Source: Antedon mediterranea
Lineage: Eukaryota > Animalia > Echinodermata
Direction of reading: 5' to 3'
Length of the DNA: 64,000 nucleotides
NCBI RefSeq assembly: GCF_964355755.1
Contig: NC_092673.1
Location: 5,084,001 to 5,148,000 of the forward strand
Positions 1-64,000 of this stretch are shown piece by piece; within the stretch, counting starts at the first letter, position 1; the number at the start of each line of letters is the position of its first letter. The notes under the pieces were generated by a model. It was not told the origin of the DNA. It made no database searches and worked only from the letters and a program-made list of their open reading frames with translations. Both the position numbers and the translations under genes were made by a program.

Positions 1-3000
1 ATTAAACACATCTTATGAAAGACGAAAAAAATAAATTACAAACACTTTAATATGACGGAAGTTGGTAACAACTGTTTATTTTTCTGAATTCATAATGCTG
101 TGTCAATTTATTTAATTTCACTAAGTAATCTATGTTTTAATAGGCCTACAGCTATTCGATACAACAACATACTCTGTTATAAAACAAAAACGCGGTCTAT
201 ACATTGAGGATTATCATACTAATAAATACAACAGCAGTATTCTTTCTTTTCAAAGCGGTAATTGATTTGGCTCATATTTTTAGTAGACGGATATTGCTAT
301 TTAAAGGGAAATAATAAACAGAAGATAATGTTTTGTCTTTTAAATTACTTCTCTTTTAACATATTTATTAAAAACCTCAAAGTCCGCCGACTAATATTAT
401 TCAATCGTAAAACGCCTTAACATTTGGCGATACACGCATGCGTAAAAGTAATAGCCAATGAGGTTGTTAGTTGCAAAAGTGCCGAGACCTTCTTGTCAAG
501 ACGAAACTTTTAGTAGGCAATGTGTGTGGTACAATCAATCAGTTATATGTTTGCAAAATTCATTTATAATTCTTTTTTTAAATTTAATTAAATAATACAT
601 ATTTAATAATTAGATAATTGTTATGTGTACATTCTCATGGTTGAGATAGTTATATAAGTTGTTTGAATGTAACGGTTACCAATTCTTTTAAAAGGCCTAA
701 TTGGTGCAATAAGCTTTCAAAAAATGTTTTCTTGTGGCATCTAAGATATCAATTCTGTCCACACTACTTGTTCTGTTCTCTCGTGAAAAATGCCAGAGAT
801 GGCCTGTCTTTCTTTTTAATCGTTTGGACACCATTGGAGATAACGTTTAACCTTTAACCTTTACACTTTGAGCTTTCTGTGGTATTTTAAACCTTATTTC
901 ATTGTATTCGTTTTATAAATTTTCCCTTCTAATTTATTTTATGTGTATATGATTCCAAAATCAAACAATTAATCGTCGATGTTCAGGCACAAATTTTATG
1001 TTTTCGATTTGTATATACAAAACCGGTAACACGAATCTTTTTAATTAATAATATATCGTTACATATTCATTCTAATTTTTTATCTTCAGAACCCCCAAAA
1101 GAACAGTAAATCAGTTTCATGTGCCTCAAATGAATTACTTTTTAAAGAATTTGTTTTGAGTAATTGGTGGGTTAGATAACAGCACTACAAAGTGACCGAA
1201 TCTGCTGTACCCATTTACTATTAAAGTACCCTATTGTACTAATACTTGTGTTGTCAATTGGGGATCAACTAGTTACTAATTGGTTGAATTGTCAGCGCTA
1301 TTCACCGAGACTACCGAAAAGACTCGAATTAATTGCTGCAATGTGCGGGACAAATGCGTTTCGGCCCGGCTGAAGAGTATTGTTCTAATCGGCTTTACCA
1401 ATTATCAAGTTAGAGCCTATGAGAATTGTTGCTCACTTACATGCCATCACCGCGGCATCGTTTTTGATACCGATAGGGACAATCCGATTTTTTAGGATTT
1501 AATTTTGCATTTAAACTGGTTTTGATTATTATTTAAAGACTTTGTGTTTGTTGTACCTTCTATTTATAATGAATACTTTGTGGAAGCAATTTGGCGATGT
1601 TTTTTTAGTCTTACACAGCTTTGTTCAGAAGTTGGGGATTGTTTTGTTTAAACGGTTTTAAAAAAAGCAAGTAAAATATACTTTGATTGGTCAGATATTT
1701 GCTCTACTTTCTGAGAATACGAAAGTTCTCCAGATCACTAGCCTGATCAATAGCAAACTATTCTTAAATCCGTCTTTTTTGTGTGAATGATTGTAAATTA
1801 TATTAGGCCTACAATAATTTAATCAATTTGTCCTAAATGTGACGTGGTAAGTATGCGTAGGCCTACTAACTCGGTGTTTTCAAATGAGCGCGTTAAGTTG
1901 TCTATTCGCGGCGGCGCGCAGTTTAACGCAAAGCTTACTATTTAAACAGTAACTTATATACAGTTGATGGTTATGTTGAATAATTGTGCACCGTATCGCA
2001 AATAAGGCATGCGCGTATAACGCAAAACTTAAGTTTATTACAGATGGCGCTATAACAAATAAAAAAGCTTATCAAATTAAGTATGCTTAAATTTAGTAAC
2101 AAACGTATTTGGTTACTATACCACTATCATCTGCTTTTAGATATTTCTGCTCCCCGTTGAGGAATTAGCCAATTGGAAACAACAATTTCATAACAAGAAA
2201 AGAATTTAAAAACGATTTCAACCTCGTTACTTAGTCCTGCCATGTTCATAGCCCGACACTTCTCTTGCAATTCAACCGGCACATTCCAACCCAACGGGCA
2301 GTCCTAACTTCCAGGCCCTAAGATACAGTACTGTTGATGCTACAATCCGCTACAGTCACACTGTTACAATTATAGAGGCGCACGGTCTCGTTGTGGGGAC
2401 CAAATCCTGCTGAGAGGCTAATGGCATGAGAAATTAGACCCGTCGAGAAGGCTTGTTCGGTGATCTTTCAACTCATCGCCAAACAGCTCTGACGGCTTGG
2501 ATCTCCAGCGAAGTTCCAATGGTGAAATACTGATTCTAGCGGAGAAATGGCTGTAAAATATGCCGTGTTATGAACGAGGACAAGACACTGTTTCGTTTAT
2601 AACTGTTTTGGCTTGCATACGAATTAATTGCACTGCAGGCAACCACTTTTGGCTAGTTCATGCCAATTGAGAAGTTGATCTATAGTTCTGTTATAATACA
2701 TTTTAGCTATGAGTGTTTTCTTCATAGCCTGATTAAACACTGATACAAATCAATTTCCAACTGGGTACTTGGGTCAGTATAGATTTCATGCTCTTGCTGC
2801 GAAACGTGATCATCCATAAATTGCCAATAAAGAACTACAAATACCACAAACAACCAGCTTTAATAAATACAATGCTGTAACAATACATTAACATTTTTTA
2901 GATACGATTGATTAATGTTTAATACACAAAAATATAATATTACTTTAATGACAGATTTAAGAATGTTCGTTATATTAATAACTTGGAATTTGATCTGATC

Positions 3001-5067
3001 TGATCAATCGTTGGACATTGCAAACCGAAACACTGAATTAAGAAATCAAATTATAAGAAATGGAAACAACTCTAAAAAACAACATCTTTCAAGTACCAAA
3101 TTGAGGTATCTTCTCCAGAAAATAAGAGAAGATCAACTATTTTAAAGTACAAACAATATAAGACATTATGATGATAAGTTAAGTGTATTAAATTCAATTC
3201 AAAGTACGATTTATGTTTCGTATCTCAGTAAAAAAACAGATTAACCAAATTGAGAGGGCGAAATCCCAAAAAGAGAAAGCTTGAGATGATGTTTGCCCAA
3301 AAACAGAAACATTGTACAAAAATGTACACTAAAGCACAGTAGAACAAAAAAGACGAGGAGAACAGACGAGAACGAACGAAAAACAAAAACACACAGCAAA
3401 AAAAAATGCAACAGGCTCAGAGATCCATGCTCATAGGTCATTGAAAGAGAAGAAACATTCCGTCCGCTACTGAATTAGGGTCTAAAAAAACTATAATAGC
3501 CAAACAAATGTCTTACTTGTAAAAAGGTATCTGTTCAACTTGAAAATATATAGGTCTAATTTACAAGAATAGACGTTTTTGTTTTTGCAACTATTAAAAT
3601 TCTAGATTATACAAGTTATCTATTCTATAGGGAGGAGTAAAAGCCGATAGGCCTAGTAACAGACGGAATGTAAATCATACGATCTTGATCGCCAACTCAT
3701 CAACTTCAAATTAAAATATTCATTTTAAATTATCTGCTAATTGTCAACAAGAAGCAATTAAATGTTAATGCTTTGAGAAATAAGCGCCATAACATTAATT
3801 ATACAATAGTCGACCGTATCATGCAACATTAATATGACACTATCAAACAATCTACCACTCATAATTCAACTGATATCTAATCGTTGTCAGTTGAATTCAC
3901 GGAGCCAAACTTCATCTAAATCGATTAGGGAATAACATTTTAGTGGTCCCATGTTACCGCCTATGTATTGTTTGTACGCACCGAGAAGCGTAGCAAAACG
4001 TCGGGAAAATGCGAGTTGAAATTGGTATAGTTTTGTTCTTGTCTTTGTTAGCAATCGTAATCGCAACTTCAAAAGACGAACGTGTATTGTACAGTATGCT
4101 AACAACCTAATTTAACATCAATTATCGAATCAGTCTTGCGTATGCCCACGAGACCGTCGGTTATCAGAGATGTAGAAGTAATTGAAGTGGAGTCGGCTAG
4201 TTCTAGAACGAAATAGTATTTTACTCAAATCATCATAACTCTATGATAAACGTCACTTATTGTGGATTCAATTTAAAAGACATTTTTGTTTTGTGCAGTT
4301 ACATCGCTATGTTATCTTCCGTTATATCTTTATGTACTTAAAACATGTTGGTGGCGCTCTATAGGTTTCTAAACGGTACTCCTCTATTTCAAAATATCAA
4401 TTAAAAAACAATGGTTATTATACTCCTCCTTGGTTAGTAAGACATCATAATCTGCAGTGCCCTAACATCAATCGAGGAATAGTAGTTATTATACGATATT
4501 GTATTCATCTATCTCATGGTACATTCTCGTTGTTACAAAATCAGGAATAGACCTACTCATAATATGCGCCAATGACAACTTCTAATTACGAACGCGCGCG
4601 TACAAACATTGATAATTGGGACTAATGCCACACGCACATCGTGATGTCACTATAGCCGTAAATTAATTTTAATGAATCTGAACGAATTAACGATTGCAAA
4701 CTATCTAGAATACCGTAATTATTGAGTGGCGTATTAATTTCATATTTCTATTATACTGGTAATAGTATAGCCGAATGATAATATGCTAAATGAAGTATAT
4801 CATACTTAAATTTATTATGATTTATCTAGCATACGGTTTCATAAACTGTTAATGCCAGTTAATGGTGGATTAACGTTTTGCTTAAAGTGATATTATCTCG
4901 AGTGCCTCGTAACCCAGTGGGCAAAGGTATAGCTTTTCACAAACCAATCAAAATGATATCAATCAGAATGATTACGTTTACCGAAAGGATTATACAGCAT
5001 TTCTACCAATTGTATTAATAATTAATTATCAAAATCAATGACGTCATCGTCATACTTTTAATAATCT

Positions 5068-5225
5068 GTTATCAAGACACACGCTGATTACTAACTGCAT
5101 TATGGGAGTATGTTTCCATACGTTTTTGATCCCAAAAAATGACTGGGGTAATAAATGTTCAGCGCTTAGAGGTTTCACAACATTTATAGGCGCTATATAA
5201 ATCCAGGATATTATTATCATTATAA
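5068..5225 (+). mobile_element. 3' fragment of tRNA-derived SINE family (same family as 20127-20434 and 54403-54703)
   Basis: Shares gcattatgggagtatgtttccatac...tttgatcccaaaaa...gcgctatataaatcc and the (TTA)n tail with the two fuller copies. Confidence 0.7.
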
Positions 5226-6656
5226 TCATGATCAAGGTCATGATCAAGATCACAAAATTATCTCTGTTGACGTCATTATCGAACTGGATGTTTCGATGTG
5301 ACGTCATTATTTATGGGAATACACAAATAATAATTTGTTTAGCAAAAAACGCAATGATTATCCGGCTCCTGGCTGGGTATTTAAATTGAGTTTACTTTTT
5401 GCCAATTTGTAGGCTATACATTGTTATTTTGAAAACGTATTGTAAGTACAAACAAATAAAGTTAGGCCTATGTGTCAGATACGGTACGATGCATTTCGAA
5501 GCCATATTATTGCGCCTCAAGAATGTGCCCTAGGAGTGCGATGGGCCGTGTGTTAAGACCAGCAGCTGATTCTCAGTACTGTGTCTATTTACCGAAGTAT
5601 TATAGGAATATTTGGTAATGTTTCACATGTATTTAGTAGTAACCTAACCTTTAACCTAACTTTACACGATACAGGCATCACATGTGATATAAATGAGATG
5701 CTGTATTACAAATATTCCCAAGAAACTCGGAAATAGATAGTACTTTATGTGGAAATACACCAATGAGAATCGTTGGTTTCACGTCCATTCTTATAGTTGC
5801 GTTGTTGTTTCCAATTATAGCAGTATGTCTCTTGTACTTTTACAACCAACAAAAATAAACCAAACTCTAATTTGTTTCTTCAGTTATTAATTGGCCTTAA
5901 TCGTTTTCAAATTACGTTGCCTTTTGTATTACTTATTATTCCACTTCATCAGCGATATTACTCTAAACTATCTGTTCATCTTTATGTCTATTTAATGGTA
6001 TCTTTATATAGATCACAAATGGTCAAATTTAATTTAAAACCTTCATTATTCTGTTACCAATATACGTAATTAGTTTGTAATGCATCGGTTAGTATCTTCC
6101 AATTATTCATCATTGTACACAATGACTTATTGATGTTTAAAATATTGTATCGTTTTTTTATAATCATCTTTATGTCCAATCATTTTTAAAGTGCGTCGCC
6201 AATTAAATAGCAATAAAACTGTAATATAGTTTTGCTCCAAATATAATAAAGTCAATTTCCTTAAAAAATGATCTATAACTTATCAACAAGCTAATGGCAA
6301 AATATAGAGGCTTAACTGGTTGTCCCAACAGGCTGAAATGCATTTTGTTCGAACAATATACATTATACCCAAGCATATCAGGCAAAATTCAGAGAAACAT
6401 CGTACGGAAAAATCAACAATTTTGGGAGCTACCCTTAATTATACTTCAAATGGAAAAAATTAGGGCGCTAATGCTCTTGGCAATGAGGTATGTGACCATT
6501 GAAATTGGGATAGAAGCGTTTTCGGGTTAGAATTGTGCCTAAAAGACAATTTTCACAAATGTATCCTTGTAGCATTATTGATAGAATTGTTTATACTGTA
6601 TGAGTCACCGCATCCATAATTATACTTAACATAAAACTTTAATATCTAAGGTTACA

Positions 6657-8165
6657 TTGATGATGATAATAATGATGATGATGATGATGCTGATATTGAT
6701 GATGATGATGATGATTTCGACGATGATTGATGATGATGATGATGTCGACGATGATATTGATGATGATGATGATGATGATGTCGACGATGATATTGATGAT
6801 CATGGTGGTGATGATGTCGACGATGATATTGATGATGATGATGATGATGATGATGGTGATGATGTCGACGATGATATTGATGATGATGATGATGATGGTG
6901 ATGTCGACGATGATATTGATGATGGTGATGATGTCGACGATGATATTGATGATGATGATTGTGATGATGTCGACGATGATATTGATGATGATGATGATGA
7001 TGATGTCGACGATGATATTGATGATGATGATTGTGATGATGTCGACGATGATATTGATAATGATGATTGTGATGATGTCGACGATGATATTGATGATGAT
7101 GATGATGTCGACGATAATATTGATGATGATGATTGTGATGATGTCGACGATGATATTGATGATGATGATGATGATGTCGACGATGATATTGATGATGATA
7201 ATTGTGATGATGTCGACGATGATATTGATGATGATGTCGACGATGATATTGATGATAATGTCGACGATGATATTGATGATGATGATTGTGATGATGTCGA
7301 CGATGATATTGATGATGATGATGATGTCGACGATGATATTGATGATGATGATTGTGATGATGTCGACGATGATATTGATGATGATGATGTCGACGATGAT
7401 ATTGATGATGATGTCGACGATGATATTGATGATGATGATGTCGACGATGATATTGATGATGATGATGATGTCGACGATAATATTGATGATGATGATTGTG
7501 ATGATGTCGAGATGATGATGTCGACGATGATATTGATGATGATGATTGTGATGATGTCGACGATGATATTGATGATAATGATGATGATGTCGACGACGAT
7601 ATTGATGATGATGATGATGATGATGTCGACGATGATATTGATGATGATGATTGTGATGATGTCGACGATGATATTGATTATGATGATTGTGATGATGTCG
7701 ACGATGTCGACGACGATGATGATGCTCATGAGATAATGATGATACGATGATAATACAATGATGATGTCGACGATGATGATGATGATGACGACGATGACGA
7801 CGATGATGTTGATGATGATGATGTCAACGATGATGTTGATGATGATGATGTCGACGATAATGTTGATGATGATGTCGACGATAATGTTGATGATGATGAT
7901 GATGATGATGATAATGATGATGATGATGATGATAATCATGATACGATGATGATACGATGATGATGTCGACGATGATGTCGATAATGATGTTGTCGATAAT
8001 GATGATGTCGATGATGGATGATGATGATATTGATGATGGTGATAATGATGGGTGATAATGATGGATGATAATGATGATGATCATGATGATATTGATAATG
8101 GTATTGATGATGATGATGATTATGATAGTGTCGACGATGAAATTGATGATGATATTAATGACAGT
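6657..8165. repeat. Compound (GAT)n microsatellite with higher-order unit GATGATGTCGACGATGATATT(GAT)n(+/-TGT)
   Basis: Directly visible; produces the poly-D/poly-M/poly-S/I ORFs in several frames; degenerates toward the 3' end. Confidence 0.95.
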
Positions 8166-10916
8166 TAACGATAGTGTTGTTAAGGAGAAGATAAGGATCA
8201 ACAAGATTTTAAAATAATTGAGAATAGTTAATGAAAACTGCTCAGCAATACTACTTATTATACCATAAGTCGATTTAATAATATACGGGTATACTGCCAT
8301 TTGTCTTACAAAATCATTCACTTAACACAAATACTGTTTTCATGTTTCTCCGATTACTTACGACGTGAAACCAAATTGATGCATGCAATTAATCTATATA
8401 GACATCAGTTTTGTAGGTAATTGCCTTTAAAATTAAATAAATAAAACATTATCGGATATATACAGTGCATCATTAAAATTCATTAATCGGGCGAAGATGA
8501 GAATTTGATAAAACCGTTGATTAATTTTGAGCGATATTAAATAATCTAAATGCATGGTTCTTAACTTTTTGCTATAATGGATTATAACGCTTATTAATAA
8601 TTGATAATGAATAAATTGTGATGGCGCTCGTCAGGTCACTGGTCGAATCTGCCCAGAGACACGCGTGTTGTTGTATAATGTTGTAAATTGGGCACAAAAG
8701 GCAATATCAACTGGCAAACTTAGGCGGCCAAGGAAAAAACATTTGTTATTTTCGAAAGAGAAGAGTCGGGTATTAATCATTCATTAGTCGCATGCAAACT
8801 CGACTCTACAGCTCACTATGTCGGTCGGTTGGTCGGTCGGTAAACACTAACTGAAATTTAAGCACGCGACTGCAGCCATGTATATGGCCTTGTTATAACA
8901 ACATCAGACTCTTGACTATATAAATAAATGTATCAGACAATCAAATAAGAGCAAGTCAGACATTAAATCTAATCTACAAACGTAGATGTACATCTAAATG
9001 GAAAAATTGAAATTGTAAGGATCAAATTCTAATTGATAAGCGAATGTTTAATTTGTTCATAGATCGACAACGTAATTATTTGAGTATTGTTACAGAGTCT
9101 TTTTTTGTTAACTTAACTGAGATTAAAAGCTATAATAAGCTATATTATAAATTAATTATTAATCTTGTAAGTAGAATAAGTGTTTGGCTGAAGCATCTTC
9201 TAAAAATAATAAGTATTTCTCAACAAACAAATGACTCCAATTAATTAATCAGTCGCTATGATCTACACTTTTAATTAGAATATTTGTCAATCAAAAACAC
9301 ATAAATACTACATCAAATGGTATTATAACAATCGAATCAAATTGTTATTAACATCTAGAAAGCACATGCATATACAAACAACAGGCCGATCCCGAGGACT
9401 CTAACCAGTCGCGTCGCGCACTGTTGACCAGGCGCCAACCACACGCCAACCACACAACAAGGAACACGTATGGAATGAAAAAATAAACCATACTTGATAA
9501 AAATCTAATATAATTACTTAAAATTAATTGCAATTAAGAAATGAATGCATGCGTTATCTTAAAGATGAATAGTCCGCTAACGTATTATTTTAATTGCTCA
9601 GAGGCGTCCCATACGGATGACCGGTAACATCAAGCATTCACCTCGAGCGTTTTGAAGTATCGTAATTCCAGCCCATTTCCGTCACTTTGGTAAATTGTAT
9701 TAAAATCTTATCAAACTATAGGCTAATTAATGTTACAACAATGATTTTATAAGCCGTTAACATTAACCGTTTTATTGATAGGCCAGATCTCAGTACTACG
9801 CGTAAATTGGTGGTATGCACTCTTGACGTCACAACGGCGGTGAATTTGGATTGATACTTCTGCAGGTGTATGGGGAGGTAATCCATAGATAGTTGTTGTA
9901 ATCAGTTGAAGATGGTGAGGTTTGATTTAGCCTACCAATTATACTATCTGTAAGCCTAAAAAATACAAAAAAAACGCCTACCGTATTGTATTAAGGAATC
10001 TAATCAGTTTTAGGCCTATGAAATTTCTTCCAACGACGTCGTTTAGGTCTACAAACCAAAATATGGCCTATGGTCAGTCACCTGTGTTCGTGACGTAATT
10101 TACGTAACAAAGTGGTCTAGTTCGAACAACGCCCTCAATGATTTGAATATCATTATTGTTCCATGTAGGTAAACATTTTTATGTCACCTTTATTTCATCT
10201 CACCCTCCCCTTATTCCATTTCTCCACCCTCAACTTTGATTATATCAGTAGCAGACGAGAACATAAACAATATTTGACCATGAAACTTAATGATGTAATG
10301 ATTGTAGATTTAATAATTCTCCTTAGAGATTTTTTTGTTAAAGAACACAAAGTTTACATTTTACAGCGTGAAAAGAAAATCCTCTTAATACATCTCTAAA
10401 TTATCGCTTTGCCTTCTTCATCTAAGAACTAGAAATATTACTTAGAATAATCACACAAATTTGTGTCTACATCAAAGTAATCAACTCAAGCAAATACCAA
10501 TCAGTATTGGCGCGAAATAATTATCATTAAACCGTGAACAATAAAGGCAAGTTTACCGCCAAACCTTGGGTATTTTATTAACCCATATAATGCCGACTAT
10601 AATCTCGCACGCATGATTTAAAAGCACCACTTTGCTAGAGGACACTACGCGCCACTTTTCGTTATTAATTTGAGCAGGCGATATTATGACGGAAAAAGCG
10701 TGAATGGCAGAAAACACAACGAATTATTTCCTCATCCACCTGTTTACTAATTCGTTAAGCAGTATTATTAATTTCAATTACTGCAATTTTTTTTTCTCAT
10801 ATTCAAATGTGCTGATGACAAAACCTTCACAAAAATTGGTTTCTATGGTTGTGCGCATTTCGTGCGAAAGTACGCAACAGCCGTATACATTAACCAGATG
10901 AAGCAAAACGCGTTAA

Positions 10917-11105
10917 AGGCGAATTTACACAGACGAGAGGTAACGGTAAGCGGAAAACCACGTAGCTTGTGTCCCACGTAGAATCTGTATCTATCCTCAG
11001 CGGAAACCACCCGTCCGCTCCGTGTTGTGTGTAAATGGCCATAAGTAACACATAGATTCTATATTTTTATTACCGTTACCGCTTGTCTGTTTCTAAATTG
11101 GTCTT
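10917..11105. mobile_element. MITE, TIR AGGCCAATTTACACAGACGAG family (PIF/Harbinger-like)
   Basis: Inverted termini; related copies at 21517-21647, 25011-25203 and a partial at ~20932-20968; TAA/TTA flanks. Confidence 0.7.
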
Positions 11106-11502
11106 CAATCTATATACGTTTCACTCCACCCGACCCACCAATCCTAAATTTGCACAACAATAATGAAGATCAACATCACGATTACGTACCAACTAAAATC
11201 TATTCCCCACTGCATCCTGTGTTGGTGACAAAGTAAATTATTTCACCATTAATTATCATCTCATCATCACTTGGATTATACATCAATATCCACTAATTGT
11301 TTCAACTGTGATAAGCTCCTTATCCAAAAGAAATTCTAACTCGTTTGAAAATTACAAATTATTTCTTAATTAACATTCATTAAACCTAAGTGTAAGTGTA
11401 TGATCATGATAATGGCTATTCAGTGTTCTTCTTTACAGGACACGAAAGAGCACCGATTCCACGTTCCAATAAATCTGGAGGATATTGCGTTAAAAATGTT
11501 GA

Positions 11503-11643
11503 TCTCTGTCTACACTATCAAACAAGTGATGTGCCTAATAGGGAAGTGATATGCTTAAATATAGTAGTGACATCATCATGTCCATATTATATGGGCACAT
11601 CACATTTTGTTGTCACATAAAGTTTGATAGTGTAGACAGAGCT
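11503..11643. mobile_element. MITE, TIR AGCTCTGTCTACACTATCAAAC family (PIF/Harbinger-like)
   Basis: Palindromic ~140-bp element; other copies at ~12125-12217, 32013-32139, 32449-32621, 39051-39187, 40403-40689, 46415-46560, 58361-58500, 63030-63158. Confidence 0.8.
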
Positions 11644-13552
11644 TTATGCACGGAAGCTGAGAAACTCAAATGGGGATATGGAAACTTGGTATTTAGCATC
11701 ATAACGCCCCCCCCCCCCCCCCCATCCTAAACTGCTGAAAATAATAAGAAAAAAAAGAATTTAAGTTTATTGAATTGAAGTGCACTTTGAATGGAGATTC
11801 AAATTAATTTGAGATGGTGTTATAAGGGTGAGTACGGAAACACCACTGATATGGTAGATGTCTGGGTTCAAGTTTTGTCTTAATATTAGGAAAAAGATAA
11901 ATATTTTTGCACATATGGCGTTTCATAAGTATGCTACATGAGCTTGGATTTTCAGACAAAAATCAAAATTTTAAAAAATAAATAAAAAAGATAATGAATA
12001 CAGACTTGGGGCAAGTCTGATATCATAGGTACCGTACATACAAGGAGAGTAAGATTACTGGTACTATAAGAACTTAGATCAGGAAGTACAGGCAACTAAG
12101 ATTTTTCTCTACTCTTTAAAGGTCCATCAAACGTTCGGTGACAAAAAATATAATGTGCCCATATATGGGCGTGATGACATCATACAACTACCATAGTTTG
12201 ATAGTGTAGACAGAGCTTAAGACAAAGAGATCAGATCATCTGTGTATCTACGCTCAATGTACAATACATACACATGCCTTCGATTCCGCCGGAAAATTTA
12301 TCAGTCAGTGTTTTCATTTTCTAAATTAGTTATAGCTACTAACGTTCCTTTAGGCGAGTTGAAATGTGTTATCAAATGGGCGTTGAATCTTTTAATCTTA
12401 AGAAATTAAGAAAGATGAAAGAGCTGTGTGCTTATTAAAAACCAATCAAAGAATATGAGGTTAATACATCAGTAGTCGTAGATTTATCAAACGTCATAAC
12501 ATGTCTAAGAATAATAATTTATTATTGATACGCGAATGACATAATATTAAGGTATCAGTGTCATGCTAATTGATGTTTTATATCACACTACATTTGTATA
12601 GTGTGTCTTGGTCTATATTATTGTTAAACTTTATATCAGATTTCTCCATACAGCAGTATATATAAAAATATAAAAAGTAGCAAAACATTCAAACCATATA
12701 GATATAAAAATGTCATAACAAAATAATGGGCAGCACGAAAAAACAAACTAAAACGCAAGGTCATTAAGGTTACTTAAATACAAGATCCGTTGTCCCCCAA
12801 CATATGAAAAATAAAGATGAAAAAAAACAGATTTTTTTTAGGACAATAGGCCTAAACTATATTTATTTTATTTATTTATTCTGTTGATCAAGTGGATCGA
12901 TTTTCTTATCGTAGAAAATCTAGTCTTATATATACAAAAATGGTTTGTGAACATAAAATCTGTACTTTTTTTTACTAAAAGTACTTTTTATCTGAATAGA
13001 TTTCCATTATTTTTGGACGTTTGGAATGCATTTTTAAGATTTTTTAATCAGGGGAGAAAACCATATACAGCAACCGTAGTCATGATGACATTGAATAAGT
13101 AAGGAGGCAAGTAATTTTAGAGATTGTGGCGTTGGATATTTTCTATTTCTGAAGAAAATTTAAGTCTTCCATAGAACCTACATATGAGTTTTATATCAGT
13201 GGTTTTGTCACTTTGGTGTTGATCGAGATCAAGACCAAAATATCTTAAGGATGTTTTGGGATTAATTTTTTAAAAATTATTTATTACAACCTCTGTACTG
13301 TTTGAAAATTGTATCAATATATTTGAAAAAAAAAAAACAAATAACAACAAACTGTTTCAATACTTTGTTCAATATGTTATTTAAAAATCAAAGTAATATA
13401 ATTAGATGCATGAATTCATTAGTTATTTAAAAATTACAAAATAGCACACCGGCTTATTTAAATTAGCGTAATATTAATGGCTACTACAATGTTATATAAG
13501 GTTTTATTTGTATACACTACAATAATTAAAATAAATGTTATTAAAATAACTG

Positions 13553-15314
13553 TTATAAAGGTAGGTATGACTGCGTAGGAGGTGCAACCATCAACAAATT
13601 GTCTCTATTGGTGTACGTTGGCAGTGAAGTCGGTAGCGATTGGTGGTACGGGTATTTAGAACACACTGGGTAACCCATATAACTGGTATCGTACGTCGGT
13701 GTATCAGTCACCGAATTCGGTGGTAGTGGAGAGTACTTGGTAAATTCGCTGTTGAAGAGGTTCTGCGATGACGACATTGAATGTCCAAGCATAGAATTGT
13801 TCATACTGTAGTAACCATTGGTGAATGTTTGGCTGTACATCGCTTGCGGTAAACAGCTCGATGTTGTTGTCTGTAAGGAGGTCGACATCTGGAGATGAGA
13901 TGCCGGTGCGGAATGTACTTGTACTGGTACGTTTGGGATGCCGCCGAGGTTTGGATGTACTGCTGGTAGGTTTGACATGGCGAGCATTGTTGAGGTGTGT
14001 GGTTGAGGTAAACAATCTTGAGGCATTGTTGGTATAAGTCCTGGTACTGTGCAGTGATTTACTCTTTTCCATTTCATTCGACGATTCTGGAACCAGGTTT
14101 TTATCTGAAAATAATAAATGATGTAAAAACGTTAATCACATTGTTAAACATACATTATTGTAAAGGTTATATGAGAGAATCATCATGAAAGAAACCCAGT
14201 TAATAAATCTGTTAATGTCTTTCTAGAACAGGAAAATAGAAAGCATATAAAATAATAATTTAGTTGCCAATTTGATGACGAGACAGTTTGGAATGATGTA
14301 CACCAAGTTAATAATACAGTATCTTTACAGCTATAAGCTACGGCTAAGCGAGAACAAATAATAATTTGGTTGTCAATTTGATGAAAAAGTAGAGAATGTT
14401 TGGAATAGTTTATCTAGGCCAATTAACACGAAACAAAAGTAAAGTAATAAGATCTTACCTTAGTGTGTGATAAACCAATTTCAGCAGCAAGTTTCATGCG
14501 TTCATCGGTTGTCAGGTATTTCTTCTTGGCAAACGTAGCTTGGAGATCACGCAGTTGGTTGTTGGTGAAGACAGTTCGAGCTTTCTTCTTCAAGGTACCA
14601 GATTGAGAACTACCTTCGGACGATGGTGATGGAGAAACTGTAAAATAAAACATATAAATTGTTAGTAAACGCACATTTGCACAATAATTATGGGGATTGG
14701 AAGAGACGAATTATGTTTAAAACATATGTAGATCATATTCAATTCATGGAGATTGGAATAAAATAAACAAATTATGTTTCAAATGTAGATCGTTTTCAAA
14801 ATCAAATTAGTAGTTAGTTAGTCAAACAAGCGATATAATAAGTACGAAATATGATTTAAAGAGAGCTTAGCTTTAGAAATGATAAAAATTACAAAATCTT
14901 ACCTTGTTCGGGAGTTGAAATTGTACTGGTCTGATCGATAGTTAAAGATATCTCGCTGTTTTTACTAATTTGTTCAGATTTGTTCTTCGAGGCATCGTCT
15001 AATTCAGACTTCTCAGCATGTTCATCAAAAGTTTTGAACAGACTTTGCGTAGAATAGAAGTCGTCTGCTGAGTTGCCAAATAGTATGTTTTCAGATTTCA
15101 ACATGGATTTAGAATAATCGTCGACGGGGTTAATGGTAGTCTTCCATAGCGCTGGATTAGTATACTGGTTAAACATTGAATACGGTGACAACCCATACAT
15201 ACTGGTGTTGTTAGACGGTGTATTTCCAAAGGTAGATGTTGGTGGCCGTAGGCCTACGTTATCAAACGGGTAAACTCGGGTAGACGATTCTAGTGAACTT
15301 GTCTCAAGATGCAT
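13553..15314 (-). CDS. ANTP/NKL-class homeobox transcription factor (Vent/Bsx/Nanog-like), 3 exons, ~380 aa
   Basis: Exons 15314-14903, 14637-14459, 14104-13553 with GT-AG sites and consistent phases (1, 0). Homeodomain KKKARTVFTNNQLRDLQATFAKKKYLTTDERMKLAAEIGLSHTK|IKTWFQNRRMKWKR, intron at the classic position 44/45; P/S/T/Y-rich C-terminus. Confidence 0.92.
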
Positions 15315-16516
15315 GTTGTCTCTTTGATGTCACAGTGAAGTGAAATCCTGGAATAACTTTACCAGCTTATGAAGGTATGCTGACAAAAGACAATGGTAAC
15401 ACTTCAAAACAATGCTTCAATCAACCTGTGACTCAAGACACAGACGCCGCTTTCAATTCTTTCACATGTTGGTTTCACAGCGCGTGAAAAGAACTAGAAA
15501 AGCTTTCGGACAATAGAGCTTGGCGTGAGTGACGACATTGATCTAAGGGGTGGCTAGAGCTGGGGGTATTGTTCACGTTCTCAGGGCGTGTGTCAACATA
15601 CCATTCCATTATCTTAGGCCATAATCCATAACACCTTTTGGTTCTATTCTAAAAACTAGAATTAAGACAAAGACGCGACAACTCCCAATTTCCTACGACA
15701 CGCAAAGTAGGAAAAATATTTGGTGTGGAAATTGTTAACAATGTCCCCTTAAAGTACCCAAATATTTATATCATACTTATTATTTTTCATGTTTCTATAT
15801 ACTATTAATTAATTAAAGGAAACCGGTATTATAATGCTTCTATAAAGTAACCGCCATAAAATACTTGAATATAAACATCGATCATGATTTATAAAGTATT
15901 TTTACTAAATTGTTTTTGATATAGTAATGTGTTTACGAACACAATCTTTAATTGTAGTAACAAGGGCCTAGTTATAATAGTTTCGATTATAAAAACCGTT
16001 ATGTATGTTAAATAATAATTTAACTGATTAAACTAAATGTTAAAAATAATATTGATGTTAATTAATATTAACAAATAAATTTGTAAAAGTAAAAATATGT
16101 GAACTACAAATTATTTTAATTAATAGTTTATAATATAATATATATATATAAAATTGAAAGTATGAATTTATGTATGCAGGGTAACAAAAAACAAATACTA
16201 TTTTTCTTTTTGTGGAAATAGTACCACTGTATAATATGTTTGTGTACTTAAATTGTTATCTATTTTAATCTTACTTTTAATCTGTCTATATATTTTATTT
16301 TAATTTTGCTTTTAATCTGTCTTATTGTTTTTACATTAAATGTTAATATACTTTCTAGATCAAAATTGCAAATAAATTCTTTAGCACTGAAAGTATTTTT
16401 ACCAAATTGTTTTTGATATACAGAATGAATTAATGTGTTTACGAATAGTGTGCCTAACTATAATAGGTTACATTATAATTATCGCTTATGATAATTGCTC
16501 TATGTATAGATATCTA

Positions 16517-16712
16517 AAGCTTGGTTCCCACTAGAACGTAACGCAAGGATGTAAACGCAACGCAAGCGTTTATAAGCTAGAACGTAACGCAAGGACGTAA
16601 ACGCAACGCAAGCGTTTTAACCAATGACAAGCGAAGTTATAGACAGTTAGCAATCACAAGCGAATAAGCCATCGCTTGTGATTGGTCAATTCACTTGCGT
16701 TGCGTTACGTCC
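16517..16712. mobile_element. Truncated MITE with internal CGTAACGCAAG repeats
   Basis: aagcttggttcccactagaacgtaacgcaagg... repeated internally and mirrored by ttgcgttgcgttacgtcc. Confidence 0.5.
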
Positions 16713-17779
16713 TTTACCAAACTACATCTTTAAACTAAATTTTAAAAATAATATTGAGATTAATTAATATTAAATTCATTATAGAGTTAAATTTAAAATA
16801 ATATGTTAACTAAATAAAAATTATTTTAATTAATATATAAGTATATAATATAATTTAGAACAAGATTATGAAGTATGAAGATATGTATGCAAGGTAACAA
16901 AAAATTAAAAAATACTAGGAGACTTTTTAAAATTTGTTAATTTATTACTTCTTTATATTTATTGATATAAAGTTTGTGGTACACCACGTGTATTAGTTCT
17001 GAAAATAACTGTTGAGTTTCTCTCCTTATATTAACATTTTATTTCGCCATGCAAACCTTCAAACTATATATTTATTATAACTAATAAACTGTCTCATCAA
17101 AAGCATCATGACAATTTGTTGTTATAAAAATGTGTGCTTTTTGTATCTTATGTGTTTTTTTCATTATCGCGTTTTCGGATATTTTATAATTTTAAGAGCT
17201 TTGTCGGTGTACAAACAACAAATTGTTTTATATATTTGATAATAAATGCTGTTCAAGCAGCGAATTCATTAATTTCTTTTTGTGGAAATGGTACTACTGT
17301 ATATATCCGTGTGTACTTTAAAACTGTTTAAATCTATTTTAATTATTTTTCTTTAATCAGTCTATACTTTATTTTAATTTTCCTTTTAATCTGTCTATTA
17401 TTGTTTTCAGCTTAAATGTTGATACACTCTCTAGAACATGAAGATATGTATACTAGGAGCCGTTTTAAAATTTGTAAATTTATCATTTCTTTTTTTAGGA
17501 AATGGTAGCCTACTACTGTATATATCCGTGTGTATTTTTAAACTGTTAATGTATTTTAATTTTCCTTTTTATCTGTCTATGTATTTTATTTTATTTTTGC
17601 TTTTAATCTGTCTTCTGTTTTTACATTAAATGTTGTGTCATAAATAAACATACATCCTAACTACAATAAAACACTGGAACAACATGTATATTAAACTCTT
17701 TACATCAGCAAAAAAACGAAACAATAATAATCACAAAGTCAGAAAATATATACGATATCGCTTTCTTTTATTAAGTTTC

Positions 17780-18250
17780 TTTTCTTTTTGCAAACATAAA
17801 AAACCATATTTTCGTCACTCATTTAACATAAAAAAACAAATGTTTAAATCATATATTTATACCTTAAAACTAACTGTGCATTTGGTATTTTAAAACATGA
17901 TTTATTGTGAAAAAAAATTTGCCAATATTGTTGGTGGGTGGCTAAAGTTTGATAGGGGTATGCTATTACATTTTCACACATTTTCCTGTGAAGACAAAAT
18001 CTATTTTATTCAGTTTTTTTTTTTTTTTTTTTGCAAACATAAAAAACAATATTTTCGTCACTCATTTAACATAAAAAAACAAATGTTTAAATCATATATT
18101 TATACCTTAAAACTAACTGTGCATTTGGTATTTTAAAACATGATTTATTGTGAAAATAAATTAGCCAATATTGTTGGTGGGTGGCTAAAGTTTGATAGGG
18201 GTATGCTATTACAGTTTCACACATTTTCCTGTGAAGATAACATCTATTGT
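17780..18250. repeat. Tandem duplication, ~243-bp unit x2
   Basis: gcaaacataaaaaac...ttttcctgtgaaga occurs near-identically at 17790 and 18033. Confidence 0.9.
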
Positions 18251-18404
18251 ATCATTACTTTAAAGGCTTTCTAATATCTACACCTTTTTGTTTTTGAACA
18301 ATTAACTTCTTATTTAGAAATCAAAGAAAAAACAATACAAATTAATTGCAGAGCACATGTGCTGCCTTTTTGAATGGTACAACCTCTAATACTAATAGCC
18401 TTAA

Positions 18405-19091
18405 AGATATATAGTCTCCTTGAAGAAATTATATTTTACAATTTTTGTTGTTGAATATGCCACATTTTAATGTCACATAATAGTTATTTTGATCAAAAAT
18501 TGGATCGAGAAAAAAAATTATTTACCAAGGGATAGAATATCATGATTTCCAGACATTTTTATTGTCAATTGTTAAAGTTACGGGGATCAACAGATTTGTA
18601 TTAAATAACACCTGTAATTTAAAGCAAAAAATAGTCAGATTGACTGGAAGTCAATGAGTTTTTTTTTCTACGACAGTGATTAACTTCCATTAAAACTGCA
18701 AAATGACTATTCAAATTGTTTTTTTTTTATTAACCTTCATTTTTCATGTTTTTGGTTGACAATACATCTTTAAATAATAATAATAATAATTGTCTTTTGT
18801 ATAGCACTTCACCAAAAAAAATGTTCACACAAAACTCGGAACAAGGTGGAAATCTTTAAACATTGATTAAAGATGGAAGCAGTGGATTACAACAGGCGGA
18901 TCCAGTAGGGCGGAAAGCTAAAACTATTTTTTGATATCTTTTTTTGAACAGATTATTATAACAGTTTTTAGGTAAATACATTTTTTTGTAGATTCAATTT
19001 TTGTTCAAAGTGGATAAATATTATGTGACATTAAAATGACATTAAAAAAAAAACAATTTTAAAAATCATTTTTTCAGGGGGACAATATATT
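18405..19091. mobile_element. Non-autonomous DNA transposon with TTAA target duplication (Kolobok-like)
   Basis: TTAA-AGATATATAGTCTCCT ... GGGGACAATATATT-TTAA inverted ends, with subterminal tgtcacataa / ttatgtgaca inversions. Confidence 0.6.
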
Positions 19092-19252
19092 TTAAAAGTT
19101 TACTTTACAACAGATGTGTTATAAAACAAATAATGAATGCTTATGAATGAGTTGAATTTAGAAAATATTTCAATGGTACAACAAATGCAAAAATTCTCCC
19201 CAGTCAAAGAACATGAAACAATCATTATAAGCTGCTTCCATCTTGAATCAAA

Positions 19253-19795
19253 TACAGAAGCCTAGGCCCATTAAATGTGATTGGAATATGGCTTTGTATA
19301 GCCATTATAGACTACGGGCTCATTAGGTAGGAGAAAGGCTGAAAAGTTTACTTTAAAACAGAAGCCTAGGCCCATTAAATATGATCAGAAGTCGGCCATG
19401 TAGAGCCATTATAGGCTACAGACTCAATAAGTGGGGAGAAAAGCTGAAAAGTTTACTTTAAAACAGAAGCCTAGGCCCATTAAATATGATCAGAAATCGG
19501 CCATGTAGAGCCATTATAGGCTACAGACTCAATAAGTGGGGAGAAAAGCTGAAAAGTTTACTTTAAAACAGAAGCCTAGGCTTATTAAATATGATCAGAA
19601 GACAGCCATGTATAGCCACAATATGCCAAGGGCTCCCCAGGTAGAAGAAAAGCTGAAAAATTTACTTTATTAAAACATAAGCCTAGGCCCATTAAATATG
19701 ATCATGTTGGTTGGGAAATGAAAAAAAAAAAAAAAGAAGTCGGCCATGTAGAGCCATTATAGGCTACAGTCTCCCTAGGTAGGAGAAGAGCTGAA
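19253..19795. repeat. Minisatellite, ~105-bp unit x5
   Basis: (g)aagcctaggcccattaaat recurs at 19257, 19361, 19466, 19571 and ~19678. Confidence 0.9.
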
Positions 19796-20126
19796 CATGC
19801 CTCCAATGATAAATGCCACCAAATAATGCACAGCAGATGATATGAAACCAATCAAATGACAAGGATACACAGGTGAATTTAAAATACATTTTTTTTCTTA
19901 AAATTACATTTTTGTACCTTGTAAGAGTTGGGTGTAATACAGATACAGAATGTTTTCTTTTCCTAAAGCAGCACCATGATGTTTATCCATGGTAGACGGA
20001 AAGAATTGTTGGCTTACAGCAAGAAACATGTAGTGTATTCAATAATAATAATTAATCATATTGAAGAAAAGATTCTTGGTATGATATTCATTTTGGAGAT
20101 TTAGGAAACTTGAAAATCAATTATAA

Positions 20127-20434
20127 TATAATAATAATAATAATACCAGATTTATATAGCGCCCTTTTTATGAGTAATCATGCTCAAAGGCGCTTTACAG
20201 GCATTATTACCCCAGTATTTTTTGGGATCAAACACGTATGGAAACATACTCCCATAATGCAGCCGGTAACCAGCGCAGTTGTGTCTAGATCTAACTGGGT
20301 ACCCATTTATACACCTGGGTTGAGAGAGGCAACGTAAGTAAAGTATCTTGCCTACGGATACAAGCAATGCGGCGAGAGTTGGATTCGAACCTAGGTCTGA
20401 CGATCGGTAGTCCAACACACTGCGCCACACGCCC
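20127..20434 (-). mobile_element. tRNA-derived SINE (full length)
   Basis: Minus strand: GGGCGTGTGGCGCAGTG (A box) ... GGTTCGAATCC (B box), central cccaggtgtataaatgggtacc block, gcgctatataaat + (TTA)n tail. Confidence 0.85.
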
Positions 20435-20755
20435 TCACGTGTTATTATACCACGAAGAGGACCTAATAAAACTACAGTAGATTCCCTCTTTTTGGACACC
20501 CCTAATCACAAGACACTGCTAAAAAGTTTAACCCCTACTGTGGGAAAACCCCTAATAAGGGGATACGCCCCTAATAAGGGGATACGCCTATAATGAGGAT
20601 ACCGACCAGATTCTCGGTGCTGTATCTATATTTCTCCAGTATTATAGCAAGATTTGGTAATACAACATCACATGTGTGATCATATGATACAATAATCTAA
20701 CTCTTAACCTAACTTTACATGATACATTAACCATGCATGCAATACAAATGAGATG

Positions 20756-22180
20756 CTGCATTACCAATAGCAAGAGTAGGTAACCGTTCAGGCCTATTGA
20801 TTGCTCCTGGCAAGAGTGTACTTAAATGACATGCTGAATAAATATTATTATTATTATTAATATTCCTATGATACTGGGCAAATATTGTAGTAGAGATATA
20901 GCACTGAGAATCGGATAGGATACCCCCATAAAGGCCAATTTACACAGACGAGCAGTAACGGTAAGGGGAAAACAACAAAGGTGTCTCACAGACTTGCATT
21001 TAGCTTGACAGTGTAAAAGGGTTAAAATAGACATGTGAAAGGGTTTGTGATGCAAAAATGTGCAAAATTTGCTGTAAAAAATAATATTTAATACAAATTT
21101 ATGCTTGAGATAAAAAGAGTTTCAAAATGCTTTAAAATAACAAATTCTTGGTCATTAATTGTTTGCTTTTGCAACCAATCAGAGCTCAAGAAACGAGCTG
21201 TATGTGCTTATGAGCACCAGTATTCATGCAACCGGAAAGAAAATCACAATTTGTTCTTGTAGTGGAAAATAATGAAGGGGCAGCAAAAATCTTTTTTCTC
21301 TGCGAAAATATTTGATTAATAAACTTTATAATTCTCCACAAAACAAAAAACAATAAAGAATTAAGTTTGTAAATGCATAAATATCTAATACTGCATTACC
21401 AAATAGCAAGAGTAGGCAACTGTTCAGGTCATGCTGAATAAATATTATTAATACTGTATTAATATTCCTATGATACTGGGAAAATATTATACAGCACTGA
21501 GAATCGGATAGGATAAAGGCCAATTTACACAGTCGAGCGGTTAAGGTAAGATTCAGATAGATAGCAACAGGATAGATACATATTCTACATGGGTCAAGCT
21601 TTGTGGTTTTTGGCTTACTGTTACCACTCGTCTGTGTAAATTGGCCTTAACTTAATGAGGATACCTCAATTCAAACAAGCGATGGGAAATGTTTTTTGGA
21701 ATACCAGAATCAACCAGTAATCAGGGGACAACCAATTAACTTTGGCCCTGAAGGCATCTCACACACTTGCATTTAGCTTGACAGTGTAAAAGGTTTAAAA
21801 CAGACATGTGAAAGGGTTTGTGATGCAAAAATGTACAACCTGCAATAGTTATGATGATTCATGAGATAAAATTTGCTGTAAAAAATAAGATTTAATAACC
21901 GTTTACAGAACAATTTATGCTTGAGATAAAAAGGGTTTCAAAATGCTTTAAATAACGAATTCTAGTTCAAAGTTATTTTGCTTTTGCAACCAATCAGAGC
22001 TCGGGAAACAAGTTGCACCAGTATTCAACCGGTTAAAAATTGCAACAATTTGTTCTTGTAGTGAAAAATAATGAAAGGGCAGAAAATCTTTTTTCTCTGC
22101 GAAAACATTTGATTAAAAAACTTTATAATTCTCCATAAAAAATGAATGAAGAATGAAGTTTGTAAATGCATAAATATCTT
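20756..22180. repeat. Diverged local tandem duplication (~630/790 bp)
   Basis: 20756-20965 matches 21390-21550 and 20984-21387 matches 21757-22178; both copies carry the same MITE end. Confidence 0.8.
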
Positions 22181-22469
22181 CAAAGCATCACTGCCTAAAA
22201 GTCACAGATTTTAAGCTTTAAGGAATAATTAAATGGGCAATAGCTTCTGTGAATTATCACACCTTTTCTTGAAGCTTTTAAAAATAACTTTAAATCATGC
22301 ATGAAGTTATTGCTTCTGCAATAGCAGAGAAATGCAGTTATGATAAAAGTAATTCCCTGTATACAGGTATTTGAAAATTCGTCCTTGCAGTGAAATCAAT
22401 TGTTTCAATTGTCAATTTTTCAAAGAATCCTTGGAACAACAAACCAAGATACAAAAATGCAGTATAATC

Positions 22470-22870
22470 AACATAACAACAATATTTCTATAACAAAACT
22501 TTCAACCTTCTAACAACAAGTCCAAGCAGACACCAAGATCCCACTGATTGAGAACAGTAATGCAAGTTGGCCATACGCAGTGGAATTTACTTGAACATAC
22601 AAAGATTATTCTGGGATTATAAATATTGTTTTAAAGAAGTGTATGTGAATAATGCATTATGATTAACAATATAATCAAAATAACAACATTTCTATAACAA
22701 AACTTTCAACCTTCTAACAACAAGTCCAAGCAGACACCAAGACCTCACTGATTGAGAACAGTAATGCAAGTTGGCCATACGCAGTGGAATTTACTTGAAC
22801 ATACAAAGATTATTCTGGGATTATAAATATTGTTTTAAAGTATATGTGGAAAATGCATTTTATTAAGATT
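22470..22870. repeat. Tandem duplication, ~204-bp unit x2
   Basis: caagtccaagcagacaccaaga... at 22517 and 22721, near identical. Confidence 0.9.
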
Positions 22871-23089
22871 AACAAGGTTCCCTTCCAATACATGAGGAGG
22901 GGGTGGGAGAGGGGCACTGAGGAGGATTGTTATTTTTAACTACCCATATCAAACCGGCAACCTTAAGGTAGGGCAATGAAAATGTAATGTTATACTTTTA
23001 ATGAACCTATCCCTAACCCATAAGAGTTAATGAAGAGACTTGTTCAGGTGATATTATTGTCTTGGCTAAATAGGCTATGACCACACTTA

Positions 23090-23259
23090 AGGGTCTTTCA
23101 CACCTGTTCCGATACGGTTCCGGTCCGGCACCAACAAATCCAATTGAACAATGTTTTATTTTTACGCGTCTACGCGCATAGCCGCATGGAGCGTCGAGAA
23201 ATAAGAAACATTAGCATTTGATTCGCCGTACTGGAACCGTAACATGTTTGAAAGACCCT
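23090..23259. mobile_element. MITE, TIR AGGGTCTTTCA family
   Basis: gggtctttcaca ... tgaaagaccc with TTA/TAA flanks; partial copy at ~23879-23985, full copy at 63440-63608. Confidence 0.7.
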
Positions 23260-24734
23260 TAACTCATGACCTGACTGACAAAGGTTTAAAGAATCAGAAT
23301 TTGCATGATGGTGTCACAATTTATTAATGTTATGCAAACTCCTATTGCCTTAACTCTTGTTCAATTAACAAGATTTTAAAGGTTTAGTTGGTGTTATAAA
23401 ATGTATTATAACCCCACTTTTTTTTTTAGAATGGTGAAGCATAACAATAAGTCCTTGCATAAGCGCTTCAAGACTTTTCTGTGTCTTTACGAAAAAATCT
23501 TGTAGGGGGCTTAATTCACAATGCTTGTTCTACTGAAAAATAAGTGGATTATTATACATGTTGTTGCAAAGAACACAGAAAAAAATGTATGTTTTTGCCA
23601 CATTGCCTACAAAACATATTTTCAGTCACAAAAGCACCTACACAGAGCTTCTGTAAAAACCAGACACAAAATACAAAAATGCTCCTACGTGGTCATAACA
23701 TTTTTTGCAAAGCCAAAAAAAATGACACAGTTGCACAGTAAAAACACAACATTGCGAGTTGAAATTTCACAGTATTGACATGTGAAACTATAGAAGAATT
23801 GGATTTTACATAAGAGGATTTTTACCCAATTATTGAGATTACAAGATTGGTGTGCATGTGGGCACTGTATTGTATAAAGGGTCTTTCACAGTTTCGGCTA
23901 CGTGCATAACAATTGGCGCATAGCCAAGTGGAGCGTCGTGAAAACGAAACATTGATGTTCGATTCGCCAGATCGGAACCGGAATTGCTATACTGTCACTA
24001 CAGGCATCAGGAGGGCGCTTCTAATTCACCAGACAAATCAGAAAAGTTGAACTCTCAACCGATGTTAGCCAATGTCATGGATATTGATGGAGAATGATTT
24101 GTTTATTAATGCATGTACGTAAATTAATGGAAGCGGCAAACCTAGAGACCGGAGGCCCCTAGTTTAGGAACTCTAAGGGGCCCTCTAACGCTTAAGGCCT
24201 TGGACGTTTCTAGTCCTTTTCAACATATTTTAATGCCTGTTTTTTCCTCTGGGTACTGTTCAAGCTCCCTGGGTTTAGCCAGTGAGCGCTCATAGCTGTT
24301 ACGCCACTGGGTAGGCTAGGTTAGCTAGTTGACTTAAGTTAGGATAAAATGCGTATGCGTTACCACTATGTGGGCTGTACAAATGCTAAAGCTCAAATAG
24401 TGTATATTCAATCTTTTCAAGAGGGATGCATTATAAATTGATTGATCTCGAGCACCAGGGGTCACGTTTACCAAACTTGCTTAAGAAAAAAATAATAATT
24501 TTGTTTTCAAAATAACCTAAGCTAATTATACTTTATTAGAAGACTAGACATTTACACTTACAATTTAGACCCGATCATGGGCCGGCCTAGGACCTAATCG
24601 TAAGTGTAAATGGGGTCTAAGACCATTCAATAAGATAAGAATCAAGGTATTAATTTCATTTCATTCATTTCTACCTGAAAAAGAAACTTTTTGAAAAAAA
24701 AAGAGTTTGTTTTCTTATGCAGTTACCATTAATA

Positions 24735-27700
24735 TCAATGTTTCTGAAGCATATTCTGTAGTTCCTCAAGTTCTCGTTTCTTCTGTTCATATTTTTCAAG
24801 CAGCAACGCATCCGTGTCGGTAGATGGAGATGGCAAGAAAGCTGGTCTGTGGGATGACAACGGAGTATCGTGTATACCTGTAACAGGGGATGCATTCTGG
24901 AAAACCTATAATGAATAATAGAGTATATATAGATATTATTATTAAATATGTTATACTTGGTGGATCTTGGAACAAGAAAATGGTTAAATAGCATTTCTTA
25001 ATCAGTATAAAGACCAATTTACACAGACGAGCTGTAACGGTAAGCGGAAAGCCATGCTTGTCCTACGTAGAACCTGTATTTATTCCAAACGGAAACCGCT
25101 CGTCCGCTCCTTGTTGTGTATAAATGGTCATAAGGAATAACATTCTATATATAAGATTCTATAATTGTTATTACCGTTGCCACTCGTCTGTGTAATTTGG
25201 CCTTTAGGGAGTTTCGATTGACCTGGGAACTACACACATTGTGTTTTTGAACACTGTCAATACCCCCTAACCTCTCTAAACATTTTTATTTTTAGAATTT
25301 AAATACAGAGAACCTATCTTTTGGGACACCCCTACTAAGATAACTTCCTGTGAAATGAATGAGTAATACTGTCGACTCCGCCTAAGTCGAATTCGCGTAA
25401 GTCGAAAAATCGCGAAAGTCGAATTTTTAGGAAAGTCCTAATTCTTTCCTATACATTACTGTGTAATTTTTATTTGTAAGTCGAATTTTTCTAAGTCCGA
25501 ATACACACATTCTTTAGTGATTTATATCGTATAAGTCGAAGTCACTAATTACGCGGCAACAACGTGCTAAAAAAGCCGATGAAACGTACGTAATTCGATA
25601 AACAAACAACACAGGGGATAATGTGGGACCATATCGGTTCTCTCAAGCAGGTTGTATAGTATAGGTGGCGTCCTACAACTAACTCGCGCTAGTGTATAGT
25701 GTATGAGTTGTTTAAGAGTTGAGAACTTGAGCGGCGTTTTGTGGGTACGTACATACATTTTAGAAACAAGTTAACCACTACTATTAGAAATCGGAAAAAA
25801 GAATATTATATGGTCCAGTTTGAACGAAATAAACAAGATATTAAAAAAACGTGGACAATCCTAAATGATATAATGGGTAGGAAAAAGACTACCAATTTGC
25901 CTACAAAAATAAAATTGGGTACTGAGACTTTCTCTGATAATGATGAGAAAGCTGATGCATTCAACTCTTTTTTTATTAATATTGGAGAAAAACTAAATAA
26001 TAAATTTAGGCATGAATCTCAAAATGAAGAAATCACCCACAGAACTTTCTTAAAGAGAAATTTTACCTCTTCAATGTTTTTTAAGCCTGTTACTGAACAT
26101 GAACTTAACCACTATATTAAAAACACAAAGAATACTTCTCCTGGCCATGATGGTATAAGTGCCCAACTCATAAAATCTGCTTCCCCGTTTATTTTAAAAC
26201 CTTTATTGCATATTATTAATACGTCATTATCATCGGGCTGTGTCCCGGCTGATATAAAAATTGCTAAAGTTATCCCGGTATTTAAGAATGGTGACATCTC
26301 CGATATAAATAATTATCGGCCTATTTCCATTTTACCCTTTTTTTCCAAAATATTTGAGAGGATTGTGTATGATCAAACGATTTGTTACCTCTCAAAATAT
26401 AACGTACTGAGTAAAACACAGTATGGATTTAGACAACACCATTCAACTAGTCATGCTTTAATACAATCGATTGAAAAAATCACAAACGCTATTGAGAATA
26501 AAGAGTTCACACTAGGAGTTTTCCTTGATTTATCAAAAGCGTTTGATACAATCGATCATGATATATTATTAGATAAGTTAAGATTTTATGGTATAAGAGG
26601 AGTTCCGCTAAACTGGTTCTCAAACTATCTTAAAAAAAGACTACAATACACATTTATTGTTAATACTGCATCTAGTAAAATGACAGTAAACACTGGAGTT
26701 CCTCAGGGATCCATATTGGGTCCATTATTATTTCTTATATTCATTAATGATATTAGTCTAGCATGTAACCATGTAGACATGATTATGTATGCAGATGACA
26801 CAAATGTGTTTTATAGTCACAATGATATTACTCAAGCTTTTGATACAATGAACCAGGAGTTATCTATACTTTCGGACTGGTTTATTGCTAACAAATTAAC
26901 GCTAAATGTAAACAAATCAAAATATGTTATATTTAAGGCTAGAAATAAGTCAGCTGACACTACCTCACTAGAATTGAGGATGGGAAATGAATGTATAGTA
27001 AAAGCTACTGAAGTTAAATTTCTAGGCTTATTTCTGGATGAAACTTTATCGTTTAATTTTCATGTAAATGAGGTAGCAAACAGTATTTCTAGAATAATTG
27101 GTGTCTTAAACAAAGTGAAGTCTATGTTATCAAGTAAAATCTTGTTAACGGTATACAATGCACTTATATTACCTAGAATAACGTATGCTATCACAGTATG
27201 GGGTGCTACTTCTGCTACAAACTTAAACCGTATACATATTCTCCAGAAAAAAGCACTTAGAAATATTTGTCATGTTCATTTTATGCATCCTTCTCATCCA
27301 CTTTTTATTTCAACCCAAACATTAAATATTTTTGACCTTTATACGAAACACACTGCTATATTTATGTATCAATATAAACATAATCTATTACCTGAATCAT
27401 TTAATAACTTATTTAGTACATCTGCCTCATTCCATAATTACTCAACTAGAAACAGGTCAAACTACTGTCCACAACTAAAACGCACCAAAGTCGGACAGCA
27501 ATGTATTTCCTACCAAGGAACACATATTTGGAACAATTTAACAGACTATATAAAACAATCCCCCACTTTAAGTTTGTTTAAACAGAGATTAAAGCAATAT
27601 TATAACAATAGAAATATTTAAGTTAAGTAAATCACATTATGTTATTTTGGTTTGTTCTTTTTGTTTGTACTAATTGTTTGATCTTTTTGTTAGGGTTACA

Positions 27701-30700
27701 TGCTTAAAGCACTTGTGCTTATTTTGTATCCCATTCCATTATCTTATTATTTGTATTGTATTTGTATATGTTTTTATTTTGATTATGGAATAAAAATGTC
27801 GATGAATTGAATTGACCTATTTTGTGCTAGACAGATGGCAATAAACAATGGATACCGATTTCAAATAAGAACCGAAATGTATTTATTATACGTTTTTGTA
27901 TTGTTTTGGGCTTAAACCATAAAAGAAAATACAGTTTATCATTGCCGATAAAGAGGCTTAGCATTTATTAGGCCTAGCTAGCTAGCTAAGCAAACTCAAT
28001 TCAAGAAGGCTCATCGCGTGGGCCGCGATCGCGACAGGGCAGGGTCCACTAGGCCTAGCCATAGCGCGGCTAGTGAGCGAACCTAGGCCTAGGCCTAGCA
28101 TTTTTTTGGCAAAGTCGAAGTTCGCGTAACTCGAATTTTTATACCGGTCCTATTAGATTCGACTTAGGCGTTTCAACAATATCTACACTTTGTTTGGTTA
28201 AGAAAATGTCCCTTTAATGGCAGTCATACTGTATTGGATGCTGATGTTACCAACGGTTTATTACAAACACTGCTTCAATGTTTGACGAGCTAGATTGACA
28301 ATTGACAACAACATGGATGGTAAACATCAAAAAGGATACAGAACTTTTCACATGCGAACCTATACACATGCTTGCTCAAAAACGTACAGAGTGGCGAACA
28401 CAAGTGAGACGCCCAATGTCTAACAACGATTAGCGTTTAAGATGATGATGAGATTGACAATTAAAAGTGTGCATCACCAACAAGCTAAATCTTTGTAATC
28501 TACCATACCTTGTTTAAGACTTCATTTGTGGTGGGATCTGCAACTTCAATATAATTCCATCCATCGTCATGCGACATCAGTTTTATATGCAAAAGCTTTT
28601 CACCTTGCCCAAGAACATCTTTAACTCTCTCAATAGCTCCCTCAGACCATGCACTGCCTTGGTCTGGACGGGTTCCTTAAATAGAAAAAAACAGAAAAAG
28701 TTTATACTCTAAAATTCATTTACCCGATTCAATAAAATGATGTGAAATAGAAAAGAAAGAAATAATGATGGTGGTACATTGGAGCGTTTCCACATGAGGG
28801 CGTGGTTTTGGAATAGTCCATTATTGTTCAGAGGTGTTCTAGAAACTTGTTAGTTTCGTATCCAAGCCCTCCCTGAGGACAGCATGGGCAATTGTCGGTT
28901 TATCCAGGTAAGCTAGGCACGAAATAGACAATGTGTAATACGTATGATGCATATCGCTCTTGCCACTGAACTTCTACTTATGTTAGTAGCTCTCGTGTTA
29001 ACTTTCGCTGACCAACTCTATAGAACTTAAAAACTAGTTGTCTAGTATCTGGAAATTAGTCAAACTTATTGATAGCATATTGGGGAGAATTCAACTATAG
29101 TTATTCAATATTATATTTTTGGGAAAAAAACTAAGATTAATCATATTTTTTTGCAACAGCATGTCAACAATTAGCTGGTTTTAATACACAATTTTAAAAT
29201 TATTACTGCAATGCTGAAAGTTTTATCACATAATAGATAGAAACAGATAAATAATACAGTGTCAAAAATATTGGTAAAAAAAACCTACCAGCTAAGCAAC
29301 ACTTTATAGCTAAGCATGGTGTAGTTGAAAATTCCTTGTCGAGTGGGTGAACGCTGTCAAACGCAACCTTCGCTTTGTTGCCATAATCTACATACTGGAC
29401 AGAGGCACACTGATTGTCGACGTTAACATCCAAAACAAGAGCTCTGTACCAACTCTGGTCCTCTTTTAAGAGAATGAATGAAAAGCAGTCAATTTCAAAT
29501 TACACTCATTGCATATTTCTGTGACCATTAACTTTATGTTAAAATCAATAGTTTAATCTTCTGGTAATTATCAATGAATGGTACATAGCAGTGTGTAATT
29601 TTGTAAAAGCTTGGAAGAGAAAGAGGCCTGATTTGGATGATTCGTTGAATCATCCAAATCAATCATTCAATCATGGTAAACCTGCTAGAATTCAGTGTGT
29701 GACACAATAAACAAATACATGTGTGGATAAACAATATTTGAATAATAATAATAAACATTTTTAAAGCTCTGTTTACCGATGTCTCAAAGACCATAAAAAA
29801 TTATGAAACGGATGAGATTGACTTGAATTGCTTGATAATAGATTGACACGGACAGATATGGAGTGGAGCTGGTTCCAAACCAATGGTGCTTCAGTTATAA
29901 AAAAGCTTCAAGGTGTGTTTTTGGAATAACAGCCTCATCCAGAATAAAGACCTTTATTTGTATCAGGTAATAGTATACATGTTGTTATAAGAAGTTGGGC
30001 AATTAATATCATACATACCTGCAAATATACTGCAGCACATCTCGCCCTTCCTTGGAACGTAGTCGTAATTCTTTCCCTTGTTGGCGTATCTTATGTTTAG
30101 GCTTTCCATAAGGTTCTTAAGTGCAAGAATATCTGAAATTAGAACAAATAATAAATTTAAATAAATCAAATTAGGATACAACAATAAAGGTCGATAAAAA
30201 TACATATATGTATTGTTCCATCTTTATGCTTCAAACTCATCGCCTTGTTCTTTGGATGAGATGTAAAGCCGTTGGTCGTGTGAAAATAAATATTAAATAA
30301 CTTGGCATGCAATTAGGGGGATCGCCTCCTGGTGTGGTGATCGTGACACTATGGCTGCTGTAGGCCTGTACAGGCCTAATCTGCATAAATTCTTTTTGGT
30401 TACATGACGAAACTTAAGAAAGTTTAGTGAATACACATGTATATTGACTGCATGCCAAAATATCAAAATGAGCCTCACCACTTATAGGATTGGAACATTG
30501 AACATTTTGCGTTTCTTTTTTATCCCGAATAATGCGATGTTTGTCGTTGATGTTCTTAAGGAGTCGCAAACTGCCAACTCTAGAAAGATGAAGACCACGT
30601 CTGTCCAGAGTGGAACGATCCACGGTGCCATCATTTAACAGAAAATTGACATCGTTGTTAATCTGTATACAACCGCTTTGCACCGACAATTCCCGGAGTT

Positions 30701-33700
30701 TATAGTTTAACTTATTGACATGCGCTTGAAAGGATCCATCATCAAACCGAGGACATACGGTTGAGAACGCAATGGTCAAATCCGGCGCCCTCCTCTTTAG
30801 ATCGTCGAAAATCTCATCATAGACACCCTCTGCAAATTTCTCATCAGCTTCTGTCGTGCAATCGTTCGTACTGCCGTGAATTATTACTGTACTAAATTCA
30901 TGTACAGGCGCTTCATCTAAATGATGTTTAATGTCGATTACTCTTCTCCCTCGAAGACACACAACTTTTGTATTTTCTAGAATATCTTCGTCAAAGTCTC
31001 TTACTATCGAGTCGCTGATGATAAGTGTTTTGGGCTCGGACCTAGCATCTAGTGGATCATTAGTTACATACTTTGTAGACTCGACTGTTGTAGGAACATC
31101 TAATAGAAAAATGATTCTATAATGCAATATCGAACGTTGAAGGCAAATAAATCATATGTTATTTTTATTGGCCTATGTCCTCCCTGAACTAAATGATTCT
31201 CTATTTCTTTTTCTTCTTGTCTTGTACGTATCCATGTTGATTTTTGTCAAAAATAAATGTTGAATTGAGAAACAATAACTAATAATGATGATGTCGATGA
31301 GATGAGTAAAGACACAGATAACAATAGACAATTAAATAAAGACAAATGGATAACTCTTGAAATTATAATTAAAAAGATGAAGGTTGAGGATTAAGATACA
31401 GGATTAGGAACAATATGATGAATATATGAAAATTTACGAGGATTAAGGATTAAGACATGGATTAATTACTTACCACCTTCCACCCTTGTACAGTAGAACT
31501 CAGATGGACTGACGACATACATAACAGTTGCTTTCGTTTCGCATTGTAACTCCAACTCTCTGAATACAACTGTTGGAACGTTTTTATCGACTTCTGAAAA
31601 TAATCAAATGATAGTACAAACATAAATATAGAAATTATTATTATTACATTATTTATAAAGAGATTAGAATTTTAAATGGTCTTATTATGTCTAAGTAACT
31701 GAAAAATGAAGAAAAAAAAATGTTTTAAATGGTAATATGTAATATATCTTCAAACACTTGGTTCAGGTATTTTTATGATGGCACAATTTTTGTTACAAGG
31801 TACTCTGGTTGGCAGGCAAAGTTAAATAAGCCCACTGTTAGGGATTATAATATTTATAAACTAGCCCAAGATTGTTAAGTGATTATTTCCACAAGCCCAC
31901 AAGAGACATTTCAGGTAGCCTCTAGTAATTTGTACCAATACACACCAGGGCTACTGCTACCCCAATCACAAATTAGCACTACAGTACATGTTCCTCATTT
32001 TAAACACCTAACGTTCTGTCTACACCATCAAACTAGTTGGACAAAAAAAAGTGTGATGTGCCCAAATATGGTAGTGATATGACATTATCATGTCCATATA
32101 TGAGCACATCACATAAAGTTTGATAGTGTAAACAGAGCCTTAGGCATTTAATCAACTCCTGCTTAAATTCATAAATGCATAATATTTCACTCACGCTTTG
32201 GCGATTGTACTGGAACGATGTAGTCTGCATTTATTGGTCGGTTGGAACCTTTTTTGTCAAATATCTCAACAAGACTGACTCCTTTTGGCGTGATACCAAC
32301 TCTTTTCACTCCAACAACTTTGTTCACAAACTACAATACAGTAAATGAAAATTAAAATTTGAAACATGAAAACATAATCCATGACCCCACTCTAATCATA
32401 TATTCTACATATGGGATAAATGAAATCTGTTTGTGTTTACAAACTAACGCTCTGTCTACATTACCAAACTTTATGTGACAACACAATGTGATGTGCCCAA
32501 ATATGGTAGTGATTTGCTCAAATATGGTAGTGATTTGCCCAAATATGGTATTGATATATCATCATCCCATATAGGCACATCACATTTTTTTGTCACGTCA
32601 AGTTTGATAGTTTAGACAGAGTTAATAGATAAACCATGAACATAAAACAATGTGATGGGGTATAATTTTGTTTCGGATTGCTTGATTCTGATTGGTCAGA
32701 AGTTTATTACTGTATCTGTATAGAAGGTTACCCAGATCATTATATGTTATTACTTCTTCCATGGTTAAACATACAATTATTCGTATTGTTCTGTTACTTT
32801 TCGGATTGAAGACATGATTCAAAATATTATACAAACCTTTTCCGCAAATTCTTGTGACTGTTTATCTTTTGGATTATCAGTGATTGGAGCACCATGCAAG
32901 GCACAGTGGATGGCTACAACTGGAATTTTGGAATATGGCTCTTTGATTCGGCGAACATCTTCTTTCTTGACTGGATCAATGTTTCCGTAGTCAATAAATT
33001 TAACATTCAGTTTGTTAGTACCGATACTCAAAACTTCTGCTCTGTACCAGTAGTCATCACTGAACTTCGCGATGCACAATTCTCCAACGACTGGCAAATG
33101 CACTTCTTTTATATTGCTGTAATCTTCGGACATTGGGTCACTAATTTGTTGGATGGCACGGACGGAGGTTGGTTGATTGACCTGAACATAAAAGCTACTA
33201 GGTCCATTTGCAACGTAGATCATCGCAGTTTCTATTTTCCCCTCTTTCAATGACATCATTTCACATTTTTCTGCCATTACCGGGCTAGGAGGTATATTCT
33301 GATTGTTGAACTTTTGAAAGTTGCTTGGCTGATGTTGATAACCATTGTAAGTAGAGGTCTTGCCATCATTTCTGTAAGAATTTTTACCTCTCTGTTCTTG
33401 ATTGCCATAGTTTTCTGGTGATTTCACATCACCATTCATGGGAGATCTATTATTATAGGTACTCCTTTGTCGATACGAATCTTGGTTACTGCTGGATGGA
33501 CTTCTTTCTTGAGGTGTAGTATTACTGTATCCTTGCCGCATGACTGGACTACTTTTTTCTTGAAACTTTGTCGGACTGTCTTGAGAAGGTGTGGGCAACA
33601 ACGGCGATTTACTTTCTGTTTTTGTGTTGTCACCGGTCAATAGCTCAATCATTAATATGCCATTCACTTTTCCAGAAACTTGTATTTTGATCCTGGTTTC

Positions 33701-36700
33701 TTCCAAATCCTTTACTGACTTCATAACATCTTTTCCCCTAGAGTTGGCCAAGCTACAGGTCACCAACTGCTCGTCTAGTTTCAGAAGGTATTTTGAAAGT
33801 GGATGGCAGTCTGTTACAGATATTACCTCTTGGTTCCCATAGTCAACATATAACACTTTAACCTTTGACCCATTAACTGCCAAAATACGCCCACGATACC
33901 AATAATTATCGACAAACTTTGTAGCACAAATTTCTCCCACCTGTGGACTATAGAAATGTATATAAAGTAATACAGATTTATTAAAAAATAGATATATTTA
34001 TATATATAATTGGCATGTTGACACTTAAATGAAGTAAAGTTTTTGGTACACTAGTGTTTCCTGTGAAATTAATGTAATGTTAAGTTGATAATGTATCAAC
34101 GTTTCGCTTTCTAGGCCTAGATGATACCCATGTAAAGTGATACATATGTCCTTTATTATCCATATAAAATAAACCAATTCTATTTTACCTATTCCTATCC
34201 AAACAAGTGATCTTAAATTAAATTTACAATTGTTAACCATATCTAAATAAACATCAACGGAAACAATTCATTGGTGTTTTTTTCCTTGCTTTTAAATGTA
34301 TTCAATCGCAACCTCACAACTGTAGCAGACTCGGCTAAAGAATGGACAAATACCTGTAGGTCTGGTTAGATGGAAGGATTGAGTATCGATTCATCAGGGC
34401 GTCTTGAAGTTCCATTAACGCCAACCCATTCTCCGACAAAGTAGCAAATATGGCAGAGACACTTTCTACAGATGTAACCACCACATCAAGTTTGTCACCA
34501 GTAGAAATCTTTTCCATGACACTGGGCAGAACTGTATGTCTTGATTGCTTCGGTTGTGCAAATTTCGCATCTATTAGCTTTTTCTCAACACAAATCTCTG
34601 GTAAACACAAAAAACAGAATGCGTTGCCATGATTTAATTTCAATGATTAAACACAATTTAATTTATTAAATAAATGAGGGATAATGTATATAACACTACA
34701 GCCCCTTAATGTGCACACGAGCAATATGTATACACTGGACCTACGGTTTATAGTCTATATCCGAGAAGACTTGTTCTGTCACCAGAACCATGGAGCGAGT
34801 GAGCCTCGAACCCTTGCCGATGTTATGGCTATGGATTACGGTTCCACTGTCTTAACCGCTAGGCCACTCACTCGCACATGTAACACATATACCTACACAT
34901 AAGTAAATTGGATTTCCTCACTCTTTTTGTTTTTTTCATCAACCCCTTGAAAATTATACATTACCTTCTTTTCCTTGTGTCATAGTAATAGTTGCTGGGT
35001 AAATGCCATTTTCGATTTTCTTCAGGTTTACTTTACATTGTTTGTTGACCAGCATACTGACCAGGTAATCACAGGCTTCAGTTGACCACTTCCCATCGAT
35101 AGGTTCGATATCTACAAGCTTACACGGACTGGCCTAAATTAAGAAAAGAAGAACCGTTAACTTTACGTTTTTTATTGACCCAACACAATGTTCTCCCCAG
35201 GATTAAGATAAAGTACCGACATAATTCACCGGAGGTGGAATTACACCACTCAATGACTTTTCTTAATTTTTTCAAAGCTCAACAACTTAGTCTGCCTATG
35301 AAAGTCTATCTACAAGCTCCTACATATAGTATAGGGCCAGGCCTAGAAATCGGCCAGAAACCTTTATTTACCTGTACAACTTTTAGTGGATATATGCGCT
35401 ATATAAATTGTTATATTATATTATATTAATGGTGAATGCAATATTGATGAAAGGATATTAAGAATTTGACGTTAAAATCACAATTATTATTATTAGATAG
35501 TGAACCAGCTCTGTTTTCCAATGAACACTATAAAACAGCATACATATGAATAACATACCAAAATTGGTGTCTTGCTAAATTGTTGAGTCAAGTGACGTAG
35601 GTCCTTAGGATGAATGTCCCTAATGTCACCATAGTCAATTAAGCGTACAGACACAATGTTGTCCTCTTTAATCTCCAGGATTGTACCTCTATACCATTCC
35701 TCATCTGTTGTAGCTGCACACAGCGTACCGACCTAGAGATAATAATAACATTAACATGAGTTGTCAAGTGTGTTTATGGCGAGACCAACATTTTGTGGGT
35801 TGGCCTGGACATTTTTTTGAAAATTCAATCTTAACTTTATGTGTTATGGATGACCCTTTTTTCACCTTGCCCTAAAATTCAATTTCATATTCAGAAATAA
35901 CCTTTGACCACTAGCAAAGTATCATAAGTTGTTTAAAATTCAGGAAAACACATGCTTTGGGACACCCCCATTAAGGGCCAACATGTTCTAACACTAACAC
36001 CAATCCAATAGCCCTACTTACAGGACATTTTATAGAGGCTCTACTCTATGAGCATGAATAATCCATATTTACCTTAGGTTTATAGGGAGAGCTGTTATCC
36101 ATGGCATTGTATATATCAGTCATTGAGCATATCAATGAAAAATATTCTTTGCTTTTTGTCTGCATCAACTGAATCCAAATTTCATCAGGACTAACAAGAT
36201 GTATTGCAAGTGCCTGTGAAGTGAAAAAAACAAGTTAAAGTGCCAAGTCAAGTCAAGTCTCATCATTTGTTTTAAGAAAAAACATAGACATTCTGTTTGC
36301 TCTGTTGGCGGAGCACAATATCCAACGGACACAACACGAACTCAAAAACAAAAACATTACAAAAAAAATGTCTACATTATGTTTAAGGCTCTAATAGCTC
36401 CTGGAAAGAAACTATTTGTAAATCGTGCCTTATTGGCCTTAATACTGGGTTAGCACTAACATTTCATTTTGTTTAGCCATTTGGCGAAAGTCAAAATATT
36501 TTTTTTAGTCAAATCAGTTTATCTATAGCCAAAATGGCTAAAGTCAAATTTTTTTATTTAGCCAAATGAATCAGTTTTTAGCCAAAAATTTAAAATTGTT
36601 GAAATATAATGGTAAAAACATTTTAGTCAATTTATCTATGTCAACATGTCTATACTGTTCCCTTAACATTTTTGTAAGGCATTGAGATGGAGAACCATGC

Positions 36701-39700
36701 CTAAATCACTGTATGTATGATTAAAAAAAAATGTTTGTATTTGTTTTATATGATCAAAACAATTGTTCAAATTGTTTTTAATCATACAGCATTCATACAG
36801 TTATCAATTTAATGAGAAACATTTTACAGTTTTCCGAAATCCCCTGAACGCTGTTACTTTTGTTTTTTTACGCTTGGCTGGTCATGTTTGTGTGATGGCT
36901 TCTATCGCGTACCAGGCGAAAATCATGTCCTAGACTTCACGGTCACTCAGCGTCACCGCCGCGCAGCAGGTTAATGTTTTTAAATTGGGTATGCTCAAGA
37001 GGTGCGAAAGTGCAGTACCGCCGGCCTAGGCCTACAAATTATGTACGACGGTATGTCGTATGCTAAAAATATTGAGGAAAATTCCCTCGTATCGTTGTTG
37101 AACCTAAGATAATATAGGCCAAAGCACAGAGTACACGTCTTTCCATCCCTCAAAGCTGCGTCAAAGCGTTTCTGTCAGGGCGAGAAATTTACACCGTCCC
37201 GATTATTTATTTACACAACAACACAGAAGCCGACGGCCGGCCCCGCTCAGCTGTAAAAATGCACGTGTGTGTTTAGCTAAATCCCTGTTAGACTCTACCA
37301 TTTCCCGCATGTTGTTTTGTTTCCTCTACTGACGCACGATGGAAGTTTATTACAGGTAAAATATGAAACTACATTAAATTGGAAGAGTCTAAAATGCATA
37401 ACGCATAAATTGTTGATTTCGATAAGATTAAGACGTCATTCATCGAAGATACTATGTTTCTTTTTAATCAGAAAAGTACACCCCTATCGAAAAACAGACA
37501 ATCCCGGTAATTAGCCGACCGTCGGCTATCGTAGTCGTTTGTGCAGCGCACAACACGTGATAGTTTGGGTAGACTTCACATCCATGTGTCGTGTAACGTC
37601 TGTCTCTCTATGCAGTCTACCTCTGCTATCTTTATCATAAGCCCCTTTCTCACAGATGTGTCTGCAATATACCGGTACAATGCTGGCGTCGTGCCGGTAT
37701 CGTTACCGGCATATACCCATTCTCATCGGACTATCGTGCCGGAAATATAACCGGTATATACCGGCTTTCTGTGAGAAAGGAGTCGGGCATATTCGGCCGA
37801 TAAAAAGTCTCTGACAAAATAATTATTGAGGGCGTCCTTTATTGTTATTATTTTTGTCTAGGGATATATGGCGGCGAATGTTAGGTTACAGATTATTATC
37901 TTCCTTTATAGCATATTTATGCAATACATGCTATGTACAGTATATTGTGCATATATTATACAGGTACAGCAATTAATTAGCCGTCATCGGCAATCTGTAA
38001 AACACCTTAGAAGGCTGTACAATTTACAAGGCGACGAAGGGTCAGGCTAGTTAGGCACCAACAAAGAGCTAGGCCTAGCCCTAGGCATATATGGCCTAGA
38101 GGCCTGCTATAGATTATGCTACAAATTTCTTCTTGTCCCCTTATTTTAAGCAGCTCTCTTATCTCATTATCCCTCCAGTTCGACATTATTATTGTTAATT
38201 GAATTGGCGCCAAAGTGATACACTTGACCGCGCAAGGTGTCTGAAGCCTCGACAGGGAACCCCGGAATATAACGGCGTTACGTTCTCACAGAATGCCCGT
38301 CTGGCATTGCGGGGAATATCCCTAGAATATTACTAGGTCTAAAGCAGGTCATGTCGATGCCGGCATGGTGCCGGCATGATGCCAAGACGACCCGTTCTCA
38401 CAGAAAACCATACCGGCATGGTAATGGTATATTCCCGCAATATTCCAGGCACTCAGCTCTGTGAGAAAGGGGCTATATTGAAATAACAAAGAGACGCCGG
38501 GTACAACGAAACAAGTTGACGAAAAATGGAGCTTGAAATAAACAACATGATAACGAACAAAATAAATCCTTGGAGATCAACAAATGGACCTTTTAGTTGG
38601 ACTTTATGCTTTCGCCAAAATGATTATTTGATTATCTATTTTATCATATGACATCGCCAAAATGGCTAAAGTAGCCGTTTTATTTTTCGCCAATCTGGAA
38701 ACGTTTTCGCCCATGGCGACTTGGCGATAGGCCAGTGCGAGCCCAGTAATAGAACGAAATCGCCGACCGCTGCGCTTCAACTGGAACATACTAGAGGCCG
38801 GATGAAATTGATCCTCTTTGATAGCCACTGCCTTTTTCAGAAGAAGATCCGAAAATATGTTCTCCAAAGGCAATTGAGCAGATCCAATTATAGGCTATGC
38901 AGTCTTGACTATTCTATTTAGCGTTAAAGAATACGTTATGACACTCTCTATAACTGACCTATAGAAGGACGACATTATTTCAGAGTTTATACCAAATGAT
39001 CCAAGTGACACAATGAAACATTTATTGAAATATATCTTATTTAATGCTTAAGCTCTGTCTACACTATCAAACCAGTTTGAAAAAAAAAATGTGATGCACA
39101 CAAATATGGTAGTGATATGATCACTATGTCCATATATGGTCACATCTCATTTTTTGTCACATAAAGTTTGATAGTGTAGACAGAGCTTTAGTTTATATCA
39201 TCTTTTCATATTAGCTAGGCAAACCGAATATTGTTTTCAGCTTAACTAATAAATTTGAATCAATTTATAAAAAAAAAAAATATATATATATACCGTATAT
39301 GACCTAGTCTTGAGGAGTTGGAAGGGAGCGAAGTATCAAGTTTGAGGAAAATTGGTAAATGGGATTATACTCAATATTGCATGAACCAAAGTCTTGTCTT
39401 GAAATTAGCCTGAATTAGGGGTTGGGCTTATACTTGAGAAGTGATTATACTCAGTTGTATACGGTGCATTAATCCTTGTACAAGATTATATACAATAACT
39501 ATTCAAATTAATTATTACCTGTAATTCTTGTTTTTCTGGTTGAAAATAATCCAGATCCTTCAGATAGATATAACTATCTTTTTTGGCAAAACCTCCAAAC
39601 GCCTCTAGTCTGTTATTAAAATTAAAACTTTCATTAAATACAGCAGCAACAAATTATCACTTTCTTTTCATAATCATACTGGCATAGATATTCATAATAC

Positions 39701-42700
39701 TATATTCTTAAATCGGACGAATTAAGTGAGGTACCAAATCCTAAAGTAATATACTGCAACTACTGTAATATATACATATATACATATATATAAATCCAAA
39801 GGCAAATTACTAAAAAAATGACAATGCTGTGGGTATCAGTGGCTGGATCTTAATGGAGATACAAACAAAAAAACACAAAAAAGCTAAATCAAAACGATAA
39901 AGTAAAACAGCAAGAAAAGTTAGCAGAGCTTTCGGGCAACACTAGCCCTTCATCAGTGCAAGTGAAGGAAACGTATATATATATATATACATCAGGCAAT
40001 GAACATTAATTCTAAACCGCCCGGTGATATACTGAAATTTAATTAATTAATTTGAAACGATGAAGATGAGGAAATCTGTGAGAATGAGGAAAAGTCACCC
40101 CAACCGAGACTCGAACTCAGACCGTCTGCTTGATATGCAGTTGTCCTAACCATTAGACTACTGGGGCTTTCGTGGTATTGTTCAAACTCGATTGGATAGC
40201 GACTCTTTAACATTCTCGGCGTGGTACGGCGGAACAGCACTAGTCCTCAATTGTACGCACGCGCACCAGAGATCAATATCTATTAATCTAAATAAAAATG
40301 TCAAATATAAAGTGTTAAATCAATCCAATTGACAATATATAGCTTTCAACAAGATACTGTATATAATTTGGAGTAGCTTGAGTTGGATGGGACATATTCT
40401 AAAGCCTTGTCTACACTATCAAACTTTAGGCGACAAATATATGGACATGATGATGTCATATCACTACCATATTTGGGGATATCACAAACAATGGACCACC
40501 TACTGAAATGCCCACTTTTGAATCAGAGATGCACAGCAAAGACCTTGCTGAATTCAATGATGCTGCTCATGATTGTGTGCAGCTGTGGCTAAAACACAAT
40601 ATCTAATTTGTGGTTTCGATGAGAAGACTACCATATTTTGACACATTACACTATTTTTGTCAAAATAGTTTCATAGTGTAGACAGAGCTTTAGAAAAGAT
40701 CAACTAGTAAAGAGAGAATTTAAAGTTAGAGGTAGAAGAGAAAGAGGACTGCCAATGGCGACATGGAAAAATATGGTAAAGAAAGGAACATGATGCGGAA
40801 GACAGAAAGAAGTGAAGAGATAGTGTAGCAACCTGGAATAAGTGACAATCAGTAACCCCTTGGAAGAGGAAGAAAGCCGACTCAAATAAAAGACGATAAT
40901 TGGTTAATAGGGATTTTAAGAAACATTGACGGTTAGGGAAAGACTAAGGAGATTCTGTGTTCGCTGGAGTGTAAAATCATATAGACAGGTTCCATTTCTC
41001 AAAAAACGGCCTAGAAAACGAATCAAGAAGCATTTTTGGGTAGAAGCTGGTATCCACTTGGTTTAGGATATTTCGACCTCGCTGATTACGAATATGGCGG
41101 ATCCCAAGCGAAATTCGGCCATCTAAGCCCTTAATTTGCATAATTAAAAATGGCGGCCATTTTTTATAATTACCCTATATCTCGAGAACCACTAGTCACA
41201 GATAATTAATTTTGGTGTCAAAATGTTTTAAATATATGTTTTTATATTCACTTTAATGACACATTTTCTCAAAAAATTGATGCAAGTCGTATTTCTGACA
41301 TTTTGACCTTTGACCTTGATTTATCGTATCTCAGTAACCAATAATCGGAGAGACACGAAATAGGGCTCAAATTGTTCAGAAACTATACATTCATATTTAT
41401 TATAATGAAATGTTTTTACAAAAAATGGCCGATTCTACAACTATTGACCTTTGAACTATTAGTCAAATATAATAATATAATAATAATATAACTTTGAAAA
41501 TTGTGGTCTTATGAATTTTTTTTTCTTTTTAAATTGTTTAAAACATGTGTGTTTCTATCCAGTCTAATGGCATATTTTGTACAAGAATGGCCGATAGTAT
41601 GGTTATTGACCTTTTAACTACAGCATAGGCCTACTGTATACTAAATATAATATAATTGCATAACTATGAAATTATTTATACACAATAATAATTAGTAAAA
41701 TTATAAAATTCACTGCCATCAAATATGATGTGTTATGATTTATATAGATTTAAAAAGGAATTTGAATACGCAAGTTACATTTTTTGAAATTTGAAATTTG
41801 AAATTACCTGCCATCAATATGATGGAGTGTGCTTATAGATTTTCTAAAATGTGAACATGTCAGCTACATTTGGAAATTACCTGCCATCAATATGATGGAT
41901 TATGATTATAGATTTAAATAAAAATTTGAACACGTAACCTACATTAGAAAATTACCTGCTATCAATATGATGGATTATGATTATAGATTTAAAAAAGAAT
42001 TTGAACACGTCAGCTACATTTGGAAATTTGGAAATTACCTGCCATCAATATGATGGATTATGATTGTATAGTACCTGCCATCAATATGATGGATTATGAT
42101 TATAGAATTAAAAAAGAATTTGAACACGTCAGCTACATTTGGAAATTGGGAAATTACCTGCCATCAATATGATGGATTATGATTATAGATTTTAAAAAGA
42201 ATTTGAACACGTAAGCTACATTTGGAAATTTGGAAATTACCTGCCATCAATATGATGGATTATGATTGTATAGTACCTGCCATCAATATGATGGATTATG
42301 ATTATAGATTTAAAAAAGAATTTGAACACGTAAGCTACATTTGAAAATTACTTGCCATCAATATGATGGATTATGATTGTATAGATTTAAAAGAAAATGT
42401 GAACACGTACGTAAGCTACATTTGGAATGAACATGTTAAGGGCATCAGTTAAGATCATTCATGCAAAGGTTTCCGTCATCTTTAGCGTTGTTACAGCGGC
42501 ATAAAGCTGTACATGGTAGTTTTGACTTCTTGCACCTACATCTATTGGTTATGTATCGTGTCTTGCATCCACAATAAATCATCTCTAACGAAGCAGTAGG
42601 AATAGCTTCATTTTTCAGAAGCACTGGTTGAAGTTTACCATTAGATAGCTCCCAACCAAAATATGTTGGTGATGGCAAATGCTGGATTGGCGATACAGCT

Positions 42701-45700
42701 TTTTTCCATACGAGTGCTTGGAAGTGTGCTCTTTTTATATGTTGGTGCACTGCATCGCTTGGTGGAGGTAATGCCTTTTTTTTTTAAAGCCTAACTTTAT
42801 TGGTACTTTTAACTTGACCAACACCGTAAACGTAGCAAATGAATCTTTCCGATTTCATAATAACTTGGTCACTGATCGGTTTTCTCCCAGGTCTTTAATT
42901 AGTTCATACCTTTTTTTAATACTTCTCATGCCGATGCCTTTGAGTGACCACTTAGATATGAGCAGTGAAGAGTTAAATTACTGTATGTATGTATTAATGT
43001 AATTTAACTCTTCCCTGGATATGAGGTAGTATCGCATCCACTAATAGTGTGGAATGGAATCAGTGCTTTTGCAGAACCCTCGGGCAAGGCTTGAAAAATG
43101 TCTTTTATAGATACTTTCTTTTTTTGGATGTCCCTGTCATCATCCATTTGGATACCATGCTTTGGTAGTGAGACACTAGAATCACTAGTACGTCTGTATC
43201 CCTAGAAGCAACTACAACTGTGTCGTATCGGACATTGGCAGCATGACAAGTCTCGTGTCCGATTCTTCATGGTCTGACCAGAGACAACGTATTCGTGTAC
43301 AATTTTGATGATTTAACAACTGATTCTTTCATAAATGCACCAGCTGTGACAATTTCTTTGTCTATAGGAGCTTGACGAATCAACTCCTCTGATAGAAATC
43401 GTGTCAGATCTGCATTATTATCTTGTAATGCCAACAAGTTTGACCAGCAATTTGGCAGCGGTATTTCACCACTTTCTATAATTCGACGAATTGGTCTCTG
43501 TGTTTTGGTTCATCTTTGTCTGGTGGTGTCCTTTATCGACAGTTTTAAGTTAGGCATGCCATGTTTAAAAAAAAAAAAAAATTACCTCCAACAAGCGATG
43601 CAGTGCACCAGCATCATATAAAAAGAGCACACTTCCAAGCACTCGTATTGAAAAAAGCTGTATCGCCAATCCAGCATTTGCCATCACCAACATATTTTGG
43701 TTGGAAGCTATCTAATGGTAAACTTTAACCAGTGCTTCTGAAAATGAAGCTATTCCTACTGCTTCGTTAGAGATGATTTATTGTGGATGCAAGACACGAT
43801 GCATAACCATATAGATGTAGGTGCAAAAAGTCAAAACTACCATGTACAGCTTTAATATGCTACTGTAACAACGCTAAAGATGACGGAAACCTTTGCATGA
43901 ATGATCAAAACTGATGCCCTTAACATGTTCATCCCAATGTAGCTTACGTGTTCACTATTCTTTCAAACCTATACAATTATAATCCATCATATTGATGGCA
44001 GGTAATTTCCAAATTTCCAAATGTGGCTGACGTGTTCAAATTCTTTTTTAATTCTATAATCATAATCCATCATATTGATGGCTGGTACTATACAATCATA
44101 ATCCATCATATTGATGGCAGGTAATTTCCAAATGTAGCTGACGTGTTCAAATCCTTTTTTAAATCTATAATCATAATCCATCATATTGATGGCAGGTAAT
44201 TTTCTAATGTAGCTTATGTGTTCAAATTCTTTTTTAAATCTATAATCATAATCCATCATATTGATGGCAGGTAATTTCCAAATGTAGCTGACATGTTCAC
44301 ATTTAAAAAAATCTATAATCATACTCCATCATATTGATGGCAGGTAATTTTAAATTTCAACAAATGTAACTTGCGTGTTCAATTTTTTTTTTAAATCTAT
44401 ATAAATCATAACACATCATATTTGATGGCAGTGAATTTTATAATTTTACTAATTATTATTGAGTATAAATAATTTCATAGTTATGCAATTATATTATATT
44501 ATATTCAGTATACAGTAGGCCTATGCTGTAGTTTAAAGGTCAATAACCATACTATCGGCCATTCTTGTACAAAATGTGCCATTAGACTGTATAGAAACAC
44601 ACATGTTTTAAACAATTTAAAAAGAAAAAAAAATTCATAAGACCACAATTTTCAAAGTTATATTATTATTATATTATTATATTTGACTAATAGTTCAAAG
44701 GTCAATAGTTGTAGAATCGGCCATTTTTTGTAAAAACATTTCATTATAATAAATAAGAATGTATAGTTTCTGAACAATTTGAGCCCTATTTCGTGTCTCT
44801 CCGATTATTGGTTACTGAGATACGATAAATCAAGGTCAAAGGTCAAAATGTCAGAAATACGACTTGCATCAATTTATTGAGAAAATGTGTCATTAAAGTG
44901 AATATAAAAACATATATTTAAAACATTTTGACACCAAAATTAATTATCTGTGACTAGTGGTTCTCGAGATATAGGGTAATTATAAAAAATGGCCGCCATT
45001 TTTAATTATGCAAATTAAGGGCTTAGATGGCCGAATTTCGCTTGGGATCCGCCATATTCGTAATCAGCGAGGTCAAAATATCCTAAATCAAGTGGATCCC
45101 AGCTTCTACCCAAAAATGCTTCTTACATCATATTTCAGAGGAAATAGAACTTGTCTAATAGACAAAATAGCCGTTTTATTAGTTACACACGCTTGCTCGA
45201 CGATGACAGGCAGAGACTATGCCTTACTACTATAAAGGCCTAGCTACTACTAACCAATATTATGTCTATTAGCATTCACTTTACTTACCTGGCTTGAATG
45301 GATTTACAATGCAACTTGTGTGAAGGCCAGTGTTTCTGTTGACATGCTTGTGTGCAATATTTACTCTTGCACGCTGAGCAACATCGCATTCCTACAGTTT
45401 AGTAAGCGTGAAACATTCTGTTATTATCAACTAACTTTTTTAAGTGTTTTAAGAAACGTAATCAAATTAAGAATTTCAAATTATACATATTTGAAAACGA
45501 TGGTTAAGGGTGACAGCATGACTGAAGAACTAATTTTTTTTTTTTATGAAATTTATCTTACCTGGACGTCCACAGTTGAGGCAAGGAGCAATAGTTGTTG
45601 TTCCAGCGCCGTCAAAATGCTGGCTTTTACTAACAACTTCTTGTTGGCCCTTTGAAACACTTGTGTCAACCACAGAAACATTCTCACTTGGCTGCACTTC

Positions 45701-48535
45701 CTTTTGATCTAAACTACTATGTCTGGATCTTTGAATTTGCGCCGACACGTTCTTTAAATCCTCAGCCTCAAGTTCCCCGAGATTGAGTCCAGTGCTGTGA
45801 ACATTAACTACAGTGTCATTTAACGTTCCCGAAAACTGAGCATTGTCCGTCTTGAGAACGAGCGGTTTATCGCTCATACGCACCTTACGTTGATTACTCT
45901 CTACACGAACCTGAATTAGCATAGCACCTTGACTTTTGAATGAAAATGTTTTTTTAAGATTTGGTTGCGCATCTCGTTTCGTTTCTTCTCGCGCATGATC
46001 TACGTCACTACGATCACTCGAAGACATTTCTCGGCTACCATACCGATTGTCCATTCTACGGGGACTACGACTACTGCTTTGCGATTCACCTCCGCTGAAG
46101 TGGAAAGCGTTATCTGACCCTTCGTTCTAAAGAATAACAAAAAATGTTTGTTTAAAAATCCGATAAGAATTTGGTGCAGGGTCAGGCAGAGGTACGGAAG
46201 ATTACATCCAGACTTTAGGGCCAGATCGTCTTATGCTTTGAGCATGATGGCCCAGTATTAGATTCGAACCCAAGAAAGCAGCAGGTATTCTCAAATGTAC
46301 TTGATATGAAGTAATTAAGATATTAAGCAAACATGTAACCAATTAACTGAGCTCCCTGATGCAAAGCTACTTCAGATATTATCATGTATGCTCAGTTTGT
46401 ATTAAATTGTCTAAAGCTCTGTCTACACTATCAAAAAAAGTGTGACGTTCCCAAATATGGTATTGATATGCCCAAATATGGTAGTGATATGACATCATCA
46501 TGTCCATATATGAGCACATCACATATTTTGCCACATAAAGTTTGATGTGTAGACAGAGCTTTATTCGATGGGGTCAACCATCTTCCTGCAGTACCAGAAC
46601 AGATACAGTAGAACTGAAAATCCACTATTGATACTTACCTTCAGATACATTTCCGTATCTCTGGCAACTCTCAGTTTGAGTGTTTGACTTCCAACTTGGT
46701 AGTTGTTCAACTGTGTGTGAGCCTTGCTGAGTTCACTAACGGTTGACATTCCAACAAAACTATAACAAATTTACAAAATTAATCATATAGCCTACGACTA
46801 CTCCAAACATAAGAAAGCTATTACTCTGTCAGTTAGTAATGTTTGTAATCAGGGTTGTCTTGGTTTCTTTAAAAGACTATAAAAGAAGATCGCTCACCCA
46901 AAAGTTGTTTCAGTGTCCTGTCGATCAGATTTGCAAATTTTGCAGGAGACAACTTTTCCAGCTCTTGAAAACAGATTTGTTAATCCCTCCTAAAAAATTT
47001 ATTATATTATAAAAATTATAAACTTTATTTTATTTTGTATATCTTTTCATATTGTTACGGATAAACATAGAGATAGGAACTGAACAACTAGAACTAAAGA
47101 AAATCCATAACGAATGCAATACAAGACCTAACAAATTGAAAGCTAGAGAATTTTAATTTGAAATTATTTATGGTAGTCCGGACCTTTCGATTTTGCGCCA
47201 ACCGAGGTAGTCTTATGGAGTTTTGGTTCGGCAATTTTATGTCTGGTCCAAATAACAATCCTTATTGTATTACAGATTTAATGTAATAACTATTTGTATA
47301 GCTCGTTTCACAAACAATGTTATCTCGATTAAAAAAAAAAACCCAAGAAACGGCCTAATTAACAACAGAACAGAAACAAAAAGATGCAATTTCAGTTTCT
47401 CCAAAAAAAAAAATGCTGAGATATATTTGACTGTTGCTGCCCACCTGAGGGAGCGGTCATGGACGATACCACTGTCTTGGAGGAGAATACTAAGAATATT
47501 TATTCTTTTCGATACGTTCTCCCTCGAGAGGGAAAAGCTTTATGTTGGTTTATCCAGGTAAGATAGTCAAGTGACAGACAGTGAAATGGAGGTTGTTTCT
47601 TGAATGCTAGATAGATCATAGCTGGTATTGAATTATTCCTTTGGGTATCATGAAAAAAAATTTAAATTTGTATTATAGAGCTGGTCAATGACAAATGACA
47701 TGTAAGAAATTGAAAGCTTCTGGGAGGGTTTGGTTCAAATCATATGCTGATCATCTACAACAAGAATTTACCTGGGTCATCTGTTTTGGGATTCCTGATA
47801 CATAAAACTGAAATCCAGTGTGACGCACAAGTCTGTCATATTCTTGATTACCTTTTTTGGCACTCATACTGATATGTGGAGATACACAAATAGAAGTTAA
47901 TTGTAAATTAATTTTTATAACATATTGGTAAGTATAAGAAAATATATGAGAAAATTACAGGCCCTCCAAAATTACCTAGAGTAATTTTTTCTGAAGAGTC
48001 AAAAGCATAGCATGGTGTGTACATACAGAATTGCTTAATCGATACTCTAAATACGATAACACTAAAAATGAAATAGTACATACTTTCCTGGAAGACCGGT
48101 CTCATAAGAATTGAATTTATCATCGTTAAATTCATCCTTCATGGGATTCCAATTGTTAAGTTGAGAAGGTGACCTATAAGAAATAAAAGCATGTGACAGG
48201 TTTCTCAAACTAGGCAGCATAAGGCGTCTTTATTTTTATATATATTTAAGCAAATTGCCAAGAATAGCCATAAGCGAATTCATTCACTCTTTGGGAGTAG
48301 AGTTGTCATTTGTCAAAACTCCTGACATATGACAGGACTTGACCCCAGGACCCTTGGATTGGTAGCCAAGCATTAAAACCACCAAGCCACAACTCCACTC
48401 CACAAAATGTTCTTAATTATCATTTAAACTTGTTCTGAATTTGTTCGTCTCCATCTACATTTTTATGTTTTGTTTTTTATCAAATGTTAATGTTATAATA
48501 CATAGTTTATTTATTTAATGTACTTACTTCTCCAT
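24735..48535 (-). CDS. TDRD1: Tudor domain-containing protein 1-like piRNA-pathway factor (RRM + zf-MYND + 4 extended Tudor), ~1295 aa (~1502 aa if the SGNH exon is included)
   Basis: Phase-consistent GT-AG exons: 48535-48528, 48173-48084, 47868-47772, 46989-46898, 46759-46639, 46126-45562, 45391-45289, 39609-39519, 36213-36073, 35732-35559, 35133-34965, 34597-34354, 33947-32837, 32330-32195, 31593-31474, [31099-30479 optional], 30132-30019, 29462-29289, 28675-28509, 24905-24735 (TGA). Four WYR...DYG Tudor cores, a MYND finger, and head-to-head with CCDC186 as in human. Confidence 0.88.
25741..27621 (+). CDS. Non-LTR retrotransposon ORF2 reverse transcriptase, 5'-truncated (CR1/L2-group)
   Basis: 626-codon open frame with SPGHDGI, NYRPISIL, QYGFR, FLDLSKAFDT, GVPQGSILGPLLF, YADDT, KFLG motifs; no endonuclease domain. 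Confidence 0.95.
   Translation: MGTYIHFRNKLTTTIRNRKKEYYMVQFERNKQDIKKTWTILNDIMGRKKTTNLPTKIKLGTETFSDNDEKADAFNSFFINIGEKLNNKFRHESQNEEITHRTFLKRNFTSSMFFKPVTEHELNHYIKNTKNTSPGHDGISAQLIKSASPFILKPLLHIINTSLSSGCVPADIKIAKVIPVFKNGDISDINNYRPISILPFFSKIFERIVYDQTICYLSKYNVLSKTQYGFRQHHSTSHALIQSIEKITNAIENKEFTLGVFLDLSKAFDTIDHDILLDKLRFYGIRGVPLNWFSNYLKKRLQYTFIVNTASSKMTVNTGVPQGSILGPLLFLIFINDISLACNHVDMIMYADDTNVFYSHNDITQAFDTMNQELSILSDWFIANKLTLNVNKSKYVIFKARNKSADTTSLELRMGNECIVKATEVKFLGLFLDETLSFNFHVNEVANSISRIIGVLNKVKSMLSSKILLTVYNALILPRITYAITVWGATSATNLNRIHILQKKALRNICHVHFMHPSHPLFISTQTLNIFDLYTKHTAIFMYQYKHNLLPESFNNLFSTSASFHNYSTRNRSNYCPQLKRTKVGQQCISYQGTHIWNNLTDYIKQSPTLSLFKQRLKQYYNNRNI
25750..27815 (+). mobile_element. 5'-truncated LINE in the last TDRD1 intron, antisense to the host gene
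   Basis: RT ORF, T-rich 3' UTR, AATAAA at ~27789 and a short (GAATT)n tail. Confidence 0.9.
28304..28450 (+). mobile_element. Short 3' remnant of RTE-type LINE
   Basis: Encodes TTWMVNIKKD...AQKRTEWR-like C-terminus (frameshifted), (GAT)n tail, 12-bp TSD AGATTGACAATT at 28292-28303 and 28451-28462. Confidence 0.65.
28509..31593 (-). CDS. TDRD1: TDRD1 extended Tudor domain 4 exons (31593-31474, 30132-30019, 29462-29289, 28675-28509)
   Basis: ATVMYVVSPSEFYC...PRKGEMCCSIFAEDQSWYRALV...VQYVDYGN...AIKCCLAG...WSEGA. Confidence 0.88.
30479..31099 (-). CDS. SGNH/GDSL esterase domain of LINE ORF1 type; candidate in-frame cassette exon of TDRD1
   Basis: Motifs LIISDSIVR, CLRG, IIHGSTND, GLHLSRVG; acceptor TTTTTCTATTAG| before 31099 and donor TG|GTGAGG after 30479; 621 nt, phase 1-1 matching both neighbouring exons. 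Confidence 0.7.
32837..33947 (-). CDS. TDRD1: TDRD1 large exon: Tudor 2 core, S/Q/N-rich linker, Tudor 3
   Basis: CATKFVDNYWYRG...VLYVDYGN and CIAKFSDDYWYRA...VKFIDYGN in the 373-aa ORF; acceptor TATAG|, donor AAG|GTTTGT. Confidence 0.93.
34735..34870 (-). mobile_element. Degenerate tRNA-derived SINE (V/Nin-domain-like)
   Basis: Minus strand TGGCCTAGCGGTTAAGAC...GGTTCGAG head followed by agtcttctcggata..gactataaaccgtaggtcc. Confidence 0.5.
34965..36213 (-). CDS. TDRD1: TDRD1 extended Tudor domain 1 exons (36213-36073, 35732-35559, 35133-34965)
   Basis: HLVSPDEIWIQ...PKVGTLCAATTDEEWYRG...VRLIDYGD...ASPCKLVDIEPIDGKWSTEA. Confidence 0.88.
36445..38746. mobile_element. Non-autonomous DNA transposon, TIR CTGGG(T/C)T(A/C)GCACT
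   Basis: Inverted ends, TTAGCC/TTCGCC/TGGCGA subterminal repeats at both ends, TAATA duplicated on both flanks; superfamily unresolved. Confidence 0.6.
37640..38474. mobile_element. Harbinger-like non-autonomous element nested in the previous element
   Basis: TIR AGCCCCTTTCTCACAGA, ATA on both flanks; internal minus-strand MSNWRDNEIRELLKIR resembles the start of a Myb/trihelix ORF. Confidence 0.7.
39788..39965 (-). mobile_element. Penelope-like element terminal repeat fragment in a (TA)n tract
   Basis: Second, inverted copy at 59902-60058; contains a hammerhead core; TA-microsatellite flanks. Confidence 0.65.
39923..39959 (-). ncRNA. Minimal type I hammerhead ribozyme-like motif
   Basis: GCA-CUGAUGA-A-GGGC-UAGUGUU-GCCC-GAA-AGCU-C-UGC: core boxes, 4-bp stem II, palindromic stem III, only a 3-bp stem I. 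Confidence 0.6.
40096..40167 (-). pseudogene. tRNA-like sequence (Asp-derived, anticodon ATC); pseudogene or repeat head
   Basis: GCCCCAGTAGTCTAATGGTTAGGACAACTGCATATCAAGCAGACGGTCTGAGTTCGAGTCTCGGTTGGGGTG folds as a 72-nt cloverleaf with A/B boxes; anticodon arm is non-canonical. Confidence 0.6.
41710..42425. repeat. Minisatellite array in the left arm (mirrored at ~43935-44435)
   Basis: Units containing ctgccatcaatatgatggattatgattatag...gaatttgaacacgt.agctacatttggaaatt; more copies in the left arm than the right. Confidence 0.9.
42445..43530 (-). pseudogene. Decayed Academ transposase C-terminal region (nuclease + Cys-rich finger)
   Basis: ORF 42445-42750 (HQHIKRAHFQALVWK...GW...CGCK) plus frameshifted nuclease motifs at ~43050-43530; inverted decayed copy at ~43585-43915. 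Confidence 0.8.
45289..45590 (-). CDS. TDRD1: TDRD1 MYND zinc finger (split over exons 46126-45562 and 45391-45289)
   Basis: Spliced peptide CLNCGRPGMRCCSACKSKYCTQACQQKHWPSHKLHC. Confidence 0.9.
46639..47868 (-). CDS. TDRD1: TDRD1 N-terminal RRM (exons 47868-47772, 46989-46898, 46759-46639)
   Basis: FYVSGIPKQMTQEGLTNLFSRAGKVVSCKI...TFGFVGM...AHTQLNNYQVGSQTLKLRVA: RNP2, RNP1 and the terminal strand are present. Confidence 0.88.
48261..48390 (-). mobile_element. Degenerate tRNA-derived SINE
   Basis: Minus strand GTGGCTTGGTGGTT...GGGTCAAGTCC tRNA-like head. Confidence 0.45.
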
Positions 48536-50014
48536 TTTATTAACAATGTTCTGTGGCACTGTTAATCTAATATTATGACAGCTGCAAAAATAAAAAATAA
48601 TTTAAATTAAAAATTAGAGAAAATTGTCATATTATACTGTAGTTTCACAGAACCAGACCCTCAAATTAAAAAGTGCTAATATTCTGAATCAGTAATGGAG
48701 TTTACATCATTGTTTGAGATTTGTTTTCTCAACTCAAAAATACCACTATAAAATCATCATTTTCAGAAATAGCAATACAATAAATAATGAAATACAATAA
48801 ATAATTTACAAGAGTATAAAATGACATGATCTCAAAGAATCTAGGTCTGTGCGCGCGATCGACGTTCCGATACTATATTTAGAATGTTAACGATCTTTTT
48901 GTTGTCGGCATCGTTTCTGGATCGACTGGACGTTTTATTTTTAGAAGTTGGCCTCAGCATATACTATTACTACTACTAGTTCATTGTGGTTCACCGCGTG
49001 GTGCTATCATGCCTCTACCGTGGGAAATTTTTATTTATTTATATATTCGCCGTCGAGTTGAGTAGATAAAAAAAATGATTATGATTATCAATATTTATTA
49101 ATAAATGCTTCCGAATAATTTACAAATTGGTCCCCCGTCAGTCAAAATTGACTCATTAATAATATTTAATTGTGCACACCTTGTTACCTAAAAAAAAACA
49201 TCTTCATGCATTTTTTCCGACCTTATTATGAAATGTGTGGGTTTGACGGAGTAGCCGGAAACCCCACTACCCCCCATTTTTTTACTGGGGAGGGGGGGGG
49301 TCGCCGATCACCACTTATGACATGCTAGTAACATCCCTGAATTGTTACCTGTCACTAGTTTGTAGATCCTGACTGGGCCAGCGAGGGCTCTCTGTCACTT
49401 TATTCGATAACTTCGACGGTACAGAGTCAAAACAGTTCTCTTCTAAAGAAGGCCTAAATGAAAATGTTAATATAAGTAAATATATTTTAATTTAGTTTAC
49501 TGTTTAATTTAATTAACTCTTTATTTGCAGAATGCAAGACTAGGGATGCTGTATTGTAACCTTTGCTCTGGCTGCTAAAGGTATTTAGTGCCCTCTACAG
49601 TATATCGATCTATAATACTGTACTTTTGGTATTAAAAGTGGATATCCCTCTTTTTACACGTATAATGGACTACACCATGCAGGAACGCACATGGTATTTT
49701 CTTATCAGAGGGTGCATGTTCGTCAAAAGGAATTTGTTTTTCCAACGATCCTTCGTTCGGCTCTTCCTCGCAATCACGATTCGAACATACCACGTAATGT
49801 GAAATTTCGAGGAACGTATTTAGCTTGATTATTAAAAGTGTACACCCCTGTATTTTAATGTACTATCTATACTATGATTTACCACGATATTGTTTTTACA
49901 ATTACAAATATGTTCAATGTTTTGTCTAGGCGATGGAGTGCATGGATACCACCCTGCACATGTTTATTTTTAAAAAACCACATGGTTGATCGCGAAAAAC
50001 AAAAAGTTAACAAA

Positions 50015-50238
50015 TGTCGTATTCGATTGGGAACTTTCGTTGTCAACGTAAAGATTCGTTGAGTACTTTTTGTATTCGAATTGTAAATTTGTGCTCAACA
50101 GAAAGTCATTCGAATAGAAAACGTTGACAACGAAAGCTTTTTCGTTAAGAACAATCTCAACGCTCAAAATACTCCGTTAAAGAAGTACTCAACGGAAAAA
50201 CTGTACTCAACGGTGAAAGTCTAAATCGAATACGACAA
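50015..50238. mobile_element. MITE, TIR TGTCGTATTCGATT
   Basis: tgtcgtattcgatt ... aatcgaatacgaca with internal CGTTG/CAACG repeats. Confidence 0.6.
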
Positions 50239-50350
50239 TTGTTACGACAAGGAAGGTCAAGGACGACAAAGGTGGTCGAAATTTCCCCCAGAGACTGAAC
50301 TGATCATTTTGCTAATTCATTTCATTAAAATGGGCAGGCTACATGGCCGG

Positions 50351-52167
50351 GGTTCCAGGACGATTTGGCCCGGAGACGATTCCCACTCTTGTGCCGAAAC
50401 ATCCCACTTTGACAATTGTGAGCCGAAACGTCTCACTTTCATATTCATTTTTTTGGTATTTATCAAGATTTTAAAGGTGTTTTAACAAACCATATTTTAT
50501 TGATATCGACAATTATTGATACTAGATGGCACGCTCGCTTCGCTCGCGTACCATCTAGGTCGTGCCCACAGATGGTTCTCGAATACACAGTATTTCCAGC
50601 GAGAAAAAAATGGAGATTTCAAATGTACGTACCGCAGGACTATAATACATATTGTCGTTTACAGAAACGAATAAATATACACAATGATTTATGTAGTCAA
50701 CCAAAATTAGCACCCTGGGAATTACTTCCGAGAGAGAAACAAAATGAGTCAAATTTTTTTATTTGGACTCATTTAAACAAACCCAATTTGTGTTTTGTAT
50801 GTAACATTAAGGGTTGAGGGATGGGGGAAGAAGATAGGTGCAAAGAGGAAACATTTTAAAATATATTCTTATCCACTCAGTAACGAAATATTGTTTTTAA
50901 TGTTTTATAGGCCTATAAATAATATACCACTAAATACAGTAAAACATTTACGATTTAATACGGTACTTTGTTAAAACTCTCACTGTCATAGTCGATTGAA
51001 ATAGTAAAGTACATGTAACGATACACAACTACGACGTTTATATATTTTTAAATTATTAATTAATACAAACGTTGAGAAGCAACTGTCAGTAATAACGTTT
51101 ATTTATTTGTATATTATATGTTTATAATCTAACAGTAGGGCCTACCCACACTCACAGTAATAAAGTTTATTTGTATATATTTTTATATTACATCTAACAG
51201 TACCAACACTCACAGTAAGAAATTTGCGATTCAAATTGCCATCAAAAGTTGTTAATACCTTAACAGTATTGTACAGCATTGCAATACTATTTATGTTTAT
51301 TCTCCAAGGGGGCCCATAAATCTAAATCTATACCTCTATGGTTAAACCAAATAATTTGGAATGTTCCATTCATCACAAATCAATGCATTTGTAAAAACGT
51401 ATATTAAATGTATCAAAATAGTATTTTTTAAAGAAAATCGGCCTGTCTTCAACATTATGATGCTGTACTCGAACTGTTCAACCGGTTTTCAGCTATTAAA
51501 AACAATTATCGTAGGAGGAGATAGGAAAATGCGAAGCCTCTTCGCATTTTTGTGGCGGGTATTTTTCAAGATGGACATCCATTAGACAGTGTATACCACG
51601 ATCGGAAAACACCCCTATTTGGGGCAAATCGTTGAACCTAAATTCGTTTTAATCGTCAATAACTAATTATCTAACTTAATTTAATTAGTAAACAGGGTTA
51701 CATCAGGTGGTTAAAATCAGTACCGAAAGTGCGAACCAACTTTATATACCATCGAGTAAAAATTCTAGAAGTAAGGCGCGATTTACCGAATTTTGCCCTT
51801 ACGTAAATTTATATATAGATAATATATAATAAATTACTAAAAAACGTAATTTTATATTCAATTTATTACTTCGAAAACCTTGTTTATTTCGTGCAATCGC
51901 CAAGCGGCCAACAGAGGGCGTAACTTGTTTACATCGTTTGCGTGACTAAAAAATGATCATTTTCGACAATGTTTTCAAAATGTTTGCTTTATTGCATCTT
52001 TATCCCTAGTAGTACTAGGCCTACCCCATAGTCTATCTGAAAATAAAGGTTGGGGAAAAAAGCTTATTTTGTGCTTATAAAATGCATATCAAAGGAAAAG
52101 CCGATAAATTTAAGTGTGCCGAATCGTCTCAGGACCGAATTGTCCCGGGCCGAATCGTCCCGTTACC
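50351..52167. mobile_element. Non-autonomous MULE (Mutator-like) element
   Basis: Perfect 9-bp TSD CATGGCCGG (50342-50350, 52168-52176); imperfect GG..CC TIRs GGT(A/T)..GGACGATT(C/T)GGCCCGG. May contain a nested Helentron/DINE-like insert ~50520-51820. Confidence 0.75.
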
Positions 52168-52473
52168 CATGGCCGGCCTACCCCGTAGCCTAGATTAGCG
52201 TCTAGCTGTAATGTAGTTAAGCAGCCTAGCCCGAGCAAGCCTAGCCCAAAGCCAAGGCGTGCGACCACCCAAAAATGCGCAATCACCACACCACTCACTC
52301 ACAGTCACAGGCTACAGCTTCCCCTCTAGCCACGAGGTCGAGACGAGGAATGAGGATGACTGTCGTCAATCAAAATAAATGTAATAATACAATAGTAGTA
52401 GGCCTACGAATCCTTTCATTGGAAGGTATTGCTGTAATATTGGTCAATGATAAAACATTAAACAGAAACTTAC

Positions 52474-52580
52474 ATTAGAGATGAGCACAGCATGTGCTAC
52501 AAGCGGGACTGTAAGTTCAAGCCTCCGTCCGTGAAGTCCGCGAAGATGCACACACAGCATGCACAGTGCACACGCGAGAG
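52474..52580 (-). other. TDRD1: Candidate non-coding first exon of TDRD1
   Basis: Donor AAT|GTAAGT at 52473 in a CpG-richer region beside the promoter motifs; would splice to the acceptor at 48581. 5' boundary is a guess. Confidence 0.4.
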
Positions 52581-52780
52581 GTTGGTGGTGTGTGGGGGGT
52601 GCCAAACAAACTTCTTCAGTGTATTTTTTTCACCTATTCTCATTGGCTAATTGAACGTATCATGCCTGAACTTTAAACTTCAGTCCACGTGACTTGCAGT
52701 CGTGGCCTATTGTTTTGCATACGCTCGAGTTTTCTGCGTAAAGACTTCCGGAAGTAGGCCATTCGAGTCAGCAGCAGCAG
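52580..52780. promoter_or_regulatory. Putative bidirectional promoter TDRD1/CCDC186
   Basis: Inverted CCAAT (ATTGG 52642-52646), USF-type E-box CACGTGAC (52686-52693), perfect ETS/GABP palindrome ACTTCCGGAAGT (52744-52755), CpG enrichment, between divergent genes. Confidence 0.7.
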
Positions 52781-53232
52781 TGTCAACAAATTTATGTGTT
52801 TTTGCTGCTCTGCTGCAACCTGTAGGCTATGTTTTTTTACATTTTTGGTTAAACATGATATTAATATTTACATTAATTAATTTGTTTATTAAAAAGATGA
52901 ACTATGCCTAGGTCTAGCCGTTGAATTGAAAAGTACGTTCTTTGAATGCTGAAATGGAAACAGGTTTGATTTTTAAACAATTTATTTTTTCCTACCGTAC
53001 CTGCCTTTATGCCAATGGCTAGGCCCTAGTAGGCCTAGTAGTAGGCCTAGGGCCTAGCCATTGGCATTGGCCCTAGCTGCTTATATATAATAGATAGGCT
53101 AGCTGTAGTATGAGGCCTACTAGAGGGCTAGTCTAGCTAGGCCTACTTCATCTAGGCAACAGCTAATACTATAGATAGGCTAGGCATGGTATGGAGTAAT
53201 TACTCCATGCATGGGCTAGGCCAGTGCTACTT

Positions 53233-54010
53233 GGGGATTAGGCCAAGTTGAGCCGCCGCCAGAAAAACGTTATTTTCTATGGAACGCCAAATGCTAACTT
53301 TCGCCGGTGCTCGTTCAATTTATGTTAGGGATAACGATGTACATTCAAACGTTTATATATCATGGTTTTTAGTATATATATTATTAAATATTATAATTAA
53401 AGAAATAATTATGAAAATCTGGCTTGTAGATTCCAAAATACAGTGATGTTTTTAGCCAAAAATGATGTAAACATGTTGCCCCTCATTCAGTCGGCAGTTG
53501 TTTGTATGAACTAGGCTAGGCCTACTCCATTTTTCGGTAAAATAATTACATAAAATCACGTTTTTTAGTAAAATATTTTGTGTATTAACATTTTAAAATT
53601 CAATAAAATATGATATTAAAAGATTAGTAAATAAAAAACAATATGTATTTAACCTCATTCGAAAAAATGTTAATACTCTATTATTAGTATTAATTAGTCC
53701 TGAGAGACAACGTGACTTTACGTGGTAGGCCTCCTACACGCGAGAAAAATTATGAGTGCACTGAATTCTTTCCTCGAAAGATTAAAAACAATTAAATTAT
53801 TAAATATTAGTTATTACTACTTTCCTTTGCTTGCTGTGTTAATTGTAATAGGCCTATGTAATTATATATTATTTATTTTCATGACACAATAAACCAAGAC
53901 CATGAACTTGTACTCTTGGACAACATCCTAATCACTACGCGAAATGTCGTAAAAGACGCATGCACTGGGCGTTTCATAGAAATCACCGGCGGCCCAACCG
54001 GTCATATCCC
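53233..54010. mobile_element. Probable non-autonomous DNA transposon
   Basis: gggattaggccaagttgagccgccg ... cggcggcccaaccggtcatatccc imperfect inverted ends, also tctatggaacgcc / ggcgtttcataga. Confidence 0.5.
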
Positions 54011-54402
54011 TATTTGGGACCTAGCTAGTATAGGTACAGGCTGCCTTTATTATTGGATGATGTGTTGTGTAGGCGGCCTAGTTGATTGATTGAATGTTGT
54101 TAAAGTTGTTATATAATCCGATCATACAGTAAATTCATATGATTCTATGAAACATAATATATTTTTTGCTTCATTCAAGTTACTTGAATACCTAAATTAT
54201 ATTTAATGTCGAAAATCGGAAACAAAGTAATCAAATCACATATAATTATATTTACAGAGGTGCAATATTTTTAAAAGAATTTAAATTCATGTGCTGCTAT
54301 TTTTAGAACTGTATTGCAGTGTGTATATTAATCAAGAGTGAGTTTTCAGTTGGCTAGGTAATTTTATGTGTGTTAATGGTAATAGTTTTTATGTATTTGT
54401 AA

Positions 54403-54703
54403 GGGCTTGTGGCGCAGTGTGTTGGACGTTCGACTACTGATCGTGAGATCGAGGTTCGATAATCCAACTCTCGCTCATTGCTTGTATCCTTAGGCAAGAT
54501 ACTTTACTTACGTTTGCCTCTCTCCACCCAGGTGTATAAATGGGTACCCGGTTAGATCAAGACACAACTTTGCGCTGATTACTAGCTGCATTATGGGAGT
54601 ATGTTTCCATACATGTTTGATCCAAAAAAATGGCTGGTGTAATAATGTTCAGCACATTGAGAGCTTGCTTATATGCGCTATATAAGAATGCACTATTATT
54701 ATT
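54403..54703 (+). mobile_element. tRNA-derived SINE (full length)
   Basis: A box GTGGCGCAGTG, B box GGTTCGA, ctccacccaggtgtataaatgggtacc block, gcgctatataag + (TAT)n tail; homologous to 20127-20434. Confidence 0.85.
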
Positions 54704-54914
54704 ATTCTATATGAATTGTAATTATCCAATCTTATTTATTTTATAATAAATTTTGCAATTAAAGATTATTTTAAGATTTGAAAAAAATCTCTCCAGTGTC
54801 TAGTCAAAATAATTTTGTCAATTGGTGCAACACTCCATGGAATAGAATCAGAAACAATTTTCATTTGATATTGATTATTTGATTAATTTTAGAACATAAA
54901 AGGCCATTGAGAAG

Positions 54915-64000
<9,086 letters not shown>

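What the first reader, a model, noticed from the sequence alone, without database searches (positions are those of the whole stretch)
24735..48535. RRM-MYND-4xTudor architecture bridges vertebrate TDRD1 and insect Vreteno/Veneno
Seen: spliced exons give a complete RRM, then a MYND finger, then four extended Tudor domains. Established: vertebrate TDRD1 is MYND + 4 Tudor with no annotated RRM; Drosophila Vreteno and Aedes Veneno are RRM + MYND + 2 Tudor. Inference: this is close to the ancestral bilaterian form, with RRM loss in vertebrate TDRD1 and Tudor loss in insects. CCDC186 adjacency independently ties it to TDRD1.
Basis: partly seen in the sequence, partly recalled or inferred. Interest (0 to 1): 0.72.

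Follow-up and report, generated by a model that had tools for sequence, protein, structure and literature searches.

The report
Crinoid TDRD1-like gene keeps an RRM
One feather-star gene encodes an RNA-binding RRM, a MYND zinc finger and four extended Tudor domains, joined on one assembled spliced RNA contig; many invertebrates share this layout, so it is likely the older form of the germline piRNA scaffold TDRD1 rather than a rare bridge.

Summary
The window comes from the crinoid Antedon mediterranea. It carries one intact minus-strand gene of 21 GT-AG coding exons (52493 to 24735, about 1352 aa). The product has a conserved N-terminal Trp motif, a complete RRM, a MYND finger and four extended Tudor domains.

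One 3310-nt spliced contig of run X1 joins the RRM, MYND and Tudor exons. NCBI splits the locus into two models, P0092 and P0001/P0002.

RRM+MYND+Tudor proteins with the same N-terminal motif occur in a cnidarian, molluscs, nemerteans, a locust, a tick, echinoderms, hemichordates and amphioxus. None of 22 vertebrate proteins named TDRD1 has an RRM. RRM loss on the vertebrate lineage is therefore well supported, but this gene is not a special bridge.

Extended Tudor counts in the family run from 3 to 8 by my own profile. Only the first Tudor groups with vertebrate TDRD1 Tudor 1 (70/90). One-to-one matches for Tudors 2-4 are neither shown nor rejected. I could not confirm by name that the neighbour is CCDC186.

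Verdict: a new member of a known kind, of modest interest.

The parts
52474..52493 (-). First coding exon (coding part): ATG CTG TGC TCA TCT CTA AT followed by GTAAGT. Its last two bases would complete an ATG with the first base of the next exon.
   Evidence: the only AT|GTRAG donor between 49453 and 54900. It encodes MLCSSL, the N-terminus of NCBI model P0092. Its joining to exon 49453 is inferred; NCBI joins it to exon 48581.
49349..49453 (-). Coding exon (105 nt) encoding PSLEENCFDSVPSKLSNKVTESPRWPSQDLQTSD.
   Evidence: tblastn of Anneissia P0003 residues 2-37. AG/GT flanks. A 164-nt X1 contig covers exactly 49349-49453.
48528..48581 (-). Coding exon (54 nt).
   Evidence: Joint 48171|48526 (cut +2), CT..AC, on the 3310-nt X1 contig; sequence read.
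48084..48173 (-). Coding exon with the conserved N-terminal motif WNPMKDEFNDDKFNSY.
   Evidence: (joint 47868|48084). W33, P35 and Y48 are invariant and F45, N46 nearly invariant in 27 family members.
47772..47868 (-). RRM exon 1 (RNP2, FYVSGI).
   Evidence: (joints 46988|47771 and 47868|48084, CT..AC).
46898..46989 (-). RRM exon 2 (up to the start of RNP1, TTFG).
   Evidence: (joint 46759|46898).
46639..46759 (-). RRM exon 3 (rest of RNP1, helix 2, strand 4).
   Evidence: (joint 46126|46639).
45562..46126 (-). Linker exon (565 nt, Ser/Arg-rich, mostly low pLDDT) ending in the first half of the MYND finger (CLNCGRPG).
   Evidence: (contig piece 45561-46126).
45289..45391 (-). Second half of the MYND finger.
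   Evidence: Pfam zf-MYND 26.3 bits. Joint 45390|45561. Eight zinc ligands are invariant in 27 sequences. pLDDT about 95.
39519..39609 (-). Coding exon, start of extended Tudor 1.
   Evidence: In one search, three exon pairings with canonical sites keep the frame open, and this is the one whose length (232 nt) fits the 234 unlisted contig bases between the pieces.
36073..36213 (-). Extended Tudor 1, N-terminal part.
   Evidence: Pfam TUDOR on 36049-36234.
35559..35732 (-). Extended Tudor 1 core. Its aromatic cage is incomplete (-YLYD).
   Evidence: Pfam TUDOR E 7.4e-15; contig piece 35558-35730; cage residues.
34965..35133 (-). Extended Tudor 1, SN-like part. NCBI model P0092 ends by reading through this exon's donor (…TQGKEGNV).
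   Evidence: Contig piece 34968-35132 joined directly to 34354-34600.
34354..34597 (-). Exon linking Tudor 1 to Tudor 2. It holds the internal Met (34517) where NCBI models P0001 and P0002 start.
32837..33947 (-). Large exon (1111 nt): Tudor 2 core, a disordered linker and most of Tudor 3.
   Evidence: Pfam TUDOR E 5e-41, 2 stretches; 100% identical to P0001.
32195..32330 (-). Coding exon, SN-like end of Tudor 3.
31474..31593 (-). Coding exon, start of Tudor 4.
30019..30132 (-). Coding exon, Tudor 4.
29289..29462 (-). Tudor 4 core (cage FYYYN).
   Evidence: Pfam TUDOR E 1.3e-19.
28509..28675 (-). Tudor 4, SN-like part.
24735..24905 (-). Last coding exon with a C-terminal coiled tail and the stop codon (24737-24735).
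54915..61000 (+). Divergent (head-to-head) neighbour gene encoding P0091: 1104 aa, acidic N-terminus and a long coiled coil. The end coordinate is approximate.
   Evidence: Identity as CCDC186 was not confirmed.

Best explanation
This is one intact 21-exon gene of the feather star Antedon mediterranea (minus strand, 52493 to 24735) whose spliced product carries a conserved N-terminal Trp motif, a complete RRM, a MYND finger and four extended Tudor domains. It is likely the crinoid ortholog of the TDRD1/Vreteno family and is predicted to act as a piRNA-pathway scaffold.

Shown here: the exons, their GT-AG junctions, the open frame, the domains, and an assembled spliced RNA contig that runs from the exon before the N-terminal motif through the RRM, MYND and Tudor 1 exons into the Tudor 1-2 link exon.

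Inferred from the family:
- Tudors 2-4 have complete aromatic cages (FYYYN, FYFYN, FYYYN) and would bind symmetrically dimethylated arginines on PIWI N-termini.
- Tudor 1 has a broken cage and would bind an unmethylated partner, or only give structure.
- The MYND finger would recruit a partner or drive granule localisation, as in Aedes Veneno.
- The RRM would hold target RNA, as shown by CLIP for the long isoform of Bombyx Vreteno.

Evolutionary reading (inferred): motif+RRM+MYND+several extended Tudors is the old eumetazoan layout. Vertebrate TDRD1 lost the motif and the RRM after the split from amphioxus.
For: Species and exon identity: the query exon is 100% identical to NCBI Antedon mediterranea proteins.

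Gene model:
- Colinear tblastn of the 1371-aa Anneissia japonica 'TDRD1-like' protein P0003 over the whole locus.
- All junctions AG/GT with an open frame.
- 58% identity to P0003 over 1316 aligned residues.
- P0001 equals model residues 635-1352 (718 of 718). P0092 residues 8-572 equal model residues 43-607.

Transcript evidence:
- One 3310-nt contig of run X1 (depth 22.7) holds the pieces 34354-34600 | 34968-35132 | 35558-35730 | ... | 45289-45390 | 45561-46126 | 46639-46759 | 46898-46988 | 47771-47868 | 48084-48171 | 48526-.
- The six joints listed are all CT..AC.
- Runs X2-X4 run straight through these introns.

Domains:
- Pfam hits.
- AlphaFold2 gives RRM pLDDT 93-97, MYND about 95 and Tudor 1 at 86-97.
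- The best PDB matches are the mouse and human TDRD1 extended Tudors 4b9w and 5m9n (E 1.7e-14, TM 0.78 on the target).
- The eight MYND zinc ligands are invariant in 27 sequences.

Family range:
- 24 of 28 family-like hits have RRM+MYND+Tudor.
- The named ones come from Cnidaria, Mollusca, Nemertea, Arthropoda, Echinodermata, Hemichordata and Cephalochordata.
- 22 of 22 checked members have the N-terminal motif.
- 0 of 22 vertebrate proteins named TDRD1 have PF00076, and none has a significant match to the motif+RRM profile.

Link to TDRD1:
- All first Tudors of the deuterostomes form one group with vertebrate TDRD1 Tudor 1. Amphioxus is next to the vertebrates (85/81), and the split has support 70/90.
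- The cage pattern (broken, FYYYN, FYFYN, FYYYN) is the same in both crinoids. For Tudors 2 and 3 it matches 5 of 5 vertebrate TDRD1, for Tudor 4 it matches 3 of 5, and the broken Tudor 1 cage is seen in 4 of 5.

Function of relatives (passages read): PMC7560202, PMC10711660, PMC6411831, PMC9002060.
Against: - NCBI annotates two separate genes here: P0092 (RRM-MYND-Tudor 1, ending in intron read-through) and P0001/P0002 (Tudors 2-4).
- The bridging evidence is an assembled contig, not one sequenced molecule.
- X1 is only guessed to be RNA.
- Contig positions 1-1369 were not listed. I infer that they are the next three exons because their lengths sum to 1367.
- At the exon 12/13 joint the contig reads CAG where canonical splicing of the reference gives AAG. 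I read this as a SNP.
- zf-MYND scores just under Pfam's cut-off on the whole proteins: 21.3 bits on P0092 and 20.7 on P0003, against 22.7.
- Tudors 2-4 show no one-to-one match with vertebrate TDRD1 Tudors, either in the trees or in a BLAST score matrix.
- The Tudor 1 grouping is not strongly supported, and vertebrate Tudor 1 moved when a cnidarian, a scallop and a locust were added.
- Synteny with CCDC186 is unconfirmed.
- No expression site, PIWI binding or RNA binding was tested.
Confidence: 0.8

Rival explanations
1. Two products rather than one. The locus mainly makes a short RRM-MYND-Tudor 1 protein that ends by reading through the exon-12 donor, and a separate Tudor 2-4 protein from an internal start, as NCBI annotates. 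On this view the joined form is a minor isoform or an assembly join.
For: NCBI models P0092 (575 aa, ends ...TQGKEGNV) and P0001/P0002 (start at the Met at 34517). Bombyx Vreteno has long and short isoforms that differ in the RRM (PMC7560202, passages read). The contig's ends fall at points where alternative splicing is annotated.
Against: The X1 contig joins 34968-35132 directly to 34354-34600 and continues on both sides. The reading frame is continuous. The Anneissia ortholog and every named relative are single proteins. The two NCBI models abut, 27 residues apart, without overlap.
Confidence: 0.15
2. A paralog of TDRD1, not its ortholog. An ancient RRM-bearing lineage (Vreteno-like) and an RRM-less MYND-4xTudor lineage (CG9925/TDRD1-like) could have split before bilaterians. 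This gene would belong to the first lineage, and vertebrates would have lost that lineage rather than the RRM.
For: Drosophila has three 'Tdrd1 orthologs', of which CG9925 is MYND + 4 extended Tudors without an RRM (PMC9002060, passages read). Tudors 2-4 show no one-to-one match to vertebrate TDRD1. I could not survey the crinoid, hemichordate or amphioxus genomes for a second, RRM-less copy.
Against: In the deuterostome tree the first Tudors follow the species tree, with amphioxus Tudor 1 next to vertebrate TDRD1 Tudor 1 (85/81). In the 89 hits, MYND without RRM occurs only in vertebrate proteins. Locusta and Ixodes proteins with an RRM also have four extended Tudors, which fits duplication and RRM loss within insects. 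NCBI names the deuterostome proteins 'TDRD1-like'.
Confidence: 0.12

Closest known systems
Vertebrate TDRD1 (mouse, human, zebrafish)
   Same: MYND finger followed by four extended Tudor domains. Tudor 1 groups with TDRD1 Tudor 1 (70/90). The cage pattern is shared: Tudor 1 broken (4 of 5 vertebrates), Tudor 2 FYYYN and Tudor 3 FYFYN (5 of 5), Tudor 4 FYYYN (3 of 5). The best structural matches are TDRD1 extended Tudors 4b9w and 5m9n.
   Different: It has an N-terminal Trp motif and a complete RRM that 0 of 22 vertebrate proteins named TDRD1 show. One-to-one matches for Tudors 2-4 are unresolved.
Insect Vreteno (Drosophila, Bombyx) and Aedes Veneno
   Same: RRM, then a disordered linker, then MYND, then extended Tudors. 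The literature treats these as homologues of Tdrd1 (PMC7560202, PMC10711660, PMC6411831, PMC9002060; passages read).
   Different: They have two annotated Tudors (three extended Tudors by AlphaFold in Bombyx) against four here. No Vreteno or Veneno sequence was in hand, so neither the motif nor orthology was tested.
Predicted 'TDRD1-like' proteins of other invertebrates: Anneissia P0003, Saccoglossus P0119, Branchiostoma P0111, Diadema P0168, Locusta 'Tdr1' P0153
   Same: The same N-terminal motif, RRM, MYND and 3-5 extended Tudors. P0003 is colinear with this gene and 58% identical.
   Different: These are other species. For Antedon itself the public annotation is split in two.
Drosophila Kotsubu (CG9925)
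   Same: MYND + four extended Tudors; called a Tdrd1 ortholog (PMC9002060, passages read).
   Different: It has no RRM. Its sequence was not compared here.
Vertebrate TDRD10 (RRM + one Tudor, per Table 1 of PMC12147562)
   Same: It combines an RRM with an extended Tudor.
   Different: No MYND and a single Tudor. I had no TDRD10 sequence, so any relation of its RRM to this one is untested.

Membership tests
TDRD1 (vertebrate type) | MYND-type zinc finger N-terminal to the Tudor array | tested here: met
   zf-MYND 26.3 bits on exon 45288-45398. Eight zinc ligands invariant in 27 sequences. pLDDT about 95. On the whole proteins the score is just under the cut-off (21.3 and 20.7 against 22.7).
TDRD1 (vertebrate type) | Four extended Tudor domains | tested here: met
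   Four full-length matches to my extended-Tudor profile. Pfam TUDOR on the exons. Fold match of Tudor 1 to TDRD1 extended Tudors.
TDRD1 (vertebrate type) | Domain composition as in vertebrates (no RRM before the MYND) | tested here: not met
   Complete RRM: 40.8 bits on P0092, with a canonical fold.
TDRD1 (vertebrate type) | Orthology by tree | tested here: inconclusive
   Tudor 1 groups with vertebrate TDRD1 Tudor 1 (70/90), but not when distant taxa are added. For Tudors 2-4, AU tests give p 0.19, 0.14 and 0.37: not rejected, not shown.
TDRD1 (vertebrate type) | Conserved neighbourhood (tdrd1 beside ccdc186, nhlrc2, dclre1a in gnathostomes; bioRxiv 10.1101/2023.01.25.525509, passage read) | tested here: inconclusive
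   The head-to-head neighbour P0091 is a long coiled-coil protein. Its name is withheld, its precomputed family PF27942 is not in my Pfam copy, and it has no PDB match.
TDRD1 (vertebrate type) | Binds sDMA-modified PIWI proteins; germline nuage component | not testable with these tools
   Only the cage residues can be read: they are complete in Tudors 2-4 and broken in Tudor 1.
Vreteno/Veneno (insects) | N-terminal RRM followed by MYND | tested here: met
Vreteno/Veneno (insects) | Two (Bombyx: three) extended Tudors | tested here: not met
   Four here.
Vreteno/Veneno (insects) | Orthology by sequence | not tested
The ESM Atlas lists arthropod TUDOR+RRM+MYND clusters as nearest, at scores of 0.77-0.80, which is a lead only.
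Invertebrate RRM-MYND-multi-Tudor 'TDRD1-like' proteins | N-terminal motif W-[ND]-P ... F-N-x-Y, then RRM, MYND and at least 2 Tudors | tested here: met
   The motif is at model residues 68-83 and is present in 22 of 22 members checked. W, P and Y are invariant in 27 sequences. 24 of 28 hits have all three domains.

The most novel reading that the evidence does not exclude
The N-terminal W-x-P...F-N-x-Y motif together with the RRM is an ancestral eumetazoan module of the TDRD1/Vreteno scaffold. It is conserved from sea anemone to amphioxus and was lost once on the vertebrate stem. The motif is an undescribed docking element for a partner or RNA, and its loss would explain why vertebrate TDRD1 must obtain its target RNA in another way.
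Probability: 0.4. Interest if true: 0.5.

Novelty: new member of a known kind. Interest (0 to 1): 0.3.

Why it matters
- It corrects a split public annotation of a germline gene in a crinoid.
- It shows that the RRM of insect Vreteno is not an insect novelty. It is part of a layout that runs from cnidarians to amphioxus.
- This bears on a question raised in the Bombyx work (PMC10711660): how vertebrate TDRD1, which lacks an RRM, is given its target RNA.
- It points to a conserved N-terminal motif that my literature searches did not find described.
- None of this overturns current views, because Vreteno and TDRD1 are already treated as homologues.

Tried and rejected
- No RNA holder is listed for the stretch. 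X1 is only a guessed RNA run.
- The search for homologous proteins with residues 60-430 of P0003 found only P0003 itself.
- The representative search was swamped by multi-RRM and multi-MYND proteins. I picked 28 of the 150 listed rows by hand: those whose best stretch starts at profile positions 1-6 at the protein's N-terminus.
- Identity of the neighbour as CCDC186 could not be settled:
  - ESM Atlas on its first exon gave only generic coiled-coil clusters, at scores of 0.86 or less.
  - Pfam gave nothing specific.
  - The PDB sequence search gave 0 matches.
  - 'PF27942' occurs in no paper and is not in the held Pfam.
  - Earlier scan notes had nothing.
- Remnant of the motif or RRM in vertebrate TDRD1: the best full-sequence E is 0.61, and that hit is not N-terminal. 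Marsupial hits just before the MYND have domain E of about 21, which is chance level.
- My regular expression for MYND matched none of 14 vertebrate TDRD1 proteins. The pattern was too strict, so this is no evidence about MYND.
- The BLAST score matrix between crinoid and vertebrate Tudors has no diagonal.
- The IQ-TREE 'careful' run with the mixture model on 67 domains did not finish in two calls (473 s). Only its quick tree was seen.
- The FastTree of 106 domains left the deep forks open.
Full report
WHAT THE WINDOW IS. The window is AT-rich eukaryotic DNA (GC 0.27-0.37). The largest exon of the finding (32822-33940, minus strand) is 100% identical to two NCBI proteins of the crinoid Antedon mediterranea. 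These are 'tudor domain-containing protein 1-like isoform X3' (P0001, 718 aa) and 'uncharacterized protein isoform X2' (P0002, 924 aa).

CHECK OF THE OBSERVATION. Pfam on stop-to-stop ORFs of the minus strand finds TUDOR at 36049-36234, 35496-35732, 32822-33997 (two stretches, E 5e-41) and 29206-29499, and zf-MYND at 45288-45398 (26.3 bits).

A tblastn of the 1371-aa Anneissia japonica 'TDRD1-like' protein P0003 lies colinear on the minus strand from 49449 down to 24747. From that result, the exact sequence of P0001 and canonical splice sites, I built a model of 20 exons. I then added a first coding exon with its ATG at 52493.

The result is 21 coding exons, all AG/GT, with an open frame of 1352 aa that is 58% identical to P0003. 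The RRM spans three exons. On NCBI's partial model P0092, which is identical to model residues 43-607, Pfam gives RRM_1 at 40.8 bits over positions 2-70 of 70. AlphaFold2 gives a canonical RRM at pLDDT 93-97, MYND at about 95 and Tudor 1 at 86-97. The best solved-structure matches are the extended Tudors of mouse and human TDRD1. My own extended-Tudor profile finds four full-length domains.

The 5' limit (48535) is an internal Met, and two coding exons lie further upstream.

ONE TRANSCRIPT OR TWO. NCBI annotates two genes here. P0092 ('uncharacterized protein', RRM-MYND-Tudor 1) ends by reading through the donor of exon 12. P0001/P0002 start at a Met in exon 13. The two models abut, 27 residues apart.

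Against the split, run X1 holds one 3310-nt contig (depth 22.7). Its listed pieces are 34354-34600, 34968-35132, 35558-35730, 45289-45390, 45561-46126, 46639-46759, 46898-46988, 47771-47868 and 48084-48171, plus 56 bases from 48526. The six joints listed are all CT..AC, which is GT..AG on the minus strand. Runs X2-X4 run straight through these introns, so X1 behaves as spliced RNA.

Four caveats apply:
- This is an assembled contig, not one sequenced molecule.
- X1's kind is only a guess.
- 234 contig bases between the listed pieces fit exons 9 and 10 by length only.
- Positions 1-1369 were not listed. Their length equals exons 14-16 (1367 nt) plus 2.

At the exon 12/13 joint the contig reads CAG where the reference with canonical sites gives AAG. 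I read this as a SNP in another individual.

HOW COMMON THE LAYOUT IS. A profile of motif+RRM...MYND (alignment A1) was run over 1.84 billion representative proteins. The top 150 were largely multi-RRM proteins. I selected 28 rows whose match begins at the N-terminal motif. Of these, 24 have RRM+MYND+Tudor by Pfam.

The named members are:
- Cnidaria: Nematostella.
- Molluscs: Mytilus, Haliotis, Ylistrum, Potamilus, Mactra, Mya, Aplysia, Elysia, Lymnaea, Batillaria.
- Nemerteans: Tubulanus, Lineus.
- Arthropods: Locusta ('Tdr1'), Ixodes.
- Echinoderms: Diadema, Lytechinus, Acanthaster.
- Hemichordates: Saccoglossus, Glandiceps, Ptychodera.
- Cephalochordates: Branchiostoma.

None is a vertebrate. 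All 22 members that I checked carry W-[ND]-P ... F-N-x-Y just before the RRM. W, P and Y are invariant in 27 aligned sequences.

None of 22 vertebrate proteins named TDRD1 carries PF00076, and none has a significant match to the motif+RRM profile. Extended Tudor counts by my profile are:
- 4 in both crinoids, Saccoglossus, Locusta, Ixodes and vertebrate TDRD1.
- 3 in amphioxus and the two urchins.
- 5 in Glandiceps and Ylistrum.
- 6 in Acanthaster, 7 in Gigantopelta and 8 in Nematostella.

RELATION TO TDRD1. In a deuterostome-only IQ-TREE (50 domains, LG+G4, ultrafast bootstrap/SH-aLRT), all first Tudors form one group (70/90). Inside it, amphioxus sits next to vertebrate TDRD1 Tudor 1 (85/81). 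The other groupings are:
- Crinoid Tudor 2 with Acanthaster Tudor 2 and hemichordate Tudor 3 (88/90).
- Crinoid Tudor 3 with Acanthaster Tudors 3-5 (97/93).
- Crinoid Tudor 4 with urchin Tudor 3, inside a 'last-domain' group that also holds vertebrate Tudors 2 and 4 (91/91).
- Vertebrate Tudor 3 with hemichordate Tudor 2 (83/81).

Read literally, the crinoid's four and the vertebrates' four are not the same four, and Glandiceps with five would have one of each kind. AU tests, however, do not reject one-to-one clades for Tudors 2, 3 and 4 (p 0.19, 0.14, 0.37).

Trees with more distant taxa leave the deep forks open, and vertebrate Tudor 1 moves. A BLAST score matrix shows no diagonal. The cage residues are suggestive. 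Both crinoids have a broken cage in Tudor 1, then FYYYN, FYFYN and FYYYN. Vertebrate TDRD1 shares the Tudor 2 and Tudor 3 signatures in 5 of 5 species, the Tudor 4 signature in 3 of 5 and the broken Tudor 1 cage in 4 of 5.

SYNTENY. A long coiled-coil gene (P0091, 1104 aa) starts at 54915 on the plus strand, about 2.4 kb from the first coding exon of this gene, head to head. In gnathostomes tdrd1 lies with ccdc186, nhlrc2 and dclre1a (bioRxiv 10.1101/2023.01.25.525509, passage read). I could not confirm that P0091 is CCDC186.

WHAT IS KNOWN (passages read, not whole papers).
- Vreteno and Tdrd1 are treated as homologues with different layouts. Bombyx Vreteno has a long isoform whose RRM binds RNA in CLIP and a short one without the RRM (PMC7560202).
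- Bombyx Vreteno has three extended Tudors by AlphaFold. The authors ask how RRM-less Tdrd1 is given its target RNA (PMC10711660).
- Drosophila has three Tdrd1 orthologs, and only Vreteno has the RRM (PMC9002060).
- Aedes Veneno has RRM + MYND + two Tudors, and its MYND is needed for granule localisation (PMC6411831).
- A 2025 survey puts TDRD1, 2, 4, 5, 6, 7, 15 and AKAP1 in one noisy group and lists TDRD1 as ZnF-MYND only (PMC12147562).

Searches for an explicit statement that TDRD1 once had an RRM, or for the motif, found none. Supplements were not read.

VERDICT. The inference that vertebrates lost the RRM is well supported by taxon distribution. The idea that this particular gene bridges two families, or preserves the ancestral set of four Tudors, is not: the layout is widespread, and Tudor number and identity vary. 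Function is inferred from relatives only.

Noticed in passing
window 34965-35133 and 34354-34597 (-): NCBI's annotation splits this gene into two models: P0092 (RRM-MYND-Tudor 1) and P0001/P0002 (Tudors 2-4). They are 27 residues apart. A spliced RNA contig bridges them.
   Followed up: yes
window 48084-48173 (-), and N-termini of P0003, P0005, P0079, P0100-P0232: A conserved motif W-[ND]-P-x3-[DE]-[FY]-x4-F-N-x-Y lies just before the RRM in all 22 family members checked, from Nematostella to amphioxus. It was not found in vertebrate TDRD1. AlphaFold2 gives it only moderate confidence (pLDDT about 48-72).
   Followed up: partly
window 30417-31151 (-): A 245-aa open frame with a weak GDSL/SGNH-hydrolase match (32.3 bits, just under the cut-off) lies in the intron between exons 16 and 17. 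NCBI isoform X2 (P0002) includes it as an in-frame exon. It may be an exonised mobile-element ORF.
   Followed up: partly
window 25723-27618 (+): A 632-aa reverse-transcriptase ORF (RVT_1, E 4.4e-36) from a LINE-like element lies antisense in the last intron.
   Followed up: partly
window 41025-45124: A 4.1-kb foldback-like element lies in intron 8. Its outer arms are 632 nt and 99% complementary, further inner arms are 86-99% complementary, and there are internal tandem repeats.
   Followed up: partly
window 13556-15329 (-): A homeobox gene. Its homeodomain is split between exons 14426-14710 and 13556-14131 (KKKARTVFTNNQLRDLQATF...KTWFQNRRMKWKR). I did not determine the class.
   Followed up: partly
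window 52493-54915: The Tudor gene and the coiled-coil gene P0091 are divergent, with about 2.4 kb between their first coding bases. This suggests a shared bidirectional promoter region.
   Followed up: no
window 6630-8321: Long codon-like simple repeats are open in several frames on both strands (His/Arg-, Asp-, Ser- and Met-rich translations). This is probably a microsatellite-like array, not a gene.
   Followed up: no
model residues about 248-300 (window about 45800-45960, -): Inside the otherwise disordered RRM-MYND linker, AlphaFold2 draws four short strands and a helix at low confidence (pLDDT 42-60). The stretch is conserved between the two crinoids.
   Followed up: no
window 48581 and 31474 (-): Both ends of the 3310-nt RNA contig fall at exon borders where alternative joins are annotated or implied: exon 0 or exon 1 onto exon 2, and exon 16 onto exon 17 or the GDSL-like exon.
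   Followed up: partly

What the first reader, a model, noticed from the sequence alone, without database searches (positions are those of the whole stretch)
30479..31099. Retrotransposon-type SGNH esterase apparently exonised in-frame into the piRNA-pathway gene TDRD1
Seen: a 207-codon stop-free segment on the host gene's strand, with a polypyrimidine/TAG acceptor and a G|GTGAGG donor. It is phase 1-1, exactly matching the donor of exon 31593-31474 and the acceptor of exon 30132-30019, and the open frame ends ~21 codons past the donor. It has SGNH blocks I (SDS), II (G), III (TND) and V (GLHLS; the DxxH Asp is displaced), with flexible linkers at both ends. I see no ORF2 or LINE tail next to it. 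Established: SGNH esterase domains occur in ORF1p of CR1/L2/RTEX-group LINEs. Inference: a transposon RNP-protein domain was captured as a (possibly alternative) exon between the N-terminal strands and the helix of extended Tudor 4. It could give a transposon-silencing scaffold a lipid-binding/deacylase activity or a mimic that co-assembles with LINE RNPs. I know of no Tudor-SGNH fusion.
Basis: partly seen in the sequence, partly recalled or inferred. Interest (0 to 1): 0.9.

Follow-up and report, generated by a model that had tools for sequence, protein, structure and literature searches.

The report
Retrotransposon esterase exon inside TDRD1
In a feather star, a piece of a jumping gene's protein is spliced, in some transcripts and not in others, into TDRD1, a gene whose relatives help silence jumping genes; the piece is predicted to fold as a weakened esterase and is likely kept by selection, but its job is untested.

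Summary
Confirmed. Window 31099-30479 (-) is a 621-nt, phase 1-1 cassette exon of the TDRD1/Vreteno gene (RRM-MYND-4 Tudor) of the crinoid Antedon mediterranea. One RNA-like run holds both inclusion joints and the skip joint, all GT-AG. RefSeq models both forms. The exon encodes an SGNH domain (AF2 pLDDT 92). Its nearest relatives (up to 52%) are PHD-coil-SGNH-CCHC ORF1 proteins, six of them seen just upstream of a LINE ORF2. It is single-copy, and no PHD, CCHC or ORF2 remnant flanks it. Ser, Gly, Asn and His are kept; the block-I Gly is Ser; the missing triad Asp is a trait of the donor clade. For selection: open frame, lost flanks, constrained substitution profile. Against: CpGs not yet depleted, no orthologue found (Anneissia's RefSeq protein lacks it), both variants seen are non-synonymous. 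An RNP mimic is unlikely, as the coiled coil is missing. The kind is known (Lyosin-type LINE ORF1 exons). An esterase exon inside a piRNA-pathway Tudor domain was not found in print, and it parallels Oskar. Tissue, catalysis, function and age are untested.

The parts
30479..31099 (-). Cassette exon, 621 nt, phase 1-1, derived from the esterase part of a LINE ORF1
   Evidence: frame, splice sites; X1 contig covers exactly 30479-31099, both joints; RefSeq inclusion models
30528..31031 (-). SGNH core (exon residues 23-190), with linkers of about 22 and 16 residues on either side
   Evidence: pLDDT 94-98 over residues 21-190; best PDB hit 4c1b, E=1.9e-20; Z about 20 to SGNH hydrolases
31008..31016 (-). 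Block I codons: Ser28 where relatives have Gly, Asp29, nucleophile Ser30
   Evidence: Gly in 140 of 141 rows; Ser30 in 136 of 141; codons
30588..30605 (-). Block V, DRRGLH: His170 kept, Arg at the canonical acid position
   Evidence: His 143 of 147; Asp at 167 in 88 of 147 rows overall but 6 of the top-50 rows
31474..31593 (-). Upstream host exon: N-terminal strands of extended Tudor 4
30019..30132 (-). Downstream host exon: helix and start of the Tudor 4 core
   Evidence: both joints end here
31100..31473 (-). Upstream intron, 374 nt, 28% GC, no PHD or coiled-coil remnant
   Evidence: best profile score -3.8 bits, inside the range of 32 control introns
30133..30478 (-). Downstream intron, 346 nt, no CCHC or ORF2 remnant; holds short pieces of other repeats
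   Evidence: best profile score -3.9 bits
24738..49449 (-). Coding span of the host gene, TDRD1/Vreteno type: RRM, MYND, four extended Tudor domains
   Evidence: Pfam on the Anneissia orthologue; its exons map in order along the window; PMC10711660 passages

Best explanation
This is a cassette exon that is spliced into some TDRD1 transcripts and skipped in others; it derives from the esterase part of a LINE ORF1, is predicted to fold as a self-contained and likely weak or inactive SGNH domain, and has likely been kept by selection as a folded module that would alter what Tudor 4 can bind. Steps. (1) Shown: two splice forms, normal TDRD1 and TDRD1 with 207 extra residues inside Tudor 4. (2) Shown by homology: the donor was a PHD-coil-SGNH-CCHC ORF1 of an endonuclease/RT non-LTR element; the clade is probably RTEX-like (recalled motifs, not tested). 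(3) Inferred: a copy landed in this intron in the sense direction, splice sites in the two linkers put the esterase in frame, and the rest of the element was lost. (4) Inferred: the skip form keeps normal piRNA-scaffold function, so the long form was tolerated, then held under frame and fold constraint while some active-site positions drifted. (5) Inferred, untested: in germ granules the long form works as a splice switch on Tudor 4, with a ligand- or protein-binding surface in the manner of Oskar's dead SGNH domain, and not as an RNP mimic.
For: Splicing. Origin: 24 of the top 25 relatives carry a PHD upstream or a CCHC downstream, 20 both. The exon nests with four such proteins (P0023/24/25/27, SH-aLRT 82-85). 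In 6 of 16 related loci the ORF is followed after one in-frame stop by a long ORF2, with endonuclease and/or RT domains by Pfam in 5 of the 6. Best PDB match is the ZfL2-1 ORF1 esterase, and the transposon-type His and Ser of PMC3905857 appear to be present as H74 and S112 (equivalence read from motif position). Selection: single-copy depth at 90% likeness (41.9 in exon and flanks). No ORF1 remnant in either intron, while simulated neutral decay hides both flanks in 0 of 60 pairs at 0.1 substitutions per site, 10% at 0.2 and 72% at 0.3; at 0.2 the exon stayed open in 0 of 4000 runs. The terminal branch is about twice that of its three nearest relatives yet distributed like a constrained fold (slow/mid/fast 0.17/0.43/1.20; neutral part 0.00-0.01, bootstrap upper limit 0.17). 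Fold.
Against: No orthologous exon found. Only Antedon proteins carry Tudor plus SGNH among 21 hits, 1 hit among 912 longer candidates, 0 among 600 shorter; the Anneissia RefSeq protein is the skip form. Synonymous CpGs are not depleted as in the host exons (odds 1.06 against 0.37, p=0.02; NCG:NCA 10:10 against 34:95, p=0.04), which suggests youth, though one host exon is also undepleted (0.88). The exon matches 33 of 40 strongly conserved family columns, while most relatives match 36-40, and differs at 6 of 46 slow sites against 1-2 of about 42 in its sisters. Both variants seen in run X5 are non-synonymous, though at variable sites (P64S, S69R). The decay simulation has no large deletions, so fast loss of the flanks by deletion is not excluded. 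A neutral phase of up to about 7% DNA divergence fits the bootstrap limit (my conversion). The fusion model leaves Tudor 4's N-terminal strands undocked (pLDDT under 50), but only three true Tudor rows cover them and there was no skip-form control. Tissue and protein are not shown.
Confidence: 0.5

Rival explanations
1. Young tolerated passenger: a recent ORF1 fragment happens to be in frame; only the reading frame is policed, the skip form does the work, and the domain is starting to decay.
For: CpG not ameliorated; absent from the Anneissia protein and from all protein searches; G28S, G39I, A138S and T176S at conserved columns; two of two variants non-synonymous; skip form at similar depth.
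Against: Needs loss of the PHD-coil on one side and of the CCHC plus about 3.5 kb of ORF2 on the other within a short time, ending close to the domain limits. No parent copy at 90% likeness. No target-site duplication found. Neutral component estimated near zero. Even at 0.05 substitutions per site an unselected frame survived in 2.6% of runs.
Confidence: 0.37
2. Ready-made exon: the esterase had already been turned into a spliced module in another carrier (a Ngaro or Academ-type element, or another host gene) and arrived with its splice sites, which would explain both the missing ORF1 flanks and the fresh CpGs.
For: Homology covers residues 6-200 of 206 and nothing outside. Earlier unchecked notes of this scan describe phase-1 esterase exons in Ngaro elements and an esterase exon in a sea-urchin Academ element.
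Against: All four nearest relatives have the LINE ORF1 layout; the 6 of the top 50 with neither PHD nor CCHC are short (124-309 aa) and may be fragments. No second copy in the DNA runs; no look-alike among earlier findings.
Confidence: 0.08
3. One reading: an active deacylase or lipid-binding module, or a decoy that co-assembles with LINE ribonucleoproteins and brings them to the piRNA machinery.
For: Ser30, Gly50, Asn78 and His170 are kept; the donor clade itself mostly lacks the canonical Asp yet conserves Ser and His, so a dyad could work; the host is a piRNA scaffold type (PMC10711660 passages).
Against: No coiled coil, PHD or CCHC in the exon; the ZfL2-1 esterase alone is monomeric and binds neither its coiled coil nor oligo-A RNA (PMC3905857, section 13); pI 5.98 against 10.8; Gly28 to Ser in a position whose CA makes a close contact in the nucleophile zone (PMC10792757 passages).
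Confidence: 0.05

Closest known systems
Lyosin (L1 ORF1 exon in MYL4) and the L1-RFX5, NUP42-L1, USP4-L1 isoforms (PMC12129022; first part and passages read)
   Same: A LINE ORF1 piece used as an alternative coding exon of a host gene, with the canonical isoform kept.
   Different: Those are L1-type (coil, RRM) exons in vertebrates, conserved across species with dN/dS 0.3-0.5 in most cases. This one is an esterase-type ORF1, an internal cassette inside a folded domain, in an invertebrate piRNA-pathway gene, and seen in one species only.
ZfL2-1 ORF1p esterase, PDB 4c1b (PMC3905857; first part, passages, sections 13 and 19 read)
   Same: SGNH fold; best PDB match of the family profile (E=1.9e-20); S, G, N, H kept.
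   Different: No D-x-x-H acid, block-I Gly is Ser, acidic not basic; donor ORF1s also carry PHD and two CCHC knuckles; here cut from the element and set in a host protein.
Oskar (LOTUS plus non-catalytic SGNH; PMC7250577 passages read)
   Same: A germ-granule scaffold of the Tudor/LOTUS group joined to a foreign SGNH domain.
   Different: Not homologous as a fusion: Oskar ranks far down (E=0.028) and the exon has no Pfam OSK hit. Oskar's domain is constitutive, ancient, ascribed to bacteria and has lost its catalytic residues; this one is alternative, LINE-derived and keeps Ser and His.
TDRD1 / Vreteno (PMC10711660, PMC12147562 passages read)
   Same: MYND plus multiple extended Tudor domains; RRM as in insect Vreteno, four Tudors as in mouse and fish Tdrd1.
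   Different: No SGNH insert in the Anneissia orthologue or in any other of 21 hits.
L1TD1 (PMC4161310; search listing only)
   Same: Host protein-coding sequence from a LINE ORF1, proposed to act in genome defence.
   Different: A whole gene from L1 ORF1 that keeps the assembly domains; this exon keeps only the esterase.

Membership tests
SGNH hydrolase fold | Three-layer alpha/beta fold with blocks I, II, III, V in order | tested here: met
   AF2 pLDDT 92, pTM 0.84; Z 20.6, rmsd 2.1 over 168 residues to 6njc; Pfam PF13472 at cut-off
Active SGNH esterase | Nucleophile Ser, oxyanion Gly and Asn, base His | tested here: met
   S30, G50, N78, H170 align with near-invariant columns
Active SGNH esterase | Acid of the triad at D-x-x-H and Gly of the G-D-S motif | tested here: not met
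   Arg167 at the acid position (donor-clade trait); Ser28 where 140 of 141 rows have Gly
Active SGNH esterase | Measured ester hydrolysis | not testable with these tools
   Needs an assay
LINE ORF1 esterase (origin) | Nearest relatives are ORF1s upstream of an endonuclease/RT ORF2 | tested here: met
   6 of 16 loci show ORF1-stop-ORF2, Pfam confirms ORF2 domains in 5. For the four very nearest proteins only the ORF1 layout is seen, not their DNA context
LINE ORF1 esterase (origin) | Transposon-specific buried His and Ser (H191, S228 of ZfL2-1) | tested here: met
   H74 and S112 (44 and 50 of the top-50 rows); equivalence judged from motif position, not from a residue-level superposition
RTEX clade donor | RT phylogeny places the donor's ORF2 in RTEX | tested here: inconclusive
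   Nearest locus L002 has an ORF2 only 23-27% identical to the CR1/L2-type ORF2s and a weak C-terminal zf-RVT hit; the RTEX label is recalled, no reference set was held
Intact or recent LINE copy | Rest of ORF1, ORF2, tail, target-site duplication, sister copies | tested here: not met
Domesticated LINE ORF1 exon (Lyosin type) | Spliced in frame into host mRNA | tested here: met
   (one run, contigs, 27-28 letters on the short side); RefSeq models
Domesticated LINE ORF1 exon (Lyosin type) | Conserved in orthologous loci with dN/dS below 1 | tested here: inconclusive
   No orthologous exon in three protein searches and the 50% library; no crinoid genome could be read; indirect tests are mixed
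TDRD1/Vreteno | MYND finger followed by several extended Tudor domains | tested here: met
   MYND scores 20.7 bits, just under Pfam's cut-off of 22.7; no gene tree was built
TDRD1/Vreteno | Germline expression and binding of PIWI proteins | not testable with these tools
   Tissue of X1 is not on record
Oskar | LOTUS domain plus OSK domain | tested here: not met
   No LOTUS or OSK hit on the protein

The most novel reading that the evidence does not exclude
A crinoid has independently built an Oskar-like protein: the piRNA scaffold TDRD1 captured the esterase of the very retrotransposons it polices, and a regulated splice switch adds this SGNH module in germ granules, where it binds RNA, lipid or the esterase's own host partner and retunes Tudor 4. 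If so, SGNH domains are a recurrent add-on to germ-granule scaffolds, and Oskar's own domain may deserve a re-test against LINE ORF1 esterases (25 of 92 aligned proteins, nearly all such esterases, hit Pfam OSK at E<=0.01).
Probability: 0.22. Interest if true: 0.85.

Novelty: new variant of a known kind. Interest (0 to 1): 0.6.

Why it matters
LINE ORF1 co-option is rare in print and known mainly for the L1 type in vertebrates. Here an esterase-type ORF1 is spliced into the middle of a domain of a piRNA-pathway scaffold, with both forms in RNA. If selected, it is a case of the silencing machinery taking up a part of its target, a parallel to Oskar, and a natural handle on the open question of what the ORF1 esterase binds. 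If it is a young passenger, it is still a clean snapshot of how a whole folded domain enters a conserved gene by alternative splicing.

Tried and rejected
No whole genome is held, so copy number rests on contig depth at 90% likeness only; older copies below that were not searchable. No run is on record as RNA; X1 is RNA by guess, judged by empty introns and GT-AG joints. X1 shows no cover on exons 30132-30019 and 29463-29287; the tool filters records, so this is no finding. The first, wide laying was swamped by repeats. Apparent likeness of the exon's ends to neighbouring host splice sites, and a target-site duplication: 6 local alignments, none beyond shuffles (p 0.11-0.75). Bacterial or phage source: no hit in phages or in one-genome-per-species contigs with a single-protein query that finds close relatives only. 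Single-sequence PDB search gave only weak CASTOR hits (E 0.19), rejected. The intronic LINE at 25723-27618 as donor: rejected (strand, distance, 26% ORF2 identity). ESM Atlas: no usable hit for the fusion region, generic eukaryotic GDSL clusters for the exon. The wide structure search was not run; Oskar is not among the 50 rows shown, which excludes nothing. Fusion model inconclusive for Tudor 4. No complex prediction was sent, as no binding is claimed. Kapitonov and Jurka 2003 was not held under its DOI and is known to me only from citations.
Full report
Observation. The segment 31099-30479 on the minus strand is 621 nt, bounded by TTTTTCTATTAG and GTGAGG. Joined to exons 31593-31474 and 30132-30019 it reads through in frame; so does the skip join. 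The stop-free frame extends 17 codons before the acceptor and 21 after the donor. Pfam gives Lipase_GDSL_2 at E=1.1e-7, at the cut-off.

Organism and host gene. The encoded protein is on record as RefSeq XP_071949059.1 and XP_071949058.1 of the crinoid Antedon mediterranea (924 and 925 aa, with the insert); XP_071949061.1 (718 aa) skips it. These models start at Tudor 2. RRM-MYND-Tudor is the Vreteno layout and four Tudors the Tdrd1 layout (PMC10711660, passages). I built no gene tree.

Splicing. Five runs of one organism, two samples, hold the region. In X1 one contig covers exactly 30479-31099 with 27-28 letters of host exon on each side. The joints 31474>31099, 30479>30132 (depth 16.8) and 31474>30132 (12.9) all have GT-AG ends, and the DNA runs X2 and X5 show none of them. 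Limits: one run, contigs not reads, RNA by guess, tissue unknown, short sides under the tool's 31-letter rule, depth no measure of expression. I read it only as: both forms exist at the same order. The RefSeq models may rest on the same data.

Origin. In the 50% library 932 proteins match at E<=0.001; the best are 48-52% identical. Of the top 25, 22 have a PHD upstream, 22 a CCHC downstream, 24 either (pattern count; Pfam on 32 of the hits). A scan of metagenome contigs with 19 of these gave 16 loci. In 6 the ORF is followed after a single in-frame stop by a long ORF2; Pfam finds endonuclease and/or RT in 5 of these, the sixth is cut by the contig end. The other 10 are mostly short contigs. 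In a tree of 81 domains (hits up to P0097 with at least 150 aligned residues, 9 loci, the exon) the exon sits with P0023/24/25/27 (SH-aLRT 82-85), in a wider group that holds L002. L002's ORF2 is distant from the CR1/L2-type ones and looks RTEX-like; that label is recalled. The best PDB match of the family profile is the ZfL2-1 ORF1 esterase 4c1b (E=1.9e-20).

Fold and active site. AF2 with 92 rows gives pLDDT 92 and a complete SGNH fold. S30, G50, N78, H170 and the transposon-type H74 and S112 are kept. The canonical Asp is missing, as in most of the top 50 relatives. G28 is Ser, against Gly in 140 of 141 rows; that Gly makes a close CA contact in the nucleophile zone (PMC10792757, passages). 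pI is 5.98 (family median 7.0), against 10.8 for the liposome-binding ZfL2-1 domain. The ZfL2-1 esterase is monomeric and assembly needs the coiled coil (PMC3905857, section 13), which the exon lacks. So catalysis is possible but likely weak, and an RNP mimic is unlikely. In the full-length model (27 rows) the SGNH domain, the Tudor 4 helix and the Tudor core fold, but the N-terminal strands stay undocked; with three true Tudor rows there and no skip control this is inconclusive.

Age and selection. For retention: DNA depth is single-copy at 90% likeness. Neither intron holds PHD, coil or CCHC remnants, although both are long enough to. In simulations on four ORF1 loci (60 pairs per level) both flanks became invisible in 0% at 0.1 substitutions per site, 10% at 0.2 and 72% at 0.3. 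The exon's frame survived in 2.6% of 4000 runs at 0.05, 0.15% at 0.1 and none at 0.2 (indel to substitution ratio 0.12 assumed; no large deletions). The terminal branch is about twice its sisters' and has the rate profile of a constrained fold; the neutral part is 0.00-0.01, bootstrap 95% range -0.12 to 0.17 in 150 replicates. Against: the exon keeps 33 of 40 conserved columns where most relatives keep 36-40. Its synonymous CpGs are not depleted, unlike host exons (p 0.02-0.04; one host exon is also undepleted). Both variants in X5 change residues. Three differences each and one gap in the X3 and X4 contigs over 29759-32048 were not located. No orthologous exon turned up, and no crinoid genome could be read. 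A long neutral history is excluded; a short one with fast deletion of the flanks is not. I put selected retention at about 0.5 and a young passenger at about 0.37.

Mechanism. Shown: two splice forms and a LINE ORF1 origin. Predicted: an intact fold. Inferred: capture by splice sites in the linkers, tolerance thanks to the skip form, later constraint, and action as a bulky or ligand-binding insert that changes Tudor 4 in germ granules.

Comparison and novelty. LINE ORF1 exons in host genes are known: Lyosin and three more (PMC12129022, first part and passages; 'esterase', 'CR1' and 'piRNA' do not occur in its main text). Oskar is the known join of a germ-granule scaffold with an SGNH domain, ascribed to bacteria (PMC7250577, passages; 'retrotranspos' and 'ORF1' do not occur in its main text). 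Searches for a Tudor-SGNH fusion or a transposon exon in TDRD1 gave one review each, seen as listings only; searches showed nothing on this locus. The library lacks most subscription journals. I opened no supplements; those of PMC3905857 (ORF1 list) may already hold PHD-esterase-CCHC layouts, and those of PMC12129022 may list further fusions. Earlier unchecked notes of this scan report an esterase exon in TSG101 and spliced esterase exons in Ngaro and Academ elements; they suggest that capture of this domain as an exon recurs, which lowers the surprise somewhat and adds one rival.

Verdict. Real, expressed, alternative, LINE-derived. New variant of a known kind. Interest 0.6, held down by one-species evidence and mixed signs of selection.

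Noticed in passing
window 25723-27618 (+): 5'-truncated, high-copy CR1/L2-type LINE ORF2 fragment with an open 632-codon RT frame, antisense in the last coding intron of TDRD1; not the donor.
   Followed up: partly
window 34595-49449 (-): The RefSeq models begin at Tudor 2, but RRM, MYND and Tudor 1 exons lie upstream. X1's 3310-nt contig is close to the 3330-nt sum of exons from 31474 upward, so the models are probably 5'-short.
   Followed up: partly
P0023-P0141 (alignment A2): 25 of 92 aligned proteins hit Pfam OSK at E<=0.01, two of 32 above the cut-off. The main text of the paper on Oskar's bacterial origin does not mention retrotransposon ORF1s. Worth a tree.
   Followed up: no
L002, L004, L005, L007, L008, L009: ORF1 and ORF2 are in one frame, separated by a single TAG or TGA, which hints at stop read-through or reinitiation. 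The near relatives combine PHD, coil, esterase and two CCHC knuckles, whereas PMC3905857 found no structural RNA-binding domain in esterase ORF1s.
   Followed up: partly
window 29759-32048: DNA runs collapse this stretch into one contig with 0-4 differences, while the flanks split into two haplotypes with 5 of 113 and 13 of 166 differences; X1's pieces here show no difference from the window. Low diversity round the exon could be a sweep or chance.
   Followed up: no
window 30273-30453: A low-depth (4.9) intronic contig in X1 just past the new donor; unspliced RNA or a read-through form is possible, but it is not joined to the exon.
   Followed up: no
window 31590-31593 (-): The two RefSeq inclusion models differ by one residue at this acceptor (QVD against LD), as a tandem acceptor would give.
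   Followed up: no
window 42448-43509 (-): Broken ORFs ending in a Cys-rich tail inside a TDRD1 intron; they look like a DNA-transposon remnant (recalled; no Pfam hit for the one piece scanned).
   Followed up: no
window 13556-15329 (-), 6630-8300, 54900-60677 (+): A homeobox gene, a long GAT-type simple repeat, and exons of an acidic, coiled-coil gene on the other strand (read from the translations only).
   Followed up: no
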